From the IMG/VR virus record IMGVR_UViG_3300043219_000435: a stretch of DNA of 61,750 nt; one strand, given 5' to 3'. The DNA is from a virus. Lineage: Duplodnaviria; Heunggongvirae; Uroviricota; Caudoviricetes. The translations under genes were made by a program, and so were the position numbers. How positions within the stretch are numbered: position 1 is the first letter of the stretch; every line of letters starts with the position of its first letter. The notes beneath the pieces are model-generated. The model worked only from the letters and a program-made list of their open reading frames with translations. It searched no databases and was not told the origin of the DNA. Positions 1 to 61,750 of this stretch are shown here, one piece after another.

Positions 1-522
1 TTATGGATAATTTATTTATTCATAAGAAATAAAGGATGGATTACTACTCCTTTAGAAAAATCCTTAAAAAAACAAGAAGAAAATACAGAACGTAATACAG
101 AAATGTTATGTTCTATAAATGAATTGCTTACAAATTTAATAGTAACACAAAAATCGAATTTAACTGATAGTCAAATTCAAATAATAATATATGATAAATT
201 TGTAATATATAAAAAATATTTTCTCAAAGAAATTCTTGAGATATATATCCGAAACCATATTGATAATAAAACTGCCACTCTGCAGAAGATTAAAGATAAT
301 CTAGGGGCGATTGTAAGAGAGGAAGATGATACTTTCTTCAAGTTACCAGGGGTAGATAGTATTGTTTTACCACCGGACCTTAAACTAAAGTCAATGGAAC
401 AAGACGGACTGTATCATAAACTTTATAATATCATGATCGAAGAAGATTCAGAAAAAGAAGTTGCCAGAAGAAGTAAAAACTTACTTGACAACTTTATAAC
501 GATTAATTGGAAAATAAGATAA
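1..522 (+). CDS. 5'-truncated membrane-anchored protein (frame open from window edge; hydrophobic LWIIYLFI then a charged/coiled region; holin-like topology is speculative)
   Basis: The frame of ORF 103..522 has no stop back to position 1. Confidence 0.6.
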   Translation, partial: LWIIYLFIRNKGWITTPLEKSLKKQEENTERNTEMLCSINELLTNLIVTQKSNLTDSQIQIIIYDKFVIYKKYFLKEILEIYIRNHIDNKTATLQKIKDNLGAIVREEDDTFFKLPGVDSIVLPPDLKLKSMEQDGLYHKLYNIMIEEDSEKEVARRSKNLLDNFITINWKIR

Positions 523-523
523 C

Positions 524-733
524 TTATCTCCATTGAGTTTTCCGGTACTTTTTCCAAGATTTTTTATTATCATAATTTCTGCAGCTATGATAAGGAAAAT
601 CCCAGGGGCATTCACCACTCATTATTCGAGCAATTTTCATATTTGAATATTTAACTGGAATCATTGGAAACCCATATTCATCTACACCATATTTTCTGCA
701 AAGCTCTCTGTTATATCTCATACAGATCTCCAT
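524..733 (-). CDS. small basic protein, paralog of 718..942
   Basis: Shares GVDEY...K.S..KI.RI..GE and WKxxRKTQWR with its neighbour. Confidence 0.65.
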   Translation of the reverse strand: MEICMRYNRELCRKYGVDEYGFPMIPVKYSNMKIARIMSGECPWDFPYHSCRNYDNKKSWKKYRKTQWR

Positions 734-942
734 TGAGTCTTTCTGTGATATTTCCAGTTATTACGATTTTTGTGATATTTTGAATTAACTGTTTCGTGTC
801 CGTGAGGAAAACAGTATGAACAACCCATTTCTTCACCATGGAATATACGAGATATTTTAATATTTGAAAATTTCGGTGGTAAACATGGTTGATCATATTC
901 GTCAACACCGAATGCTTTTTTTAATCTTTTTATGTTTTTCAT
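718..942 (-). CDS. small basic protein with CxYCFPHG and C-terminal WKYHRKTQWR
   Basis: ORF track; paralogy with 524..733. Confidence 0.7.
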   Translation of the reverse strand: MKNIKRLKKAFGVDEYDQPCLPPKFSNIKISRIFHGEEMGCSYCFPHGHETVNSKYHKNRNNWKYHRKTQWRSV

Positions 943-1049
943 TGAGTTCTCATGTTAAATAATTACATAAGAACTCCTTTTTTGATTGCCATAATACTTT
1001 AGTTACCTTTTTGATCATATGTCAATTACATATAATCCTTTTTTATAAA

Positions 1050-1404
1050 TGGAGATGAGGAGAATTGAACTCCTGTCCACAAAAACTTTAAAATAAACTG
1101 GTACAAGTTTTCCTTTGCTTTGTTTTTCGTCCTCACAGACCCCCAAAAAGGCCGGATTCTTGTGAAGCTTAACTGAAGTGTTGTTTAAATTAAAAAGCCC
1201 TCAATACGCTTTAAAATCGATCCTGTCATATATACCCAATCATCCATCCAGGACTAGAATAAAAGGGTCTAGTGCGATTAAGCAGCTAGTTTGTATGCGT
1301 TTGTGTTTGCATTTGTTGTTTTTCCGGTTTTTTTAAGAGGCCAACCAGAAATCCTCTACTTGCAGTTTAATCTTCCACTTCCATGTCGAAACCAGTGCAT
1401 CCCC
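1050..1404 (-). ncRNA. ssrA: tmRNA (transfer-messenger RNA), tag (A)ANTNAYKLAA*
   Basis: 5' GGGGATGCACTGGTTTCGAC; 3' GGAGTTCAATTCTCCTCATCTCCA; G3.U70 pair; pseudoknot-1-like GAGG/CCTC plus TCTGGTT/AACCGGA; tag ORF at 1310..1278. Confidence 0.95.
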
Positions 1405-1412
1405 AGTTTCAG

Positions 1413-1487
1413 TAGGCGTTGAGGGACTTGAACCCCCGACCATCGCTTTAGAAAAGCGGTGCTCTAATCCAGCTGAGCTAAACGCCC
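1413..1487 (-). tRNA. tRNA-Arg(TCT)
   Basis: Cloverleaf, anticodon loop TT-TCT-AA. Confidence 0.92.
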
Positions 1488-1512
1488 GAATATGTATGTA
1501 TGTATAATTTAA

Positions 1513-1587
1513 TGAGCGTAGTAGGACTCGAACCTACGACCTATGATTTCGTAAACCACAACTCTAATCCAACTGAGCTATACGCCC
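1513..1587 (-). tRNA. tRNA-Arg(ACG)
   Basis: Cloverleaf, anticodon loop TT-ACG-AA. Confidence 0.9.
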
Positions 1588-1929
1588 TTAAAAATCATCA
1601 ATACGTACAATATTTCTATACCAAGATAAATAAGATAATCTTATTCCTTGGACTTTTAAACGGTATTTCTTTTCTTTTCTCAATATTCCATATTTATCTG
1701 AAGAATTAAAATTAAAAAAGTATTTATCATCTGTTATTTCAAATGTTTCTACTTCTTTTTCATTTTTAACTCTTACAGTATATATAAGATATTTTTGTAA
1801 TTTGTCACTTTTTTCTGTAATAATAACATCTACATGCGATACTGTCAAGAAATATTTATACGAAACGGTTAAAAGTACAACTAAAGTGATCAAACCAATG
1901 GTCAACCACTTTAGTTTTCGAAGTGTCAA
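1588..1929 (-). CDS. membrane-anchored secreted protein, DUF1523-like
   Basis: N-terminal TM segment; YLIYT...FNSSD.Y..L...Y...V.G.R...LSWYRNI pattern. Confidence 0.6.
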   Translation of the reverse strand: MTLRKLKWLTIGLITLVVLLTVSYKYFLTVSHVDVIITEKSDKLQKYLIYTVRVKNEKEVETFEITDDKYFFNFNSSDKYGILRKEKKYRLKVQGIRLSYLSWYRNIVRIDDF

Positions 1930-2135
1930 ATATTACTCTCTATTTCCGCTTCAAGTTTTTTCAGTTTGTCACGCACTTTATCTTTATATAGATTAAGTGC
2001 AAACGTTCCACCAACTAAAAACCAATATCCAACACTAAAAATAGAGCCTTTAAATATAAATGCTGACAATACTGCCATATAAATAATCCAAGTATTGCAT
2101 ATTGCAAAATTCTTTATAGTTTCCAACGTTTTCAT
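1926..2135 (-). CDS. small membrane protein (start revised to MKTLETI)
   Basis: Two hydrophobic segments; SD AAGGA; a TTGACA promoter lies inside the longer ORF call. Confidence 0.6.
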   Translation of the reverse strand: MKTLETIKNFAICNTWIIYMAVLSAFIFKGSIFSVGYWFLVGGTFALNLYKDKVRDKLKKLEAEIESNI

Positions 2136-2201
2136 ATTCATTCCTTTTAAGTTAATATATTGATAATGTACTAACTTAAAATTTATTGTCAATAAATATT
2201 T

Positions 2202-2735
2202 TTATTTATAATCGGAGTATCGTTTTTCTTTTTCTATTTTCATTCTTTCTTTCTTATATGCACTTCTACCGGCAATTTTAACTGCCCAATAAACCTTATT
2301 TCTCTTATACCATCCAGCTCCATGATATTTACCCATTTCTCTGAGTAATGAATCTGAATCAGATCTTGACATATAATGACAAGCATAATTCATATCATGA
2401 ATATAAAAACCCATTAAGAAATCAGGATCATCGTTGTCAACCATAGATCTTAATTTTTCTGGTACTGAACCTTTATCAGATATAAACCCAGGCAATGCTG
2501 TATATTTACGAGTTATTTTTTTCTTATTAATATAAAGATCAATTTCACATTCCCATTTTTCAAGAAATACTACAATATTGCCTTTATGCATGATATCAAG
2601 ACTGTCCCAATTTGGAAGTAAAACTTCTTTATTGGTTTTTTTATACAAATAACTTTGAACTTGATCATAGTCACTTTTACAAGTGACTTGTTTAACAGTT
2701 GGTGTGACCTCATAACTTACACATAAAACTTTCAT
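2202..2735 (-). CDS. DUF1353-family protein
   Basis: PGFISDKGSVP...IHD..Y motif; upstream TATAAATA and AGGAGG. Confidence 0.7.
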   Translation of the reverse strand: MKVLCVSYEVTPTVKQVTCKSDYDQVQSYLYKKTNKEVLLPNWDSLDIMHKGNIVVFLEKWECEIDLYINKKKITRKYTALPGFISDKGSVPEKLRSMVDNDDPDFLMGFYIHDMNYACHYMSRSDSDSLLREMGKYHGAGWYKRNKVYWAVKIAGRSAYKKERMKIEKEKRYSDYK

Positions 2736-2786
2736 GGTAGCCTCCTTTATGAGTATTTATAGGAGTTATCTACTTTAGTTTATGAA

Positions 2787-2960
2787 TTAAGTACCGAATT
2801 CTCTTATATTCACTATCTTATCTTGAACAAATTCTTTTCTTTCATTATATTCTGCTTTTTTTCCAATATTATATTCATTTATTGGACGATGATACCCCAT
2901 AACACGAGTCCATATTTCACATTTTGTTCTTTCGGCATTATTTAAAACTGTAGTATCCAT
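2787..2960 (-). CDS. stand-alone NrdD C-terminal-like peptide
   Basis: CEIWTRVMGYHRPINEYNIGKKAEY matches the glycyl-radical loop (R..GY.R) of class III RNR. Confidence 0.75.
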   Translation of the reverse strand: MDTTVLNNAERTKCEIWTRVMGYHRPINEYNIGKKAEYNERKEFVQDKIVNIREFGT

Positions 2961-2987
2961 AAAGATATTATCCTTCTTCGTTAAAAT

Positions 2988-3019
2988 AAAAACTACCAAT
3001 CAATGATTAGTAGTTTTTT
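2988..3019. terminator. bidirectional-looking intrinsic terminator
   Basis: AAAAACTAC-CAATCAATGATTA-GTAGTTTTTT hairpin flanked by A/T runs. Confidence 0.55.
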
Positions 3020-3030
3020 AATTAGATTTG

Positions 3031-3198
3031 TTAATTATGACTTAGTTTCCAGGTCTCTCTGAATTTTTCAGCGTGTAATTTAATCCAATTTGATACTGCG
3101 GAAGTACCTAGATCAAATCCAGCTTTTTCACTTTCAATCCATTTATGTTTTTCAATCTCTTGAGCCTGGATAAACATGTATGTTTTGAAATTATCCAT
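3031..3198 (-). CDS. 55-aa protein missed by the ORF track (MDNFKTYMFIQAQEIEKHKWIESEKAGFDLGTSAVSNWIKLHAEKFRETWKLSHN), DUF4032-like motif
   Basis: SD GAGG, upstream TATAAATA (3219-3226), EIEKHKWIESEKAG.DLG motif. Confidence 0.7.
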   Translation of the reverse strand: MDNFKTYMFIQAQEIEKHKWIESEKAGFDLGTSAVSNWIKLHAEKFRETWKLSHN

Positions 3199-3226
3199 AT
3201 TTACCTCCGAGTCATAAGTATTTATA

Positions 3227-3409
3227 TCACTTTTGAACTTGGTCTAAAATACCAACTGAAGTAAGTAAACCACTTACATAAGCTTCTCTTTTAACTTTTT
3301 CTGCCTTTACAGCAAATCCTTTAAGATTTTTGTCATAAGGTAATTGTTGAACATCTTTAATGCGTTGATTAATTGCTCTTTTTGCTTCTTCAATTTCTTG
3401 AACTTTCAT
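3227..3409 (-). CDS. hypothetical protein (start revised to MKVQEIE)
   Basis: SD AGGAG; avoids overlap with the VWA gene. Confidence 0.6.
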   Translation of the reverse strand: MKVQEIEEAKRAINQRIKDVQQLPYDKNLKGFAVKAEKVKREAYVSGLLTSVGILDQVQK

Positions 3410-3417
3410 ATTTACTC

Positions 3418-4773
3418 CTAATAATGAGATTCGTACATATCTAATTTCGCAACAAATCCCCAATCTACCGGAGGATGTTGATCTTTTGCTGTGCATAACC
3501 ATAATACTTTAGTATTCTTTGGTTTTGGTGGTTCGCTAAAATACATATCAGAGAATATCACAACACCATCATATTTATGTTCATTAACCCATTCAATAAC
3601 TGGCTCAACAATAGTTCCACCTCTTCCAAGAACTTTAAACATTTTTGCTTTTTTAAACTTAGTTTCTACTTGTTTTATTTCAGTATCAAAAGTTCCATAT
3701 GTTATTTCAGCATGTTTACAAACAGAATTAATAACAGAGAATCCTTCTTGAAGCATTTTATCAGTCATAGATCCACTGATATCAACAAAGAATGCAATTT
3801 TAGTTTGATATAATCTTCTACGTCCAGGAATAAGGAGATCATATCTTCTGTTTACTTTCATACGAGAACTTTCAGTTTTCGTTATCATAACAGAATTATT
3901 AAATCTTCTTACGATTTCTTTCCAAGAAATTTTAGGTTCATTTGCAGCAATAATATCAGCAAAGAAATCACCAGTATGGGAACCCCATTGTTTCATCGAT
4001 CCTTTATTTTCATTCACCATATTTTGAATGTCGGCATCGAATAAATTGTTTTGTCCCCAATCCTGATTAGTGGTTCCATTAGGATCAAAATGATCTTTTA
4101 AAGCTTCAGTTGGACCATCGTATTCTTGATAACCATCTCCATCTTTACCATCTTCTTGTTCTTGACCGTTTCCTTGCCCGTCTCCATCTTCTTCTTCACC
4201 ATCACCATCTTCTTTTTCTTCACCATCTCCTTGACCATCTTCTTTCATTTTATCAAGCATATTTTGAATAGCTTCATTTTGATCTTCTTCAGTCATTGAA
4301 TTCCAAGTTTCTTGAATCTTATCTTCAACGTCTTGTTTTTGATCCATCAATTTACGAAAATATTCTTCATAAAATTTGTCAGGGTCGAGACCGTAATCAT
4401 CAGGTAATGGAAAAGCTGCATCAAGATCATCAAATCCTGTTGTAGATCCCAACATTTGATTTACGGTAATCATTGATGATAAACTGGAAATATGTTTTGG
4501 ATGCATCAATCTTGTTGTAGGGTGTCGTAAAAGCATTTTAAAGCCTTCTGCGACCATTACTCCCTCAAGCTGTTCCGAATGTATAGCATTAACAAAGTTT
4601 GGATTATACTTAATTACAGGGGGATTAATCCGAGAATCAATCCCCATTGTTTTTTGGTTTTTATCAGCCACTTTATCAACTAAACACCAAGTACCTAACA
4701 TCATAGGATCTTGATAGAACCAGTTAATTAAAACTCGTTCTATCTTTTCTTTTGCTGCTTTTTCGTTTGCCAT
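3418..4773 (-). CDS. VWA-domain protein with degenerate peptidase-like N-terminus (DUF2201-like), MoxR partner
   Basis: MIDAS DISGS; acidic Gly-rich linker; directly follows the MoxR ATPase. Confidence 0.8.
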   Translation of the reverse strand: MANEKAAKEKIERVLINWFYQDPMMLGTWCLVDKVADKNQKTMGIDSRINPPVIKYNPNFVNAIHSEQLEGVMVAEGFKMLLRHPTTRLMHPKHISSLSSMITVNQMLGSTTGFDDLDAAFPLPDDYGLDPDKFYEEYFRKLMDQKQDVEDKIQETWNSMTEEDQNEAIQNMLDKMKEDGQGDGEEKEDGDGEEEDGDGQGNGQEQEDGKDGDGYQEYDGPTEALKDHFDPNGTTNQDWGQNNLFDADIQNMVNENKGSMKQWGSHTGDFFADIIAANEPKISWKEIVRRFNNSVMITKTESSRMKVNRRYDLLIPGRRRLYQTKIAFFVDISGSMTDKMLQEGFSVINSVCKHAEITYGTFDTEIKQVETKFKKAKMFKVLGRGGTIVEPVIEWVNEHKYDGVVIFSDMYFSEPPKPKNTKVLWLCTAKDQHPPVDWGFVAKLDMYESHY

Positions 4774-4774
4774 A

Positions 4775-5926
4775 TTAATCCCAATCCATCTCGTCTTCAT
4801 CATCACCGTTTAAAACATCAACAAATTTATCTGCTATTGATTTATTTAAACGCATAAGCTTTTCAGGCCACAATTTACCCTCAGTAGTATTTTGTGCACA
4901 TATGTCGAAAAATTGAGCCATACATTCTGCCGGAATATAATTAAGGTATTGTTCAAGATTGTTAGCGTATTTAACACCAATTCTATCTGATGCAGTAAGA
5001 GTAGTTTTATTTTCTTCAAACCAAATTGCTATCTGTGCATTCATGTGAATATGTTCTTGAACATTCATTTTTGATAATGCTTTTTCAATCTTCTTAGACC
5101 ATCCAGTTATAATCGCACCTGCAGACAATCCATTATCAACTTCTTTCATATATTTAAGAAATGAAGATGTTGATCTTTCACCAATAATACCAAGTAAAAT
5201 TGTACCTAATAATTGATGCTGAATTTTCGGATTGTTATTTACAATATTTGAAACCTTTTCCCAACTTCTTCTACTTGGATAGATTTTGTTGGTAACACAT
5301 GCTTTTGATTCTGGTGGGTCGAGATGATCCGAATGTTTGGCAATAAATCCAAGAATATTTGGATGAACTTTTTTCTTAACTGCCCAATCCATCCATTCTT
5401 CAATAGAAGGTTTGAATTGATAAATATTCCATCTATCCAGGAATGCAGGATCTAGTTCATCTACTTGATAATAACCATCATCAGTTGGATTCATTGCACC
5501 AATGATACGAGTAGATTCAGGTAGATCTAAACCATTTAATTTTCTATTTAAAATCATATCCATAAGACATTGCATGATTTCCTGTTTACCACGATTTATC
5601 TCATCAAGAAATATGATTACTTTTTCACCAAGATCCAGAGGCCACCATTTAGGAGGACAAAATTCTGTTATCTTTGTTTTTCCTTTAGAGATTTTTCCAT
5701 CTTTATCTCTAAATTCAATATCTACTTCAGTTCTATCAGGCAAACCAATCATATCACCTGCATCTGCCATTTGGCCGACAAATAATGTGATCATTCTGTA
5801 ACCTCTTGCAACAAAATAATCTCTTAATGATTCTGATTTTCCAATCCCATGAATACCTTCAAGTAAGATAGGTTGATCCGGTGGAGTTGCTGATATAATT
5901 TTTTGTAGTTCTTTTACTGAGGGCAT
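4775..5926 (-). CDS. MoxR-like AAA+ ATPase
   Basis: Walker A GIHGIGKS, Walker B IFLDEINR, AMNP, LDPAFLDRW, SRRSWE. Confidence 0.9.
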   Translation of the reverse strand: MPSVKELQKIISATPPDQPILLEGIHGIGKSESLRDYFVARGYRMITLFVGQMADAGDMIGLPDRTEVDIEFRDKDGKISKGKTKITEFCPPKWWPLDLGEKVIIFLDEINRGKQEIMQCLMDMILNRKLNGLDLPESTRIIGAMNPTDDGYYQVDELDPAFLDRWNIYQFKPSIEEWMDWAVKKKVHPNILGFIAKHSDHLDPPESKACVTNKIYPSRRSWEKVSNIVNNNPKIQHQLLGTILLGIIGERSTSSFLKYMKEVDNGLSAGAIITGWSKKIEKALSKMNVQEHIHMNAQIAIWFEENKTTLTASDRIGVKYANNLEQYLNYIPAECMAQFFDICAQNTTEGKLWPEKLMRLNKSIADKFVDVLNGDDEDEMDWD

Positions 5927-5948
5927 ATTTTTTTCCTTTTAATTTCTT

Positions 5949-6155
5949 TTATTCGATAGTATCGAATTCATTACTATAAGGATTTGCCTGTGATTTAAAT
6001 TCATCTTTTATTTCGTTATTAGAATTCAATAATGCTATTGTTGAATATTTAATTTCTTCTATGGTAGAAGATAATGCTTTTAATAAAGAGAAGGATAATA
6101 TTAAACCCACAAGCAATAATCCAATTATTATGTATCCAATTATTGCAGTTTCCAT
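5949..6155 (-). CDS. small membrane protein
   Basis: N-terminal TM helix. Confidence 0.55.
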   Translation of the reverse strand: METAIIGYIIIGLLLVGLILSFSLLKALSSTIEEIKYSTIALLNSNNEIKDEFKSQANPYSNEFDTIE

Positions 6156-6187
6156 TCGTTTGACCTCTTAGGTTGGTTGTGTTGTTG

Positions 6188-6676
6188 TTAGTTAGTTGAT
6201 TTGTATGTAAAAGATTCGAATACTTGATGGCAGCTTTTACAAACTGTTTTCACCCAGTAATCAGACAACCTTTTATTCATAGTATGCTTGCCACACAATT
6301 CACATGTTTCTACTGCTCTAGATCGAGCACTTGCAATTATGCTATCTACTTCAGTAATAAAACGTGTAGTTTCAGCATCAATATCAAAACCTTTGATGTT
6401 GTAATAAATACGTTTGAAAATATTACTTGCATACTTCAGTTTGAATTCTTCTCTGATTCTATAATAAACCTGAAGAGATCCATACTTTTCTTTTACTTGA
6501 GTTATTTCGATGAAATCTGCATGTTCAAGTTGATCAATTTTTTCAAGAGCTTCTTCAACAATTGGATACCATCCAACATCACAACAGAAACCAAATCTCA
6601 TATTTGATTTCTGTTTATTATTAATATCTCTGAAAAAATCAGAATATTCTGCAATTATATCTTTATCCGTTTTCAT
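6188..6676 (-). CDS. conserved phage hypothetical protein with C-terminal CxxC..CxxC
   Basis: GF.C..GWY...QVKEKYG.L..Y pattern. Confidence 0.65.
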   Translation of the reverse strand: MKTDKDIIAEYSDFFRDINNKQKSNMRFGFCCDVGWYPIVEEALEKIDQLEHADFIEITQVKEKYGSLQVYYRIREEFKLKYASNIFKRIYYNIKGFDIDAETTRFITEVDSIIASARSRAVETCELCGKHTMNKRLSDYWVKTVCKSCHQVFESFTYKSTN

Positions 6677-6732
6677 ACTATTTTATTAACTAATACATAC
6701 AGTTAATATAATTTATTAACTGAAGTTGTCAA

Positions 6733-7275
6733 TTATTTTTTCCAGTAAATATAACTTTTCCAAGATTCTTCAATTTCGTTGCCTAAATGTCTATTAATTC
6801 GATTCATTATAATCGTATAAACACAAGAAGATTCATAAGGAATTGAAGGCTTGCACTTCAGTTTAAGCCCTGATTCTTTAAGGGATTTGTTCTCTTTATT
6901 CTGATTGCATTTTAAGCAAGACGCAACAATATTTGTGAAGTTTGTTGGTCCACCTCGATCACGAGGAATAATATGATCCCAGTGCATAGTTTTTAATGAC
7001 AAATTCTTGTTACAATATTGACAACTAAAGTTGTCTCTTTCAAGAATATTAATTCGAGTAAACTCTTTATATATTTTTCGAGTTTTCCCCATATGAATTG
7101 TATGTTTTAATCTAACTACTGCAGGATTTTTTGGAATACCGTTTTTATAACATTGGTCATCGTATTGTTCCAGAATATCAATTTTACCCTGGACATACAT
7201 TTTGATAACTTTTTTATGAGTAGTTATATTAAGAGGCATATAAGATTCATTGAGGATTAGTACTTTCTTTTTCAT
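6733..7275 (-). CDS. HNH endonuclease
   Basis: VLILNESY.PL; RD...CQYC; DHIIPR.RGG...N.V.SC..CN. Confidence 0.85.
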   Translation of the reverse strand: MKKKVLILNESYMPLNITTHKKVIKMYVQGKIDILEQYDDQCYKNGIPKNPAVVRLKHTIHMGKTRKIYKEFTRINILERDNFSCQYCNKNLSLKTMHWDHIIPRDRGGPTNFTNIVASCLKCNQNKENKSLKESGLKLKCKPSIPYESSCVYTIIMNRINRHLGNEIEESWKSYIYWKK

Positions 7276-7299
7276 AATCCACGCCACTTAAATTAAAAA

Positions 7300-7380
7300 A
7301 GGAGAATAACAGAATTGAACTGTATGGTTTTACCCATCCTTAGTTTTCAAGACTAATTTGACACCTTGCCGGTATTCTCC
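7300..7380 (-). tRNA. tRNA-Ser(TGA) with 8/4 acceptor/T-stem geometry
   Basis: GGAGAATA/TATTCTCC 8 bp; ACAG/CTGT T-stem; CT-TGA-AA loop; long variable arm. Confidence 0.8.
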
Positions 7381-7387
7381 TATATTA

Positions 7388-7981
7388 TTATTTATATTTC
7401 TTCCTATTTCTGCGATCACTATTTTTATTTTTTGATTTGTATGTTGGTAATAACATGTCACAATTTCCACAAACTAATCTTAAATTGTTTAATATATTAT
7501 TATTAGCTCTTCCATCGACATGATCCATTATTAAAGGAATTTTAACTCCATTCCAAGTAATTCTTTTACAAATTTCACATTTATGACCTAATGTTTCTAT
7601 TAAATAATTTTTCAATCTTTTAGAACTATTACATTTACCATCGGTTATTTCTTTAATATTTTTTTCTTTTCTATGCAATAAAACACATTTTGTATTACAA
7701 TATTTTTTCTTTGATGAATGTCTACCATTAATTATTTTATTACAATAATCACATTTTATTATAGGTTTAATTTTTTTTATAACTGTTTCAACACAATCAT
7801 TACATTTAGTAAAAGAATGAGATGAATATTTATGTATAAAAACTTTTTTATGGCATTTTATACAATAGGATTCTTTTTTATTTGAAATAACATTTCTTGA
7901 ATTTGCACATTCCATGCTACAAAATCTTCCTGATGCAAACTTACCATCGTGAATTTTATTACATTTTCCACATTTAATCAC
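7388..7981 (-). CDS. HNH (homing) endonuclease with Zn-finger repeats
   Basis: CEIC...DHVDG...NN...NLRLVCGNC. Confidence 0.8.
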   Translation of the reverse strand: MIKCGKCNKIHDGKFASGRFCSMECANSRNVISNKKESYCIKCHKKVFIHKYSSHSFTKCNDCVETVIKKIKPIIKCDYCNKIINGRHSSKKKYCNTKCVLLHRKEKNIKEITDGKCNSSKRLKNYLIETLGHKCEICKRITWNGVKIPLIMDHVDGRANNNILNNLRLVCGNCDMLLPTYKSKNKNSDRRNRKKYK

Positions 7982-8300
7982 TTTCTTTTTCTTCTAATTT
8001 TATTCTTCTTTTCTCTTGCTCTTTCTCGATATTAGTAACTTTGGCTAATATCTGTTTATAAAGAACGAGTCTATATTCATGTCCATCAATATTGAAAAAG
8101 AATCCAGTATTTTTGTCAACTAAAACAATGTCTCCTGGCTTGATACCTTCTTCATTATCTTCATTACAATCAAGAACTTTATTAAAGGCATCAACTGAAG
8201 TAGCATTGTCGTCAGTATGCAAATAAATTTTTGATGTTTCTAATGGAATGTATTCATATTTTTCAAGTAATAAAGTATCGCTGTGAGGTTGTATTTTCAT
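7974..8300 (-). CDS. GroES-like co-chaperonin
   Basis: IQPHSDTLLL...IKPGDIVLV...IDGHEYRLV....ILAKV. Confidence 0.75.
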   Translation of the reverse strand: MKIQPHSDTLLLEKYEYIPLETSKIYLHTDDNATSVDAFNKVLDCNEDNEEGIKPGDIVLVDKNTGFFFNIDGHEYRLVLYKQILAKVTNIEKEQEKRRIKLEEKESD

Positions 8301-8308
8301 CAGTGCTC

Positions 8309-8827
8309 CTACAAATTTATATTCAAATTGTATTTAGTTTTCATAGTCCATAATGCTTCAGCATTTCCTTTGGCATCATTTACAGGATTATGATCGTGTT
8401 TTGTTTTTCTCAAGTGTTTAAAATTTCTTTTTGTATTTTTAATCATTCCTTTCCATAGAGATCCAAGATTTGTACTTGAGTGACCAAAAGGATCTTCTCC
8501 CAGGAAGTGAATAAAATACCAGTGGATAAACATATAATCAAAGCCATTATTATCAGCAATGAACATTGGTCTTCCAACTGAGTTTTCATTGATCCATTTT
8601 TTAAAGCCTTCCATTACGCCTTTAGGATCGTTATGCTGTTCGTGTTGTTCTCTGTCTATATTAGATATAGCGAGAGCTTCAGGAACCCATTTTTCTGATA
8701 TTGGCTTAGTAGCACCATAGAAGAAATTATCAAGATTCTTATCAACTAATACAGCCCCAAAACTAACCATAGAATAATCCCCAGGTATCGGACCATCCGC
8801 TTCAACATCAACCATTATCCAGCTCAT
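8309..8827 (-). CDS. DEDDh 3'-5' exonuclease
   Basis: MVDVEADG; NNGFD; HNPVNDA. Confidence 0.85.
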   Translation of the reverse strand: MSWIMVDVEADGPIPGDYSMVSFGAVLVDKNLDNFFYGATKPISEKWVPEALAISNIDREQHEQHNDPKGVMEGFKKWINENSVGRPMFIADNNGFDYMFIHWYFIHFLGEDPFGHSSTNLGSLWKGMIKNTKRNFKHLRKTKHDHNPVNDAKGNAEALWTMKTKYNLNINL

Positions 8828-8834
8828 ATTTACC

Positions 8835-8966
8835 TCAACGGATTATTCCATCACATCGTTCTGTTATACGATAAGTAATGCCAAATAAAGAGAATGTATT
8901 TTTAACAATCAATACTTCTCTTTCATCAATTTTTTTAATTCTAGTTTCAACTAAAGTTTTTATCAT
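8835..8966 (-). CDS. 43-aa hypothetical protein (below ORF-track cutoff)
   Basis: Fills the gap, SD AAGG, MIKTLVETRIKK... Confidence 0.4.
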   Translation of the reverse strand: MIKTLVETRIKKIDEREVLIVKNTFSLFGITYRITERCDGIIR

Positions 8967-8969
8967 AAT

Positions 8970-9209
8970 TTACCTTATCAATTCATCAAGATTTATACCT
9001 TGAGATTCCATTTCTTCAAAAAATTCTTTATACAGGTTTTCAACTACTTCGTATTTATCATCTGATAAATCACCATGTTTCAATAGTGATCTATATTTGT
9101 CAGAAATATTCCATAACGCTAAAAAAGCATCATTTGCTTTAACTGCTTTCATATGGTCGAGACGATCATCAGGATCTGATAAATCAAATTTAAGTATAGC
9201 TTTAGCCAT
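8970..9209 (-). CDS. conserved phage hypothetical protein
   Basis: MAKAILKFDL.DPDD pattern; directly after a perfect sigma70 promoter. Confidence 0.7.
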   Translation of the reverse strand: MAKAILKFDLSDPDDRLDHMKAVKANDAFLALWNISDKYRSLLKHGDLSDDKYEVVENLYKEFFEEMESQGINLDELIR

Positions 9210-9230
9210 ATTATATACCCTTTTAACTAA

Positions 9231-9259
9231 AGTATATAAAAAATATTAACTGAAGTCAA
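9231..9259 (-). promoter_or_regulatory. sigma70-type early promoter; both hexamers overlap ACTTYAGTT motifs
   Basis: TTGACT-17-TATACT. Confidence 0.8.
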
Positions 9260-9271
9260 TAAAAATATTAA

Positions 9272-9493
9272 CTATAGATCAATTTCCGATAAGATTTCTA
9301 AAAACAGCTCGAATCCATGGATAAATAACCAGCCAATGCCTTTGAGAATCCAGTATAGATAAAAGAATCCTGGAATGAAGTACATAATTGATTTGAATGA
9401 AGTATATTTTTTTAAGCGACAAAATACAGCATATTGAAATGCTAACAAAACGGCTATTACTATAAAGAAAAATATTATCATATTAATCTCCAA
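9272..9493 (-). CDS. small membrane protein
   Basis: Two hydrophobic segments. Confidence 0.55.
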   Translation of the reverse strand: MEINMIIFFFIVIAVLLAFQYAVFCRLKKYTSFKSIMYFIPGFFYLYWILKGIGWLFIHGFELFLEILSEIDL

Positions 9494-9497
9494 ATAG

Positions 9498-9582
9498 AGG
9501 AAGATACCGGATTTGAACCGGTGCTGGTGTTACCCAGGCAACGCTTTAGCAAAGCGACACATTACCACTCTGTCAATCTTCC
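9498..9582 (-). tRNA. tRNA-Ser(GCT)
   Basis: TT-GCT-AA loop, long variable arm; 5' end overlaps the stop of the upstream CDS. Confidence 0.88.
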
Positions 9583-10415
9583 CAATGGTGTATTTCAATG
9601 TTTCTTATTTTTTTATGACCTGTTACATTCTCTGAAGGATAACCTAAAGGATTGCAGATAATGTCAGTCTTTTCAATTCGAAAATCATATTGTTCATGAG
9701 TATGTCCAAATACCCAAATTTTCGGTGCTGCTTTAGCTGTTAAATACTTCATACCATCAAAAAAGAAGAATCTGGTATTTGTATCATCATATTTGGCCGG
9801 TATATTTTTAGGTAAAACCGGACCTACATGGCTTAAGAACACATCAACATTTTCAATATTCTTTTCAAGTTTTGCTATTTCTTCATCTAATATGAATTTA
9901 TAACTCTTCATATTGTATATATAATTGGCATCATTCATGAAGTAAAGCCATTTCTCTTTAATCTGATCTTCAGTAAGATTTGGCTCAAAATTGCTTAATT
10001 TCCCATCATACCACATATCAGTGCCGGAATATTTAACTCCATCATGCTCGATTATTTCACCATCTGAAACATATACATTTTCAATATCATCAATCTTAGC
10101 TTTCATTTCTTGAACACGATTAAACGAATTTCTAAAGTATTTGTTCTGTTGTGTTTTTGAAACTAAATAATAATCATGATTACCAAAGGTAACAATAACT
10201 TTCTTATATATTTTGCCCAATAGCTTTAGCATGTAGGCGTTTTGTTTATTGCTATGTCCAATGTCCCCAGCAATCAATAAAACGTCTTGTGGCTCTTCTG
10301 GAAGGATATTATTAACAAGATTTTCGATATGAAACTCTTGCTTATGATGCACTGTATGCATCTGTACATACATGTCTAAATGTATGTCTGATATAAAGTC
10401 AAAGTTAATTACCAT
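9573..10415 (-). CDS. calcineurin-like metallophosphoesterase
   Basis: SDIH, AGDIG, GNHDYY, FGHTH. Confidence 0.9.
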   Translation of the reverse strand: MVINFDFISDIHLDMYVQMHTVHHKQEFHIENLVNNILPEEPQDVLLIAGDIGHSNKQNAYMLKLLGKIYKKVIVTFGNHDYYLVSKTQQNKYFRNSFNRVQEMKAKIDDIENVYVSDGEIIEHDGVKYSGTDMWYDGKLSNFEPNLTEDQIKEKWLYFMNDANYIYNMKSYKFILDEEIAKLEKNIENVDVFLSHVGPVLPKNIPAKYDDTNTRFFFFDGMKYLTAKAAPKIWVFGHTHEQYDFRIEKTDIICNPLGYPSENVTGHKKIRNIEIHHWED

Positions 10416-10424
10416 ATTTCACCA

Positions 10425-10464
10425 TAAAAAAAGTGCTGAGTGTCACTACCCTGCGACACTCAGC
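10425..10464 (-). terminator. intrinsic terminator closing the protein+ncRNA operon
   Basis: GCTGAGTGTC/GACACTCAGC stem followed by a U run. Confidence 0.85.
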
Positions 10465-10507
10465 TATTAGTGTAAAGTATTATTGATTTGTGTAGATTTT
10501 TTAATTA

Positions 10508-10616
10508 ATCTGAAAATCCCGCTCTACGACTGAGCTACAACCCCTCTAAAGACTCATTAAATCTTTAGAGGGGCAGGAGAGAATTGAACTCTCGACCTGG
10601 ATAAGAATTCCAAAAC
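10508..10616 (-). ncRNA. circularly permuted tRNA-like (YrlA-like) module 1
   Basis: 5'->3' order is T arm (GAGAG-TTCAATT-CTCTC), loop-closed acceptor-like hairpin (CCCCTCTAAAGA/TCTTTAGAGGGG), D arm (GCTC-AGTCGTA-GAGC), closed by ATCC/GGAT. Confidence 0.8.
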
Positions 10617-10690
10617 CTTGATCAATATATACTAGTTGTTTTTTAAATCTGTGGTGTCAAAAATCTAATTTTTTAGTTTAAATTTAATGT

Positions 10691-10795
10691 GTGCCAATAT
10701 GTGGGTGTCGCCAATTGCACCACCTCGGCCTGATTTTTCAATAAATGCCGAGGTAAGGATTCGAACCTCAATTCTCGTTAAAGACTCACTAGCAC
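10691..10795 (-). ncRNA. circularly permuted tRNA-like (YrlA-like) module 2
   Basis: T arm GAGG-TTCGAAT-CCTT, acceptor-like ACCTCGGC...GCCGAGGT hairpin, D arm GTG-CAATTGGCGA-CAC, outer GTGC/GCAC. Confidence 0.78.
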
Positions 10796-10818
10796 GTCAG
10801 ATTTAGTTTGCACCAATT

Positions 10819-11577
10819 TTAATTTGTTCCATTAATATATTCAAATATTTTTTTGCCAATTTCAACATTTTTAACTTCTTCTTGATTAGCACTGCAACGA
10901 GCACTTACAACAGCTCTGGCTAATTCATCAATCTTTTTAAGAAGATTATGCTTCTGTCTTGCTGATAAACATCCACTTTTATAAATCTGTTTCCATTTAC
11001 CTTGTTGAACATCTTCACTAATCAATTGTGCCTGTGCAGGATGATGATCTGTAGCTTCAACTAAAGTAATTGGCTTTTGTTTTTTCTTAGATTTAATTGT
11101 TTCTACAGCTTCTGTGATAAAAACATTTGTACCGTTTGCATCTTCTTTCCAAACTTTATCAGAATCAAGAGTAGGAATAACTGCATAAACTTCTCTAATT
11201 TTCTTCAATTTACTTTCAAGATTGAGAAGTACAGTTGCAGGAACATCAGTTGCAATTACATTACCATTAATTACCAAATCTGCTTTAGCTGTGGTATTTG
11301 TAAATTCTTTCTGATACATGCAATCAATAGTTGCGATAACAGATTGTTCAACATATTCCAATTTATCAGGAACATTTGTAACTAATTGTTTTGATTCAGA
11401 TGGAAATTGTTCTGTATCTTCTTCATTCATCTTTTCATAAGTTTTTGTAAAACCGTTGAAATGATTTCCATCTTTAAAAACTTTCTTTGCTTCGTCTAAG
11501 ATCTTGTCTTCAGCACCTTTTAGAGAGCCTTCCACCGCAAGAACAGCATGAAGCTGATTTTTCTTTTGATCACTCAT
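10819..11577 (-). CDS. 252-aa helical protein of unknown function, co-transcribed with the tRNA-like RNAs
   Basis: Own sigma70 promoter; long amphipathic helices. Confidence 0.85.
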   Translation of the reverse strand: MSDQKKNQLHAVLAVEGSLKGAEDKILDEAKKVFKDGNHFNGFTKTYEKMNEEDTEQFPSESKQLVTNVPDKLEYVEQSVIATIDCMYQKEFTNTTAKADLVINGNVIATDVPATVLLNLESKLKKIREVYAVIPTLDSDKVWKEDANGTNVFITEAVETIKSKKKQKPITLVEATDHHPAQAQLISEDVQQGKWKQIYKSGCLSARQKHNLLKKIDELARAVVSARCSANQEEVKNVEIGKKIFEYINGTN

Positions 11578-11605
11578 ATTAAATCCTTTATGTTATTGTA
11601 ATAAC

Positions 11606-11634
11606 AATTTAATTAATTGTACTTTAGTTGTCAA
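11606..11634 (-). promoter_or_regulatory. sigma70-type promoter with AACTAAAGT in the spacer
   Basis: TTGACA-17-TAAATT. Confidence 0.65.
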
Positions 11635-11640
11635 CAGATT

Positions 11641-11844
11641 TTATTCATTATTCTGAGTAAATATCAAAATATCAACTTTTCTTTTAAGATATGCATTGAA
11701 ATTTAAACATGCTAATATATAACCAAATACTGTGAAAAACAAATTACCATGAAGAGAATTTGTTATAGCAATAGATGTCGAGAAAATACAACAGACTATT
11801 GCTATTGTTTTTAAGATTTTTGCATTTTTTAAATTATATTCCAT
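11641..11844 (-). CDS. small membrane protein
   Basis: Two TM-like segments. Confidence 0.55.
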   Translation of the reverse strand: MEYNLKNAKILKTIAIVCCIFSTSIAITNSLHGNLFFTVFGYILACLNFNAYLKRKVDILIFTQNNE

Positions 11845-11871
11845 ACCACAATATTAATAAAAATAAGCATA

Positions 11872-12210
11872 TTATTCATCTTTTTCTTTATTTTTCAATG
11901 GTTCCATACAAAACATTCTTTTTGCAGCATATGAACATCGAGCAACAATTTTTTCATAAGTATTGAGTGACGATTCATGGGCAGATCTTACCCTTTCATT
12001 ATAGGAGTAACCATTTCTAGAATTAATTTTATCAGTTTTATCTAATGCGACAATTGTTGTTTTAAGCATAGAGCTAACGTTTTCCAAACAGTGCATTGAA
12101 AATTCTTTCATTAATGGTTTAGAATCATCTTTGCATATGTAATAATCTAGTTCATCATTATCACTACACCCAACTAAAGTAATCATTAAAATAATCAATA
12201 AGTATTTCAT
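11872..12210 (-). CDS. putative lipoprotein
   Basis: MKYLLIILMITLVG-C lipobox. Confidence 0.65.
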   Translation of the reverse strand: MKYLLIILMITLVGCSDNDELDYYICKDDSKPLMKEFSMHCLENVSSMLKTTIVALDKTDKINSRNGYSYNERVRSAHESSLNTYEKIVARCSYAAKRMFCMEPLKNKEKDE

Positions 12211-12401
12211 TCTTCTTTCCAATTTTTTATGTTTTCTGTTTTTTTAAGAATCGCATTGAACATGATACATGAAGCGAGATAATATATGATAGAAGTAATT
12301 GCAAAACCGATTGTGACATAATGAATAGCTGCAGCAGTAAATGCCATACAAAAGATTATGTTTGCTATTCTGAATTTTTTAATAGTTTCAAGTGTATTCA
12401 T
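12207..12401 (-). CDS. small membrane protein
   Basis: Two TM-like segments. Confidence 0.55.
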   Translation of the reverse strand: MNTLETIKKFRIANIIFCMAFTAAAIHYVTIGFAITSIIYYLASCIMFNAILKKTENIKNWKEE

Positions 12402-12418
12402 AATTACTTTAGTTTAAA

Positions 12419-12500
12419 TAGCCTCGGAGAGATTCGAACTCTCACACCTCTGGGGTACTACATCCTAAGTGTAGCGTGTCTACCGTTCCACCACGAAGCC
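12419..12500 (-). tRNA. tRNA-Leu(TAG)
   Basis: CT-TAG-GA loop, long variable arm. Confidence 0.9.
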
Positions 12501-12511
12501 AAATATTTAAA

Positions 12512-12595
12512 TGCCACAGATGGGACTCGAACCCACACGCCCTTACAGGCCAGGAATTTTAAGTTCCTGTTGTCTACCAGTTCCAGCACTGTGAC
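12512..12595 (-). tRNA. tRNA-Leu(TAA)
   Basis: CT-TAA-AA loop, long variable arm. Confidence 0.92.
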
Positions 12596-12609
12596 GAAAG
12601 ACAAAATAA

Positions 12610-12683
12610 TCGGGGTAGCAAGATTTGAACTTACGGCCACCTACTCCCAAGGCAGGTACTCTACCAGACTGAGCTATACCCCG
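12610..12683 (-). tRNA. tRNA-Pro(TGG)
   Basis: CT-TGG-GA loop. Confidence 0.93.
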
Positions 12684-12691
12684 ATTTGCGA

Positions 12692-13156
12692 TTATGTAGT
12701 ACTTCCTATACCACCTGTTCGCAACCCTCCTACAGTCTTATCATCATTGTCTGTAGTCAGGTAAGTAGTGAAGATTGCTTGTGCCATTGCTTCGCCTGAA
12801 CCAATCTCCAAACGCTTGTTTGGAGATTGGTTGTGAAATTTTAAAAATATTTCACCTTCATTTTCAGCTAAAGCATAATCAGCATCTATAATAGCTACTG
12901 AATTAACAAGCTTAAGTGAGTATTTGAATCCGTGTGAGCTTCTTGGATATATTTGAAGCACTTCATTATCTGGGAATAATGCTTTGAGATATGTAGTAAC
13001 CGGTTTACTAATTTCTCCAGGATTTAATACTATTTCTTCACCCGTATTATTAAAGATATCATATCCTGCAGATGCCTTAGTTGATCTACATGGCATTTTG
13101 AAATCTTCTCTAATTTCATTAATGTATTTTTTAATTATTTCAAACTTTCTCATCAA
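12692..13156 (-). CDS. dut: trimeric dUTPase
   Basis: SAGYD, PRSS, IIDADY, RTGGIGST. Confidence 0.92.
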   Translation of the reverse strand: MMRKFEIIKKYINEIREDFKMPCRSTKASAGYDIFNNTGEEIVLNPGEISKPVTTYLKALFPDNEVLQIYPRSSHGFKYSLKLVNSVAIIDADYALAENEGEIFLKFHNQSPNKRLEIGSGEAMAQAIFTTYLTTDNDDKTVGGLRTGGIGSTT

Positions 13157-13171
13157 CGCTCCATTTATATA

Positions 13172-13200
13172 ATTATATATAAATTTTATGTAATAATCAA
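13172..13200 (-). promoter_or_regulatory. sigma70-type promoter for dut and the tRNA Pro/Leu/Leu cluster
   Basis: TTGATT-17-TATAAT. Confidence 0.7.
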
Positions 13201-13225
13201 GTTAATTAATAAAAAATATAGAAAA

Positions 13226-13405
13226 TTAATAAATTGGTTGTTCCATCAATAATGTTTGCCATAAATGAGGGGCAGATTCTTTTTTGATTTTGATTCTTTT
13301 ACCATCAGGATCGTATGCTTCGATCAGAACGGGAGTTCTTCTGATAAGTGTGAGATTTGAATCATTAAAAATAAACTCTTGACCTTCTTTGATAATATAA
13401 GTCAT
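13226..13405 (-). CDS. hypothetical protein (start revised to MTYIIKE)
   Basis: SD GGAG; TATAAATA at 13431-13438. Confidence 0.55.
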   Translation of the reverse strand: MTYIIKEGQEFIFNDSNLTLIRRTPVLIEAYDPDGKRIKIKKESAPHLWQTLLMEQPIY

Positions 13406-13446
13406 AAGATTCTCCAAAGTTGTTTGTTTGTATTTATAAAACAAAC

Positions 13447-13480
13447 AAAAAAAGCACATAACCATAGGCTATGTGCTTTT
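13447..13480 (-). terminator. intrinsic terminator after NAMPT
   Basis: AAGCACATAG/TTATGTGCTT stem plus U run. Confidence 0.75.
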
Positions 13481-13501
13481 AAAGATGCTTAGGTGGGATT
13501 T

Positions 13502-14929
13502 CTAAGCAGCCATTATATATTCTGGCGAATTCTCTATTACCTCATTGAATGTGTACTCTTTTATAAGTTCACCGTTAAGAAATACAGTTTGTAACTGGTC
13601 TTCCAGGGTTGTCACATTTGTAGTACTGTAATTCCCTTCTTCATCTTTGATTAAATATTGAATACCTTTCTTTGATTTTTTGGTAGAATCCAAAGGATCT
13701 TTGAATATATCATGCCATATTCCATCTCTACATTGTGCAGAACTCTTAAATGCATTTCTCATGGTATCACGATTAGTCTTTTGTATCAGACCACCGCCCA
13801 TTCCAAAGCATATATTTTCAATAGAAAATCCAAGAGATTTCACAAGTTCGAGGATATTAGCAATGTCATCTATATCCAAGCCATCACCCCATATCATGCC
13901 AACTTTAGAATTTAATACTTTGTACTTCTTTTTGTTTAAAGTAGTACCGAAGTTTTTTTCTAAAGACTTTAGTATATAAGGAATGACTACCATATAATCA
14001 TCCGAGTCTGGACGTATAACAACTTTACCATCTCTTTCGAGAATCTTTTGTTTGTAGATTTTACCTATGATATTATCAACAAAATTTTTCCAATCATAGC
14101 TATCACAAACAATAGATAAAATTCCTTTATCGAATTTATCAATAATTTTGCCTGTACGTCTTGACTCACCTTCTCTACCTTCAGAAGTCATTACGCTGTG
14201 TTCAGTTGCAGGAACTGAGTATGCGTTGACCATTTTAGTATTATAATAATCTCTAGCCGTTTTAATGGCACTGAGATTGTCTGTACCCCAAAAGTTAACT
14301 AGGTGTCCTGAACCATTCCAACTTGAAGTAAAGTGATTAGAACCGCCTCTATAGCCAAAATCATGTAGCATAAACTGAAGTATAGCAGCGATTTTATCAT
14401 CATCACAAGTATCTTCAAGAGATCCTCTGCACATTTCTTTGACCATATAACTTAGGGTTGCGGTAGTTGTTGTTGACCAAACGTGAGTCAATAAAGATTC
14501 AACGTGTCCAACAAGCCATTCACATTCAGGATCTGTATTAATAACATCAAAACAAATGTTTCCGATTGGCATTACAGTTCCTTCAGGGACTGCTTTGATT
14601 CTGATTGGTAGAACCCCACCATGTTTTTTCAAGATATAATCCCATCTTTCAATATCTACATGTTCAAGACCGGTTTCAAAGTGATTCTCCAATATCTCTT
14701 TTGCTTCATCAATATGTTCTTGCAAAACAACTTTCCCCACAAGGAATCGTTTGATGAAAATTTGCAAGCCATAAAATTTAACCAAAGGGAATGATGATCC
14801 TTTTCTACATTCATTATATGAATAATTGAATTCAGTAGGAAGTTTCATTCCGTGGTGAACCATTTTGTACGAGTCTGAAGCCAAGATTGGATTGAAATCT
14901 GGATCGTAAAACTTTCTCATTGCAACCAT
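13502..14929 (-). CDS. nadV: nicotinamide phosphoribosyltransferase (NAMPT)
   Basis: DSYK..H, HDFGYRG, PATEHSVMT, SIVCDSYD, IRPDS, GDG, FGMGGGL. Confidence 0.93.
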   Translation of the reverse strand: MVAMRKFYDPDFNPILASDSYKMVHHGMKLPTEFNYSYNECRKGSSFPLVKFYGLQIFIKRFLVGKVVLQEHIDEAKEILENHFETGLEHVDIERWDYILKKHGGVLPIRIKAVPEGTVMPIGNICFDVINTDPECEWLVGHVESLLTHVWSTTTTATLSYMVKEMCRGSLEDTCDDDKIAAILQFMLHDFGYRGGSNHFTSSWNGSGHLVNFWGTDNLSAIKTARDYYNTKMVNAYSVPATEHSVMTSEGREGESRRTGKIIDKFDKGILSIVCDSYDWKNFVDNIIGKIYKQKILERDGKVVIRPDSDDYMVVIPYILKSLEKNFGTTLNKKKYKVLNSKVGMIWGDGLDIDDIANILELVKSLGFSIENICFGMGGGLIQKTNRDTMRNAFKSSAQCRDGIWHDIFKDPLDSTKKSKKGIQYLIKDEEGNYSTTNVTTLEDQLQTVFLNGELIKEYTFNEVIENSPEYIMAA

Positions 14930-15900
14930 TATTCACCTCCTTCAAGTGTTTTTAAAAATGCACTTAATAAAGGTTTATGCTCATCAACAACATCTTTTTC
15001 TTTTATTTTATCAAGATCAAACCAAGCGAGTTCGTGAATGTCATCTTCAGGTTTCGCAGCACCAAATACATAATCTGCAGTAAATAATGCAGAGAATATT
15101 TTATGCCGTTCTCTTGAATATCGCCAATCTTTAATAAGATAACTACCAACATAATTAAGATTACCGACTTCCAGACCTGTTTCTTCCTTTACTTCTCTAC
15201 GAGCATTCATTTCTAAAAAATCACCCTCGTATGCATCAGTGTCAGGTTCTACAAATCCACCAATAAATCTGAATTTAGTTTGGTTTTCTTTTCTGCCTAA
15301 TAACATTCTGTTGTATTTCTTATCAATGATAATAGTATCAACAGCACAATAAGCAGTAGGATATTGATTTTGAGCACACCAGAGAGCACCATCTATAAAT
15401 TGTTCATGATCAGAAATTTTATATGAAGCTTTTTTACGAACTTCAGTTGCTGATGTATAACGTTCTTGGAGCAATTCAACAACTTTAAAACTACCCGAAT
15501 AACGAGCTGAAAAGTTGTCTCTACTTCCATAGAGAATTGTCTTTGAAGATAATGGTGGTACATTCGATCTTATTAATTTATCAAGAATCTTTGACCATGC
15601 CTTATCTGAAGGGTGATCATGTTGATAAACAATTTGAACGCCTGGAAAGGCTTTTTGTATTACACGTCTTCTGATTTCAAAATCCAGAGTATTATCTGGT
15701 GTACATTTGACTTCAGAAACGCCAACTACAATGATTGTTTTTTCGTGTCTGCTAATAACAGACTGAATGATATCTCTGTGTCCGTCAGTCATCGGTTGAA
15801 ACCGACCAACTATAACACCGACACCATCTTTTACTATTTTTTCTTCGCTACTTTGTAACATTATAACCTCCGTCTTTTGAAGAAAAATTGGTTTTATCAT
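14929..15900 (-). CDS. bifunctional NMN adenylyltransferase / Nudix hydrolase (NadM-Nudix, NatV-like)
   Basis: VGRFQP...GH; GGFVE...ARREVKEETGL Nudix box. Confidence 0.88.
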   Translation of the reverse strand: MIKPIFLQKTEVIMLQSSEEKIVKDGVGVIVGRFQPMTDGHRDIIQSVISRHEKTIIVVGVSEVKCTPDNTLDFEIRRRVIQKAFPGVQIVYQHDHPSDKAWSKILDKLIRSNVPPLSSKTILYGSRDNFSARYSGSFKVVELLQERYTSATEVRKKASYKISDHEQFIDGALWCAQNQYPTAYCAVDTIIIDKKYNRMLLGRKENQTKFRFIGGFVEPDTDAYEGDFLEMNARREVKEETGLEVGNLNYVGSYLIKDWRYSRERHKIFSALFTADYVFGAAKPEDDIHELAWFDLDKIKEKDVVDEHKPLLSAFLKTLEGGE

Positions 15901-15943
15901 TTAAATGATATTTTGAATATATAAAACTAAAGTATATTGTCAA

Positions 15944-16768
15944 TCATATAATATCTATATTCTTATGTTTAGTATATATTTTTATTAACTTTTTAATAAC
16001 TGGACTCTGTGTTAATCCAAATTTCTTATATAAAAAGTCTTCAGAATATCCTTCTTTAATAAGATAAACTATTGCGCTTGCTTTTATAGAATAAATGTTA
16101 ATAGAATATTTTAAATTATGATCTGTCTGAGCTTTCTGAAAATGATGTTGAATAGTTCGTGGATGATATGATTTATTTCGTAGGCTCATGAATAAAGGAT
16201 CTTCACCATCTCTTTTTTTAACAAGAGCTTTTATATCATTTTTTAATACTATTGGATAAATATTATGAAAACCATCTTTATTATCATTTAAAGTTATTCT
16301 GTTTTTTGACAAATCTACATCTTTAACCTTCAATTTGACAACTTGTCTCATGGTTAAACCGGTAGAAAATAATAAGAGAAATATTAATTGCTGTTTTTTA
16401 TCCTGGATCTTATCACAGTAAGATAATATTTGTTTTTTAGTGTATATTTCAGGAATTTCATCATGTTTCTCATCAGGTAATGTATAACTTTTAATTACAA
16501 TATCATTTTTTAATAATTTACATAACAATATTATTGATCTTAACATAGCACGTTTTGAACTTGGTGCCAAATCACTATTAATCATATTCTTAACATAATT
16601 ATTTACTTTTACAGATGATAATGAATTCAGATTGGAGATTTTGTCTTTTTCATGAAAATGAAGAATTAATTTCTTGATGTGTGTAAAATAAGTTCTTTTA
16701 GTACTATCACTTAAATATTCATTATGTACTTTAGTTTTTAATGATTTTAACATTGTATCGATTGTCAT
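15944..16768 (-). CDS. tyrosine-recombinase-fold protein, catalytic residues degenerate
   Basis: SAM-like N-terminus; LLFSTGLT (no catalytic R), YSIK in place of HxLR, FGL in place of LGH. Confidence 0.75.
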   Translation of the reverse strand: MTIDTMLKSLKTKVHNEYLSDSTKRTYFTHIKKLILHFHEKDKISNLNSLSSVKVNNYVKNMINSDLAPSSKRAMLRSIILLCKLLKNDIVIKSYTLPDEKHDEIPEIYTKKQILSYCDKIQDKKQQLIFLLLFSTGLTMRQVVKLKVKDVDLSKNRITLNDNKDGFHNIYPIVLKNDIKALVKKRDGEDPLFMSLRNKSYHPRTIQHHFQKAQTDHNLKYSINIYSIKASAIVYLIKEGYSEDFLYKKFGLTQSPVIKKLIKIYTKHKNIDII

Positions 16769-16796
16769 ATATTACCCTTTATAATATTGTGGTAAT

Positions 16797-16825
16797 AATA
16801 TAACAACTAAAGTAAAATTTATCAA
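16797..16825 (-). promoter_or_regulatory. sigma70-type promoter of the recombinase-like gene, ACTTTAGTT in the spacer
   Basis: TTGATA-17-TATATT. Confidence 0.7.
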
Positions 16826-16834
16826 TCCTTATTA

Positions 16835-16908
16835 AGCCCCCAGTGGGATTTGAACTCACGATCACTGCGTTGCAAACAGTTGCTTTAACCAGACTTAGCT
16901 ATGGGAGC
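16835..16908 (-). tRNA. tRNA-Cys(GCA)
   Basis: TT-GCA-AC loop, U73. Confidence 0.92.
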
Positions 16909-16919
16909 GATAAAAAAAA

Positions 16920-16992
16920 TAGACACAGAAGGACTTGAACCTTCGACCCACGCATTAAAAGTGCGCTGCTCTACCAACTGAGCTATGCATCC
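16920..16992 (-). tRNA. tRNA-Lys(TTT)
   Basis: CT-TTT-AA loop. Confidence 0.93.
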
Positions 16993-17014
16993 ATCATTTT
17001 TTTTCTTTTATTTT

Positions 17015-17794
17015 TTATAAATCAAATGGTATTTTTGTACCTTTTCTAACAAAACCCATGAAACCATCTTCAACAGCTTCTAAACTTCTGTTTTCGTAAT
17101 CAAGAACAATATTATCTTGATAATGAGTTAAATACATCTTAATTTTTATATGGTCAGGCAATTGCTTTAGCTGATCATAATGAGCATGAACACCAGATTT
17201 ATATAAAGTTTCACAATCATGAAAGATAAAAGTTGCTTCTTCATAATAAGCCATTTGAGCTGTCTCAGGGGCATATTGACAATCAGTAGTAAAGTATACC
17301 CGATCACCGCATAAAGTGTCCCACATAAGCCCGAAACTAGGTACAAACTTATATTTACTGACAATATGCTGAGTCTGTATTGTATCAAATGATATCTCAT
17401 TCCATACAAAAGGAATATTTACTTCAATAGGAATAACATCAAAATAAGTTTTAAGAGTAGCAATTTTTCCTTGTAAACTTTCCATACCAACTCTTAAAGC
17501 ACTCCATAAATCTGAGATTAATGATTGCTCAATATACAATTTTGGTCTTTTACAACCAGGAGTAAAATAAGTTGTAAAACCAAGCCATTCTAAACCACCC
17601 ATATGATCACCATGTAAATGAGAAATGTAGACAGCATCAATATCAGAAAAAGAATAACCACATTCATTAGCACTGAACCTTGTATCACCACCACAATCAA
17701 TAAGTAAATTTTTACCTTTATGATTTAAAATAGCTGATGTTTGATAATTTTTTAATGTAAAAGCTGATCCAGTTCCTAAAAATTGTAAATACAT
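17015..17794 (-). CDS. MBL-fold metallohydrolase, Apyc1-like (anti-Pycsar) or RNase Z-like
   Basis: FLGTGSAF, LLIDCG, SHLHGDHMGGLE, FHDC, HAH, LTHY. Confidence 0.8.
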   Translation of the reverse strand: MYLQFLGTGSAFTLKNYQTSAILNHKGKNLLIDCGGDTRFSANECGYSFSDIDAVYISHLHGDHMGGLEWLGFTTYFTPGCKRPKLYIEQSLISDLWSALRVGMESLQGKIATLKTYFDVIPIEVNIPFVWNEISFDTIQTQHIVSKYKFVPSFGLMWDTLCGDRVYFTTDCQYAPETAQMAYYEEATFIFHDCETLYKSGVHAHYDQLKQLPDHIKIKMYLTHYQDNIVLDYENRSLEAVEDGFMGFVRKGTKIPFDL

Positions 17795-17867
17795 GATGTT
17801 ATCCTTAATTGTAAAAACTGAAGTATATCAAAAAATCAATTATTTGTCTGTGATTGTAATCACATTT

Positions 17868-18140
17868 TTACTTTACCCATTCATATATTGAATTGCCTGT
17901 CTTAAATTTGACATAATCTTCAGTTACTTCCAATATTTCGGTTACTTTAGTTGTCATCCAATAATCTTGTTGTGAATAAGATCTTGCAGTACCAGAGCCT
18001 ACAAGCATCGAACAGCCAACGACTGGCCTACCATCTACAATCATATCAAAAGAACCATCTTCATTCCATTGAATGGCTTCTGATCGTGCACCGGAATCAC
18101 CGGCACCATCAGTTATTCTTCTCAAACTTGGCATCATCAA
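17868..18140 (-). CDS. hypothetical protein
   Basis: ORF track; WMTTKVTEI...FKTGNSIY pattern. Confidence 0.6.
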   Translation of the reverse strand: MMMPSLRRITDGAGDSGARSEAIQWNEDGSFDMIVDGRPVVGCSMLVGSGTARSYSQQDYWMTTKVTEILEVTEDYVKFKTGNSIYEWVK

Positions 18141-18282
18141 AATCCTTTATATACTGATACTTTAGTTTACCTTCAAATTGGTATTGACCAAATATCTCAT
18201 TGTTATGAACATAAAATCCCATGTAACCTTCAGTATCTTCTTTTGAAAGTTTTGTAATTTCTTCTTCTGTAAGTTTTTTCAT
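18109..18282 (-). CDS. hypothetical protein (start revised to MKKLTEE)
   Basis: SD AGGA; avoids overlap with tRNA-Phe. Confidence 0.5.
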   Translation of the reverse strand: MKKLTEEEITKLSKEDTEGYMGFYVHNNEIFGQYQFEGKLKYQYIKDFDDAKFEKNN

Positions 18283-18305
18283 ATAGAATCCTTGAAATAA
18301 ATAAA

Positions 18306-18381
18306 TGCCTACAGATCGGAGTCGAACCGATGACACAAAAATTTTCAGTTTCCTGCTCTACCACAACTGAGCTACTGAGGC
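18306..18381 (-). tRNA. tRNA-Phe(GAA), 1-nt bulge in the acceptor stem
   Basis: CT-GAA-AA loop; GCCTCAG pairs with CTG(T)AGGC. Confidence 0.8.
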
Positions 18382-18438
18382 AATTTAAAGTATTTATAGT
18401 GTTCTTTACGATGACAATTGGCGCATAATTATGTGAAG

Positions 18439-18511
18439 TAGCCACGGAGGGATTCGAACCCACGACCGTCTGTATGTAACACAGGTGCTCTTCCAACTGA
18501 GCTACGTGGCT
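18439..18511 (-). tRNA. tRNA-Val(TAC)
   Basis: GT-TAC-AT loop. Confidence 0.9.
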
Positions 18512-18515
18512 ATAA

Positions 18516-18716
18516 TTAACAAATAGGGAATTTTTCCTGGATTTCTCTTTTCTTTTCTTCCCATTCTTTTAATTTTTCATCAAAATCTTCGCTATTAAGA
18601 GGCATCATCTCAATAGCGAATTTTTTCATTTCTGATGTCATTTTACTGTTATACTTAGCTATTCTGGATTGTATAGCTAATTCTTCTGCAAATTCAATTT
18701 TCTTTTCAATACTCAT
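18516..18716 (-). CDS. hypothetical protein
   Basis: ORF track. Confidence 0.55.
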   Translation of the reverse strand: MSIEKKIEFAEELAIQSRIAKYNSKMTSEMKKFAIEMMPLNSEDFDEKLKEWEEKKREIQEKFPIC

Positions 18717-18806
18717 AAAGGAGGTTCCTATAAATTCAATTATTTGATCGCTTATTTAAGCCGAGCGATAAACGGCTATCTCTTTGTACCACTGGTACGT
18801 GAGCAA

Positions 18807-19010
18807 TTAATCTTCTCGAACAATGTTAAAACCTTTAACTAAAGTAAAATCTTCAATTATATCTGTTGTAGCTAAAAGTCTCCATTTACCATCATTCATT
18901 TCTTCTAAATAAAGTTTTCCACCTTGTTTGCTGTTCATTGATATTACTTTACCAATTTCCAATTCTTTTTTAGTTCCATCAAGATGTTCTATTTCAATAC
19001 TACGTTTCAT
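18807..19010 (-). CDS. hypothetical protein
   Basis: ORF track, SD AAGGA. Confidence 0.6.
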   Translation of the reverse strand: MKRSIEIEHLDGTKKELEIGKVISMNSKQGGKLYLEEMNDGKWRLLATTDIIEDFTLVKGFNIVRED

Positions 19011-19025
19011 ATTATCCTTTTTTAA

Positions 19026-19098
19026 TGGGCAAGGAGGGGATTGAACCCACGACCGTCACATTATGAGTGTGCTGCTCTAACCACTGAGCTACATGCCC
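19026..19098 (-). tRNA. tRNA(CAT), probably Ile2 (lysidine-modified)
   Basis: CT-CAT-AA loop; D arm TAGCTCAGTGGTTAGAGCAG resembles Ile2. Confidence 0.8.
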
Positions 19099-19105
19099 TA
19101 AAGTA

Positions 19106-19235
19106 AGCTATGAATGGGACTTGAACCCATATCTTGACTGGCCCGTTAGCCACGTCTTTTCCAACAGCATTCTAATTCTTCCCAGAAAAAGATGTTACAT
19201 TTCTGTAACCCAATCCTGCTTCAGACCACCATAGC
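19106..19235 (-). ncRNA. 130-nt tRNA-like RNA with the anticodon arm replaced by a structured domain
   Basis: GCTATGG/TCATAGC acceptor; ATGGG-TTCAAGT-CCCAT T arm; internal GTTACA-GAAA-TGTAAC hairpin. Confidence 0.75.
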
Positions 19236-19236
19236 A

Positions 19237-19932
19237 TTATCTAAAGTATTTTTTATTTGCATGGTTTATACCATTAAATCCAGGCAATTTTTTATTAATT
19301 GCAAAATTATAATCTATAATCCGAATAGGTATTTCATCTTTACCATACTTCAGTTTAAACTCTGCAATAACTTCAGCCATCTTAGATGACTTGTCAGTTC
19401 CTTTCTTCAACATGATTGCTTTAGCTGTATTGCTACATAATGAAATCATTTCTTTTACCGATACTTCAGTTTTATATTTCATTGACCAAAAAATAATTGG
19501 CGATTTAAACAATCCACCGATATCAATTAATAGATAACAATGATAAATTGGTTTTTCTTTTAAATTGGCAAAACTGTTATATTCTGCATTACACCATCTA
19601 TTCCTAGCAAATTTGTTGTATTTGTTCATTGGCTTTATTTCAGAAGCATCAATTTTAGTATGACATTCAACAATACTCATGTCTGAAGGTAAAGCGGAAA
19701 CTATTTCATCATATTTATTATTTTTTTTGTTGTAATAAGTACACGTTAGTTGATGAAAACTGTTCGTGTATTTTATTTCATAACAAAAATCTTGTTTTAA
19801 AATTGCAACACCAACATAGTTGATTTTCAAGCCTTCTTTTTGCTTTATATCATTACTTTCAATCTCAATATCTTCATAAAGCTTTTCTTTAATTTGTTTT
19901 TTACTCATGTATTCTTTTTTATTCCAAGTCAT
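19237..19932 (-). CDS. hypothetical protein, paralog of 19940..20491
   Basis: Shared GVA.LKQDF and YHCYLL.DIG....PIIFWSM.YK. Confidence 0.75.
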   Translation of the reverse strand: MTWNKKEYMSKKQIKEKLYEDIEIESNDIKQKEGLKINYVGVAILKQDFCYEIKYTNSFHQLTCTYYNKKNNKYDEIVSALPSDMSIVECHTKIDASEIKPMNKYNKFARNRWCNAEYNSFANLKEKPIYHCYLLIDIGGLFKSPIIFWSMKYKTEVSVKEMISLCSNTAKAIMLKKGTDKSSKMAEVIAEFKLKYGKDEIPIRIIDYNFAINKKLPGFNGINHANKKYFR

Positions 19933-19939
19933 AATAAAC

Positions 19940-20491
19940 CTAAATAAATTGTTTTTGATTGCGATGTTTATTTTCACTAATACCAGGCAAATTCATTTTA
20001 ATAGCTTGTTCAGCAGTAATCATTCTAATAGGTATTTGTTCTTTACCATACTTTAGTTTGAAATCAGCAATTACATTTGCCATTACAGTAGTTTTCTTTT
20101 TTGTTCTTTTCTTCATTACTGCTTTAGCTGTATTATTACAAAGCTCTACCATTTCTCTTACTGATCTATCATTTTTATATGACATAGACCAAAAGATAAT
20201 TGGTTGATTTAGTATACTTCCAATGTCGAGTAAAAGATAACAATGATAAACGGGTTTTTCTAAAAGTCTTCTATAAGAGTCATCAGATGGTAAATCTTTA
20301 CACTTTATAATCTTATGTGAAATTATTTTTCCCCATGAATTTAAACAATCTGAAATGCACTTATGTTTTGTTCCATTATAGCCTTCAGTTTCATATTCAA
20401 ATACGAAATCTTGTTTTAAGACTGCAACACCTAAGAAGTTTATTTTCAGATTTTCTTTAAATTTTACATCATTACCTATTATCTCTATCAT
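19940..20491 (-). CDS. hypothetical protein, paralog of 19237..19932 (start revised to MIEIIG)
   Basis: Same motifs as above; the longer start would overlap tRNA-Ile. Confidence 0.75.
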   Translation of the reverse strand: MIEIIGNDVKFKENLKINFLGVAVLKQDFVFEYETEGYNGTKHKCISDCLNSWGKIISHKIIKCKDLPSDDSYRRLLEKPVYHCYLLLDIGSILNQPIIFWSMSYKNDRSVREMVELCNNTAKAVMKKRTKKKTTVMANVIADFKLKYGKEQIPIRMITAEQAIKMNLPGISENKHRNQKQFI

Positions 20492-20512
20492 TCTATTATC
20501 CTTTATTTTAAG

Positions 20513-20586
20513 TAGGTATGGGTGGAATTGAACCACCGACATTTACCGTATCAGAGTAACGCTCTAACCAACTGAGCTACACACCT
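20513..20586 (-). tRNA. tRNA-Ile(GAT)
   Basis: CT-GAT-AC loop. Confidence 0.92.
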
Positions 20587-20818
20587 ATGTTATGTGATAT
20601 ACTTGTGCACAAGCATCACATTTAACTAAAGTTATTTTCTTATCATTTATTCTTTCTTGTCTCATCCAGATCTTTCTTTTACTTACTATTTTAGTATTGC
20701 ATTTATGTTTATGTTTCCATACAAGAACTTTCAATACATCATCAGTAGTTAAACTTATTGAAAAAAGCTCTTTTGATTCATCTTGTTTTTTCTTTTTTTT
20801 TCTAAACGGCCATAACAT
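20585..20818 (-). CDS. hypothetical protein with CxxC
   Basis: ORF track. Confidence 0.55.
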   Translation of the reverse strand: MLWPFRKKKKKQDESKELFSISLTTDDVLKVLVWKHKHKCNTKIVSKRKIWMRQERINDKKITLVKCDACAQVYHIT

Positions 20819-20819
20819 A

Positions 20820-21047
20820 TTATTTCCTCATACATAAATCATAATCATCTCGATATCCATGAATATAATAACCACGACTACTCCACATGGATTCACTTAA
20901 TGATCTCCTTGTAGGATCTATAAACATTTCGTCGTGGGATAACATTACTTTAGTTTTACGTCTATAACTTTTACTAAGTCTTCTTTTACAACAATGATCA
21001 TCGTCCCATCCTGCAGTAAAAGGGTGATATTTAAAACTTCTGCTCAT
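20820..21047 (-). CDS. small basic phage protein (MSRSFK...KRRLSKSYRR)
   Basis: SD GAGG; start revised to avoid tRNA-His. Confidence 0.65.
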   Translation of the reverse strand: MSRSFKYHPFTAGWDDDHCCKRRLSKSYRRKTKVMLSHDEMFIDPTRRSLSESMWSSRGYYIHGYRDDYDLCMRK

Positions 21048-21061
21048 ATCAACCTCTATAA

Positions 21062-21134
21062 TCCAATGGTCCGGGATCGAACCGGAATCCTTAGTTCCAC
21101 AAACTAATGCTCTAACCGATTGAGCTACCACGGG
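21062..21134 (-). tRNA. tRNA-His(GTG), no genomic G-1, A73
   Basis: TT-GTG-GA loop; acceptor CCCGTGG/CCATTGG with one mismatch. Confidence 0.78.
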
Positions 21135-21148
21135 GACAACTAAAGTGA

Positions 21149-21802
21149 TTAGCTGTTTTCGTTACTTACTTGAATATCAGTCAAACTATAATTCATACGT
21201 TCTTGACCAATTCCTCTTGATCTTTCAGTTGAACAAGCCATTGACATTGAATCAAATACTGCAGTAGTACCTTTTGATGTCTGATTATAGGATGCGAATT
21301 TCCCCTTAGAAAAACCATAATCAGCAGCATATTTATCAACATCTATATTTGCACCAAGGAAAATGAATTCCCATGAATAGATATTTTGTTGAGTAGTAAT
21401 CATTTCTTTGATTTTCGATGTTTCATATTCTCTTGAAGAGTTTTCTTGTCCATCAGTAATAATCAGAACTACAATATTACTTGGTCTTTCATGATCTTCC
21501 ATTTTAGAAAGTCGATTTCCTAATTTGTCGATAGCAGATCCAACTGCATCATTCATAGCAGTCATGCCATCTGCACGATAAGTTTTTTCAGATAGTTTCT
21601 TAACTTTTTTAATAGGAACATTGTCATACAAATATTCTGTTTGATCATTGAATAAAATTAAAGATAAATTTGCATCACCATCAACTTTTTTCTGTTCTTT
21701 CAAAAATTTATTAAAACCTGCAATGGTTTCTTTTGTCATAAAATCCATTGATGTTGATTTATCAATGATTGCTACGATTTCTGTAAAATTTGGTCTAGTC
21801 AT
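21149..21802 (-). CDS. VWA-domain protein
   Basis: IIDKSTSM MIDAS, GMTAMNDAV, ITDGQENSS. Confidence 0.85.
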   Translation of the reverse strand: MTRPNFTEIVAIIDKSTSMDFMTKETIAGFNKFLKEQKKVDGDANLSLILFNDQTEYLYDNVPIKKVKKLSEKTYRADGMTAMNDAVGSAIDKLGNRLSKMEDHERPSNIVVLIITDGQENSSREYETSKIKEMITTQQNIYSWEFIFLGANIDVDKYAADYGFSKGKFASYNQTSKGTTAVFDSMSMACSTERSRGIGQERMNYSLTDIQVSNENS

Positions 21803-21852
21803 ATATAATCCTTTTCAATTAACTTACTTTAGTTTTACTTGTGGTATTTAAA

Positions 21853-21927
21853 AGCACCAAGGGAGATTCGAACTCCCGACCGTCTGATTGGAAATCAGAT
21901 ACTCTGACCGGACTGAGTTACTGATGC
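21853..21927 (-). tRNA. tRNA-Gly(TCC)
   Basis: TT-TCC-AA loop, U73. Confidence 0.92.
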
Positions 21928-21934
21928 ATTAATT

Positions 21935-22052
21935 GGTAGTTGGATTTTATGCTTAAACTTACTCGTGTATTAGATAGTAAAAGTATTCCTACTTAATATA
22001 ATCTGCGAGCGCAACGGCTTATTAAGTGTAAATAAATACACACCAACTAACC
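21935..22052 (-). ncRNA. candidate 118-nt structured RNA between tRNA-Ala and tRNA-Gly
   Basis: Terminal pairing GGT(T)AGTTGG/CCAACTACC; internal hairpins. Confidence 0.45.
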
Positions 22053-22056
22053 TAAG

Positions 22057-22126
22057 TGGAACGTATCGGTATCGAACCGATCTCAAAAATCTTGCAAAGA
22101 TCTTATGCTTACCCTGAGCACATCCC
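22057..22126 (-). tRNA. tRNA-Ala(TGC), atypical short D region
   Basis: G3.U70 pair; TT-TGC-AA loop; U8/R9 connector apparently missing. Confidence 0.72.
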
Positions 22127-22127
22127 A

Positions 22128-22604
22128 TTATAAATAATAATTTGCTTCGTAAAGTTCCCATTTATAATATAGAGGAACTTGACTTATATGTCTATCTAGA
22201 TTTGATAGCCATTCTCTTCGTACTAAATTCATTCCCGTTCCAGATCTTTCTTTACCTTCTCTTATCCAGCAAAGATCTTGATATGAGTCATATGTCATAA
22301 GGAAATCTCTTTTAGTATCCGAATCAATCATTTGTGGTGGTTCGAAAGTTTCTATATTAGCACCAAGCCATATATTTCTTTCATTAAAACCTGGATTGTT
22401 CATAGGTTCATTACCTAAATAATAAACTAAAGTATTTCTATGATTATGTTCATACAAATAATTCATTGCCATTGTATCCAATCCTGGACAATCACCGACA
22501 ACTACGGGATAATCTTTTTCAATTATCATGTCCAATGTTGGAACATAATGTTTTTTAAATTCTACTTCAGTTATATCTCTGTGACCGCTAATAAAAATCG
22601 CCAT
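22128..22604 (-). CDS. SLOG-like (DprA/YspA-related) nucleotide-binding protein
   Basis: IFISGHR...VVVGDCPGLD.MA. Confidence 0.55.
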   Translation of the reverse strand: MAIFISGHRDITEVEFKKHYVPTLDMIIEKDYPVVVGDCPGLDTMAMNYLYEHNHRNTLVYYLGNEPMNNPGFNERNIWLGANIETFEPPQMIDSDTKRDFLMTYDSYQDLCWIREGKERSGTGMNLVRREWLSNLDRHISQVPLYYKWELYEANYYL

Positions 22605-22621
22605 ATAAACCTTAATTTAAG

Positions 22622-22711
22622 TGGGCATGGAGAGAATTGAACTCCCGATGTTTACTCTAAGAGGCTGGATTTACAGTCCAGTGCCACACAACCAACAGTG
22701 ACCTCATACCC
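22622..22711 (-). tRNA. tRNA-Tyr(GTA)
   Basis: CT-GTA-AA loop, long variable arm, extended D stem. Confidence 0.87.
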
Positions 22712-22792
22712 ATTATTTACATTCAACATATATTGAATATATGATGAACAGTATTATTAATATATCTAACATAATCATAAAAGTATTTATAA

Positions 22793-23044
22793 TTAATATA
22801 TTCTTCTATCTAGTACTTCATGTAGTGTCATTACACATTGAAAGTTATACTTAAAGTAACCTGGCATTTCAAAATCTTTATATGTCAATCTTCTACCATC
22901 TTTAAGATATACTGTATTTTCTAATTTAGGAACCGCTATGACCTTATTCCTATCATCAATCTCTTGATAAAAGAAATCATATCTAAGCCGTTCTTCACGT
23001 AAAGAATCACATAACTTTTTAAATTGTACTTTAGTTGTAGCCAT
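22793..23044 (-). CDS. hypothetical protein
   Basis: ORF track. Confidence 0.55.
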   Translation of the reverse strand: MATTKVQFKKLCDSLREERLRYDFFYQEIDDRNKVIAVPKLENTVYLKDGRRLTYKDFEMPGYFKYNFQCVMTLHEVLDRRIY

Positions 23045-23117
23045 TAATCTCTAATTGCATAAATTAATGCACCTATTATAACAGCTACCAATAACATTCC
23101 TATCATATTCAATTTCC

Positions 23118-23417
23118 TTATATTACTGCGAATGACTCATCAAATCGTTTAACATCTGTTGGTAATGTGATAACATGTGCATGAATTTCAGCATGACAAT
23201 TATGACATAAAAGACAACATTTTCTTAATTCAGGAATTAATTTAATCCATGATTTATCGGTAAAACCCATTTCTTTTTCTGAAGGGTTAATGTGATGTAA
23301 AGCTAAAGATGAATTACATTTACTGTATCCACACAATGCACATTCACCACCAAACGACTCTATAATCTTTTGTTTTTTATCACTTCGCCATTTGTTCTTA
23401 TAAATCTTTCTACTCAT
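23118..23417 (-). CDS. small HNH endonuclease
   Basis: GGECALCGY..C...L..HH.NP..K...KC.LLC.NCHAE.H. Confidence 0.85.
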   Translation of the reverse strand: MSRKIYKNKWRSDKKQKIIESFGGECALCGYSKCNSSLALHHINPSEKEMGFTDKSWIKLIPELRKCCLLCHNCHAEIHAHVITLPTDVKRFDESFAVI

Positions 23418-23485
23418 ATCAATTATGTTTAAACTATATGAGTATGTATAAGACGAATGGCATTATACATCTTATTTTTTAAAAA

Positions 23486-23557
23486 CTGACTCGGTGGGAT
23501 TCGAACCTACAACCAACGCATTAACAGTGCGCGACTCTACCATTGAGCTACAAGTCA
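23486..23557 (-). tRNA. tRNA-Asn(GTT)
   Basis: CT-GTT-AA loop, G73. Confidence 0.92.
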
Positions 23558-23571
23558 TTGTGTATTCATTA

Positions 23572-23600
23572 AAAAATCAGTGGTGGATTAACACCACTGA
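23572..23600 (-). terminator. intrinsic terminator
   Basis: TCAGTGGTG/CACCACTGA stem plus U run. Confidence 0.7.
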
Positions 23601-23702
23601 TAACCACTTTAACGAAAGGAGATACAAGTTATTTTACGAGAGGCTTGCGCTCTACTTCTCATATTTTTGGGGATAAGTATATGAGGACTTTATTGCTGGG
23701 CA

Positions 23703-24071
23703 TTAATCAATTAAGTTTAATGCACCTTCAATTGTATAATTATCATCAAGAAGCTTTGCTATTTTAACAGCAGTTTGTATCATTTGATCTTTATCCATTT
23801 TATCGGTTTTAAGAGCAACGCTACTTCTGCTTCTTCCTGAAGACATTAATCTTCCATGTTTTTTACTATAAGTATCAACTAAATTACATTTAGCACAACC
23901 AAAGTAAAGATTATCATCTGTTTCTCTTATAGCAATTGTAATACCACCATTACTATATGGATTACCAACCGGCTTAAACTGAAGTGACCCATGTTTTGGA
24001 CTTTTTACAGCCAATTTTCCACTAGGACCAGCATAGCGGAAGTGATAATATCTTGTATATTCGTTTTCCAT
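23703..24071 (-). CDS. hypothetical protein
   Basis: GGITIA...FG.AKC...D.YSKK.GR pattern. Confidence 0.65.
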   Translation of the reverse strand: MENEYTRYYHFRYAGPSGKLAVKSPKHGSLQFKPVGNPYSNGGITIAIRETDDNLYFGCAKCNLVDTYSKKHGRLMSSGRSRSSVALKTDKMDKDQMIQTAVKIAKLLDDNYTIEGALNLID

Positions 24072-24131
24072 TTTCAATCCTTTTAAGTACATATATTTTA
24101 TATACTACAAACATTTCTATTTTTTTTCAAG

Positions 24132-24389
24132 TTAATTAATAATTTTTTTCATTTTATTATGATTTAGTACATATAAATCCATATCATAAATACTACTTAA
24201 AGACCTTTTGAATATTAATAACTCCATTATTTCAAATGATTTAAAAACATTCAGATTTACTTCAGTTTTAGAATTATAAAGAAAGACTTTTCCTTCAGAC
24301 TGATACCAAACTACTTTTCCATTTTCTCTGATTTTATCAAGTTCATTCATTTGATTATCAGATAAACGGATTTTGTATTTCCTTTTCAT
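24132..24389 (-). CDS. hypothetical protein
   Basis: ORF track, SD AAGG. Confidence 0.55.
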   Translation of the reverse strand: MKRKYKIRLSDNQMNELDKIRENGKVVWYQSEGKVFLYNSKTEVNLNVFKSFEIMELLIFKRSLSSIYDMDLYVLNHNKMKKIIN

Positions 24390-24407
24390 AATAAAACCTT
24401 TTTAAAA

Positions 24408-24481
24408 CGAGGACGGACGGACTTGAACCGACGATCTCTTGCGTGACAAGCAAGTGCTTTAGCCATCTAAGCTACGACCCC
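24408..24481 (-). tRNA. tRNA-Asp(GTC)
   Basis: TT-GTC-AC loop, G73. Confidence 0.92.
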
Positions 24482-24485
24482 ATAG

Positions 24486-24560
24486 TACCGGATACTGGGC
24501 TTGAACCAGCGACAGACAAACCTTATGAAAGTTCCGCTCTACCAACTGAGCTAATCCGAT
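24486..24560 (-). tRNA. tRNA-Met(CAT), elongator-type
   Basis: TT-CAT-AA loop, paired 1:72. Confidence 0.8.
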
Positions 24561-24604
24561 TCATGATCTCATTTTTAAAGATGAGAGATCTTCTACATCT
24601 ACAA

Positions 24605-24677
24605 TTAGCGTAATTAGACTCGAACTAATAACCTTCACAATCAAAGTGTGCTGCGCTACCAATTGCGCCATACGCCA
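24605..24677 (-). tRNA. tRNA-Gln(TTG)
   Basis: CT-TTG-AT loop, U1-A72. Confidence 0.9.
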
Positions 24678-24785
24678 TCAAAATGTTCGGTTTTACAATG
24701 CATTTATTTTATATGCACAAGCACTGATATTGCATTAATCTTCCAACCGGTAAAAAGAACTCAAAGAGCGCATGCAATTTTAAAA

Positions 24786-24860
24786 TAGCAGGGGGTGGAT
24801 TTGAACCACCGTCTATATAGCTTATGAGGCTATTGAGCGTCCAGACTGCTCGACCCTGCG
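24786..24860 (-). tRNA. tRNA-fMet-like (CAT)
   Basis: CGCAGGG start with C1.U72 mismatch; anticodon stem ATAGC/GCTAT lacks the three G-C pairs. Confidence 0.82.
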
Positions 24861-24874
24861 TCGTTTATTTATAA

Positions 24875-24946
24875 TAGTCGTAGAGAGGATTGAACTCTCG
24901 TTGTTCGGATGAAAACCGAGTATCTTAGCCACTAGATGATACGACC
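24875..24946 (-). tRNA. tRNA-Glu(TTC)
   Basis: TT-TTC-AT loop. Confidence 0.9.
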
Positions 24947-24955
24947 GAAAAATTA

Positions 24956-25060
24956 AAAATATGGTAAAGATCATTCTAACTGAGATTTTTAATCCTCCCC
25001 ACCAAACAGACAACATCCGCTTAGTGGGGAGTTTTGGATTTGAACCAAATTGTATATTTT
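24956..25060 (-). ncRNA. third circularly permuted tRNA-like module
   Basis: T arm TTTGG-TTCAAAT-CCAAA, then CTCCCCAC/GTGGGGAG loop-closed hairpin, D-like TCA-GTTAGAA-TGA, outer AAAATAT/ATATTTT. Confidence 0.65.
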
Positions 25061-25207
25061 ATGATAATATAGTATTCCGAAGTAAGTCAAAATTGCAACA
25101 CATATTTTTAAATTTATTTGTAGTTCAAGTACAACCTTCTTTCATGAGTAAACACCTCATTTTTGAAGTATCTGTAAAAGCAACTAATTGCACTAGAACA
25201 TTTTTTA

Positions 25208-25280
25208 AGCTATCGATAGGAATCGAACCTACGACCGTCTGATTACAAATCAGGTGCTCTACCTACTGAGCTACGATAGC
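25208..25280 (-). tRNA. tRNA-Thr(TGT)
   Basis: TT-TGT-AA loop. Confidence 0.92.
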
Positions 25281-25547
25281 ATATTTCTCCAACCTGACAA
25301 ATTACAATAATCATTCTAGATGATCATTCATTTTTATTTTTTTATGGAGGTGCTTGTGTGCAACTCCGGTGATTCAGAGTCGCATTTGGAGACTTTGAAT
25401 CTTAGAGAGTGATAATCACTTTAGTTTCATTATTGGCATAGCAATCGCCTAAATCAAATTGATTTTGCGTTCCATTATAATTAAATGCTATCTTTGCCAA
25501 AATGTTACCTGTTTAGCGTGTTATTCTCTTCCTTAACTATATATATA

Positions 25548-25576
25548 AGTATACATAAAAAATATGTACAAGTCAA
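25548..25576 (-). promoter_or_regulatory. sigma70-type promoter heading the main tRNA cluster
   Basis: TTGACT-17-TATACT with TG extension. Confidence 0.75.
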
Positions 25577-25647
25577 TAAAAAAGTTAATATTTTTCAAAA
25601 TAAGTTAATATTTTCTATTAACCATATATATTATATATAATATGAAC

Positions 25648-25669
25648 AAAAAAAGGGGATCAAATCCCC
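25648..25669 (-). terminator. intrinsic terminator after hsp20
   Basis: GGGGAT-TTG-ATCCCC plus U7. Confidence 0.75.
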
Positions 25670-25688
25670 TATATGTAAAAAAATCCTC

Positions 25689-26024
25689 CTATTTAATCTC
25701 GATTGATCGTTTTTTTGGAATTGCATCTTCTTTGAGCGGAAGAACAATTTCAAGTATGCCTAAGTCAAGAGAACAAGATATTTTAGTGGTATCAATTTCA
25801 GGTAGTATCTGAAATTTTTTAACGGCTTCCTCTTGTGTTGAAACTGTGATTGATAATTCATCTTTTTCTACAATGACTTGGATATTTTCTTTTTTAATTC
25901 CAGGTACTTCAGTTATAAGCTTATATAGATTGTCTTCTTTAAGAACCTCCGTATTCAATTCATATTGTGTATTGAAAAAATTAATTACTTCTTGTTCGAA
26001 TATATCGTAATGTTTTATTAACAT
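25689..26024 (-). CDS. Hsp20/alpha-crystallin small heat-shock protein
   Basis: EVPGIKKENI...ELSI...DTTKI...LDLGILEIVLP. Confidence 0.85.
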   Translation of the reverse strand: MLIKHYDIFEQEVINFFNTQYELNTEVLKEDNLYKLITEVPGIKKENIQVIVEKDELSITVSTQEEAVKKFQILPEIDTTKISCSLDLGILEIVLPLKEDAIPKKRSIEIK

Positions 26025-26156
26025 ATTTCCTCTTTGATTGTTTCTTTTAAATTATTTATTAAAAAAGCCAATTTCAGAGGGTCAATTTTGAGTCATTTTA
26101 AAACTAAAGTGTGTTTCAAAGTGAAAAAAATTGTTTGAATATGAAAAAGTTTTCTT

Positions 26157-26720
26157 TTATTCATAATCCTCCTCTTCTTCATCATCATCATCTTCATAAA
26201 TTCCGAGTTCTTTTTTTACAAGTTCTACGGTTTCATTAACATCAATATCCGGTCCATTATATTTAAAGAATGAATCGTCTTTGTTTAAGTAATGAAATAA
26301 TAGCTTATCACACCAATCACAACGAAGATTATCGTCTGGTACATCGTTTGGTGTGTTGAATCCATAAAAGTTGCCACAGGAGCAGCTAACATGGAAAAAA
26401 TAGTTTAATATGCCTGGATCATGGTCAGGGTGATTTTTTCTTGCTTTTACTCGTTCTTGTTCATCGAGTATAGCAGATTTTACATGATCTTTAAATTCGC
26501 TTTTAGACATTTTGCCGACACGTTTGCCATTAGGCAAAATGTCATTGAATCTTTCTGATCCAAGGGCAGGATTTAAGTCGTCGAATATTTGTAAGGTAAT
26601 CATAGTCATTTCCATACCGTTTAGAAATCCTAATAAATAATCTTTATTTTTAGCTACAACGGGAACCCAGTAAAATTTGCCATTTTCGTCGGTAGGTGGT
26701 ATGTAAATTGCTTTTTCCAT
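26157..26720 (-). CDS. hypothetical protein with Zn-ribbon (CSC...CDWC) and acidic tail
   Basis: ORF track. Confidence 0.65.
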   Translation of the reverse strand: MEKAIYIPPTDENGKFYWVPVVAKNKDYLLGFLNGMEMTMITLQIFDDLNPALGSERFNDILPNGKRVGKMSKSEFKDHVKSAILDEQERVKARKNHPDHDPGILNYFFHVSCSCGNFYGFNTPNDVPDDNLRCDWCDKLLFHYLNKDDSFFKYNGPDIDVNETVELVKKELGIYEDDDDEEEEDYE

Positions 26721-26732
26721 GATAAATCCATG

Positions 26733-27146
26733 TTAAATTCTAGTTCTAAATAAATCCTTTATTTTCTTGAGCTGTTCTTTAGATAATAGTTCTACATGCA
26801 TTAGAGCTTCTTTTTTACCACATTCATAATATTCTTCGATATATTTAACATGTTCCATTTTTGTATTTTTCTTACCTTTAACATAATCGAATTTTAAAAA
26901 TTGTTTTGGTAATGTTGCATGGAGATATTTGTAATGCATCTCTTTTGGCATCATGGCAAAACTATAAGTATTAATTTTTAAAAGTTGTGGATATAGTTTA
27001 AAATTCATTGATAAGATTTTATTAATAACTGTCGGTTCATAATCTTTTAAATATTCTTCTGTTATTACTTGGTTTTTTACTTTATTTGATGTCAGGTCTT
27101 TTAAATATTCAAATGGTGATTTTTTCTTTGGTTTCATTTTTTTCAT
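26733..27146 (-). CDS. 62: clamp loader small subunit (T4 gp62-like)
   Basis: SPFEYL..L...Y.P..IN..LS....MHY.YL...YY.C...EA. Confidence 0.8.
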   Translation of the reverse strand: MKKMKPKKKSPFEYLKDLTSNKVKNQVITEEYLKDYEPTVINKILSMNFKLYPQLLKINTYSFAMMPKEMHYKYLHATLPKQFLKFDYVKGKKNTKMEHVKYIEEYYECGKKEALMHVELLSKEQLKKIKDLFRTRI

Positions 27147-27147
27147 T

Positions 27148-27594
27148 TTATTCCTGTCTATCATAAGGTAGCCATTCTCCGTCTATTAATTTTCTTTTTA
27201 ATTCTAAGTGTGGTATATCTAAGAATGTATGATCTTTACTATAGAAATCGCCATCCCAATCAGCACCAAGTCTTATCTCAATACCATTAGCATAAGCGAT
27301 TCCTTTTATAAAGAAAACTATTTTTTGAAATCTCTCAAGATTTTTCCAATCAATTCCAATGCCAGGAACCCAGGGAGCGATATCAACCGCTAAGGATGGA
27401 CTAGTATTATGATTAGAATTAGGATATTTTACTTTAGATTTTCCTTGATTATAGTATCTATCTTGTTCTTCTTTATCTCTTGTACCTTGAATAATTGAAA
27501 AATCAACATATTTTATTGTAAGTTCCAAGATAAACTGTAGATCTTTATGTAAAGTTTCTTTCTCTTTTAAAGATCTTCTTCCAAACGAAGGCAT
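27148..27594 (-). CDS. endolysin, M15-family L-Ala-D-Glu peptidase (T5-like)
   Basis: LHKDLQ...DFSIIQG.R..EEQ...S.H...AVDIAP...DWD...D.PHLE. Confidence 0.88.
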   Translation of the reverse strand: MPSFGRRSLKEKETLHKDLQFILELTIKYVDFSIIQGTRDKEEQDRYYNQGKSKVKYPNSNHNTSPSLAVDIAPWVPGIGIDWKNLERFQKIVFFIKGIAYANGIEIRLGADWDGDFYSKDHTFLDIPHLELKRKLIDGEWLPYDRQE

Positions 27595-27622
27595 AGATAC
27601 CTCTCAACTAAAGTGTATATAA

Positions 27623-28501
27623 TTATTTATATAATCCTGCATTAACAATTTCAGGAATTAATACATTTGTTGTAAAACCGGCAGCACCTTTATGTCCACC
27701 ACCACCCATTTCTTTAGCCACAACAGAACTATCTACATCTACTTTAGTTGAATATAGAGAATAATGCCAAACTTTACCATCGAATTGAAAAGGCATCATG
27801 AAATCGTGTTTAGATTCATCATATACACTATCAAAAGTATTGCTACTGAATCCTGAGCCATTAAGACAGATGCAGTCATATCCTTTGAATACTATTTTAA
27901 AAGCTGCTTTTTTACATAGAGCTTCATTTTGCTGTGTTTGATATTTTAAAATGACTTTACCGGTTTGGATTAAATCATTACAATGATTATTTGAAATAAG
28001 AGCATAACCTGGAAAACTATCTACACTATTACATATTGATCTCATTCCATATTGATAAGGCAATATATAATTTTCCCAATATTTTTGATCGTCATTTCTC
28101 CAAGAATCATATTTACCTAACATTCTTATTGATTCTGGAAACCAATCATCTGTAAATAATGTTTCCCATGTAAGTTCACATGCAGCAAATTTATTATTTA
28201 ATACACTTTTAAATGGTGGTTCACCATGCACTTCTTGGTATTTCTCAAAATCTTTTATTGCTGATATATGATGATCAATCCATAACAATTCATTCTTTTT
28301 TCCAATTTCCCACATAACACTCATTGGAAAGGAAATGTCTGACATTATAATTTTCTTATTTTCAGGTATTGGAATAGGATCACCATAATTCCAACCCATC
28401 AATACAGCAGTTGGATATCTTTTTTTAATTATTGCACCGCTTGAAAAACCATCAAGATCAATACTATGATAAATTCCTAATACTTCAGTTTCCATTTTCA
28501 C
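27623..28501 (-). CDS. DHH/DHHA1 phosphoesterase
   Basis: YH..DLDG, IDHH, GGGGHKGAAGF. Confidence 0.88.
   Translation of the reverse strand: MKMETEVLGIYHSIDLDGFSSGAIIKKRYPTAVLMGWNYGDPIPIPENKKIIMSDISFPMSVMWEIGKKNELLWIDHHISAIKDFEKYQEVHGEPPFKSVLNNKFAACELTWETLFTDDWFPESIRMLGKYDSWRNDDQKYWENYILPYQYGMRSICNSVDSFPGYALISNNHCNDLIQTGKVILKYQTQQNEALCKKAAFKIVFKGYDCICLNGSGFSSNTFDSVYDESKHDFMMPFQFDGKVWHYSLYSTKVDVDSSVVAKEMGGGGHKGAAGFTTNVLIPEIVNAGLYK
27624..27631 (-). promoter_or_regulatory. T4-type late promoter TATAAATA upstream of the endolysin
   Basis: Exact gp55 box about 30 nt before ATG. Confidence 0.65.
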
Positions 28502-28503
28502 TC

Positions 28504-29295
28504 CTATGCTGACATTGTTGGTGATGAAGTTTCAGTTTGACCGAAATTCCATGCTTCACCAATATCATCTGTTTTGAATTGTTTAATACTTTTTACTGTT
28601 AATGGGAATTTAAGACCGATATCGGAATACTCTTTAAATAGCTTCTTACCGTTCGTGAACCAATCTTCAGGCATCTGGCCCTCTGATTCATGTTGAACCA
28701 ATATATCAGCTACAGACACCTTATAATCAGTTTTAAGGTGTGTATCGATACAATACGAGTTCTCATATTGATGATAACCGTCCATGTCGGATCTAAACTG
28801 AAGTGTTTTAGCTAAAGCACCTCTGACTACTAAGAAGCACCCGTCCACAACCACCATATCATCAAAATAACCGATTCTATCTGACATATGAAAGGTTGCA
28901 CCATTAATACCTTGTTGTATATGACCTCTAGCATGTTTACTCCTGTCGTTTAGCCACCATCCAAATTGTTCATTGAATTGTGTAGAACCATAGACTCCGA
29001 TTATACCTACTTCAGTTTTATAATCGAATGTGAGGCTCAGTTTAGCTTCGAATGTTTGGTCCAACAAAGTGATATCTGAATGAATAAAAGCAATCATATC
29101 TTCATCATCAAGTTTTCTTTTATTGGTCAAATAATCAATAGCATAATTATATTTGGCAAACATTGAATTGCCTTTAGTATTATCTATACAATAAGTATTT
29201 TTCAATAAATGTTTTGGTATTGATGGCTTAAGATATTTCTCATAATCTTTATCATTTTCATCAACAGTAGGAACTACAATAAACAACTTTTTCAT
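28504..29295 (-). CDS. glycosyltransferase family 2-like (GT-A)
   Basis: YN.A...FIHSD...GIIGVYG...VVVDGCFLV...YC.D. Confidence 0.75.
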   Translation of the reverse strand: MKKLFIVVPTVDENDKDYEKYLKPSIPKHLLKNTYCIDNTKGNSMFAKYNYAIDYLTNKRKLDDEDMIAFIHSDITLLDQTFEAKLSLTFDYKTEVGIIGVYGSTQFNEQFGWWLNDRSKHARGHIQQGINGATFHMSDRIGYFDDMVVVDGCFLVVRGALAKTLQFRSDMDGYHQYENSYCIDTHLKTDYKVSVADILVQHESEGQMPEDWFTNGKKLFKEYSDIGLKFPLTVKSIKQFKTDDIGEAWNFGQTETSSPTMSA

Positions 29296-29597
29296 ACTTT
29301 TGCCATATTCTCTTTTAATTCTTTAATTTGTCTATTGAAGAATAAGTTATTCTTTTCCCAGATTAATTTGTTCTTTTTATAGATCACTGTATGAGGAAGG
29401 CTGTCTACTTCGAAAGTTTCTTTTAGCCAATCAACATCAACCATTTCTCTAAGTCTAACGGTATTATAATCAGTAACCCCCCTATTAGTTAATGATTGTG
29501 TGTGCATTTTACATAAAGGACATGCATCTTCAAATACGAAAACATATGCTCCATGTAATTCACTCTTCAACGAAAATTCTTTTACCGTTAACACCAT
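29292..29597 (-). CDS. thioredoxin/glutaredoxin-like protein
   Basis: CPLC; FEVDSLPHTVIYK. Confidence 0.7.
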   Translation of the reverse strand: MVLTVKEFSLKSELHGAYVFVFEDACPLCKMHTQSLTNRGVTDYNTVRLREMVDVDWLKETFEVDSLPHTVIYKKNKLIWEKNNLFFNRQIKELKENMAKV

Positions 29598-30556
29598 TAT
29601 TTAACCATCATCATTATTTCAGCAAGTAATGCCATAAAGGTAATTTCTGGATCAATTGCTCTTGTATGTCTATCCATATATTCAGCAATTATAACAATAG
29701 CTTCACCTTGATATTTTGGTTCAAGCATTGGTACAAGTTCTTTATATAATGTTGAATATGCAGTATCGTATGAATAACTATTTTCCAGGAAATATTTTCT
29801 TGCTTTATTGATTTTTTTAGATAGAATAAGACTAATAAATTCATCATCTTTATCAGTAATAGTCAATACAGAATCATTTAATTCATCATGCATACTATTG
29901 CATTTTTGAATATTACTAATCATACGTCTAATATCAGGATAAAAATTATCAATCAATTTATTTACAATGACATCATCATGTTTAATATCTTCTTTTTTTA
30001 GAATGGTAAGTAAACGTTTTTTGATTTTAGGTTTCATTTCTTTCACATATTCAGTTTTCATCATATCGAAATTGAATAATTGTGTTCTACCATCTTTTAA
30101 ATGATCAATAATTTTATTGATATAATTTGTAGTCATGATGAATCTACAGTTTTTATGGAATTGTTCTATGAAACCTTTTAACCCATCTTGTAGAGCAGAA
30201 GATGCTCTATCAAATTCATCAAGAATTACAATCTTTTTTCTACCATCTAAAGATTTATTAACAGCAAATTTTTCTATGGTAGTTCTTAAAGTATTGATAC
30301 TATTATCAGTTGAAACATTTATGTAAAGATATCGTGCATTAATATCTTTACATATCGCTTTAGCCATTGAAGTTTTTCCAGATCCCGGATTACTGCTATA
30401 TAAAATCAGATTCGGAACGTTTTTACTTTCCACTATTTTATTAAAGAATGATTTATAAGCGGATGGTAATAAGATACTACTTACAGTAGGTGGTCGGTAT
30501 TTTTCAACCAGTAAAAAATCATTGAATTTCTTATCAGTATTTTCTATAGTCATCAT
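29597..30556 (-). CDS. 44: clamp loader large subunit (T4 gp44)
   Basis: VEKYRP, PGSGKTS, ILDEFD, CRFIMTTN, YPDIRR. Confidence 0.93.
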   Translation of the reverse strand: MMTIENTDKKFNDFLLVEKYRPPTVSSILLPSAYKSFFNKIVESKNVPNLILYSSNPGSGKTSMAKAICKDINARYLYINVSTDNSINTLRTTIEKFAVNKSLDGRKKIVILDEFDRASSALQDGLKGFIEQFHKNCRFIMTTNYINKIIDHLKDGRTQLFNFDMMKTEYVKEMKPKIKKRLLTILKKEDIKHDDVIVNKLIDNFYPDIRRMISNIQKCNSMHDELNDSVLTITDKDDEFISLILSKKINKARKYFLENSYSYDTAYSTLYKELVPMLEPKYQGEAIVIIAEYMDRHTRAIDPEITFMALLAEIMMMVK

Positions 30557-30987
30557 TTACCATTCTTTCTAAGTTGTTTTTGAGTAGCACGTCTTTTCTT
30601 TCTATTCATATGTTTCAAACTTTGAAGACTATCTGCAGACTCTCTCAATTGTCTTTCCTCTTCATTTTTTACTTTAGGATATATACAAGGACATGGAACT
30701 GGCATGTCAGTAGTTTCATGAGTAATAGAATCAACTCTCATACCCAGATATCCTCTACCACCACATCTTTTACAATTATGTTTTGGATCTAGGATTTCAA
30801 GTTTATACATATGTGCAGATCTTTTTATTCTATCAAATGGAGATTCAATTGGTGGTTTATAAGCACTGGTGAGCTTTTCATCGATAGGCTTATTACTATG
30901 GGTATCAATGAAAATCTCTTCAACGTCTGGAATATTATAATCTTGATTTTCATATTCTTGAATTATCTTTTTTTTATTTTCATTCAT
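30553..30987 (-). CDS. hypothetical protein with CxxCxG...CPC Zn finger and basic tail
   Basis: CKRCGGRGY...VPCPC. Confidence 0.65.
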   Translation of the reverse strand: MNENKKKIIQEYENQDYNIPDVEEIFIDTHSNKPIDEKLTSAYKPPIESPFDRIKRSAHMYKLEILDPKHNCKRCGGRGYLGMRVDSITHETTDMPVPCPCIYPKVKNEEERQLRESADSLQSLKHMNRKKRRATQKQLRKNGK

Positions 30988-31689
30988 TTAGACATCCTCG
31001 ATTATTTCGCCAGTATAAATCCAAAGATCTATATCATCTAATAACATTTTAACTTTCAATATTCCTGATTCAGTAATATTAAATTCATAGTTAGCTAAAG
31101 GAAGTTTGTCAAATATTTCTGTTGATAATAAGAATTCATAATCATCAAGATTGTCAATTTCATTCATGAAAATTTCTTCACACATATTCTCATTTTCTTT
31201 ACTGAATAAAACAAATTTTATTTCATTTTTTTCAAGTTTGATTTTAAGAGATTTTGCTTTGATTGAAGACTTAAGTTTGTTGATCTTTTTAAGAGCTTCA
31301 AAATCTAATTTAAATGATCCAACAGTGTCAGATTCTGGGATTGTTTCCCATTCATTTTTAATCAATTCTGCTTCTGATGTTAAATATTTGATCTTTGTTT
31401 TATCAGAAACTAAAGTAATTATATCACCATTTTGATGCATGTCACATTCATCAAGGATAGACATTAGATCATGAAAATCTGGATATTCATAAAAAGCACA
31501 TTCATCTCCTTTAAAATTGAAATGATTGACAGGTGCTTCAAGATGATACATTATAAAAGATGAGATATCGCCAGATTTAATGCTTATTTTTTCTCCATTG
31601 TCTATCTTTCTAATAATAAGTGCTTTACTTAGAGAAGATAAACTTTTAAGTATATCTAGGGTATCTTTGTTGTATTCTATTTTTTCCAT
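30988..31689 (-). CDS. 45: DNA sliding clamp (T4 gp45)
   Basis: TL.ILKSLS.L.K; position upstream of gene 44; C-terminal YI..E-like. Confidence 0.8.
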   Translation of the reverse strand: MEKIEYNKDTLDILKSLSSLSKALIIRKIDNGEKISIKSGDISSFIMYHLEAPVNHFNFKGDECAFYEYPDFHDLMSILDECDMHQNGDIITLVSDKTKIKYLTSEAELIKNEWETIPESDTVGSFKLDFEALKKINKLKSSIKAKSLKIKLEKNEIKFVLFSKENENMCEEIFMNEIDNLDDYEFLLSTEIFDKLPLANYEFNITESGILKVKMLLDDIDLWIYTGEIIEDV

Positions 31690-31861
31690 TACATAATCCT
31701 TGAGGTATCTGTTCCATCATATTTTCTTCTAATATTCTATAATATTCGGAGTTCTTTTTTAGATGTTTTTCAACACGTTTATTTTTCTGTTTTATTCTTT
31801 TATTTAAATTGAAGTACAATTCATTTTTTCTTAAATTCTTATTTACCGAAGAACTGCTCAT
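31646..31861 (-). CDS. possible small basic protein, coupled via ATGA to the upstream gene
   Basis: ATGA overlap with the stop of 31858..32166; overlaps the gp45 start. Confidence 0.35.
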   Translation of the reverse strand: MSSSSVNKNLRKNELYFNLNKRIKQKNKRVEKHLKKNSEYYRILEENMMEQIPQGLCNGKNRIQQRYPRYT

Positions 31862-32166
31862 TTGTTGTCTTTCAAATATTTTTGACAAAATTTTCTAACT
31901 ATTTCATCATCATCTCTTGATTTTAATATTGCATCAATATTATCATTTACTTCAAGACATTTTTCAATCACTTTAGTTTCAAGTAATTCATCAATGGAAT
32001 CATCAAGATATGAGCTTAACATTTCAATGATACGATCTTCTTCACTAGATATCATATCTTTCATTCTCAATTCGGCTTCAGTTATATGTTTAGTAATTCT
32101 TTGTTCACAAATAATTTCCAAATCACGGAGTCTTTTATCAAATTCATTATAACTAATACAGCTCAT
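31858..32166 (-). CDS. hypothetical protein with shared C-terminal AI..S/K...VR.FC..YLK motif
   Basis: Similar tail in 49395, 49723 and 50305 ORFs. Confidence 0.65.
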   Translation of the reverse strand: MSCISYNEFDKRLRDLEIICEQRITKHITEAELRMKDMISSEEDRIIEMLSSYLDDSIDELLETKVIEKCLEVNDNIDAILKSRDDDEIVRKFCQKYLKDNK

Positions 32167-32708
32167 TACTCAACTCGTTTTAATTTTCTTATTTTCAAAT
32201 TCATTTCATATACAGAGCCTTTATCTAAAGGCTTTGAATTGGTAAATGGCTTTGTTGAAATATTAAGTTTATTATCACAATAAAACTTGTTATCTTGATT
32301 GATAAAAGCATGAAGATGTTTGTTATTATAAAGGATATAATTGTCTTCTTTATTTTCTTTTAAACTACTATAACTGAAGTCTTTAAACACTTTAGTTCCG
32401 GTAGACCACATGTAAATATATTTAAAACATATCCTGGTAGGAAAAACAGTTTTGATGATATTGTCTTTAATATCTATTTTTTGGATATTCAGAATATAAT
32501 AAGACCCATGGAAAGCATTTTGAGATTCGTTTTTTGATGCGGATTCGAGATCTTTTTCATCAAAGACCTTAACCTTTCTAACATCTTTTACAACTCTATA
32601 CGTTAATGGGTTTATTAAATAAAGTGAATAGGCTTGTAACCCTAATGATTTATTTGATAATTGTTCGATTATAAAGTCTTTATCGAAACTTCCTATAATC
32701 TGATTCAT
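32166..32708 (-). CDS. hypothetical protein
   Basis: ORF track; downstream of a sigma70 promoter. Confidence 0.6.
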   Translation of the reverse strand: MNQIIGSFDKDFIIEQLSNKSLGLQAYSLYLINPLTYRVVKDVRKVKVFDEKDLESASKNESQNAFHGSYYILNIQKIDIKDNIIKTVFPTRICFKYIYMWSTGTKVFKDFSYSSLKENKEDNYILYNNKHLHAFINQDNKFYCDNKLNISTKPFTNSKPLDKGSVYEMNLKIRKLKRVE

Positions 32709-32746
32709 AGAACCTCAGTTAATATTTTTTATATACTCATGTATAT

Positions 32747-32775
32747 ATTATATCAATTTAAATGTAAAAAGTCAA
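32747..32775 (-). promoter_or_regulatory. sigma70-type early promoter; ACTTCAGTT just upstream of -35
   Basis: TTGACT-17-TATAAT. Confidence 0.8.
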
Positions 32776-32805
32776 TAAAATATTAACTGAAGTGACTAAA
32801 ATTTA

Positions 32806-33603
32806 TTAATAAAACTCCATTTCATGTTCAGCAACCATCGAATTTTCCAAAGTTGCAATTCTTTTTTTGAATAATTTATCAACATCTTCAGACAAATCGT
32901 GTGTTTTGAAATGTTTAAATTCTTCATTATTTTCATGGAACCATAAAATGAAGCAGCTTCCAATTTTAATATTGGTTACTTTTTCAATAATATATTTGTA
33001 ACAAGATAGTTGTAAGCTGTATTTTACCAATTCACAATTATCCAGGTGATTTAACTCAGTCAACAATTTTTGTTTTCCGAATGGCTCAGTTTTAATTTCT
33101 TTATTGGTTTTCCAATCAAACAACTGAAATTCATTATGTTTTTTATTGTAATATAACTGATCAATCATACCACAAGTTCTTGATTCTACATCTCCAACAA
33201 CTATTTCTGAAGCGATAGGTACAAGAGAATCTTTTGTTTTATCATAAAAATTATGGAATAATACTTCTAATTTATCAAGAGCGACATTCATTTTATCTTC
33301 AAGTCCAAAAGGTCTTTCAAATATTCTGTTTGCTAAATAATTTTCTGCATAAGAGTGAAATATTGTTCCTTTTTCTCTAGAGAATTTTCCATTCTTTTCC
33401 CACATACTCATTATTTCTTGTGCAGTAACACCTTTTTGTTTGGCTTTCTTTTCAGCCCAAAATTTCTTTTGAAAAGGTGGTTCGTATTCTTTAAATAAAG
33501 TTGTAACTGAAGTAGCGTCTTGGCCTTCAATTACATATTTGTGGTTTTCATCATAAAATTTTATTTTATTAAATTTATTCAATTCTTCAAGTATTTCCAT
33601 CAT
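32806..33603 (-). CDS. PD-(D/E)xK exonuclease (Cas4/RecB-like)
   Basis: SVTT, GT.FH..AE, G.IDQL, LFDWKT, Y.LQLS.Y. Confidence 0.85.
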   Translation of the reverse strand: MMEILEELNKFNKIKFYDENHKYVIEGQDATSVTTLFKEYEPPFQKKFWAEKKAKQKGVTAQEIMSMWEKNGKFSREKGTIFHSYAENYLANRIFERPFGLEDKMNVALDKLEVLFHNFYDKTKDSLVPIASEIVVGDVESRTCGMIDQLYYNKKHNEFQLFDWKTNKEIKTEPFGKQKLLTELNHLDNCELVKYSLQLSCYKYIIEKVTNIKIGSCFILWFHENNEEFKHFKTHDLSEDVDKLFKKRIATLENSMVAEHEMEFY

Positions 33604-33889
33604 GAGTTAAATTCTCCAATATACTATTAATGTATTTGTGTAAGTTGTCTTTCTTGTATAGTTCGATTTTTCTTTCTTTCTGATTCTTTACATCGATTCT
33701 ACCAAATTCGTTAAAATTATTGGTAGAATCAAAGCTTCCTATAAGTAGAGTAGAATATGATATTTCATCATATAATTTTTTATTGAACATTGGATAAATT
33801 TGATCAGTCAATTTATTATCCACTAAGTTTATTCTTATCAAAGCATTACATTCTGCTTTATATATGATTGTATCATAATTTTTATTCAT
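33587..33889 (-). CDS. hypothetical protein
   Basis: ORF track, SD AAGGA. Confidence 0.5.
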   Translation of the reverse strand: MNKNYDTIIYKAECNALIRINLVDNKLTDQIYPMFNKKLYDEISYSTLLIGSFDSTNNFNEFGRIDVKNQKERKIELYKKDNLHKYINSILENLTHDGNT

Positions 33890-34111
33890 AGTCAATCCTT
33901 TTCGGCCCAAACATTATTAAACAATATTCCATTACATATAACCATAATTTCTAGGCTCAGGTTTATGATTGAAAATAAATTTTACTACATACATCCAATA
34001 CATATCAGAATGATCTTCTGTATTAGATTTTCTTAAAATTTCCACATATTCTTTATTGGTCATATAATTATGATTCAATTCCATTCCCATATTCTACTCC
34101 ACATTTACTAC

Positions 34112-36361
34112 TTATATATGTGTTAATGTACATGAACCACCGGAACACGCCACATCTTCACTTATTGTTGTATTGTCTTTATCTTCGTTAAACTTATCCC
34201 ATGGAACTTCAACATATTCTCTTTTTAGATCACACCAAGTTTTCCAGGCATCTACATCTTTTAAACAGAATGTCATTTGACGTTTATCACCATCGAAATA
34301 ATTGTTAGCGAATTTCTCAGCTCTTTTAATCCACATCTGCTTCTCAAGGATATTAGTAAGTTTATCAATAGAGTCAGGTATTTCTGAATTCTGAACATCT
34401 GGTATTTCAAGCTTTTCACCGATACCTAAAAAACAATCACAAGCAGCATATAGATTATTATCAAATGCGTTTTGTGCATGTACAATCAATCCTGAAGCAA
34501 ATACAGAAGCATCACCGTACATTTCTACTAATTCTTTAGGAGTATAAACCGTTTGGAATGGTGCTTGTTGATATATCTTATCACCTTCCTGTGGTAACAA
34601 TGAAATACCAGCAAAGAATTGTCTATTATTAAAGATATACTCAGCCACCGTTTCCCACTCATCTTCAAGTATATTGATGGTATTTGAAACGTTATGAGAT
34701 AATGCAGGGTGAGCACATAATTCTTGTGTTTTTCCTTCATCTACCCAGTTGATCCATGTAGATTTAACATCATCCAAAAGCTTAAGAGCATTGATATCAT
34801 TTTTAGTACGAGCTTGAGATGGAACTTCACATAAAAATGAAATTACTTCAGTTACTCCATTTGCATCCCATACTGATTTATCAATAGCTCTTGGATTGTA
34901 CATTTTGAAAAACTGAAGTGGCTCTTCCTGATTGTTGCATTGAACCCGTCTAATGTACCGCTTAGCGTGGTTTGGATGTATCCCTGATGCTCCGGTAGAC
35001 AAAATGATAGAAGACGTTCCAGAGGGCTTAACAGTCGTACAACGAGCTGCTTGATTTATACCTATCTTCTCAGCAATATCTTTGTTTATCATTTTTACTA
35101 CTTGTGCACCAAGTCTTTGATTAGTTTCATTTAAAACTATATCTGGATTGTCTTGCATCCCCGTTATAGAAACTCCAAGTAAAGCTTCACGAGAAACAAT
35201 TTTTTCAGTAGTTTTACCAAGATATTCGAATGAACTATAAGAAGCCTGGAATGTTCCTAAAATTGCTGCTGCTTTAGCTGCATCCATGAAGTCTTCGAGA
35301 GTTTTACATTTCTTTGCATTGATTTCTGACAGATTACAAAATTCAACTCCTGATTTACCAGAATCAACATCAACAGGATAAAGACCTATTTCAGCACATG
35401 GATTATAACCAATCTCAGTTGAATCACTGAATATAAATCCAGGTTCACCGTATTCTTTTACTGAAGATATAATGTCTCCGAATTCTTCTTCGGTTGTTTC
35501 ATCTCTTAGTAACAATACTGAATTATTTGCTCTACCACGTTGTGGGTTCTCAATGAACCAATTACCAGTTTTACAATTTCTCATTTCCATATCATCTTTA
35601 GAAAATAAACTGATAAGTGCAGCTCTTCTAATACCACCAGATACGACTGAATCGGCTATATGACAGATGATATCATGTACTTCTAATGTTGATAATCTTT
35701 TCTTATTTTCATTTAATGCGTTAATGAATATTTTTCTTATACTTTCAATCGTTCTTCTTAATCCATCTGGACCGGGAGCCTTAGAACCACTAGATTTAAT
35801 TATAGATCCTTTAGGTCTTATTTGAGAATAATCAAATATTACATTGTATCCAGACCATTCTGATTTACAAGAAAAGAATGATTCAACACATACACCGATT
35901 GCATCTGACCATCCTTCAATAGAATCAGGTATTACATATGACCGGTTTTCGTTTTTTCTTTCGGTATTTATTTTTGGTAATTTTTTGATATGATGATTCT
36001 GAACACTATATCCAACACCACATCCACATAGTGCCATATACATTGTTTCTTGAAAAGCTCTCATTCTATCAAGATAATGAAATGCACAGTTGTATATTCT
36101 GGCATTATGTTTTAAGATTGCATCACCACCAAACTGAAGTGCTCTTTGCGATCCCAAAACTTTTTTCTTCATTAACATTTCTTTTGCGAATCCCCATTCT
36201 TCTTCAACCTTGTCAAAACATCCTAGATTGACTAGATGTCTTTTATGCATATCCATCATTCTATCAACTTGTTCTTTCCACGATTCTCTCCTTTGTTTCT
36301 CAGGTAAGTATCGTGAATATTTTGATATCCTTGTAAACTCTGATAGTTCCTTAATGCTCAT
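34112..36361 (-). CDS. nrdJ: class II (B12-dependent) ribonucleotide reductase, monomeric RTPR type
   Basis: RALQFGG, YNCAF, GCGVGYSV, YNPCAEI, FCNLSEIN, TVKPSGT, C-terminal CSGGSC. Confidence 0.92.
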   Translation of the reverse strand: MSIKELSEFTRISKYSRYLPEKQRRESWKEQVDRMMDMHKRHLVNLGCFDKVEEEWGFAKEMLMKKKVLGSQRALQFGGDAILKHNARIYNCAFHYLDRMRAFQETMYMALCGCGVGYSVQNHHIKKLPKINTERKNENRSYVIPDSIEGWSDAIGVCVESFFSCKSEWSGYNVIFDYSQIRPKGSIIKSSGSKAPGPDGLRRTIESIRKIFINALNENKKRLSTLEVHDIICHIADSVVSGGIRRAALISLFSKDDMEMRNCKTGNWFIENPQRGRANNSVLLLRDETTEEEFGDIISSVKEYGEPGFIFSDSTEIGYNPCAEIGLYPVDVDSGKSGVEFCNLSEINAKKCKTLEDFMDAAKAAAILGTFQASYSSFEYLGKTTEKIVSREALLGVSITGMQDNPDIVLNETNQRLGAQVVKMINKDIAEKIGINQAARCTTVKPSGTSSIILSTGASGIHPNHAKRYIRRVQCNNQEEPLQFFKMYNPRAIDKSVWDANGVTEVISFLCEVPSQARTKNDINALKLLDDVKSTWINWVDEGKTQELCAHPALSHNVSNTINILEDEWETVAEYIFNNRQFFAGISLLPQEGDKIYQQAPFQTVYTPKELVEMYGDASVFASGLIVHAQNAFDNNLYAACDCFLGIGEKLEIPDVQNSEIPDSIDKLTNILEKQMWIKRAEKFANNYFDGDKRQMTFCLKDVDAWKTWCDLKREYVEVPWDKFNEDKDNTTISEDVACSGGSCTLTHI

Positions 36362-36369
36362 GCATTCTC

Positions 36370-36825
36370 CTATGAAAATAATTCTTTTTCAGTTATAATT
36401 TTAAACTCGTAGCCATACTGTTTACAATATTGTTCAGCAGCAGACCATTTGCATTTATTTTTCTCAACCATTAAATAACGATGTTTAAAATTCTTCAAAG
36501 CTTTCTGGGTTTTCTTTTTTGGCATTTTAGGATAATCAACTTGATCAGAAGGTTTAACTTCAATTAACATTTTCGTAATTTTGTTATTTTTAGTTTTAAC
36601 TTCTGCATAGAAATCAACAATATATTTATGAACTTTACTATCAATTGTGTAGAAATAAGGTATCGTAATTATCTCACTCCCCCATTTGATAATATTTTCA
36701 TTGTGATCTAGATAGTACATTGTTCTTTTTTCCCAACTAGATCTAAATACAGGAGCACTATTTCCTAAGTATTTCTCTTTGTTTACTACTTCATAAGTAC
36801 CTTGATGCCATTTTCCAGAAGCCAT
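36370..36825 (-). CDS. 4: head completion nuclease (T4 gp4, TnsA-like)
   Basis: N.EKY.G....FRSSWE...WGSE...IPY...Y.VDFY...EVKP. Confidence 0.88.
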   Translation of the reverse strand: MASGKWHQGTYEVVNKEKYLGNSAPVFRSSWEKRTMYYLDHNENIIKWGSEIITIPYFYTIDSKVHKYIVDFYAEVKTKNNKITKMLIEVKPSDQVDYPKMPKKKTQKALKNFKHRYLMVEKNKCKWSAAEQYCKQYGYEFKIITEKELFS

Positions 36826-36857
36826 AATAACCGTTATTTAAGTCGTGTAACTATTTA

Positions 36858-37694
36858 TTATTTGATTTTTTTGAGGTAAACAACAACATCTTGTAATTCT
36901 TCAAATAATGTGCCGATATTATGCTTAGTGAAAAATGAAAATATAGCTCGTGATTTATATTCAGATATAGGATAATCATTATATTGTGCCATAATTTTCA
37001 TTTTATATTCTTCAGGAATAAGATTCAAATCTATCAAACTTTTATTTCTCTGATATGCATCATTCAATTCATTTTCATCCAAAAATTCAGTAAGATTTTC
37101 CATTGCTTTAGTAGCTTTTACAATACCAAATCTTTCTTTTACACCAGGAATACAATCACCTCTATCACCAGTTAAAATCTTGATATTGAGATCTTTTCTT
37201 GGATTAAGTGATTCGACAAATTCTTTTCTTAATGGATGATATTGTCTGAAATTTTTATGTATTAATAATTGATTCATATCACCGTCTGTTGATATGGTAA
37301 TTATTTTATCATTCAATTTTTGTGTTAATACAGCTATAATATCATCACCTTCACAATCATCTATTTTTAAGAAAAAGAAGTTTGAAAATGTTTTTTTAAA
37401 ATCTTCATAAAACGCTTCAGCCACTGGAAAGAATTTTTCAAAGTCAACAGTACTTTTTGCTCTTGCTTTTGATCTTTTATGCTTGTAATCAGGAAATATT
37501 TTCTTTCTCCAATTAGTTTTTGAGTCAATTGCAAATACTACTCTGTCAGGTTTGAAATTTTTTATTGAATAAAATGTATCACGTATGATTAATTCTTTGA
37601 ATAATGAAAATGTTTCATCGAGCGGTTTATCTTTATTAGCAGTAAATACTTTTCTAAATAATTGATTATGGCTGTCTATTAATAATATATTCAT
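36858..37694 (-). CDS. rnh: RNase H / 5' flap nuclease (T4 rnh)
   Basis: WRK..FP.YK..R, EGDDIIA, STDGD, GDRGD.IPG. Confidence 0.9.
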   Translation of the reverse strand: MNILLIDSHNQLFRKVFTANKDKPLDETFSLFKELIIRDTFYSIKNFKPDRVVFAIDSKTNWRKKIFPDYKHKRSKARAKSTVDFEKFFPVAEAFYEDFKKTFSNFFFLKIDDCEGDDIIAVLTQKLNDKIITISTDGDMNQLLIHKNFRQYHPLRKEFVESLNPRKDLNIKILTGDRGDCIPGVKERFGIVKATKAMENLTEFLDENELNDAYQRNKSLIDLNLIPEEYKMKIMAQYNDYPISEYKSRAIFSFFTKHNIGTLFEELQDVVVYLKKIK

Positions 37695-37701
37695 GATTTA
37701 C

Positions 37702-38121
37702 CTAAGCTCTAGGTGGAAAAAATTTATTCAATATGTTCTCATTATAATAAACTCTTTCACCTTTTTTATTCTTCTTCAACAATACTTTTCTCTTAAACTG
37801 TTCTTCTGCTTCGAAATATGTAAGCTCCCATTTGGTCTTACAGATCTTTAATATCACTCTATCAAATTTATCTTTACCAAGTTTATCAATATCTTTCTGC
37901 AATCCTTTTGATGAACCATAATATTTCTTCCAATCAGATTCTTTTATGACTAATTTTCTGTTCTTTTTACCTTTCTGCTTTATTTTTCTATAGCTATGGA
38001 ATTGTTTTTTACCAATGTAAAGCTTTCCAGTTTTCTTATTGGTAATGCAATATATAAATCCGAAATTCTTCTTAATCATTTCAGATGTGTATTCTTTTGT
38101 TCTATAAATCCAACTCATCAA
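37702..38121 (-). CDS. GIY-YIG-family protein conserved in T4-like phages
   Basis: GFIYCITN...GKLYIGKK; W..YYGS. Confidence 0.75.
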   Translation of the reverse strand: MMSWIYRTKEYTSEMIKKNFGFIYCITNKKTGKLYIGKKQFHSYRKIKQKGKKNRKLVIKESDWKKYYGSSKGLQKDIDKLGKDKFDRVILKICKTKWELTYFEAEEQFKRKVLLKKNKKGERVYYNENILNKFFPPRA

Positions 38122-38537
38122 TCTCTCTCTATTCTTGATATTCCAGGTGATCTAAATTGTGACTTCATTGCTTTAAAATAAGCATCTTTTGTGATCGTAC
38201 CAAATCCACAATTGTTAGAGCCTGGAACATTATAAACAGTACCCTCATCATAGAATTCAATATCTTCACCTGTTAATCTATCTATAAATGTTATTTGTGC
38301 TTTAGGGCTATAACTAACTTTAAACTTTGCTAAACCACCAAACTTTGGGTCGTCTTTTTTAATTATTGCCATGCCATCATTTTTGCAAATATCTTCAACT
38401 ATACGTATATCTTTAAGACACAAATTGTACACTTCTAATACAATAAAATGTTTATTAAAGAAATTATAAACTAAAGTAGCAGTCAAGCCATTCTTAACAC
38501 TAACCTCAAGTCTTAAATCTTCTATTTCTATTTTCAT
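38118..38537 (-). CDS. hypothetical protein
   Basis: ORF track, coupled to neighbours. Confidence 0.6.
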   Translation of the reverse strand: MKIEIEDLRLEVSVKNGLTATLVYNFFNKHFIVLEVYNLCLKDIRIVEDICKNDGMAIIKKDDPKFGGLAKFKVSYSPKAQITFIDRLTGEDIEFYDEGTVYNVPGSNNCGFGTITKDAYFKAMKSQFRSPGISRIERD

Positions 38538-39544
38538 TATTTGTCTCCAAAATAATAACGATAATCACCATAAGAGTTCTCAAAACAATCTTTTAAATCA
38601 TCAAAACTAAAGTGTTTTACTTCATTGTTTTTAACTACATCATTTATATCTTTAATTTTTTTATCGTAATATTTAAACTTTTCCCAAATGAAAACCTTCT
38701 TACCATTCAGGTGAAATTTTCTTGCAAACTTTTTTCCTGGTTCATCATTATCAAATAGGTAATAGCAATCAAGATTTGATAATGTTTTCTTCATATGTTT
38801 TGACATCTCTAAACCAAGAGTTGCAATTGCATTATCAATAAACATTGAATCGATCGGACCTTCAGTAATAATTACCGGTTTACTTTTATCGATATTATAA
38901 AGATTATATAATGCGAATTCTTTCTTACCTTTCATATTAAGATATTTAGGTTCTTTATTTGAAAGAGTTCTTGCTTGAAAGTAATACATTTTATTATTAT
39001 GATCGTAAAATGGTATGATCATTCTGTCATAATATGGACCATCAACAGCAACCATAAACTTTTTATAAATCTTTTCAGGGATATGTCTTTGTTTACATTG
39101 ATGAATAGCTTTTCTAAATATCATATCATTTGAATGATCAATAGGTCTAAAATCTTTTAAATATTCATCTATTTCAGTATCTTTTGGTATTTCACGTACT
39201 TTAGTTGCAACTGTAACCGGTAGAATATGTTTATTTTTTACTTCATCATATTCGAAGCTTTCTTTACAATAAAGTTTGAAAATAGACAAATCGGTTTCTT
39301 TCAACCATCTTCTTGCTGACCATGTATCAGAAGCTGGACAACCAGCATTAAAACATTTATAAAACCAAAAATCTTCGGATTGACCTAATTTTAAATGACC
39401 TCTGAGTTTATTCTTATTTTCAGAGTCGCCACATATATTACAATTTATTTGAATTTCAGTGTCACGAATAATCGATGTATCAAATCTTCCAACAGCCATC
39501 CGTAAGAATTTCTCTAAAATCTGTGTCTCTAATTTCTTATTCAT
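38537..39544 (-). CDS. 61: DNA primase (T4 gp61)
   Basis: CNICGDS...CFNAGC; RMIIPF; TOPRIM EGPIDSMF, FDNDEPG. Confidence 0.92.
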   Translation of the reverse strand: MNKKLETQILEKFLRMAVGRFDTSIIRDTEIQINCNICGDSENKNKLRGHLKLGQSEDFWFYKCFNAGCPASDTWSARRWLKETDLSIFKLYCKESFEYDEVKNKHILPVTVATKVREIPKDTEIDEYLKDFRPIDHSNDMIFRKAIHQCKQRHIPEKIYKKFMVAVDGPYYDRMIIPFYDHNNKMYYFQARTLSNKEPKYLNMKGKKEFALYNLYNIDKSKPVIITEGPIDSMFIDNAIATLGLEMSKHMKKTLSNLDCYYLFDNDEPGKKFARKFHLNGKKVFIWEKFKYYDKKIKDINDVVKNNEVKHFSFDDLKDCFENSYGDYRYYFGDK

Positions 39545-39556
39545 TTCAGAACCTAG

Positions 39557-39585
39557 AAATGGCTGCAGCGAACCGCAGCCATTTT
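39557..39585 (-). terminator. intrinsic terminator after gene 32
   Basis: AAATGGCTGC/GCAGCCATTT. Confidence 0.75.
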
Positions 39586-39593
39586 AAACCTTA

Positions 39594-40529
39594 CTAGTCG
39601 TCGAAGTAATCACTGTCTGCTGAATCAGATTTCTCAGCCACATTTGTGCTAAGATCAACATCAGCTTTTGTATTATCAAAGCTAATATCATCATTCAGTT
39701 CAACAGTCTCTACTCTTCGCTCTGCTTTTGCAACTTGTACAGGTTGTGCAGCTCTAGGAATACCATCGGGATCAGCATCAATCACAATACCTGTTTTATT
39801 GATAAATTCTTTTGCAAGGAATTCATATGATTTGAATTCTGATTTATCAATATAAGGTGCGAGTGGAAAAAGCTTAGTATCTAACTCATCAATTTCCTCA
39901 TCTGTGAATGGTTTTTTACCTAATCCGATTACACTTGGAGCTGCGAATTCAGAAGAATCATAGTTCAAGAATTTCTTTCCACTTGAATCGATAGTTTTAA
40001 TAACTAACTTGAAGTTAGCACCGCTATCATAATCAAATACAATTACTTTTTGCTCGAAATCCTCATCTTCAGGGTTAAGTTTTGCCATGATTTTCTCATG
40101 GATTTTAACACCATATCGGTATTTCATAACTTTACCTTCAAGCTCAGGATTTTGTTTATCTTTTACGATTAAGATATTAGCGTAAAAAGATGCTTTTCTT
40201 GAACGAGGTCTGGCGATTTCTTCATTGGTCTTCCAAACACGACCATTTTCTTTACATACCGGACAACTATCACCCATTGTAGAAGGACAATTGTAGATGA
40301 ACCATCCACCAACATCTTCCCAACCATGAGAAAATCTTTTAATAAATGGCATTTCTTCACCTTCCGTTGGAGGAAGGAAACGAATAATCGCTGAATATGC
40401 TCCATTGTTTGATTTAGCATCTGGTTTGTAAAGATTCTCATCTTTATTATTAAATCCTTTTTTATTCTCACTTTCTATTATTTTTCCTAACATTGCATCA
40501 GTATTAAATTCTCTTCTTGTTCTAGACAT
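39594..40529 (-). CDS. 32: single-stranded DNA-binding protein (T4 gp32)
   Basis: IRFLP; H.W...GGW....C......CPVC; G.KI.EKI; GANFKL; NYDSS.F; acidic tail. Confidence 0.93.
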   Translation of the reverse strand: MSRTRREFNTDAMLGKIIESENKKGFNNKDENLYKPDAKSNNGAYSAIIRFLPPTEGEEMPFIKRFSHGWEDVGGWFIYNCPSTMGDSCPVCKENGRVWKTNEEIARPRSRKASFYANILIVKDKQNPELEGKVMKYRYGVKIHEKIMAKLNPEDEDFEQKVIVFDYDSGANFKLVIKTIDSSGKKFLNYDSSEFAAPSVIGLGKKPFTDEEIDELDTKLFPLAPYIDKSEFKSYEFLAKEFINKTGIVIDADPDGIPRAAQPVQVAKAERRVETVELNDDISFDNTKADVDLSTNVAEKSDSADSDYFDD

Positions 40530-40597
40530 TTTTCTTTCCTTGTATTACTTTTTCCATCTTGCGAGTAGTTAATAAAAAACATTAACCATATATTGAC

Positions 40598-40626
40598 ATT
40601 ATATCATACATATTTTCAAAAGTCAA
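40598..40626 (-). promoter_or_regulatory. sigma70-type promoter of gene 32
   Basis: TTGACT-17-TATAAT. Confidence 0.75.
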
Positions 40627-40663
40627 TATAAATCAATAAAATTTATTAACTAAAGTTATTTAT

Positions 40664-41053
40664 TTATTTTGTTGACCATACTATACAGTTACTCAATATG
40701 TTTATTTTCATATCCAAATCATGTTTTTCAGCAAGTTCTGTTCTAAGTTCTAGTGAATTTTCTTCATTAAAACATTCCAATACAGCTTTCTCTTTGAAAT
40801 AATCAGTATTTAACCATACGGCACAGTCTATGAAGCTTATATCCGAATTATAAACCAAATTTTTTATTAGATAATTGAACTTATGGAAATCCTTATTATA
40901 AGATTTCTTTTTTTTAATCACTTGTTCAAGATCAATATTATTCATGGCTAATATGCCGAAAAACTTCTTTTTATTTATAGATTTAAAAATCTCTGCTTCT
41001 ACATCTTTATCTTTTAGATTATCCGGCAATTTTGGTTGGTTTTGTTCAATCAT
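40664..41053 (-). CDS. possible late-transcription coactivator (gp33-like)
   Basis: LV....ISFIDC.V...L..ELA pattern; position between genes 41 and 32. Confidence 0.4.
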   Translation of the reverse strand: MIEQNQPKLPDNLKDKDVEAEIFKSINKKKFFGILAMNNIDLEQVIKKKKSYNKDFHKFNYLIKNLVYNSDISFIDCAVWLNTDYFKEKAVLECFNEENSLELRTELAEKHDLDMKINILSNCIVWSTK

Positions 41054-41061
41054 ATAAACTC

Positions 41062-42423
41062 CTAACTAAAGTCTAATTCTGCTGGCGCACCATCAAACTT
41101 ATTATTCAATATTGTATGATCCTGAGATGAATATTCATCATAGAATTTGGTATCTTCTACATCAGGCTCAAAGTTATAAATTCTCATTTTTGGTTTGCTA
41201 ACCTTAACTTTAACTTTACCATGATTAGCACCAAATCTACTTTTCAGAAGAATTAAAAGATAAACATCGGCAGCAGCAAGTTCTTCATTTTGAACTATAC
41301 CATAAATTGCGTCAGCTTTAAAAGTTGCGCCAATAGATTCTGCAGTATCAGTTAATTCTAGATTAACATTTCCGAAGCCACCACGATTTGTTTGTAAACC
41401 TGAGACAATTGGAAATCCAAATTCTTGTGCCAATGCTCTTGTTTCTTCTGTGATAGCTTTTAATATTTCATTTGAATTACCATTAATATTTTTATTAGGA
41501 ATCATACATCCGATATAATCAATAAATACAATATCTGGTTTGAAATTCTTTTTAACATATAATTCTTTGAATAAATTTCTAAGGTAATTAGCATTAATAG
41601 TTCCACCTGCATATTCTTTTACAATAAGTCTTTCAGCTTGGCCTTTTAACTGTTCATGTTTCTTATAGAAATCTTTTTTAGACATCCCTTTCAAATCGTT
41701 TATTTCTACGTCAAATAAGTTAGCCAGGAAGCGTTTTGATAACTTATCCTCAGATTCTTCCAGGGAAATATAAAGTACGTTCTTGTTGTCTCTAAGGCAA
41801 TTTGAAGCGAATGCACATTGTATTAATGTTTTACCAATATTTGTAGAACCTAAAAATAATATCAATGATTTCTCATGAAATCCACCATCTATTTGTTCAT
41901 CAATTTTATCAATACCGGTTGATACTGCATGTTCAGTATTATGAATATATTCATACATTCTATCTACATCATTAGAAATATCCAAACCAACATTTGTATC
42001 GAATGAAAAAGACAATGCTTCTCTTATACAATCTGGAACATCATTAATATTATCTAATTCGTCAGCATCCAAAGCATCTTTAACCAATAATAGATTATGC
42101 CACAATAATTTTTTCTTGAAGAACTTTGCTATTTCTTCTGATGTCTGTTCTTTTTGATATTTGGATAAATCAATCTGAAGAATTTTTTTTATTTCAGTTA
42201 ACAAATCTGCATCTTTAACATACAATTCAAAACTTACCATTGTAGGAAAAGTTTTATACTCTTCTTTATAGTCAAAATATTTTTTAATTAATTTCTGATT
42301 AGCTCCAACATCAAATACTTTATGTAATGGTATAGTAGAGAGATAAGGATAAACCTTATCTCTCACAGTCTTACTTTTAAATATTGAGTGAACTATTAGA
42401 TTTTCAAAGTCTAATTCATTCAT
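41062..42423 (-). CDS. 41: replicative helicase (T4 gp41, DnaB-like)
   Basis: GSTNIGKT, YISLEES, IDYIG, QTNR, AES. Confidence 0.93.
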   Translation of the reverse strand: MNELDFENLIVHSIFKSKTVRDKVYPYLSTIPLHKVFDVGANQKLIKKYFDYKEEYKTFPTMVSFELYVKDADLLTEIKKILQIDLSKYQKEQTSEEIAKFFKKKLLWHNLLLVKDALDADELDNINDVPDCIREALSFSFDTNVGLDISNDVDRMYEYIHNTEHAVSTGIDKIDEQIDGGFHEKSLILFLGSTNIGKTLIQCAFASNCLRDNKNVLYISLEESEDKLSKRFLANLFDVEINDLKGMSKKDFYKKHEQLKGQAERLIVKEYAGGTINANYLRNLFKELYVKKNFKPDIVFIDYIGCMIPNKNINGNSNEILKAITEETRALAQEFGFPIVSGLQTNRGGFGNVNLELTDTAESIGATFKADAIYGIVQNEELAAADVYLLILLKSRFGANHGKVKVKVSKPKMRIYNFEPDVEDTKFYDEYSSQDHTILNNKFDGAPAELDFS

Positions 42424-42425
42424 TA

Positions 42426-43484
42426 TTACTCCTCATCATCAGTAAAGAAATCTGCAGCATCTAATTCAGACACATCAATTACACGATCTTCATAACTATA
42501 TTTTGATTCTAGGAATTCTTTAAAATCTGTTTTTCTTAATAGATCTTCCCAGAAATCTTTACAATACATTTTAGATTCACGCCAATTTTTTCCTTCTTCA
42601 TCAAATTCAGGTCTATGAAACCATCCATTTTTAGGTTTAGTCACACATCCATGATCAAGTGCATCAGGCAATAATCCATAATAAATATCTAAACCACCAT
42701 CATGTTTAATTCTAAACTTCAGTTTAGTAGATTTTTCAACAGCATCTCTTCCTTTATGCGCTTCACAAGTAATTATTGCACCTATAACTTTACCAGCAGA
42801 ATCTTTATCTTTTGCTTTTGATGTTGCTAATACTACTGATTGACTATTAAACTTTAGTCTACCACCACCACCTACTTGATATGGATCACCGAAACCACCA
42901 GTATTTTTATAAACACCATTTACGATGTAATATGTCATATCAGTTTCATTCATATAATTAGCAAGTTTATTTTTTTCTTGTGGCAATCTCATATTTTGTG
43001 TTGTATTACCATCAGCAGCTTTTTCCATAGTTACATCATCAACTAATGGACCCCACGAATCTACTAATACAAAAATATTTCTTCTTTCAGTTCTAGTTTT
43101 TCCTTCAGATATTAAAGCTAAAGCTTGAGTAATTTTACCAATATTTGCGGTCTCTACAATCAATAGATGATCTTCATCAATATTAACACCTACACTTTCT
43201 GCAAGCTTAGTACTAAATGCTCTTTCTGTATCGATAACAATTGTTTCCATTCCATGTTTTTGTGCATTTTTTAAAATGTTACAAGCAATGAAAGACTTTC
43301 CAAATGATGAGTCCGCACTGATTTGTTCCATACAACCTATCTTAACAGCTCTATCAACTTTTCCTTTATGTAAAAGGTTCATTGTAATAACACCTGACGA
43401 TAAATATTCTGGTACATAATCACTATCTTTTATCTTCTCAAATAATTCTTTATTTCCTTTTAATCTTTTTCTTAAATCGTTCAT
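42426..43484 (-). CDS. uvsX: RecA-like recombinase (UvsX)
   Basis: SSG..TMN, GKS, IDTE, DSWG, GGG. Confidence 0.88.
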   Translation of the reverse strand: MNDLRKRLKGNKELFEKIKDSDYVPEYLSSGVITMNLLHKGKVDRAVKIGCMEQISADSSFGKSFIACNILKNAQKHGMETIVIDTERAFSTKLAESVGVNIDEDHLLIVETANIGKITQALALISEGKTRTERRNIFVLVDSWGPLVDDVTMEKAADGNTTQNMRLPQEKNKLANYMNETDMTYYIVNGVYKNTGGFGDPYQVGGGGRLKFNSQSVVLATSKAKDKDSAGKVIGAIITCEAHKGRDAVEKSTKLKFRIKHDGGLDIYYGLLPDALDHGCVTKPKNGWFHRPEFDEEGKNWRESKMYCKDFWEDLLRKTDFKEFLESKYSYEDRVIDVSELDAADFFTDDEE

Positions 43485-43492
43485 TATTTCTC

Positions 43493-46072
43493 CTATTTTT
43501 TTATTGTCATCATTTCACTCAGTATGTTTCCACGCAAATTAATTTTGCCCCAACCGAGTACGTTAAACATTCTTTGAATAACACTCATGAATGTTTTTTC
43601 AAACTGTATGTCATAATCTATTTTGAATAGATCTTCAAATTCTTTTGGATATGCACCTATAAATGCTATAATATTAGTATTCAATACATTAGTGTCTTTT
43701 ATGTATACATATTTTACTTTAGTTCCATTTCCGGCAACCATATATGGAAAATTATTTGACTTGATAGCATAATTATAACAGATTGCAGCTCTTACATGAA
43801 TTGGTGTTTTCTTTCTGAAACTCAATCCTTTATCAAGGTAATAATCCATAGGTTTGGAATATTTATCATAGCCATTGATACCAGATACAGAACTTATATT
43901 TTCAACCAAGTCTTTCTTAAATTCTTTCTTAATATGTCTTAATGTTTTAAGAGTCATATCTTTATCAAGATTGTCAAATAATTCTTGAATAACATCTTTG
44001 ATATAGCTTCTACTAAATAATGGAGTATCACTTCTTACAACTTCTACACCTTTATATTTAATGGTCGGCTTATCATATACTTTATCTTCATTAGCAAGCA
44101 ATTCAACAATATATTTCTTCTTAGCCAATACGAATTGTTTAGTGATAATTCCTTCACGTTTATATCGAATAAGATTTTTAAGTCCTCTTTGTCTATAAAA
44201 CTTATCAAGAACTTTAGTGAAAAATGGATCAAGAACTTCCTCATCCATCATAGTTGCGAATTCCATAAAATCCATATCAGGAGCATAGTTTTTTCTTATT
44301 TCACTTAAACAGATATAGTTTGAATCTGTATCAATAACACGTACTAATTTGTTTTTCAATGGTTGAGGATTTTCAATAACTGGTAAATGTCTATCATAAA
44401 TCTTATGCCAATAATTCTGAAAATAATAATCAGTCTCACGAGCAAGATGTTTAATAAGCACTCTTCCACCTCTAGTAACTGCTCGTGCATTGTCAACATC
44501 ATAGAAATGGAAGAATTTCGATCCCATCACACCATATAAACTGTTAATCATAATCTTTCTGATCAATTGCATAGAATGATTATAATGTTCCCCTACCGCA
44601 TCCCCATTCTTCTCACATTCAAACATCAATTTTTTAAAATGTTTTCTTTCATTGAAAATCTTCTCAATGATATCAGGGAAAATTCCTTTAACATTTTTCT
44701 TATAATAAACACCATTGATTTCTGTTTTAATCAAATATTTCAAATCTTTATCTTCGGGCTTGATTACTTTAGTTTCTGGCGATATATTATAAGTTATAAT
44801 CATCCATGGATATTCTGATTCAATATCTTCAGATATCATATCTTCATAGAATCCTGGTTCAGCATAACAATAACCACCTTTAATATAAAATGGATCAAAG
44901 GTTTTTTTCTTATCTTCAGTTTTTACGTTCTGTAAATGTCCATCGACTTTAAAATATCCTTCTTCAAGCCACCAATCTCTTGTAACTTCTTTTCTATCAG
45001 GCATAACCATTTTTCTTTTATGGAGATTCCTGAGAATAAATCCTTCTAAAACAGATATTGAACTAAATACTCTTTCAAATGGAATCAATGTTTGATAACA
45101 TATTGTCACAACAAGTTCGATAAACTTTAGTTTTATGTCAAGTTTATCTACAACTACAACATCTTGAATATTATATTCAACAAAAAGATTCCAATCAGTT
45201 TTATAAAGTGTATTGAGAGTACCTTCAAAACCTAATTTACCACCTACTTTTTCAAACATTCCAACCGAATCTAATGAATAGGATGGTAAAGTTTCAAAGG
45301 TGAATTTTTTATATAGTTCCAGGTAATCCAGCTGGGATAAACCGGCTATCATATAGACTTTTTTAATCTCTATTGAACCGTCTTGTTTCCTGGTTCTTTT
45401 TTCAACAAGCTTTACTATTCCGAGTGGAGATAATTTTAATTCTATTCCAGAAGAGGTAAGATTTTTAATTCGATTGATAATGTATTTCATATCGAAATCA
45501 GTTGAGTTCCAACCGGTTACGATATCAAATTTCATGTTTGACCACCATTCTACGAAGGCAGTTAACATTTCCAATTCGTTTTCTATAAAAATATATTTAC
45601 CTAAACCTTTAATCTCTCTTGTAATTTGAGATGTTCCAAAGGTATAGAATTTTTCAGTTATAGAACTTTTGACCGTAATTAAATTTATTGGATATAATGC
45701 TTCGTCAGGTTCTGGAAATTCATCTTCACCAGCAACTTCAATATCGATTTTCGCAGTATGAATGCTACTCATATTAGCTTTCAAATCAACATCTTGATAA
45801 CGCTCTTGTAAGTATTTTATTTCTTCATTTATGTCCGATTCACATATTTTTAATTGAAGATTTTTGATTCTCCTTACATCCATATACTTATTTTTAGTAT
45901 ATTTCTTTATTACAGGAGTACCATAAATATCCTTGTATACAGCAGCACCACTTCTATCTTCCACATAGAAATACTGATTTAAATCTTCTGTTAATTTTAC
46001 AGTCTTATCATTAAAACATTCCCATAAATGGACCTGTTTCGTTTTAGGATTTACAAAAATATTTTTAAACAT
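43493..46072 (-). CDS. 43: family B DNA polymerase (T4 gp43)
   Basis: DIE exonuclease; D..SEYP; RK.MINSLYG; DTDS; KKKY; KGVE.VRS. Confidence 0.96.
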   Translation of the reverse strand: MFKNIFVNPKTKQVHLWECFNDKTVKLTEDLNQYFYVEDRSGAAVYKDIYGTPVIKKYTKNKYMDVRRIKNLQLKICESDINEEIKYLQERYQDVDLKANMSSIHTAKIDIEVAGEDEFPEPDEALYPINLITVKSSITEKFYTFGTSQITREIKGLGKYIFIENELEMLTAFVEWWSNMKFDIVTGWNSTDFDMKYIINRIKNLTSSGIELKLSPLGIVKLVEKRTRKQDGSIEIKKVYMIAGLSQLDYLELYKKFTFETLPSYSLDSVGMFEKVGGKLGFEGTLNTLYKTDWNLFVEYNIQDVVVVDKLDIKLKFIELVVTICYQTLIPFERVFSSISVLEGFILRNLHKRKMVMPDRKEVTRDWWLEEGYFKVDGHLQNVKTEDKKKTFDPFYIKGGYCYAEPGFYEDMISEDIESEYPWMIITYNISPETKVIKPEDKDLKYLIKTEINGVYYKKNVKGIFPDIIEKIFNERKHFKKLMFECEKNGDAVGEHYNHSMQLIRKIMINSLYGVMGSKFFHFYDVDNARAVTRGGRVLIKHLARETDYYFQNYWHKIYDRHLPVIENPQPLKNKLVRVIDTDSNYICLSEIRKNYAPDMDFMEFATMMDEEVLDPFFTKVLDKFYRQRGLKNLIRYKREGIITKQFVLAKKKYIVELLANEDKVYDKPTIKYKGVEVVRSDTPLFSRSYIKDVIQELFDNLDKDMTLKTLRHIKKEFKKDLVENISSVSGINGYDKYSKPMDYYLDKGLSFRKKTPIHVRAAICYNYAIKSNNFPYMVAGNGTKVKYVYIKDTNVLNTNIIAFIGAYPKEFEDLFKIDYDIQFEKTFMSVIQRMFNVLGWGKINLRGNILSEMMTIKK

Positions 46073-46091
46073 AATTTGTCATTGACCGACA

Positions 46092-47003
46092 CTAAGAATA
46101 TATGCTATCTTTTCTCAAGGAAAGACTATTCTCATACACAGAATCACATACCGTATTGATCAATTTATCTGTGTTTGTGAAATCTGTTGCTGGAAAGCCT
46201 GCAGCATATTTGTGACCACCGCCAATCCCTTTTTCTTTTAAAACCTTACCAATATGTATATCATCTAATCTGCTTCGAACTGAAACATTATAGTACTTAT
46301 TAACTACAAACACGACATTGTAACCTTCACTCAATTTCTGATGAGCAATCTCATTAGTAAAACTACTTGCAAACAAAGTTATCGCATTAATAAACGGTAA
46401 AAGTTTATAATTTTGATCTTTCTTCAAATCTTCTGTTAATTGCTTTAGCTTTAATTTATCTTTTTCGATAATATGTAAGTCTTTAGGTGAGAACTCTTTA
46501 AGCCCACTAAAAAATCTTCGCTTGAATGTTATAGGTTTATAATTATAAAATAAACGAGCGAGATCTTTGCTTCCTGGACATACTTCAGTCCACATATCAT
46601 AATCGTCAACTAAAGTGATTAAAGTATCTAGATAATCTATATTTGCACCATTATTTGTCAAAAAATTCCTCAGCATAGAAGCACTACACATATCTTTAAC
46701 AATAAATTTATCATTAGAAGAATCATGCAAGTCTTGACAGGTATCATGATGATCAATTAGAATTATTTTATCATAATTTAATTGGTATGCTAAGTTGTTT
46801 GATTTAGGACTTATATCAGTAATGAATACATAGTCATATTTGTCAAAATCAATTTTATTAAGGATATCGTTGATAGTATTATGTGATGCTGTCACATAAG
46901 TAATACCTCGTTTATCAAACACATTTCCTATGATAATTTGACAAGTAACACCATCCATATCACCATCAGATATACTTAATACTTTACTACGATACATGAA
47001 CAT
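46092..47003 (-). CDS. DHH-family phosphoesterase (RecJ-like)
   Basis: D.DMDG, IDHH, DDYDMW, GGGHKYAAG. Confidence 0.85.
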   Translation of the reverse strand: MFMYRSKVLSISDGDMDGVTCQIIIGNVFDKRGITYVTASHNTINDILNKIDFDKYDYVFITDISPKSNNLAYQLNYDKIILIDHHDTCQDLHDSSNDKFIVKDMCSASMLRNFLTNNGANIDYLDTLITLVDDYDMWTEVCPGSKDLARLFYNYKPITFKRRFFSGLKEFSPKDLHIIEKDKLKLKQLTEDLKKDQNYKLLPFINAITLFASSFTNEIAHQKLSEGYNVVFVVNKYYNVSVRSRLDDIHIGKVLKEKGIGGGHKYAAGFPATDFTNTDKLINTVCDSVYENSLSLRKDSIYS

Positions 47004-47006
47004 AAA

Positions 47007-47065
47007 TTGACTTCAGTTAATATTTTTTATATACTGATTATATCATTAATATTAACTGAAGTCAA
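47007..47065. promoter_or_regulatory. overlapping convergent sigma70 promoters built on inverted ACTTCAGTT motifs
   Basis: Plus TTGACT-17-TATACT (47007-47035); minus TTGACT-17-TATAAT (47065-47037). Confidence 0.7.
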
Positions 47066-47072
47066 GAATTAA

Positions 47073-48341
47073 TTAAAATACATTAATTAATCTGTCAATA
47101 TATTGTTTCGATTCTAGGTATCTTCCTTCATTTTCCATCTTCTCATATTGCAGTCTTCTAACTCTATTAAAATTATTAGGTTCACAATGTTTTTTGATTA
47201 AAACATCAATATCTTCAACTGTACAATCTTCAGGAAGAGTGAGAAAACAATGATCATATGGTGATGAAGATCCATCAGTAAAGGTTGTACCAATAGCTAA
47301 TGATCCATCAGCAGAATGTTCTAAGAATTTGAGATCACTTTTTGCTCTATTGAAATTATTTCTTACGAGAGGCATAATACCAAAATCTGCATTTTCAGCT
47401 CTAACAACATTAGGATATTGATAAGAATTAACCCAGCCATGAACTTTTATTTTATCTTTGATAGGCTCAAGGAACCATGGAAGACCGCCAAATACTGCGA
47501 ATTCAATTTCATCATTCTTAACAGCTTTAAGAACCCATTCTTTCCAGGCATTATCCCAATCACCAAGCAATTTTTCTCCATTAGAATAATGTGTTGGTGA
47601 ACCAGTATAAATCACTTTTGGTTTCTTAATAGTTTCTGTAATATCGTCTTTTCTTTTGTAACCCCAAAAGTATTTAGGAACACAATTCGGAACAACTGTT
47701 ATAGGAGTTTTAATACCCAATTCATTTTGATAATAATCTTTTAAGAATGTAGTAGATACTATTACAAGATCCATTAATTTCATAATTTCAACAGAAGCTT
47801 CTTTAATTTCTATTGAAATTCCTTTACTACCAAAATTATAAGACGGTACTCCGTCTTCAACATTACCATCTTGATTTTCATTAAATCCATGAATATGATC
47901 ATCCATTTCCCAAATCATTTTATATTTGAATTGTGCTTGATGTTGTTTATATTGTTTTATAACTTTAAGATGATCAGGTGTCATTTGACGTTGAAAAAAA
48001 AGTGATCTTGCTCTTGCAAGAATATCATTTTGATAAATGAATGTAGGTGATAAGATCATATTCATTTGACCTGTTTTACCAAATACAGAATTAAGGTAGG
48101 TCAGCCAAAAAACATTTCTTATATGACCACATCCACTAGAATCACTCATAAAAGAAAGTACAATATTCTTTTTAACTTTAACAGCGCCAGGAGGCAATTT
48201 TTCTTGTGATGCACCTGCAGGGTTTTGTGATTGTGCTTGAAGCTGTTTTTGAAACACTTCTAAACTTTGTTGTGCATTAGGTTGAGATGCAGCTTTTAAT
48301 TGTTTTTCAAATTCATTAAGGTTGCTTGTACTCATATACAA
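47073..48341 (-). CDS. glycosyltransferase (GT-B-like)
   Basis: SGCGHIR, FQRQ, WEMDD, V.VST..L, VPN, GS.TH, PL..N.FN..KS..K.LE. Confidence 0.78.
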   Translation of the reverse strand: MYMSTSNLNEFEKQLKAASQPNAQQSLEVFQKQLQAQSQNPAGASQEKLPPGAVKVKKNIVLSFMSDSSGCGHIRNVFWLTYLNSVFGKTGQMNMILSPTFIYQNDILARARSLFFQRQMTPDHLKVIKQYKQHQAQFKYKMIWEMDDHIHGFNENQDGNVEDGVPSYNFGSKGISIEIKEASVEIMKLMDLVIVSTTFLKDYYQNELGIKTPITVVPNCVPKYFWGYKRKDDITETIKKPKVIYTGSPTHYSNGEKLLGDWDNAWKEWVLKAVKNDEIEFAVFGGLPWFLEPIKDKIKVHGWVNSYQYPNVVRAENADFGIMPLVRNNFNRAKSDLKFLEHSADGSLAIGTTFTDGSSSPYDHCFLTLPEDCTVEDIDVLIKKHCEPNNFNRVRRLQYEKMENEGRYLESKQYIDRLINVF

Positions 48342-49384
48342 ATCTCCTTTTCATTGTGTAATTCGGCATATACTTCTTTTATATTGTCGTACACATCTTG
48401 TTTATCATTCATTTCTATTTCATCGAGATATTCATTTATCATTTCTAGTAGATCTACAGTTTTGTATTCACTATCAATATTTTCAACTGAAGTTGTTCTA
48501 TTGATAGATAGAGGAAGAGCAGGTTTATATTTATCACAAGTATTAATATATTCTTCAATTTCTTCTTCTTTAAAATTCAAATCATGGTTGATATCTAGTT
48601 TAATTATATTTCCCTGAATATCTTTTTTATAAAGTGGTTCTGGATATTTAATAGTCTTAAATACCAAGGACTTATTGTTATTTATATATTCATAATCGAG
48701 TGTATCCATATCCAAAATACAGAAACCTCTATCATCACCTTCATCAGCAAATGTCAATTGATAAGGATTGCCGATGTACTCAATCTTTCGATCAGTTCTC
48801 TCTAAATTACTTCTTGTATGAAAATGACCAGAGAACACCAATTTATAGTTATTGAACAAAATCTCAGAATCTAACCCATTCTCATTCACTCTCTTGTTGT
48901 TTAGCTTAAAACCAACTACAGGTAAATGGCCCATCATCACATCACAAAAAATATTATTATTTGCCACACGAGTTTTGAAAGCTTCATTGTCACACTGCCA
49001 TGGAACAAGTAAAACTTTACGGTCTGCAATCTTCAATAATTTGATATCATCTATTACATCAATATTATCATACTTTTTTAGAAATTTTAATGAGTGAGTA
49101 TCAATTGTATTCTTATAATATGAATCGTGATTACCAACAAGTATTGTTATCTTAAAACTTTTCAACTCATTTTCAAATAAATCAATTATGATGTTTTTAA
49201 TACGTATATTAATATTTGATCTATTATCCCAGAAATCACCAAGATGAAATATCCTGGTGATATTGTTTTCTTTTAAATAAGGAATAAAAACTTTTTTGAA
49301 AAACTTTAGTTGTGATTTTAAAAATATATCTGAATTTCCGTGTACCCCAAAATGAGTATCAGATATAAGTGCTACTTTAGCCAT
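48332..49384 (-). CDS. 47: recombination nuclease subunit (T4 gp47, Mre11/SbcD-like)
   Basis: SDTHFG, LGD..D.R, GNHD, SGHFH, GNPYQ. Confidence 0.93.
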   Translation of the reverse strand: MAKVALISDTHFGVHGNSDIFLKSQLKFFKKVFIPYLKENNITRIFHLGDFWDNRSNINIRIKNIIIDLFENELKSFKITILVGNHDSYYKNTIDTHSLKFLKKYDNIDVIDDIKLLKIADRKVLLVPWQCDNEAFKTRVANNNIFCDVMMGHLPVVGFKLNNKRVNENGLDSEILFNNYKLVFSGHFHTRSNLERTDRKIEYIGNPYQLTFADEGDDRGFCILDMDTLDYEYINNNKSLVFKTIKYPEPLYKKDIQGNIIKLDINHDLNFKEEEIEEYINTCDKYKPALPLSINRTTSVENIDSEYKTVDLLEMINEYLDEIEMNDKQDVYDNIKEVYAELHNEKEICI

Positions 49385-49394
49385 AGATTCTCCG

Positions 49395-49736
49395 TTATTT
49401 CTTTTGATTTTTTAAAAAGAACTTACAATATTTTACAACTGCTTCTTCATTATGTCTTGATTGAAGTATTGCGTCAGTGTTTGAATTTATTTTTGATATT
49501 GCTTCTTGTATTTCTTTAGATGGTGATATTAGTTCAAATTCATTTTCTTCTTCATGCTTATTATATTCTATCCATTCTTTACAGTCTTTATTTGAACAAA
49601 TGGTATAAAAATTATCAATATCACATGTTGGAACCGTAGATAACATGCATTCAAGATCTTTAGTTTGAAATCCCTTTACTTTTTCATTACATATCGGACA
49701 TTTAGTCTCAAATCGTACCCAATCAAACATTCCCAT
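49395..49736 (-). CDS. Zn-ribbon protein with shared C-terminal motif
   Basis: MGMFD...CP.C...FQTKD; AILQSRH. Confidence 0.7.
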   Translation of the reverse strand: MGMFDWVRFETKCPICNEKVKGFQTKDLECMLSTVPTCDIDNFYTICSNKDCKEWIEYNKHEEENEFELISPSKEIQEAISKINSNTDAILQSRHNEEAVVKYCKFFLKNQKK

Positions 49737-50163
49737 CTAATTCACCTGTTTTTAAATAGTTCCAACAAACATTTCTTATATTTTTACTTTTATGTTTAGT
49801 GTATAATATAGCTACGCCTTTATTATCAATAAACCTATTAGCCATATAACTGACTAATCTCTTATATGGATATTCATCAAAATCAATATCATCAAAATCA
49901 TTTAAACTGTTAGATTCTGACATTTTTTTAATCAATTTTTTAGTAAGTGTATCTATTTTGTAATATTTCTTATTAGGAGTATCTAATGTGATTTTATAAT
50001 GAAAAACAAAATCACATTCCTCACATTGTACAACTCTTACTAGCCATTTATTAGTACTCAACACAAATGAGTTATGGTCAATATTAAGTTCATCAGTTGT
50101 AGTAATTTTACATAAATCACAATGATGAGTTATTTTGTTTTTTTTAACATCAACAATTATCAT
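49723..50163 (-). CDS. Zn-ribbon protein with shared C-terminal motif
   Basis: CDLC...CEEC; AILYTKHKSKNIRNVCWNYLK. Confidence 0.7.
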   Translation of the reverse strand: MIIVDVKKNKITHHCDLCKITTTDELNIDHNSFVLSTNKWLVRVVQCEECDFVFHYKITLDTPNKKYYKIDTLTKKLIKKMSESNSLNDFDDIDFDEYPYKRLVSYMANRFIDNKGVAILYTKHKSKNIRNVCWNYLKTGELDGNV

Positions 50164-50342
50164 GATAAACTAATGGATACATTTTCAAGTAACCATGCTA
50201 TTATTTCAAATAATTTCCAAATTCCAAGTATTGATAAAGGTATCATTGCAATAAAACAAAATACCAACCCTTGAATTGCATCACCAACAGCTTCTAACAT
50301 ATAATCACTCCAACCAATCTTTTTTTTCATTGTTTCTTTCAT
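50160..50342 (-). CDS. small membrane protein
   Basis: Hydrophobic segment. Confidence 0.5.
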   Translation of the reverse strand: MKETMKKKIGWSDYMLEAVGDAIQGLVFCFIAMIPLSILGIWKLFEIIAWLLENVSISLS

Positions 50343-50826
50343 CTATTAATGCCATTATTCTTTTAATATCTGGAACTTCAGTTGGCTTGAGATGATTATC
50401 CTTTTTAAGAAAGTTCCAACAAAAATCTCTTACTTTTTTACTCTTATGTTTTGTATGTACTATTGCATCAGCATTAGTAGTGATGCAATAGTTTAATACA
50501 AATTCTGTCCAATCAGATTTATCATGATCTAAATAATTGAATTCTGAAAAAGTTTTTTTCTCCATCATTTTATCAATAACACCATACGTCTCTTGGTTTA
50601 TTTTATAATAACCATCAGAATTATCAATATATTGCAAATCCATACTAACAACACAAAAACAATTAGGGCATTTTTCTTTAAAGAAGAAATTAAAGTTAAT
50701 GAAACTCTGTGCATTTGTACTGAATTGTACTTTAGTTTCTTCATCACAACATGGACAATTGAAAACTAAAGAACCATCTTTATTTTTAATACACCCGTGA
50801 TATTCTAATTTCTTTGTATCTTCCAT
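50305..50826 (-). CDS. Zn-ribbon protein with shared C-terminal motif
   Basis: CPCC...CPNC; AIVHTKHKSKKVRDFCWNFLK. Confidence 0.7.
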   Translation of the reverse strand: MEDTKKLEYHGCIKNKDGSLVFNCPCCDEETKVQFSTNAQSFINFNFFFKEKCPNCFCVVSMDLQYIDNSDGYYKINQETYGVIDKMMEKKTFSEFNYLDHDKSDWTEFVLNYCITTNADAIVHTKHKSKKVRDFCWNFLKKDNHLKPTEVPDIKRIMALIDERNNEKKDWLE

Positions 50827-50922
50827 ATTAATTACACAGTTTAATGATTTCCTCAAATAAAAATATATATCCATCAATTGTCATAGCAAGTAGTAGACAA
50901 ACCAAGATAAATAAAAGAGGTC

Positions 50923-51477
50923 TTAACATTCCCAATCGTCCAATATTATTACATTATCAGATCTATCAAGATTTTCGATATAAAACAGAGATGTGAACTT
51001 AGTCATGTTCTTATTTGTTTTATTGATATTCTGTAAGAAGGCATTAAATGCTATTTGAGTAAAATAAGCAAATGGATTACTTCTTGTAGTATCATATCTA
51101 TCAATGTAAATGCACATGAAATACGTTCCATCACTTATCATTGTATCTTTACGTAACGGATCATAGTTGATAAAGTTTGGTTTTTTTAAAATTCCGTCAC
51201 ATATTAGTAAGAAAAAACGACCTAATCTATTTTTAAGTTTATCAAGTTTTTTTATTCTATCAGTTTTTTCGTCTTCAGATTCAGAATCAATTAACATTTT
51301 TCTCTGTTCAAGTAATTCTTTTCGATATTTAACAAAGTTTTCATCAGAATCATTTTTAATTTTTTTCTTTAAAAACCAATCAGATGTATCATAATTAAGT
51401 TCCTGATATTCTTTTAACATTTTTAAAAATTCTTCATTATTAACATAATCTTTTCTAATCTTTTTTTCTTTTGCCAT
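50923..51477 (-). CDS. 55: late-transcription sigma factor (T4 gp55)
   Basis: YVNNEEFL; I...I..KPNFINY...MISDG...NPFAYFTQI..NAF. Confidence 0.92.
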   Translation of the reverse strand: MAKEKKIRKDYVNNEEFLKMLKEYQELNYDTSDWFLKKKIKNDSDENFVKYRKELLEQRKMLIDSESEDEKTDRIKKLDKLKNRLGRFFLLICDGILKKPNFINYDPLRKDTMISDGTYFMCIYIDRYDTTRSNPFAYFTQIAFNAFLQNINKTNKNMTKFTSLFYIENLDRSDNVIILDDWEC

Positions 51478-51487
51478 TTTACACCTC

Positions 51488-53236
51488 TCAAGTCTCTTCT
51501 CTTATTAAAGAGAAACCATTGCTCTTCTCAATACGAAGTTTTTTTGAGAAGAAATCTTTGCTATGTAATCTGTGAGATATTACATATACACATAGATTTG
51601 AATTTTTATCCACTAAATTCTGTAAGGATTCTAATATCTGTACTAAACCTTCATGATCGGTTGATGAATCTAGTACTTCATCCAGGAATAAGATATTGCA
51701 TCTCCAATTAGCTATATCTTTCATTATTTGAATAAAACTGAACATAACGCTTAAATCAATACGTTTTTGTTCACCAGCACTAAATGTGCCGTAACTAATC
51801 TGTTTCTTATTGATAATATTCTGGATATTCTCAACCATTGTTTCATCAAACTTTAATGATACCGGCAATGAGAACAAATTCAAATATTCATTTATTTTTA
51901 CATTTAAGTTCGGAAGGAATTTCTTATACAAATAAGATTTTATTCCATTGTCAGATAATACTTCAATCGATTTATTGTTGATTTCTATATCTTTCAATAA
52001 TTTTTTGTTATTAGTATCGAGTGTTTCAAGTATTACTTTTTTACCTTCAGCATCACCCAATAATGAATCTATATCAATATCATATACTGCACATGCTTCT
52101 TTTGTATATGCTTCTTTAAGTGACTTCAGTTTGTCTTTATAATTGTTTTCGTCTGCATCTATTTTTATAAAGACTTTTTCTACTTTAGTTAATTGATCTT
52201 TTTTCTTATTTTCATCATCGATTAATGATTTATTATCAATTAATTTTGATTCTAAATCTTTAATATTATCTTGAAATTCGATAATTTCAGATTGATAAGT
52301 ATTGATATGATTTTTTTTATGTGATTCAGTTAAATGCGATTTACAATTAGGACAGTTATCGTTATCATTTAACAATGATATTGCTTCTTTATTGTTTTTA
52401 ATCTTCATATTATCAACAATAATATCTGATGATAAGTTATGTCTTTCTTCAATCAAGAGTTTGAGATCCAGGAATTCTAGATTTTCGATAATAGCTTTGC
52501 CTTTATCTCTTCCTTTACAACATTTCACAAGCTGCTTTTCACATTCATCAATATTTTTTTGAATAGCATTTAATTTCTTTTCTTTTTCATCATTGAAATT
52601 CTTTTCAATGGATTTGAGCTTTTCAATATATTTTTCTAAATTCTCAATCTCTGATTCAGTAGCGTTATAAGAAGTTCTGCTTAGCTTATAATCAACATCT
52701 ATTCCTTTTTGCCTGTTCTTGATCTCAGCCAATATCTTAGATACAATGCTGATCTGGAATATATTTTCGAATAGATTCCGTTTATCGTTTTTGGGTAGGA
52801 GTAGAAATGGTTTATTATAATTTACTGCTAAACAAATTACTTCTTTAAATAACGTGTAATCAATTGCGAGTATATTATTGATTTCTGCTTGGACTCTGGC
52901 TGTAGATGGCAATTCATCTTGCTCTACATTATTCTTCCATATTTTTAAAATCTTCGGCTTGATGCCACGTTCTATTTTATACGTATCACCATTGGCAATA
53001 AATTCTACCTCAGTATAAAGGTTTCCTTTATTTTTACGATTTATCAGCTCTTCCAATTTTATCTTTCGATATGGTTGACCAAATAAACCAAATGACAGGG
53101 CATCCAGTATAGAACTTTTGCCCTGCCCATTCATACCAATAATTTGATTCAAACCGGAACTAAAATCAACAACAGTCAGATTATTCCCATAAGAGAGAAT
53201 ATTCTTAAACTTCAAATTAAGAAAATCAACAAACAT
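51488..53236 (-). CDS. 46: recombination ATPase (T4 gp46, Rad50/SbcC-like)
   Basis: G.NGQGKS, CPNC hook, FSAGEQKR, LDEVLD, ISH. Confidence 0.94.
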   Translation of the reverse strand: MFVDFLNLKFKNILSYGNNLTVVDFSSGLNQIIGMNGQGKSSILDALSFGLFGQPYRKIKLEELINRKNKGNLYTEVEFIANGDTYKIERGIKPKILKIWKNNVEQDELPSTARVQAEINNILAIDYTLFKEVICLAVNYNKPFLLLPKNDKRNLFENIFQISIVSKILAEIKNRQKGIDVDYKLSRTSYNATESEIENLEKYIEKLKSIEKNFNDEKEKKLNAIQKNIDECEKQLVKCCKGRDKGKAIIENLEFLDLKLLIEERHNLSSDIIVDNMKIKNNKEAISLLNDNDNCPNCKSHLTESHKKNHINTYQSEIIEFQDNIKDLESKLIDNKSLIDDENKKKDQLTKVEKVFIKIDADENNYKDKLKSLKEAYTKEACAVYDIDIDSLLGDAEGKKVILETLDTNNKKLLKDIEINNKSIEVLSDNGIKSYLYKKFLPNLNVKINEYLNLFSLPVSLKFDETMVENIQNIINKKQISYGTFSAGEQKRIDLSVMFSFIQIMKDIANWRCNILFLDEVLDSSTDHEGLVQILESLQNLVDKNSNLCVYVISHRLHSKDFFSKKLRIEKSNGFSLIREET

Positions 53237-53496
53237 AAAACTCACAATAATTTATTTTGAACTCAAAGATTTTTGCTATGCTCAAGGTTTATTCGAATGT
53301 TGATTTACCTATTCCGAACTCTTCATTCAGAATGATTCAACTAGTGAACTCGATACGAGTTATCTTACCCTGGAAACATCTTACATCAATAAAAGTCTTT
53401 CCTATAGAGGCAGTTATCAATATATTACTCTTCGTAATATTAACTGGTCAATTATGGATATGAACATTTATTAACACAAGTGCTTATCTTTTAATG

Positions 53497-53525
53497 ATTA
53501 TACCGAACTATTATGAAAAAGTCAA
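53497..53525 (-). promoter_or_regulatory. leftward sigma70 promoter for the replication module
   Basis: TTGACT-17-TATAAT. Confidence 0.78.
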
Positions 53526-53593
53526 TCAAATTCTGTAAATATGTATAATATATTTACAAGTGTGTTGAAAATCACTTCAGTTAATATTTTTTA

Positions 53594-53622
53594 TTGACTA
53601 TCAATACAATTTATGATATAAT
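53594..53622 (+). promoter_or_regulatory. rightward sigma70 promoter for the polymerase-like gene and uvsY
   Basis: TTGACT-17-TATAAT, ACTTCAGTT upstream. Confidence 0.78.
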
Positions 53623-53761
53623 TAATTTTAGCGTATGAATGCGCCTGAGAGACGAAGTAATTTAATGGAATACTTTGTCGTTTTACCACATAAAGTAGCT
53701 CAAACGGCTTGAAAACGGGATAATACGATAATTATAATGATGTATTATAAATACATGAAAC

Positions 53762-53800
53762 ACAAAAAGAAAAAGCCAGACTGTACAAGAGTCCGGCTTC
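53762..53800 (-). terminator. minus-strand terminator-like hairpin upstream of the polymerase-like gene
   Basis: GCCGGACT/AGTCTGGC plus TTTTTCTTTTT. Confidence 0.6.
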
Positions 53801-53824
53801 GTATCCCGAAGGAAAATATATTTA

Positions 53825-55423
53825 ATGCGTAATATATCAAGTATTTATACAAATACAAAATTAAATACATCAAAAAAGATAGCGTGTAGATATGTTTGTA
53901 AAAAATGGCGAAAAGACCTCGTATTAGCCATAAATTCTAAATATTCCAAAAAAACTAAAGTAAATATGATGATTGATAAATGTTGTTACTTTTATCATTT
54001 AGTTGACAGGATTTTATATAAATTCGATTCGAATAAAAAAAGTACTCGATATGTATCATATGAATGGGTTAATATTTCAACGGAACTCATTTATCGAGTA
54101 TTTAATAAAAATGAATGGACTGAGGTTCGGGACTTTTTAATAGCAAATGATCTCATTTGTTGGAACAAATCATATTTCGTTGGTGAGCTTTCTCAAAGAT
54201 ACTCAATTCCTGAAAAATATTTCGGGTGTGAAATTGTAACGCATTATTTTAATAATCCAGGCTCTCAGATGAGAAAGCTCTTCGAGAAAGAGAATTTAAA
54301 TGTTCGTGAACGAAATATGAGAGAAGGTTGGAATTTAGGACTTGAGAATATCGGCTTTCGAGATTGGGAGGCAGTTATGCAGATTTATGAGCGTAACCTA
54401 TCCAGAATCAAAACTAAAGTGGCTCTGGAACTCTCTGAACTTGATAAAAAGAAAATATATGGTGATCGTAAGAAAAAGAAACAACGGTCTATAAAGTGTG
54501 CCATAACCTCTTATCAACAGCAATTAAAAATCCTTATCATGATAAAAGAAGGTATCTGGTATTGTAATAGATGTGAATGGAAAAGATTTCATTCAAACTT
54601 GACAAGATTGGATTCCGATTTTGATGAATATCTTTATGATAAGAAAACAGGTGATACTTTAGTTGAGATTGATTTAGCTTGTAGTCAGCCATCATTTCAA
54701 TATTTGACATTACTTGAAATATTTGATGAAAAACATCCAGAGATGATAAAATTTAGACAATATATTGAAAACGACATATACACACAATTTGTCGGTGAAA
54801 ATACTTCAGTTGTAAATAGAAAAGAATTGAAGCAATCATTCTTTAAAGATTATCTATATGGACCAATTCAGGATAATGAGATTTCAAGAAAGTTCAGAAA
54901 AGAGTTTCCAGAAATAAATGAATACTGGGAAAGCTTAAAAAGAAAAACTGGAAAGATGAAAGTAGGTGATACAGAGTATGAATACCATGATCAAATAAAA
55001 TTGAGTAAAAACCAACCCAAAGATAAGCATAAGGTAAGTTATTCATTACCGGCTCAAATGATGCAATTGAAAGAATCAAATTGCTTCATTGATAATATTG
55101 CAAAAGCGGTTTCAAAAATAAATGGAATTACTTTAGTTGGGACGGTACATGATTCAATAAAGATACCTAAAAGGTTTGCAGATAAAGTAATAAAGATAAT
55201 AGCAAACAAACTGATAGAGATGAAACTAGAATTTGTTAAGATTAACATAAAGGACACAGAACGAACAACAACCTTTAATGTATCCAGTTTTATAGATAAA
55301 GATATAGAGATCCAACCAAATATCCTAGACGAGTATTTTGAGTTCATTTGCAGATTACCAGAGAGTATTTTCATGAACTTATTAGGTATTTTCTATCAGA
55401 TTTATATAAAATTGATAATTTAG
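53825..55423 (+). CDS. stand-alone family-A/T7-RNAP-superfamily polymerase core (TV-Pol-like), no exonuclease domain
   Basis: RFHSNLT.L; motif A LVEIDLACSQP; motif B RKELKQSFFKDYLYG; Q..ES; motif C TVHDSI. Confidence 0.75.
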   Translation: MRNISSIYTNTKLNTSKKIACRYVCKKWRKDLVLAINSKYSKKTKVNMMIDKCCYFYHLVDRILYKFDSNKKSTRYVSYEWVNISTELIYRVFNKNEWTEVRDFLIANDLICWNKSYFVGELSQRYSIPEKYFGCEIVTHYFNNPGSQMRKLFEKENLNVRERNMREGWNLGLENIGFRDWEAVMQIYERNLSRIKTKVALELSELDKKKIYGDRKKKKQRSIKCAITSYQQQLKILIMIKEGIWYCNRCEWKRFHSNLTRLDSDFDEYLYDKKTGDTLVEIDLACSQPSFQYLTLLEIFDEKHPEMIKFRQYIENDIYTQFVGENTSVVNRKELKQSFFKDYLYGPIQDNEISRKFRKEFPEINEYWESLKRKTGKMKVGDTEYEYHDQIKLSKNQPKDKHKVSYSLPAQMMQLKESNCFIDNIAKAVSKINGITLVGTVHDSIKIPKRFADKVIKIIANKLIEMKLEFVKINIKDTERTTTFNVSSFIDKDIEIQPNILDEYFEFICRLPESIFMNLLGIFYQIYIKLII

Positions 55424-55434
55424 ATGGAGTAAAT

Positions 55435-55848
55435 ATGACAAAAGAAGAATTTAAAGCGTTAAAATTAAAAGCTAAAGCAGATATAGATTTCACTGATGAA
55501 AATTATCATATGAAGACTATGGAATTACCTGGAATACTACAGTATTTTACTGAGAAGAGTCTTTTTGAGAAATCTATATTGATAGGCATTGAAGACAAGA
55601 GAAAAGAGAAATTTAAGAAGTTATATAACCATTATAAATTTGATGATACTGTGGATTGGAAGAATAGAGAAGAGGTTAATATCCAGGTAGGAGGTGATCC
55701 AGATTATCGTAAGATAATAAGAGAAGAAGAGTCACAGACCTTAATAATTGAATTTGTTGATAAATGTATAAATAATATAAAGACAATGGGATATATGCTC
55801 AGGCAATACCATGACATTAAATTACTTAAAAACGGATTTGTTCGGTAG
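55435..55848 (+). CDS. uvsY: recombination mediator (UvsY-like)
   Basis: LY..Y...GDPDY...I......LR; SD GGAG; near uvsW. Confidence 0.7.
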   Translation: MTKEEFKALKLKAKADIDFTDENYHMKTMELPGILQYFTEKSLFEKSILIGIEDKRKEKFKKLYNHYKFDDTVDWKNREEVNIQVGGDPDYRKIIREEESQTLIIEFVDKCINNIKTMGYMLRQYHDIKLLKNGFVR

Positions 55849-55880
55849 AATCAAAAAAAATATAAAAATTCTTTTGATAT

Positions 55881-55888
55881 TATAAATA
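55881..55888 (+). promoter_or_regulatory. T4-type late promoter TATAAATA (others at 57768, 59318 and 60577 on plus; 2754, 3219, 18391 and 24866 on minus)
   Basis: Exact gp55 box in intergenic positions before starts; gene 55 present. Confidence 0.7.
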
Positions 55889-55932
55889 ATTTAAAATTAT
55901 AAGCCCATTTTTAAGTTTATACATAGGAGAAA

Positions 55933-57693
55933 ATGATGTCTATAGCAAATTATGTAAAACAATTTCTTAAAGAATCGAATAAGATTGTAGTACAACCGGT
56001 AGTTGTAACTGCAGAATCAGATTTTGAAGAAGTAGAGACAGAAGAACAAGATATTGAAACTATTGATGAAGCTTCACCACACGCAGGTGGTCAAATGGCT
56101 GCTGCTGAGTTGAAAACTCAAATCTCTAGTGAAGTTACATCACAAAATAAAAGAAAATCACAGATCGACAAACAAGCGTCTGTACAGAGTAAAGGATCAA
56201 AATCAATTACTCAAGACGTAGATAAATCTGGTAATGTTTCTGATTATGAATCTTTTAAAGATAACGAATCTACTGCTCAGTCTCAAAGACAAGCAGATCT
56301 TAATAAATTAACTACAAAACAAAATCAGGGTTCTAAGTCTTTTATTAAAGATTTTGAAAAATCTGGCAGTGATGATGCTCTTACAAAAGGTAAGGATCAG
56401 ACTAAGAAACTTAAAGGTAAAAGACAATCTGATTTAGAAGCTCAAAAAGTAGATCAAATTGGTTCAGAACCTGGAATGACTAAAGTCGGAACTAAAAAAG
56501 AATCAATGGATTTTATCAATAAATTTTCTTTTAATGAAAATAATCCACAAGCTGGAACATCTAAAAAACCTGTGGTAGAGCCATCTATCGGTTCAGAAGT
56601 AAAATCTGGTACTAAAGATTCTGAAAAGAAAATGAATGCGAGATTAGCTACTCAAGAGAAGTTAAAGAAAGCTCAGGTTCATGGTAAAAAAATAACCGGT
56701 GATGTTCAAAACACTAAAAGTCTTGAAACTTTTGGAAAAGGTGGAGATCAAGCTGATTCTTTAACTAATAAAAGAGTAAACACTTTGAGCCAGTTTAATA
56801 AGCAACAACATTCTGGTGAGAAATCGATTGATCAAGATTTAAATGCATCTAGTTCAACTTCAGTTTTCAATACTGGTTCAAGCAAAGCTGATTCTCTTCA
56901 AGGTCAAAGAGATAAACAATTAGCTGCATTGCAATCAAGTCAAAAAGCTGAAGCCGTAGAGCAAAAATCTATGGATGTTTTCAAAGGTGTTGAAAATCCA
57001 AACGATGCTACTTTAAATATTCCTCAAGGGAAGAAAAGAGTACATAAAGATAAAATTGGTGCAAAACTTGAGAAAGCAACATTTAGTTCGAAAAAACAGA
57101 AAGATGAAGCTGTGTATGATGCTGGAAATGTGAAAGGCATAGAAGGGATTGATTCTAGAGATGATGTATCATTACCTAATGGTAAATACAAAACAGCTCC
57201 AACAAAGAAAACAACAACAACCAAGCAAGCTAAAGCAAATACTCAAGTACCTACTGAAGCCAAAGAAGAAAATGGTAAAGATGTAGATGGTGATTATGCT
57301 GCACATGAGTATGAAATTTGTCCAAAAACCGGTAAGAAAATTAAAAAAGTTACTAAAGACGAATCTCAACTTGTTACTACTATGGGTAAAGAAGGTGAGG
57401 AAGCTGGAAGGAAAAATCTTGCTAGTCACGGTGTGAAAAAAGAATCTGCTGAAGTGAGAGCTGAAGCGTTACTTGATTCCATAACTGAATCTGCAGCAGA
57501 ACTTCCTTCTGATGATATCTTGGTTGCGATCAAACAGATTTCTACTGGTGAAGCAGTGGAACTTGATGAATCTGTACACAAATCGATGGTATTAAATAAT
57601 TTAATTAATCCATTCAATGAAATTACAGAATCATCAAAAATGATTCTTAAATCAAAAGAAGCTCGAAGACGATTAGCTGAATTAAGCATTTAA
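55933..57693 (+). CDS. late, low-complexity repeat protein; probable internal head/prohead-core protein
   Basis: Late promoter; ~45-aa degenerate repeats; multiple (L/I)xE-S/A prohead-protease-like sites. Confidence 0.6.
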   Translation: MMSIANYVKQFLKESNKIVVQPVVVTAESDFEEVETEEQDIETIDEASPHAGGQMAAAELKTQISSEVTSQNKRKSQIDKQASVQSKGSKSITQDVDKSGNVSDYESFKDNESTAQSQRQADLNKLTTKQNQGSKSFIKDFEKSGSDDALTKGKDQTKKLKGKRQSDLEAQKVDQIGSEPGMTKVGTKKESMDFINKFSFNENNPQAGTSKKPVVEPSIGSEVKSGTKDSEKKMNARLATQEKLKKAQVHGKKITGDVQNTKSLETFGKGGDQADSLTNKRVNTLSQFNKQQHSGEKSIDQDLNASSSTSVFNTGSSKADSLQGQRDKQLAALQSSQKAEAVEQKSMDVFKGVENPNDATLNIPQGKKRVHKDKIGAKLEKATFSSKKQKDEAVYDAGNVKGIEGIDSRDDVSLPNGKYKTAPTKKTTTTKQAKANTQVPTEAKEENGKDVDGDYAAHEYEICPKTGKKIKKVTKDESQLVTTMGKEGEEAGRKNLASHGVKKESAEVRAEALLDSITESAAELPSDDILVAIKQISTGEAVELDESVHKSMVLNNLINPFNEITESSKMILKSKEARRRLAELSI

Positions 57694-57720
57694 TTTGATT
57701 AGTTATTGAGAGATACTTCG

Positions 57721-57750
57721 AAAGGTAGGGCTGCAGCTCTACCTTTTTTT
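57721..57750 (+). terminator. intrinsic terminator
   Basis: AAAGGTAG/CTACCTTT plus U run. Confidence 0.8.
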
Positions 57751-57798
57751 GTGCTCTTTTTTGAACATATAAATAATTAATATATCTGGTATTGAATT

Positions 57799-59322
57799 AT
57801 GTTTGAAGAAGAAAACGTTATATGTTTGAAAAAGTTGAATGAAATATATTTTCATGTAACTTGTACGGTTGGTCAAAGCCTGGAATTAAAATCTTATTTT
57901 CAGTGTTATATAAAAGATCACAAATTTCATCCTAAAGTTAAAAAGAAAATTTGGAACGGAAAGATATCATTTTACAAATACAGAGAACAACATTTACCAA
58001 TAGGTTTGCTCGTTCCTTTTACAGCCTTTTGTAAGAAATTCAAATATAAGTATGAGATCGAAGAAGATCACAATCCATTAGTAAATAGTAAAGCAAATCC
58101 TCCGGCAATTGTTGAAGGTTGTAAACAATTATTTGAAGGTGTAAAAACCAATGATGGTAAAGATTTATTTCCTTATAACTATCAAATGAAAGCTGTTTAT
58201 GCTGCAATAAAAAAGAAACGTGGAATATTGATGGCAGCTACTGGTTCTGGAAAAAGTTTAATGACTTATATTCTTACCCGTATTTTTCTAAATATGAACA
58301 AAAAAATATTGATTGTTGTTCCTACCACTACTTTAGTTGAGCAATTATACACAGATTATCTTTCATATGGATGGTTTGACTTATATAGAGATGTTACGAA
58401 ACTATATTCTGAAGTAGAACCTGACTTTACCAAGAGCGTTCTTATAACTACTTGGCAGAGCGTATATAAGAAGCCTGGGGCCTTCTTTCACCAATATGGT
58501 GCAGTTGTGTTCGATGAATGCCATTATAACCGCTCAGATAGCTTAAAACGGATTGCTGCGAATTGTGTGAATGCTGACTATAGAATCGGAACTACTGGAA
58601 CACTTCCAGATGAAAGAGTTGATCAATTTAACATTTATGGATATTTGGGAACGGTAATATTTGAACAATATTCAAAAGAACTAATTGATAGGGGTATATT
58701 AGCTCAGATTGAGATAAAAAACTTAATACTAAAGTATTCAGCTAAAGCAGTTAGTGATTGTAAAAACGTATCATATCATGATGAAGTTTCTTATGCAAAT
58801 AATTACCCACAAAGAAAACAAATATACGAGCATATTTTTAATCAATATGTTAAAGAGGGTCAAAATAGTTTGGTGTTGGTTAATAAAATAAGTGTTTTGT
58901 TAGACCTCGAAAAGACTTTTAAAAAGAAATTAGATAGTAAATACAAAATATATGTCGTGTATGGTGAAGTTGAAACAGAAATTCGTGAACATATTCGTTT
59001 GATGACTGAGAATTCTGAAAATGTTATCATACTATCAACATTCCAATGCTTTTCTACTGGGATAAATATTAAGAGATTACATAACGTAATCTTTGGTAGT
59101 TCTTATAAATCTAAGATTAAAGTACTTCAGTCTATTGGTAGAGGATTAAGAACACATGAATCTAAAGATAAAATGATGTTATTTGATATTGTTGATGATT
59201 TACGTTGGTTAAGCAGAAATGGTGTGGTTCATCACAATCATTTATTTAATCATTTCCTTGAAAGAATTAATCATTATGATAAGCAAAAGTTTAAATATCA
59301 TAATGTTAAAATCAAAATATAA
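57799..59322 (+). CDS. uvsW: SF2 DNA helicase UvsW
   Basis: YQ..AV, ATGSGKS, VPTT.LV.Q, DECH, GTTGT, GINIK.LH, QSIGRGLR. Confidence 0.94.
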   Translation: MFEEENVICLKKLNEIYFHVTCTVGQSLELKSYFQCYIKDHKFHPKVKKKIWNGKISFYKYREQHLPIGLLVPFTAFCKKFKYKYEIEEDHNPLVNSKANPPAIVEGCKQLFEGVKTNDGKDLFPYNYQMKAVYAAIKKKRGILMAATGSGKSLMTYILTRIFLNMNKKILIVVPTTTLVEQLYTDYLSYGWFDLYRDVTKLYSEVEPDFTKSVLITTWQSVYKKPGAFFHQYGAVVFDECHYNRSDSLKRIAANCVNADYRIGTTGTLPDERVDQFNIYGYLGTVIFEQYSKELIDRGILAQIEIKNLILKYSAKAVSDCKNVSYHDEVSYANNYPQRKQIYEHIFNQYVKEGQNSLVLVNKISVLLDLEKTFKKKLDSKYKIYVVYGEVETEIREHIRLMTENSENVIILSTFQCFSTGINIKRLHNVIFGSSYKSKIKVLQSIGRGLRTHESKDKMMLFDIVDDLRWLSRNGVVHHNHLFNHFLERINHYDKQKFKYHNVKIKI

Positions 59323-59357
59323 ATAGTGATATAGAAAGTTTTTTAAAGAGGTTAGAA

Positions 59358-59777
59358 ATGCCTAGTGTAGTATATAATAATTTTAAAGCAGCCGTTTTGG
59401 GAGGAAATTTTTCTCTGTCGGCATCTGATCCTAGCGGTTACAACTTAATACTAATGAGTGGTTATAGCCCAGATATTGTTGACGATGTTGTATATAGTGA
59501 TATAAGTTCACTAGAAACATCAGGAACCGGATATACTGCCGGTGGTAAAGAATTATCAGCAATGTCTTTATCTGCGGATAATACAAATGATCGTGGTGTA
59601 TGGGATTCTGACGATGTAACGTTCTCAGATTCAACTATTACTGCAGACGGTGCGGTATTATATAAAGTAGCTGACGGTAATCTGATATGTTATATTGACT
59701 TTGGTTCATTTAAATCCAGTTCTGCAGGTGATTTTAATATTGCTTGGAATGTTAATGGTATCTTAACACTCAACTAA
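59358..59777 (+). CDS. late structural protein (phage head/tail accessory)
   Basis: SGTGYTAGG...D..D.T....TITA.GAVLY...IDFG pattern. Confidence 0.6.
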   Translation: MPSVVYNNFKAAVLGGNFSLSASDPSGYNLILMSGYSPDIVDDVVYSDISSLETSGTGYTAGGKELSAMSLSADNTNDRGVWDSDDVTFSDSTITADGAVLYKVADGNLICYIDFGSFKSSSAGDFNIAWNVNGILTLN

Positions 59778-59794
59778 AGTAATTAGGTAATTAA

Positions 59795-60574
59795 ATGACT
59801 ATCGACGTATCTGCCACACAAGATTCTTATTTTGTAATATGTAGTCCTACCGTGACTGTTGACGGTGCAAATATAATAAATTGCACCGGCAGTTTACCAA
59901 ATTCTTATTGGGACAAAGAAACATCATGTCATGATGGTGAAAAGGCCATGTACGATCAATTACAAATGGATGCCTGGAATTCATTTGGTATTGATATGAC
60001 TTATTATATAGCGGATTATAATACTAGCTATGACAAACTATATGGTGAAGACCGAGATAGGTATATAACAAGAACATTTAATTTTAAGGGATATATTCAA
60101 AGTTATCCTGAAGAAAAGAGTCAGTATTCTTTATACGGTATAGAGGGTTTAGATAATTTTATATTTTGGGCTAACATACAACATATGAGTTTTATGTCAA
60201 CACTTGATGAATTAGGAAATACTCAATATACATCTCATATACCTATAGAAGGTGATGTAATAAAATTTGATTATAGTGATTTATACTATGAAATCATGCA
60301 TGTAGTTAAATCAGCAAATCAATTTTTACAAACACAACATTCTTATACAATTATTGTAAGAGTATTCAGAGACATCCATCTAACACTTAGTCCATTAGTA
60401 TCATCTGATTCATTATCTGCATTTACAGATAAGCCTAAAGACATATTTGATATATCGGACGACATCGATGATGAAAAATTAGAGTTCCTATTCAATACGT
60501 CAGCAGCAAACGAAGAACCTATCACACCTGATCCATACCCTCCGGTTAACGACGACCCCTTTGGTGGCTGGTAA
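59795..60574 (+). CDS. neck/head-tail connector protein (gp14-like)
   Basis: E....FGID..YY...D.LYGED....F...YI...PIEGDVI.F.....YEI..V. Confidence 0.6.
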   Translation: MTIDVSATQDSYFVICSPTVTVDGANIINCTGSLPNSYWDKETSCHDGEKAMYDQLQMDAWNSFGIDMTYYIADYNTSYDKLYGEDRDRYITRTFNFKGYIQSYPEEKSQYSLYGIEGLDNFIFWANIQHMSFMSTLDELGNTQYTSHIPIEGDVIKFDYSDLYYEIMHVVKSANQFLQTQHSYTIIVRVFRDIHLTLSPLVSSDSLSAFTDKPKDIFDISDDIDDEKLEFLFNTSAANEEPITPDPYPPVNDDPFGGW

Positions 60575-60621
60575 ATTATAAATAAAGATATAAAACATAA
60601 CACTGATAACAGGAGAACCCT

Positions 60622-60948
60622 ATGTCATTTACAGAATATAAATACACAGAAGAAACTAAAGTACAGTCAGACAAAAACAAAGATTGTATGATGGAGTCTA
60701 TTAATATCGACGAAAAAGATATTAAAATGCTTAAGCTATACTCAGAAAATAAAGAAGATATATCAATACCTTCATTAATAGATTTAGTTCTATTAAACCT
60801 TAAAGACAAATCTGTCAAATCTGAAAATTTTGATGAACTTAAAATTTTTAAAATGATAACAGAAGATGGATCAATTACATCTTCTGGCAAGACTTATCTT
60901 GAATCAGTAGACACTAAAGAAAGACTAAAAGTTATTTTAAAAGACTAG
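60622..60948 (+). CDS. late hypothetical protein
   Basis: Late promoter, SD AGGAG. Confidence 0.6.
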   Translation: MSFTEYKYTEETKVQSDKNKDCMMESINIDEKDIKMLKLYSENKEDISIPSLIDLVLLNLKDKSVKSENFDELKIFKMITEDGSITSSGKTYLESVDTKERLKVILKD

Positions 60949-60954
60949 GTTAAT

Positions 60955-61750
60955 ATGGAACATTTAAACAATGAAGATAAGAAAGCAATTGATTACTATA
61001 AGAAGTTTATCAAAGAACAGAGTTTAAATGATAATCCAAGTTCTTTCATATCTGTTCATGATCAAAATAGATTCAACATAATAATTAATGAATTAAATGC
61101 ACATCTGTTTTCAGGTGGATCGTTTAACTCATTTTTTGAGATGAAAGTTGAAAAAACTAAAGGTGATCTTGATCAGACTAATCTTATTAATACAATTAAA
61201 GAATACGTAAATGACGAACTTAGTAAGATACAAAAGGCACCATTAACAGAATCTTTTAAGTTCGAAGATTTTCAAGATTGGGAGCTAGAATTATTAAAAG
61301 GTGATCCATTTACATTTAATGATTTAACTGAAGAACAAAAGATAGAACTCAAAGGTCCTAAAGGTGACATACTTTCTTTCGAAGATCTGACGGAAGCAAA
61401 TAAACTTCAGTTGGTTGGTAAAAAAGGACCTAAAGGTGACAATGCTCAAATAAAATATCGTGGCGAACACTCTAGACCACCATCTAAACCTAAAGGTGGT
61501 GATATTTATAGAGACGTTAGCATAAACCCTAATAGAGTATTAATGTATAATGAACTAACTAAAAAATGGGAATTATTAGTTAGTGATGGTGCTTATTCAG
61601 GCACTCCTGGTGGTGGTGGTTTGGGTGAGAATGATGTTAACAAACTCATAAATGCAGTTATTCCACCAAAAGATTTTAATGATGCAACGTTCAACATTTT
61701 TGATAATGATGATAATACTAAAAAAATAATATTTCAAGCATCAAATATTG
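60955..61750 (+). CDS. 3'-truncated collagen-like-repeat structural protein (fibre-like)
   Basis: Open to window end; KGDPFTF.DLTEEQ..ELKGPKGD repeats. Confidence 0.7.
   Translation, partial: MEHLNNEDKKAIDYYKKFIKEQSLNDNPSSFISVHDQNRFNIIINELNAHLFSGGSFNSFFEMKVEKTKGDLDQTNLINTIKEYVNDELSKIQKAPLTESFKFEDFQDWELELLKGDPFTFNDLTEEQKIELKGPKGDILSFEDLTEANKLQLVGKKGPKGDNAQIKYRGEHSRPPSKPKGGDIYRDVSINPNRVLMYNELTKKWELLVSDGAYSGTPGGGGLGENDVNKLINAVIPPKDFNDATFNIFDNDDNTKKIIFQASNI

Follow-up and report, generated by a model that had tools for sequence, protein, structure and literature searches.

What maintains a nine-letter word, AACTRAAGT, at scores of places on both strands of a tailed-phage genome, and what might read it? 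A few bacterial groups are well known for hyper-abundant recognition words (USS, DUS, Chi, and HIP1); in phages, to our knowledge, such words amount to no more than a few nick sites on one strand, with no function assigned. A literature search recovered no paper with AACTRAAGT, and a full-text search no description of a phage genome crowded to this degree.

A strict and non-polar word

Exact search of the window (the whole stretch of DNA analyzed, 61,750 nt) recovers 87 copies of AACTRAAGT, 41 on the plus and 46 on the minus strand, against an expectation of 1.98 ± 1.36 (maximum 6) from 100 dinucleotide-preserving shuffles, i.e., an approximately 44-fold excess (Table 1). The abundance is thus stronger than in the initial annotation, whose enrichment stands while its figures of about 79 copies (~38 plus, 41 minus) and a 25–30-fold excess were too low; two of the copies, at 383 and 61404, also lie beyond its range of 996–60661. 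The complete 104,109-bp contig contains 165 copies (84 plus, 81 minus), about one per 630 bases, with representatives in every 10-kb bin. Relative to the genes in the contig, 64 copies lie on the sense and 57 on the antisense strand, and the word is therefore devoid of polarity on either count, as had been claimed.

The word tolerates a purine at position 5 only, and its single-letter variants occur at the background level, pointing to a specificity as sharp as that of an enzyme. Its flanks carry nearly no information (T is under-represented at position 10), on the basis of which a longer repeat or mobile element was rejected as its source. It is no perfect palindrome, as symmetry is broken at the center (RA) and at position 1 (A).

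Table 1. Positions of the words and of the genes discussed, in window coordinates
Feature	Position	Strand	Remarks
AACTRAAGT field, 87 exact copies	383..61412	both	62/87 within ORF calls
AGCTRAAGC, 15 copies (0.44 expected)	9730..58748		Same core CTRAAG; outer pair A..T replaced by G..C
AACTRAAGT copy in tmRNA gene (1047-1404, minus strand)	1171..1179	+	Exact search
184-aa HNH endonuclease, weak candidate reader/nickase	6733..7287	-	Clade-restricted core gene
Second HNH-like protein, 197 aa	7388..7981	-	Sequence unrelated to the 184-aa HNH
Two AACTRAAGT copies in one sigma-70-like promoter	9225..9256	-	Contig positions 52494 and 52517
Copy at left edge of a 116-bp segment	31970..31978	-	~95% identical strain has 152 other letters instead; single case
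Convergent inverted AACTRAAGT pair, 8 bp apart	32372..32397		Within an ORF
DnaG/gp61-type primase (Toprim)	38537..39544	-	Bears on priming
PolB-gene copy, codes GTKV	43716..43724	-	Absent from the 212-kb relative, which has GSKI there
PolB-gene copy, codes ETKV	44766..44774	-	Common to the 212-kb relative; outgroups keep the peptide, not the word
PolB-gene copy, codes KLKF	45124..45132	-	Word at the same position in the 212-kb relative
Back-to-back promoter-like pair, both elements having a TTGACT -35 hexamer with a fused copy	47010..47062		Contig positions 14688 and 14732
gp55-like late sigma factor	50923..51477	-	T4-type late transcription present

Selection at the DNA level and its imprint on the proteome

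The initial annotation named a codon-preserving null as the model under which the excess might vanish. The excess stays: the ORFs of the contig hold 121 copies of the word, whereas shuffling of codon order yields 4.0 ± 2.0 and shuffling of synonymous codons 21.8 ± 3.8. The remaining 44 copies in the contig are non-coding, and the density of the word is higher in non-coding (3.76 per kb) than in coding DNA (1.31 per kb). One copy, as reported earlier, falls within the tmRNA gene. Within ORFs the word is read as T[K/E]V (52 copies), T[L/S]V (38), LK (12), LQ (13), and FS (6); the frames listed at the outset (TKV, TEV, TLV, TSV, and LK) were hence correct and the list incomplete, lacking LQ and FS. 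All five stop-free frames are in use, and the sole unused one would read TRA as a stop. In 72–93% of cases a T[K/E/L/S]V tripeptide is encoded by AACTRAAGT, against 7–15% predicted from codon usage; these tripeptides are themselves three- to fourfold enriched, with SKV, TKI, and TKL being depleted. Both codon shuffles, the five frames, and this spelling bias bear out the earlier statement that the word is not a codon-pair artefact. The phage proteins are bent to fit the word, which is written on either strand wherever the protein tolerates it.

A word private to a clade of T4-like phages

Extension of the count to relatives, as proposed in the initial annotation, recovered 332 copies (158 plus, 174 minus) in a 212-kb phage (G001; an independent assembly, 93% complete) with a PolB 77% identical to that of the contig, giving the same density as in the latter. 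Across the 57.8 kb that align between the two at 71% DNA identity, 35 sites are common and 34 and 29 are unique to the one or the other, such that about half of the sites are kept in place, as against 8.8% of random 9-mers. One site has reversed its orientation in place (AACTTCAGTT to AACTGAAGTT), which implies that either orientation serves. The word is absent from four outgroup phages (PolB 47–53% identical), even though these share with the contig the primase gene and the module in which it lies; no clear dialect of the word was detected in them, with one (L301) showing only a mild 8.6-fold enrichment of the 7-mer TCGAAGA. Pattern searches of IMG/VR for further members (promoter plus word, or double word) returned only chance matches or mild 4–6-fold cases. 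AACTRAAGT is thus a signal selected at the DNA level and private to a small clade of ~210–250-kb T4-like phages from marine sediment. The T4-like character of the phage studied here, including a T4-type replisome, is evident from its genes for PolB, gp32, UvsX/Y/W, gp41, a gp61-like protein, gp46/47, gp55, and a neck protein.

Candidate hosts were sought in one genome collection with a NAMPT query, which pointed to a Saccharibacteria MAG and a Brevinemataceae MAG, and 150 further Patescibacteria were counted; no enrichment of the word was seen in these 151 Patescibacteria and one Spirochaete, a sample that may not include the true host. Its privacy to the clade and absence from outgroups and sampled bacteria lean toward a reader owned by the phage, and we consider it very probable that AACTRAAGT acts at the DNA level and that its reader belongs to the clade. 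The presence of hundreds of copies on the two strands, half of them fixed across a deep divergence, and near-saturated tripeptides imply a strong clade-specific DNA transaction.

The initial annotation conceived of a dense binding-site lattice; a lattice in the sense of regular spacing is not supported. Spacing is slightly regular in the contig (CV 0.86, P = 0.03), but in the near-complete relative the copies cluster (CV 1.26), and there one region has 28–41 copies per 10 kb and others 5–9. Neighboring copies alternate in orientation above chance (same orientation in 65/164 pairs in the contig and 141/331 in the relative), and some convergent or divergent pairs are merely 9–22 bp apart. We also considered an exchange of gene cassettes at the words and rejected it, as the ends of homology blocks between the two phages show no enrichment near them (4 vs 2.8 and 5 vs 2.3 expected within 10 bp; 6 vs 6.3 and 10 vs 5.6 within 30 bp), although in one instance a segment replaced between strains begins precisely at a copy (Table 1).

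A second word and promoter-fused copies

A second word, AGCTRAAGC, is enriched in both phages and differs from the first in its outer pair, both letters of which have changed in a complementary manner. Among the 64 possible words with palindromic arms, enrichment is limited to NCT..AGN' arms with such a complementary outer pair. A free single-strand hairpin was rejected, since single words have an MFE of 0 and the restriction of the enrichment to these arms indicates no general stem. In T4 the MotA box, TGCTTYA, is centered at -30, upstream of the -10 element; AGCTRAAGC contains TGCTTYA, yet 45 of its 47 copies are intragenic. The MotA C-terminal domain was not found in either phage, in a search where the control for that family likewise matched nowhere. 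A MotA-box reading of the second word was rejected on these two grounds.

Certain copies of AACTRAAGT are fused to promoter elements. In one sigma-70-like promoter, one copy overlaps the -35 hexamer (TTGACT+TCAGTT) and the other the -10 hexamer (TATACT+TTAGTT). Overall, there are five TTGACT+TYAGTT fusions in the 104,109-bp contig and 46 TATACT+TYAGTT fusions in the relative, and the promoter-fused copies make up less than 15% of the total.

Comparison with known genome words

The initial annotation likened the behavior of the word to that of an uptake-sequence-type genome tag, and the likeness is supported. As with the USS of Pasteurellaceae and the DUS of Neisseriaceae, AACTRAAGT is short, asymmetric, and strict, occurs at about one per kb in both orientations, lies within genes in all open frames, and forms inverted pairs. 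However, it resides in a virus rather than a competent bacterium, so that uptake machinery plays no part; its density is about twice that of USS, it lacks the cloud of one-letter variants, and it uses nearly all permissive tripeptides. A proteome effect is likewise described for uptake sequences (PMC2817400). HIP1 and other highly iterated palindromes of cyanobacteria are comparably hyper-abundant, short, and written into genes, but HIP1 is a true palindrome linked to methyltransferases, whereas AACTRAAGT is asymmetric and no methyltransferase was found alongside it. Chi sites are similarly short, asymmetric, and over-represented, and can protect linear DNA from a helicase-nuclease; unlike the word described here, which is non-polar and missing from outgroup phages, they are polar, host-defined, 5–8 nt long, and far sparser.

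Alternative explanations

A spurious origin, whether from codon usage, a recurring peptide, some longer repeat, or the assembly, could draw on the use of favored codons (ACT, AAA, and GTT) in the commonest frames; however, with both codon-aware nulls failing by 6- to 30-fold, the word being spread over five frames and non-coding DNA with uninformative flanks, and its recurrence in an independently assembled genome, we assign this a negligible chance. Molecular drive, wherein near-words become words, without any function, through biased repair or conversion (HIP1 or very-short-patch type), would account for the near-saturated encoding of permissive tripeptides and the missing variant cloud. Against it stand the non-palindromic form of the word, its purine-only degeneracy at one position together with the existence of AGCTRAAGC, whose outer pair is likewise complementary, which resemble protein readout, and the positional conservation, a prediction of purifying selection; we accordingly hold drive to be very improbable. 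Its methyltransferase-linked version was rejected, as neither the contig nor the 93%-complete relative yielded C5, N6/N4, or D12 methyltransferases (PF01555, PF02086, and PF00145). The words might instead specify lagging-strand primers starting AC... or GC..., or be a single-strand signal, with the complementary outer pair hinting at a protein-stabilized mini-hairpin in single-stranded DNA. The template triplets of the T4 primase are GTT and GCT, and the complementary strands of AACTRAAGT and AGCTRAAGC end in just these, consistent with A or G at position 2; further, a gp61/DnaG-type primase is present, there is about one copy per 1.26 kb per strand, near the size of an Okazaki fragment, and the restriction to NCT..AGN' arms would fit as well. 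Nevertheless, outgroups whose module likewise includes this primase gene have no word, the primases known to us read three letters rather than nine, and an isolated word does not fold unaided, making this a distinctly doubtful explanation.

The word could also be a signal of the host, read by a host enzyme (as a Chi-like attenuator of RecBCD/AddAB or as a host uptake sequence) and accumulated by the phage for protection or exchange. Its asymmetry, brevity, strictness, USS-like density, and uptake-sequence-like effect on the proteome are in keeping with this, as are the alternation of neighbors and the fact that a circularly permuted T4-like genome would require both orientations. On the other hand, the word is missing from outgroup phages that belong to the same broad group, its density is above that of any bacterial USS, Chi sites are G-rich and of a different length, and the sampled bacteria are unenriched (a weak test, as the true host may lie outside the sample); on balance we consider a host signal unlikely. 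Alternatively, the copies might be non-cutting sites at which some DNA-binding protein of the phage (for example, a small terminase, a compaction protein, or a global regulator) marks, packages, or regulates the DNA of the phage, in line with the initial annotation. This would equally explain the DNA-level selection, the non-polarity, and the privacy to the clade, and gains from the promoter fusions and the higher non-coding density. It is countered by the failure to find a candidate protein, the loss of even spacing in the relative, and the small share of promoter-fused copies; moreover, packaging or compaction by hundreds of redundant sites predicts weak selection on each, whereas half are held at 71% identity. 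We therefore see binding sites as a lesser though real possibility.

A candidate reader

Returning to a reader owned by the clade, we infer that a sequence-specific protein encoded by the clade itself reads AACTRAAGT independently of orientation, since outgroups with the same replication module have no word. Nick-associated words are also found in T5 and phiKMV. In the phages tf and Rembedalsseter, the word WACTRTGAC is nicked after ACT and is strict at positions 1, 3, and 4, and for nick words of this tf/LUZ24 type related phages keep the positions, while variants differing by one letter are seldom seen (PMC3517423, PMC11780129). AACTRAAGT resembles the tf/LUZ24/Rembedalsseter word TACT/RTGMC in that it is a strict 9-mer private to its phages, with a purine at the center and the first five letters W-A-C-T-R. 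By analogy, we offer, as a speculative and tentative proposal, that the reader might be a site-specific nicking endonuclease cutting AACT/RAAGT. The putative nicks would be transient and intracellular, and could provide 3' ends, as well as points at which clamps are loaded, to late transcription and recombination-dependent replication of the T4 type; under such a model more sites would be better, which would explain their being kept in place. Several points count against a nickase: the known nick words are confined to one strand at ~9–14 copies per genome, with physically demonstrated nicks, whereas AACTRAAGT, known from sequence only, has 165–332 copies on both strands; the closely set convergent or divergent copies, if nicked together, would result in double-strand breaks; and a simple nickase model does not predict the complementary outer pair of the second word.

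The sole concrete, albeit weak, candidate for the nickase is the 184-aa HNH protein, which is 70% conserved between both phages and has no other close homologs among 5.8 billion proteins. Cyanophage S-TIM5 has an HNH protein of the same family (~30% identity) and is free of any hyper-abundant word over the 50 kb that were searched, which counts against this HNH as the nickase and led us to reject the family as a predictor of words. That the two HNH genes are paralogous readers of the two words was rejected too, their sequences being unrelated. A fuller scenario, which we judge rather unlikely, is that a clade enzyme, perhaps this private HNH, reads both words on the DNA of the phage itself and thereby opens it transiently at hundreds of points of entry, which would serve recombination-dependent replication and clamp-activated late transcription; if true, viruses would own uptake-sequence-like 'genome words', with word density being a selected trait that reshapes the proteome. 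More generally, identification of the reader would reveal how a large phage discriminates self from host DNA or organizes its replication, and might bring to light a new DNA enzyme with 9-bp specificity. Restriction to the clade is common to most genes of such phages and is thus weak evidence for the HNH. The 184-aa HNH gene itself carries two copies of AACTRAAGT (6855 and 7023).

Abundance and conservation of the nonamer AACTRAAGT

The hyper-abundance of AACTRAAGT claimed by the initial annotation was borne out and sharpened, with 87 copies in the window (41 on the plus and 46 on the minus strand) against 1.98 ± 1.36 in dinucleotide-preserving shuffles. The 104,109-bp virus contig G000, of whose positions 1-61749 the window is the reverse complement, contains 165 copies (84 plus, 81 minus), comprising 105 of AACTAAAGT and 60 of AACTGAAGT. 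The word is compact: its flanks are nearly information-free except for 'not G' before and A/G after, and its one-letter variants occur only 0-9 times each in G000, at or below expectation. We did not find the word in the open-access literature.

G000 has a GC content of 30%, is 42% complete (CheckV), and finds its best public DNA match in a marine sediment metagenome. Its family B polymerase (PolB) is ~30% identical to gp43 of cyanophage/pelagiphage, and it encodes further T4-type replication proteins, viz., a gp41-like helicase, UvsX, gp32, a Toprim primase, and RNase H, along with SbcCD-like gp46/47, UvsW, UvsY, a gp55-like late sigma factor, 23 tRNAs, and one tmRNA. It is classed as 'provirus' in IMG/VR, yet this label looks doubtful because no host flank is seen, T4-like genes occur at every annotated ORF stretch, and AACTRAAGT is present in every 10-kb bin.

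The relative phage G001 (211,777 bp, 93% complete), whose PolB is 77% identical to that of G000 and sits on a 248,963-bp contig in another assembly, has 332 copies (158 plus, 174 minus; 9 for the reversed-word control), i.e., one per 638 bp, a density equal to that of G000. It is collinear with positions 1-78 kb of G000, and a 57.8-kb alignment of the two (71% identity) contains 35 common sites, 34 sites particular to G000, and 29 particular to G001; random 9-column windows of this alignment are identical in only 8.8% of cases. One site has flipped orientation in place between the phages via its two centre letters. No AACTRAAGT-like hyper-abundant word was found in four outgroup phages (L003, L089, L300, and L301; PolB 47-53% identical), which keep the replication module, or in more distantly related T4-like contigs totalling ~660 kb. 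These comparisons indicate that AACTRAAGT is, in all likelihood, a clade trait under purifying selection.

The word in coding sequences

The copies in G000 are distributed between ORFs (121/165) and the non-coding 11% of the contig (44/165), with a density of 1.31 per kb in coding vs 3.76 per kb in non-coding DNA. Those in ORFs use all frames except those making a stop, with 64 on the sense and 57 on the antisense strand. The enrichment reported in the initial annotation persists under codon-aware nulls, the very condition by which that annotation proposed it could be refuted: against the 121 copies observed, shuffling codon order within genes yields 4.0 ± 2.0, and shuffling synonymous codons with the protein fixed yields 21.8 ± 3.8. 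The codon shuffles, the frame use, and the non-coding density rule out a coding artefact as the source of the word.

AACTRAAGT has shaped the phage proteins. The tripeptides TKV, TEV, TLV, and TSV are over-represented 2.8-4.2-fold in the encoded proteins and are spelled exactly as AACTRAAGT in 72-93% of instances, compared with 7-15% predicted from codon usage. SKV, TKI, and TKL, which would be conservative substitutes, are depleted. In PolB, two copies fall on the peptides KLKF and ETKV, which the outgroups have without the word, and a third copy is found in this phage only, with G001 having GSKI at that place.

A second word and the arrangement of sites

A second enriched word, AGCTRAAGC, mostly has A as the next letter (AGCTRAAGC(A)); it is present in 33 copies in the ORFs of G000 (2.8 and 8.3 in codon-order and synonymous shuffles, respectively) and in 61 copies in G001 (control 0). 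Its core CTRAAG and purine degeneracy are identical to those of AACTRAAGT, the A..T of the outer pair having been exchanged as a unit for G..C. Words with a mixed outer pair (A..C or G..T) stay at the background level in both genomes, and among the 64 words with a palindromic arm, RA, and the complementary arm, enrichment is limited to NCT..AGN' arms. Such outer-pair coupling would not be expected if a homodimer read its half-sites independently; it might stem from a mini-hairpin stabilised by protein, from two readers, or from a coupled readout.

Orientation alternates above chance between neighbouring copies of AACTRAAGT in both genomes, an effect that peaks at gaps of 100-300 bp, with like orientation in 65/164 neighbours in G000 (P = 0.010) and 141/331 in G001 (P = 0.008); pairs less than 100 bp apart are convergent in 28 instances vs divergent in 13. 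The slight regularity of spacing in G000 (CV 0.86, P = 0.03) gives way to clustering in G001 (CV 1.26), which leaves a regular lattice unsupported. Of the initial proposal, the reading of the word as a DNA-level recognition site is supported.

Fusions with promoter hexamers make up a minority of the copies. G000 contains ~4 instances of TTGACT+TYAGTT separated by a 17-bp spacer from a downstream -10 element, and 7 of TATACT+TYAGTT, of which G001 has 46. As the pair at 47010-47062 lies back to back, one of its predicted promoters would drive antisense transcription of the upstream gene.

Features in the window
Feature	Position	Strand	Remarks
AGCTRAAGC copies	9730-58748		15 vs 0.44 expected
184-aa HNH endonuclease, core gene	6733-7287		70% identical between G000 and G001
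Strong sigma-70-like promoters	47010-47062, 9225-9256		form TTGACT-TYAGTTAATATTTTTTA-TATA(A/C)T
422-aa ORF	47073-48341	-	between gp47 and DHH/PolB genes
151-aa protein	36370-36825	-	matches Pfam TnsA-like endonuclease N-terminal fold and PHROG 'head closure' family

Candidate readers of the word

C5, N6/N4, and D12 DNA methyltransferases are absent from G000 and the 93% complete G001. The MotA C-terminal domain was likewise not found in either, a weak result as the family's control matched nowhere. The 184-aa HNH endonuclease has no further close homologue among 5.8 billion proteins; large phages in culture encode HNH proteins of its family (~30% identity), among them S-TIM5, of which 50 kb were examined and showed no hyper-abundant word. 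At 7388-7981 lies the gene for a 197-aa HNH-like protein.

We tentatively rank first the possibility that a phage enzyme nicks or recognises AACTRAAGT. Among published words, its closest counterpart is the one associated with nicks in phages tf and Rembedalsseter, written TACT/RTGMC or WACTRTGAC (PMC3517423, PMC11780129), which is alike in W-A-C-T-R, equal strictness, and positional conservation; unlike AACTRAAGT, found on both strands in 165-332 copies, it occurs on one strand in ~13 copies. In Rembedalsseter, coverage that falls on one strand or reads that end at the word have been seen. A non-cutting binding site, ranked second, appears unlikely. We consider a Chi- or USS-type signal of the host, in third place, more unlikely still. 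The single phage gene queried, NAMPT, led to cellular relatives only in one Saccharibacteria MAG and one Brevinemataceae MAG; neither these genomes nor another 150 from Patescibacteria are enriched in the word (highest density ~one per 13 kb), albeit in a weak test of a host signal. A priming or single-strand signal, placed fourth, is improbable, and an isolated copy adopts no fold as free single-stranded DNA; drive without function comes fifth, with little probability.

Additional observations

In L301 (PolB 49%), the 7-mer TCGAAGA is mildly over-represented (8.6-fold; 24 copies in 22.5 kb), an excess that may arise at the codon level and does not bear comparison with AACTRAAGT. In a ~95%-identical strain (public runs X2 and X4), window positions 31979-32094 (116 bp) are swapped for 152 other letters, the replacement beginning directly past a word copy. 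A general exchange of gene cassettes at AACTRAAGT was not borne out by comparing G000 with G001, where the ends of homology blocks show no enrichment near copies. The 422-aa ORF has zero Pfam matches and a weak PHROG glycosyltransferase match; ORFs of 404-422 aa occur at the matching position in G001, L300, and L301, the likeness being one of size and position. In the same three phages, a 150-153-aa ORF of the same Pfam family as the 151-aa protein adjoins RNase H.

What the first reader, a model, noticed from the sequence alone, without database searches (positions are those of the whole stretch)
10425..11634. Self-contained operon: 252-aa protein plus an RNA with two circularly permuted tRNA-like modules (candidate new RNP system)
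Seen in sequence: a sigma70 promoter (11606-11634), one ORF, a ~370-nt non-coding stretch and a strong terminator. The non-coding stretch holds two elements with tRNA parts in the wrong order: T arm (TTCRA loop), then an acceptor-like helix closed by a loop, then a D arm, closed by an anticodon-position stem. Established knowledge: bacterial Y RNAs (YrlA) have this topology and normally partner Ro60/TROVE. No Ro60 gene is in this window, and the partner here is an unrelated-looking helical protein. Inference: the protein and RNA form a tRNA-mimic ribonucleoprotein, for example a decoy for anticodon nucleases, an RNA repair/decay adaptor or a ribosome/synthetase modulator.
Basis: partly seen in the sequence, partly recalled or inferred. 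Interest (0 to 1): 0.9.

Follow-up and report, generated by a model that had tools for sequence, protein, structure and literature searches.

The report
tRNA-mimic RNA paired with DUF7873 gene
A phage gene of unknown function (DUF7873) is followed by a roughly 390-base RNA carrying two back-to-front tRNA look-alikes; this gene-plus-RNA pair recurs in hundreds of phages and bacteria, mostly without the Ro60 protein that normally partners such RNAs, and I found no description of it in print.

Summary
Between a promoter-like site (11606-11634) and a strong terminator (10435-10464) lie one 252-aa ORF (Pfam DUF7873, E 1e-77) and about 390 nt without ORFs. That stretch holds two circularly permuted tRNA-like modules: T arm, 7-bp acceptor helix capped by a loop, D arm, closed by an anticodon-position stem.

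The "no Ro60" premise holds only for the window. The same phage encodes Ro60 about 11 kb away, with its own array of Y RNAs, plus RtcB. The DUF7873-linked RNA lacks the 5' motif those Y RNAs share and scores far below Rfam's YrlA threshold.

The cassette is conserved:
- 72 of 76 related IMG/VR loci carry a module just downstream on the same strand (controls 2 and 1 of 76).
- 18 of 19 other phage loci do too.
- 55 of 80 bacterial loci do too, by a covariance model.
- 9 of 10 complete cultured carrier phages have no TROVE gene.

Family features are heavy covariation, an encoded NCCA (about 75% of one module class), a U-R-U leader before G+1, and a conserved loop a-U-n-A-r-n-n-U-R-A.

Best reading: a Ro60-independent, Y-RNA-like tRNA mimic working with DUF7873, probably opened by RNase P. 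Binding and function are inferred, not shown. This scan has reported the same cassette many times on other DNA.

The parts
11606..11634 (-). Sigma-70-like promoter TTGACA-17-TAAATT; overlaps the phage's abundant 9-mer AACTAAAGT (11621-11629)
   Evidence: 10 of 12 matches; such sites are not enriched over shuffles; sequence
10819..11577 (-). 252-aa ORF, Pfam DUF7873 (PF25283), stand-alone alpha/beta protein of unknown function
   Evidence: ORF; 261.7 bits, cut-off 27; model, pLDDT 86; 2685 representative relatives, all about 245-275 aa
10816..10844 (-). Weak promoter-like site TTGAAT-17-TAAAAT inside the ORF's 3' end; possible separate start for the RNA (unproven)
   Evidence: 9 of 12. In FBKp24 and phiRSL1 a hairpin, and in FBKp24 an annotated promoter, separate gene and RNA
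10425..10815 (-). About 390-nt non-coding RNA with two domains, each a permuted tRNA-like head on its own long-range closing stem
   Evidence: consensus fold with the two closest relatives L009 and L019
10808..10815 (-). Domain 1 closing helix, 5' strand (TGGTGCAA)
   Evidence: pairs 9-16 with 166-174. Sequence is identical in all 3 relatives, so no covariation
10652..10660 (-). Domain 1 closing helix, 3' strand (TTGACACCA). A competing helix TAAATCTG/CAGATTTA lies next to it
10705..10770 (-). Module 1 (Leu-type): T arm 10754-10770, acceptor 3' strand 10747-10753, discriminator A plus cap 10730-10746, acceptor 5' strand 10723-10729, D arm 10705-10720
   Evidence: 7 of 7 acceptor pairs; model R1, 34.2 bits, E 7e-8; D arm and T arm resemble the phage's own tRNA-Leu
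10773..10784 (-). Class-II-like variable arm of module 1 (TCT-TTAACG-AGA)
   Evidence: pairs 39-42 with 48-51, with compensatory changes in L009 and L019
10521..10593 (-). Module 2 (class-I-like): T arm 10577-10593, acceptor 3' strand 10570-10576, 25-nt capping hairpin 10545-10569, acceptor 5' strand 10538-10544, D arm 10521-10535
   Evidence: Rfam YrlA 29.5 bits; R1 89.2 bits, but this sequence is a training member; covariation in acceptor and cap helix
10599..10603 (-). Anticodon-position stem of module 2, 3' strand (TATCC), followed by a 5-nt variable loop AGGTC
   Evidence: sequence; (the equivalent stem has 4-5 pairs in 48 of 51 family modules)
10505..10519 (-). Anticodon-position stem 5' strand (GGATT, 10515-10519) and conserved internal-loop motif TTCAGATTAA (10505-10514)
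   Evidence: family consensus a-U-n-A-r-n-n-U-R-A; U in 43 of 43, A in 39 of 43
10621..10627 (-). Domain 2 closing helix, 5' strand (TATTGAT)
   Evidence: pairs 195-201 with 339-345
10481..10487 (-). Domain 2 closing helix, 3' strand (ATCAATA)
10425..10464 (-). Intrinsic terminator: 12-bp stem (7 G-C pairs), 6-nt loop, T7 run

Best explanation
The locus is one member of a widespread, apparently undescribed cassette. It consists of a stand-alone DUF7873 protein gene followed on the same strand by a structured RNA. The RNA's core is one or two circularly permuted tRNA mimics, each sitting on a long imperfect closing stem, the general plan of a Y RNA.

Proposed mechanism (inferred):
1. The RNA is transcribed with or just after the gene and ends at the terminator.
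2. Each head folds into a tRNA-like L-shape, shown here by conserved tertiary-interaction nucleotides and covarying T, acceptor, D and anticodon-position stems.
3. Host RNase P cuts at G+1 of the 7-bp acceptor helix. The cap is trimmed back to, or CCA is added at, the discriminator. This gives a nicked, multi-piece tRNA mimic with a free acceptor end, as shown experimentally for Mycobacterium smegmatis YrlA.
4. DUF7873 takes the place that Ro60 has on Y RNAs. It would bind the closing stem and the conserved asymmetric internal loop (a-U-n-A-r-n-n-U-R-A) where an anticodon loop would be.
5. The resulting particle presents tRNA acceptor and elbow surfaces, not an anticodon, to tRNA-binding factors: processing, modification or charging enzymes, or acceptor-end-directed toxins.

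In this phage the cassette works beside, and separately from, a classical Ro60 / Y-RNA / RtcB set.
For: Shown:
- The gene is DUF7873.
- Both modules are present and 7-bp acceptor pairing holds.
- The cassette is conserved: 72 of 76 IMG/VR loci, against 2 of 76 upstream and 1 of 76 on the reverse strand; 18 of 19 other phage loci, including cultured Klebsiella, Ralstonia, Rhizobium, Vibrio, Gordonia and Arthrobacter phages and cyanophages; 55 of 80 bacterial loci, with all 65 model hits on the gene's strand and all but one (L114 1341-1501) downstream of the gene.
- Covariation over 43 distinct modules: score 0.826 against 0.218 in shuffles (0 of 500 reach it); 20 of 21 pairs show double changes; slid controls score at most 0.19.
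- The anticodon-position stem was not used in selecting the modules, yet it has 4-5 pairs in 48 of 51.
- Flanks pair beyond it: median z -1.6, and 70% are below -1.
- Features not used in selection are conserved. NCCA follows the acceptor 3' strand in 45 of 60 class-I-like modules. The leader is U(-3) 50 of 72, R(-2) 68 of 72, U(-1) 39 of 72, and G+1 occurs in 48 of 72. The loop motif has U in 43 of 43 and A in 39 of 43.
- Independence from Ro60: TROVE is absent from 9 of 10 complete carrier phages. This phage's Ro60-linked RNAs share TTGCAR-N9-TACTTCG, which the DUF7873 RNA lacks.
- No other conserved neighbouring gene in 160 loci.

Against: - There is no transcript, end-mapping or binding datum, and no RNA run holds the stretch.
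- Linkage does not prove contact. The protein could act on the RNA as an enzyme, or merely be co-regulated with it.
- The DUF7873 family is near-neutral (median pI 6.8) and has no recognisable RNA-binding fold.
- Neither module in this window encodes CCA (spacers begin ATTT and TCTA), and module 2 has one U-U mismatch in its acceptor helix.
- About a quarter of the bacterial loci, mainly Cytophagales, show no module within 1.5 kb. The pairing is therefore not universal, or those RNAs are too divergent or lie elsewhere.
- Helices 2-4 were partly guaranteed by my selection rule.
- In FBKp24 and phiRSL1 a hairpin separates gene and RNA, so co-transcription is not general.
Confidence: 0.5

Rival explanations
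1. The two modules are ordinary YrlA-type Y RNAs that serve the phage's own (or the host's) Ro60. DUF7873 is an unrelated neighbour.
For: The genome encodes Ro60/TROVE (54 bits, 560-aa ORF) and RtcB. Rfam YrlA is the best Rfam hit to module 2 (29.5 bits). My model R1 scores the Ro60-linked RNAs at 36-46 bits and module 1 at 34 bits, so the tRNA-like cores are alike.
Against: - The locus lies about 11 kb from Ro60, which has its own array of modules directly downstream.
- The array's shared 5' motif occurs 6 times there and once at about window 25098, but not in this RNA.
- The published GNCGAAN0-1G motif is absent.
- Rfam scores are below the gathering threshold.
- 9 of 10 complete carrier phages lack TROVE.
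- The RNA follows DUF7873 in 72 of 76 loci.
- Host Ro60 cannot be excluded.
Confidence: 0.07
2. These are true permuted tRNA genes, of the kind known in the red alga Cyanidioschyzon. The two halves would be rejoined at the anticodon loop, for example by RtcB, and the cap removed, giving decoding tRNAs.
For: - The 3' half with NCCA is encoded upstream of a perfectly complementary 5' half in most family members.
- There is a U33-like invariant U after the anticodon-position stem.
- The phage has RtcB, and one relative sits next to Hen1-Pnkp.
- Module 1 looks like tRNA-Leu.
Against: - No 7-nt loop can be reconstituted. The junction is a conserved asymmetric internal loop of about 10 nt opposite a shorter strand, continued by a long closing stem.
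- The would-be anticodons are dominated by NAN and include many A34 triplets such as AAG and AAA.
- The window's modules lack CCA.
- I saw no bulge-helix-bulge motif and know of no bacterial splicing endonuclease.
- The phage already has tRNA-Leu genes.
Confidence: 0.05
3. Gene and RNA are linked but do not form a stable particle. Either DUF7873 is an enzyme that processes or modifies the RNA (or tRNAs, with the RNA as regulator), or the tRNA-like heads are cis-acting processing and stability signals, in the manner of RNase P punctuation at mascRNA or plant t-elements. In the second case they would shape the 3' end of the DUF7873 message.
For: - The RNA is always on the same strand and just 3' of the ORF.
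- RNase P determinants are conserved.
- The family has invariant polar residues (D100, H179, Q182, N231, K209 in A1) that could form an active site.
- The family's charge is near neutral.
Against: - A mere processing signal would not need two domains, a conserved internal-loop motif, closing stems and full tRNA tertiary nucleotides.
- In some phages a terminator-like hairpin and an annotated promoter separate gene and RNA.
- No known catalytic fold was detected.
Confidence: 0.25
4. The modules are chance look-alikes or decayed remnants of tandem tRNA genes in a tRNA-rich phage region.
For: The window holds 22 tRNA genes and a tmRNA. Tandem tRNA pairs give weak false hits to the permuted model, at 25-33 bits.
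Against: Acceptor strands within each module are complementary and covary across 43 distinct sequences. The position relative to DUF7873 is conserved in unrelated phage backbones and in bacteria. Controls are near zero.
Confidence: 0.01

Closest known systems
YrlA-type bacterial and phage Y RNAs with Ro60/Rsr (Rfam RF02553; Chen et al. 2014, PMC4201824; Wang et al. 2018, bioRxiv 10.1101/312249)
   Same: The tRNA-like domain is in the same permuted order (T arm, capped acceptor-like stem, D arm), with tRNA tertiary nucleotides. It is mounted on a long stem formed by the RNA's two ends, is often present in several copies, and occurs in phages.
   Different: - The partner gene is DUF7873, not Ro60.
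- There is no Ro-stem motif.
- Scores are below Rfam's threshold (29.5 against 69 bits).
- The family usually encodes NCCA and a strict 7-bp acceptor helix, whereas S. [quoted passage not shown]
- It has its own conserved internal-loop motif.
- Most carrier phages have no TROVE gene.
Mycobacterium smegmatis YrlA (Chen et al. 2014, PMC4201824)
   Same: [quoted passage not shown] It is cleaved by RNase P in vitro and in vivo, and the 3' fragment gains CCA, so the mimic ends up as two base-paired pieces. This is the processing I infer here.
   Different: It is bound by Ro60 and encoded beside rsr. Its CCA is completed after transcription. Processing of the DUF7873-linked RNA is untested.
Two-piece tmRNA from circularly permuted ssrA genes (Rfam RF04321; my own knowledge)
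   Same: The gene order is permuted: T arm and acceptor 3' strand with CCA come first, then an excised cap, then the acceptor 5' strand. The product is a multi-piece tRNA mimic with a dedicated small protein partner (SmpB).
   Different: There is no tag reading frame, no pseudoknots and no Ala identity pair. Rfam tmRNA_permuted gives only 12.7 bits against a threshold of 47. The phage has a normal one-piece tmRNA at 1047-1404.
Permuted tRNA genes of Cyanidioschyzon merolae and other algae (my own knowledge; reviewed in PMC4090602, listed, not read)
   Same: The 3' half is encoded upstream of the 5' half, and the acceptor strands are joined by a spacer that RNase P and RNase Z remove.
   Different: Those genes regenerate a normal anticodon loop through a bulge-helix-bulge motif and a circular intermediate. 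Here the junction is a conserved internal loop plus a long stem, with no reconstitutable anticodon loop.
RNase P-processed tRNA-like elements in longer transcripts (mascRNA of MALAT1, plant mitochondrial t-elements; my own knowledge)
   Same: A tRNA-shaped element without decoding function is used as an RNase P handle at the 3' side of another transcript.
   Different: Those elements are in normal, not permuted, order. They have no dedicated protein gene and no closing stem or loop motif.

Membership tests
Pfam DUF7873 (PF25283) | Full-length HMM match above the curated cut-off | tested here: met
   261.7 bits against a cut-off of 27, covering residues 7-249 of 252. It is the only copy in the genome.
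YrlA (Rfam RF02553; Chen et al. 2014) | tRNA-like domain in the order T arm, capped acceptor-like stem, D arm, with conserved tRNA tertiary nucleotides | tested here: met
   G53, T54, T55, C56, A58, C61, U8, A14 and G18 equivalents are invariant or nearly so in alignment A2.
YrlA (Rfam RF02553; Chen et al. 2014) | Score at or above Rfam's gathering threshold (69 bits) | tested here: not met
   Module 2 scores 29.5 bits (E 2e-4). Module 1 has no YrlA hit at E up to 10.
YrlA (Rfam RF02553; Chen et al. 2014) | Ro60-binding stem with the conserved 5'-strand motif (GNCGAAN0-1G, or this phage's own version TTGCAR-N9-TACTTCG) | tested here: not met
   Neither motif occurs in 10425-10820. The phage-specific motif occurs 6 times beside Ro60 and once at about window 25098.
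YrlA (Rfam RF02553; Chen et al. 2014) | Encoded adjacent to a Ro60 (TROVE) gene | tested here: not met
   Ro60 lies about 11 kb away and has its own array. 9 of 10 complete carrier phages have no TROVE gene.
YrlA (Rfam RF02553; Chen et al. 2014) | Bound by Ro60 in vivo | not testable with these tools
   Needs immunoprecipitation.
Decoding tRNA / permuted tRNA gene | Complementary acceptor strands, with the 3' half encoded upstream of the 5' half | tested here: met
   7 of 7 and 6 of 7 pairs in the window. 99.7% of acceptor cells are paired in A2, though pairing was part of my selection rule.
Decoding tRNA / permuted tRNA gene | A 7-nt anticodon loop (U33, purine 37) that can be reconstituted at the junction, with sensible anticodons | tested here: not met
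   The junction is an asymmetric internal loop followed by a helix. The triplets after the invariant U include many A34 forms. ARAGORN and Rfam tRNA do not call the modules.
Two-piece (permuted) tmRNA | Match to the permuted tmRNA model, with tag reading frame and pseudoknots | tested here: not met
   RF04321 gives 12.7 bits against 47, and beta_tmRNA 16.7 against 84, over the T-arm and acceptor part only.
Substrate of RNase P and 3'-end maturation (like M. smegmatis YrlA) | 7-bp acceptor helix, G+1, U-1, NCCA or a discriminator available for CCA addition | tested here: inconclusive
   At family level: G+1 in 48 of 72, U-1 in 39 of 72, NCCA in 45 of 60 class-I-like modules. In the window the helices are 7 bp and begin with G. 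N-1 is G (module 1) or A (module 2), and no CCA is encoded. Cleavage itself is untested.

The most novel reading that the evidence does not exclude
DUF7873 and its RNA form a new class of ribonucleoprotein that parallels Ro60-Y RNA and SmpB-tmRNA. The RNA would be a multi-piece tRNA mimic whose heads are opened by RNase P to expose genuine CCA ends. One head is Leu-like, with A73 and a long variable arm, features read by a synthetase that ignores the anticodon. The particle could then be charged, or could act as bait for factors that attack or use tRNA acceptor ends during phage-host conflict. DUF7873 would hold the place of the missing anticodon arm.
Probability: 0.15. Interest if true: 0.85.

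Novelty: new variant of a known kind. Interest (0 to 1): 0.68.

Why it matters
tRNA-mimicking Y RNAs were thought to be tied to Ro60. Here the same RNA design travels with a different, uncharacterised protein family. That family has 2685 representatives at 50% identity, 418 IMG/VR matches and at least 570 bacterial contigs.

If the two act together, this is a third dedicated protein / tRNA-mimic partnership in bacteria and phages, after SmpB-tmRNA and Ro60-YrlA. It would also assign a first function to DUF7873.

The cassette often sits inside phage tRNA gene clusters and occurs in cultured, tractable phages of Klebsiella, Ralstonia, Vibrio, Rhizobium and Gordonia. The hypothesis can therefore be tested directly.

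This particular phage is informative because it carries both systems, Ro60 with Y RNAs and DUF7873 with its RNA, each with its own stem signature. That argues they are not redundant.

Tried and rejected
- DNA similarity of the locus to GenBank phages (blastn): no match.
- PHROGs: no family for the protein.
- A single-protein pattern scan of IMG/VR found nothing. The alignment-based scan worked.
- Fold searches against PDB (Foldseek), PDB representatives (VIA-align), AlphaFold DB clusters and the ESM Atlas gave only family members, generic helical hairpins (Z up to 9.2 over 70 residues) and very weak Cas7/DevR rows (TM 0.14-0.27). I treat none as informative.
- A profile search of PDB sequences gave nothing.
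- Homodimer prediction: no verdict. The score was 0.72 but one control scored 0.53. It is not used as evidence.
- Sequencing runs: no RNA holder was listed. One DNA run, probably the source sample, holds the stretch.
- The CCA-adding enzyme family PF01743 was not found in the 104-kb record, which is about 42% complete, so this says little.
- Burroughs and Aravind 2016, named in an earlier scan note as the nearest idea in print, is not held in the library, so I could not check it.
- Literature searches for DUF7873, permuted tRNA in phages, and Ro-independent Y RNAs found no description of this pair.
- I first read the short repeats in the linkers (TAAATCT, TTAGATTT, CAGATTT) as repeated protein-binding sites or anticodon mimics. 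Folding shows most are the two strands of local and closing helices. Only the loop motif next to the anticodon-position stem is conserved family-wide.
A 7-sequence alignment worked.
Full report
**What is in the window.** On the minus strand a promoter-like site, TTGACA-17-TAAATT (11634-11606), precedes a single ORF at 11577-10819 (252 aa). The site overlaps the phage's abundant word AACTAAAGT. After the stop codon come about 390 nt with no ORF of 50 aa or more on either strand. The stretch ends in a 12-bp G+C-rich hairpin and a T7 run (10464-10425).

The window belongs to a 104-kb IMG/VR phage record that is about 42% complete. It holds 22 tRNA genes and a tmRNA.

**The two modules.** My pairing scan finds both modules.
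- Module 1 (10770-10705) has a T arm with a TTCGAAT loop. The acceptor 3' strand CCTCGGC is followed by discriminator A and a 17-nt cap. The complementary 5' strand GCCGAGG, then UG, then a Leu-type D arm follow. A short class-II-like variable arm lies upstream and covaries in the two closest relatives.
- Module 2 (10593-10521) has T arm GAGAG/TTCAATT/CTCTC and acceptor strands CTGCCCC and GGGGTTG, extended by an 8-bp helix and loop. It has a canonical D arm and a closing stem TATCC/GGATT.

ARAGORN and Rfam tRNA ignore both modules. Rfam YrlA is the best family hit, but only at 29.5 bits against a threshold of 69, and only for module 2. A consensus fold with the two nearest relatives places each module on its own long-range closing helix: TGGTGCAA/TTGACACCA for domain 1 and TATTGAT/ATCAATA for domain 2.

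**The protein.** The ORF is a full-length member of Pfam DUF7873 (261.7 bits), with no PHROG. The family is large, with 2685 representatives at 50% identity, and is always a stand-alone protein of about 250 aa.

An AlphaFold2 model is confident (pLDDT 86). It is mixed alpha/beta, with a long helical hairpin and a long beta-hairpin. Searches of PDB, AlphaFold DB clusters and the ESM Atlas returned only family members or generic and weak rows. The family is near neutral, with median pI 6.8. Invariant polar residues (D100, H179, Q182, N231 and others) leave an enzymatic role open.

The genome has a 560-aa TROVE protein just beyond the window's start. Directly downstream of it is an array of sub-threshold YrlA-like modules, and RtcB lies further on.

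The Ro60-linked RNAs share a 5' element, TTGCAR-N9-TACTTCG. It occurs 6 times beside Ro60 and once at about window 25098. It is absent from the DUF7873 RNA, as is the published GNCGAAN0-1G motif.

Decisively, of ten complete cultured phage genomes that carry DUF7873, nine have no TROVE match.

**Conservation of the cassette.** DUF7873 homologues lie in very different backbones:
- jumbo-like phages with NAD-salvage genes;
- a phage with Hen1-Pnkp next door;
- temperate phages with RecT and integrase;
- phage tRNA clusters.

Every one has a gene-free stretch of about 270 to 1000 nt after the gene. My scan finds permuted modules in 18 of 19 of these homologous loci, often two per locus. Among 76 IMG/VR loci with enough downstream sequence, 72 have a module on the same strand, typically 60-250 nt after the stop codon. 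The controls are 2 of 76 upstream and 1 of 76 on the opposite strand.

In bacterial genomes the protein occurs in at least 570 contigs, including Nocardia, Thermomonospora, Myxococcota, Planctomycetota, Burkholderiales and Cytophagales. A covariance model built from 43 phage modules finds a module in 55 of 80 loci. All 65 hits lie on the gene's strand and all but one downstream of the gene (L114 1341-1501 lies just upstream). A mainly Cytophagales group is negative. No other protein-coding neighbour is shared by more than 13 of 160 loci.

**Structure and conserved features.** On a MAFFT alignment of 43 distinct modules (A2), the four stems give 90.5% paired cells against 59% in shuffles. The covariation score is 0.826 against 0.218 (0 of 500 shuffles reach it), and 20 of 21 pairs show double changes. 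Sliding the partner by one column drops the score to 0.19. Pairing in the T, acceptor and D stems was part of my selection rule, so the informative items are the covariation and the features I did not select for. Those features are:
- an anticodon-position stem with 4-5 pairs in 48 of 51 modules;
- flanks that pair beyond it, with median z -1.6;
- NCCA directly after the acceptor 3' strand in 45 of 60 class-I-like modules, but only 2 of 12 Leu-like ones, which instead have discriminator A in 9 of 12;
- a leader U-R-U before a mostly G +1;
- a motif a-U-n-A-r-n-n-U-R-A right after the 5' strand of the anticodon-position stem, with U in 43 of 43 and A in 39 of 43, facing a short A-rich strand.

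The window's module 2 has the loop motif as TTCAGATTAA. Neither window module encodes CCA.

**How it most likely works.** What is shown is a conserved gene-RNA cassette, a tRNA-like fold with no anticodon loop, and independence from Ro60 genes.

The rest is inferred. The strict 7-bp acceptor helix, G+1, the U-rich leader and the frequent NCCA are the determinants of bacterial RNase P and 3'-end maturation (my own knowledge). M. smegmatis YrlA, the one Y RNA with a 7-bp acceptor stem, is indeed cut by RNase P and gains CCA (PMC4201824). I therefore expect the heads to be opened, giving a multi-piece mimic with free acceptor ends.

DUF7873 is the only conserved partner. I propose that it binds the closing stem and internal loop, as Ro60 binds the Y RNA stem.

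Selection is visible on the acceptor end, the elbow and this loop, not on an anticodon. An anticodon-nuclease decoy is therefore unlikely. Interaction with acceptor- or elbow-reading factors is more plausible.

I give this whole reading about 0.5. The cassette and the tRNA mimicry alone I would put at 0.9.

**Rivals.**
- Ordinary Ro60 Y RNAs: 0.07.
- True permuted tRNA genes: 0.05.
- Linked without forming a particle, either as enzyme and substrate or as a cis-acting processing signal: 0.25.
- Chance or decayed tandem tRNAs: 0.01.

**Novelty.** The held literature has no paper mentioning DUF7873. It has none describing permuted tRNA-like RNAs with a non-Ro partner in phages. I could not read Burroughs and Aravind 2016, which an earlier scan note names as the nearest idea in print.

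This scan has reported the same cassette many times on other DNA: 139 notes in at least 107 genomes. One later check there priced the 'protein binds RNA' claim at only 22 in 100. My independent counts agree that the linkage is strong in phages and weaker in some bacterial clades, and that binding remains unproven.

I class it as a new variant of a known kind: Y-RNA-like tRNA mimics.

Noticed in passing
window 24954-25098 (minus strand): There is a lone Y-RNA-like permuted module between tRNA-Glu and tRNA-Thr. It scores 29.5 bits with model R1 and is preceded by the 5' motif (TTGCAATTTTGACTTACTTCG) shared by the Ro60-linked RNAs. It is probably an eighth Ro60-type Y RNA, lying 36 kb from the Ro60 gene.
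   Followed up: partly
G000:C1 62233-65100 (just beyond the window's start; L006 4234-7114): A Ro60/TROVE gene (560 aa) is followed by a tRNA-Ser-like gene and an array of YrlA-like modules. Each has a short GTAACNTG-type cap and a shared 5' motif. This is the classical Ro60 / Y RNA arrangement.
   Followed up: partly
G000:C1 82897-83928: An RtcB RNA ligase gene (227 bits) is present, so the phage carries a full Ro60 / Y RNA / RtcB set in addition to the DUF7873 cassette.
   Followed up: no
window 9573-10415 (minus strand): A calcineurin-like metallophosphoesterase (PF00149, phrog_1649) lies directly downstream of the cassette. The same gene follows the cassette in the closest relatives L009 and L019 but not in other lineages.
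   Followed up: partly
L021 4012-4091 (Klebsiella phage vB_KpM_FBKp24): The record annotates a 'tRNA-Sup-TTA' about 250 nt after the DUF7873 gene, within the stretch where my scan finds the two permuted modules (L021 about 3865-4142). The annotation may be a miscall of part of the mimic, or a real tRNA embedded in it.
   Followed up: no
L010 8060-12057: In one relative the cassette lies 1.3 kb upstream of a Hen1 methyltransferase and Pnkp (kinase-phosphatase-ligase) RNA-repair pair.
   Followed up: no
window 10652-10815 (minus strand): Domain 1 has two mutually exclusive closing helices: TGGTGCAA/TTGACACCA and TAAATCTG/CAGATTTA. Their strands are interleaved. This could be a switch or a pseudoknot.
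   Followed up: no
window 1047-1404 (minus strand): The phage encodes a one-piece tmRNA (160.9 bits, tag ANTNAYKLAA) next to two tRNA-Arg genes.
   Followed up: no
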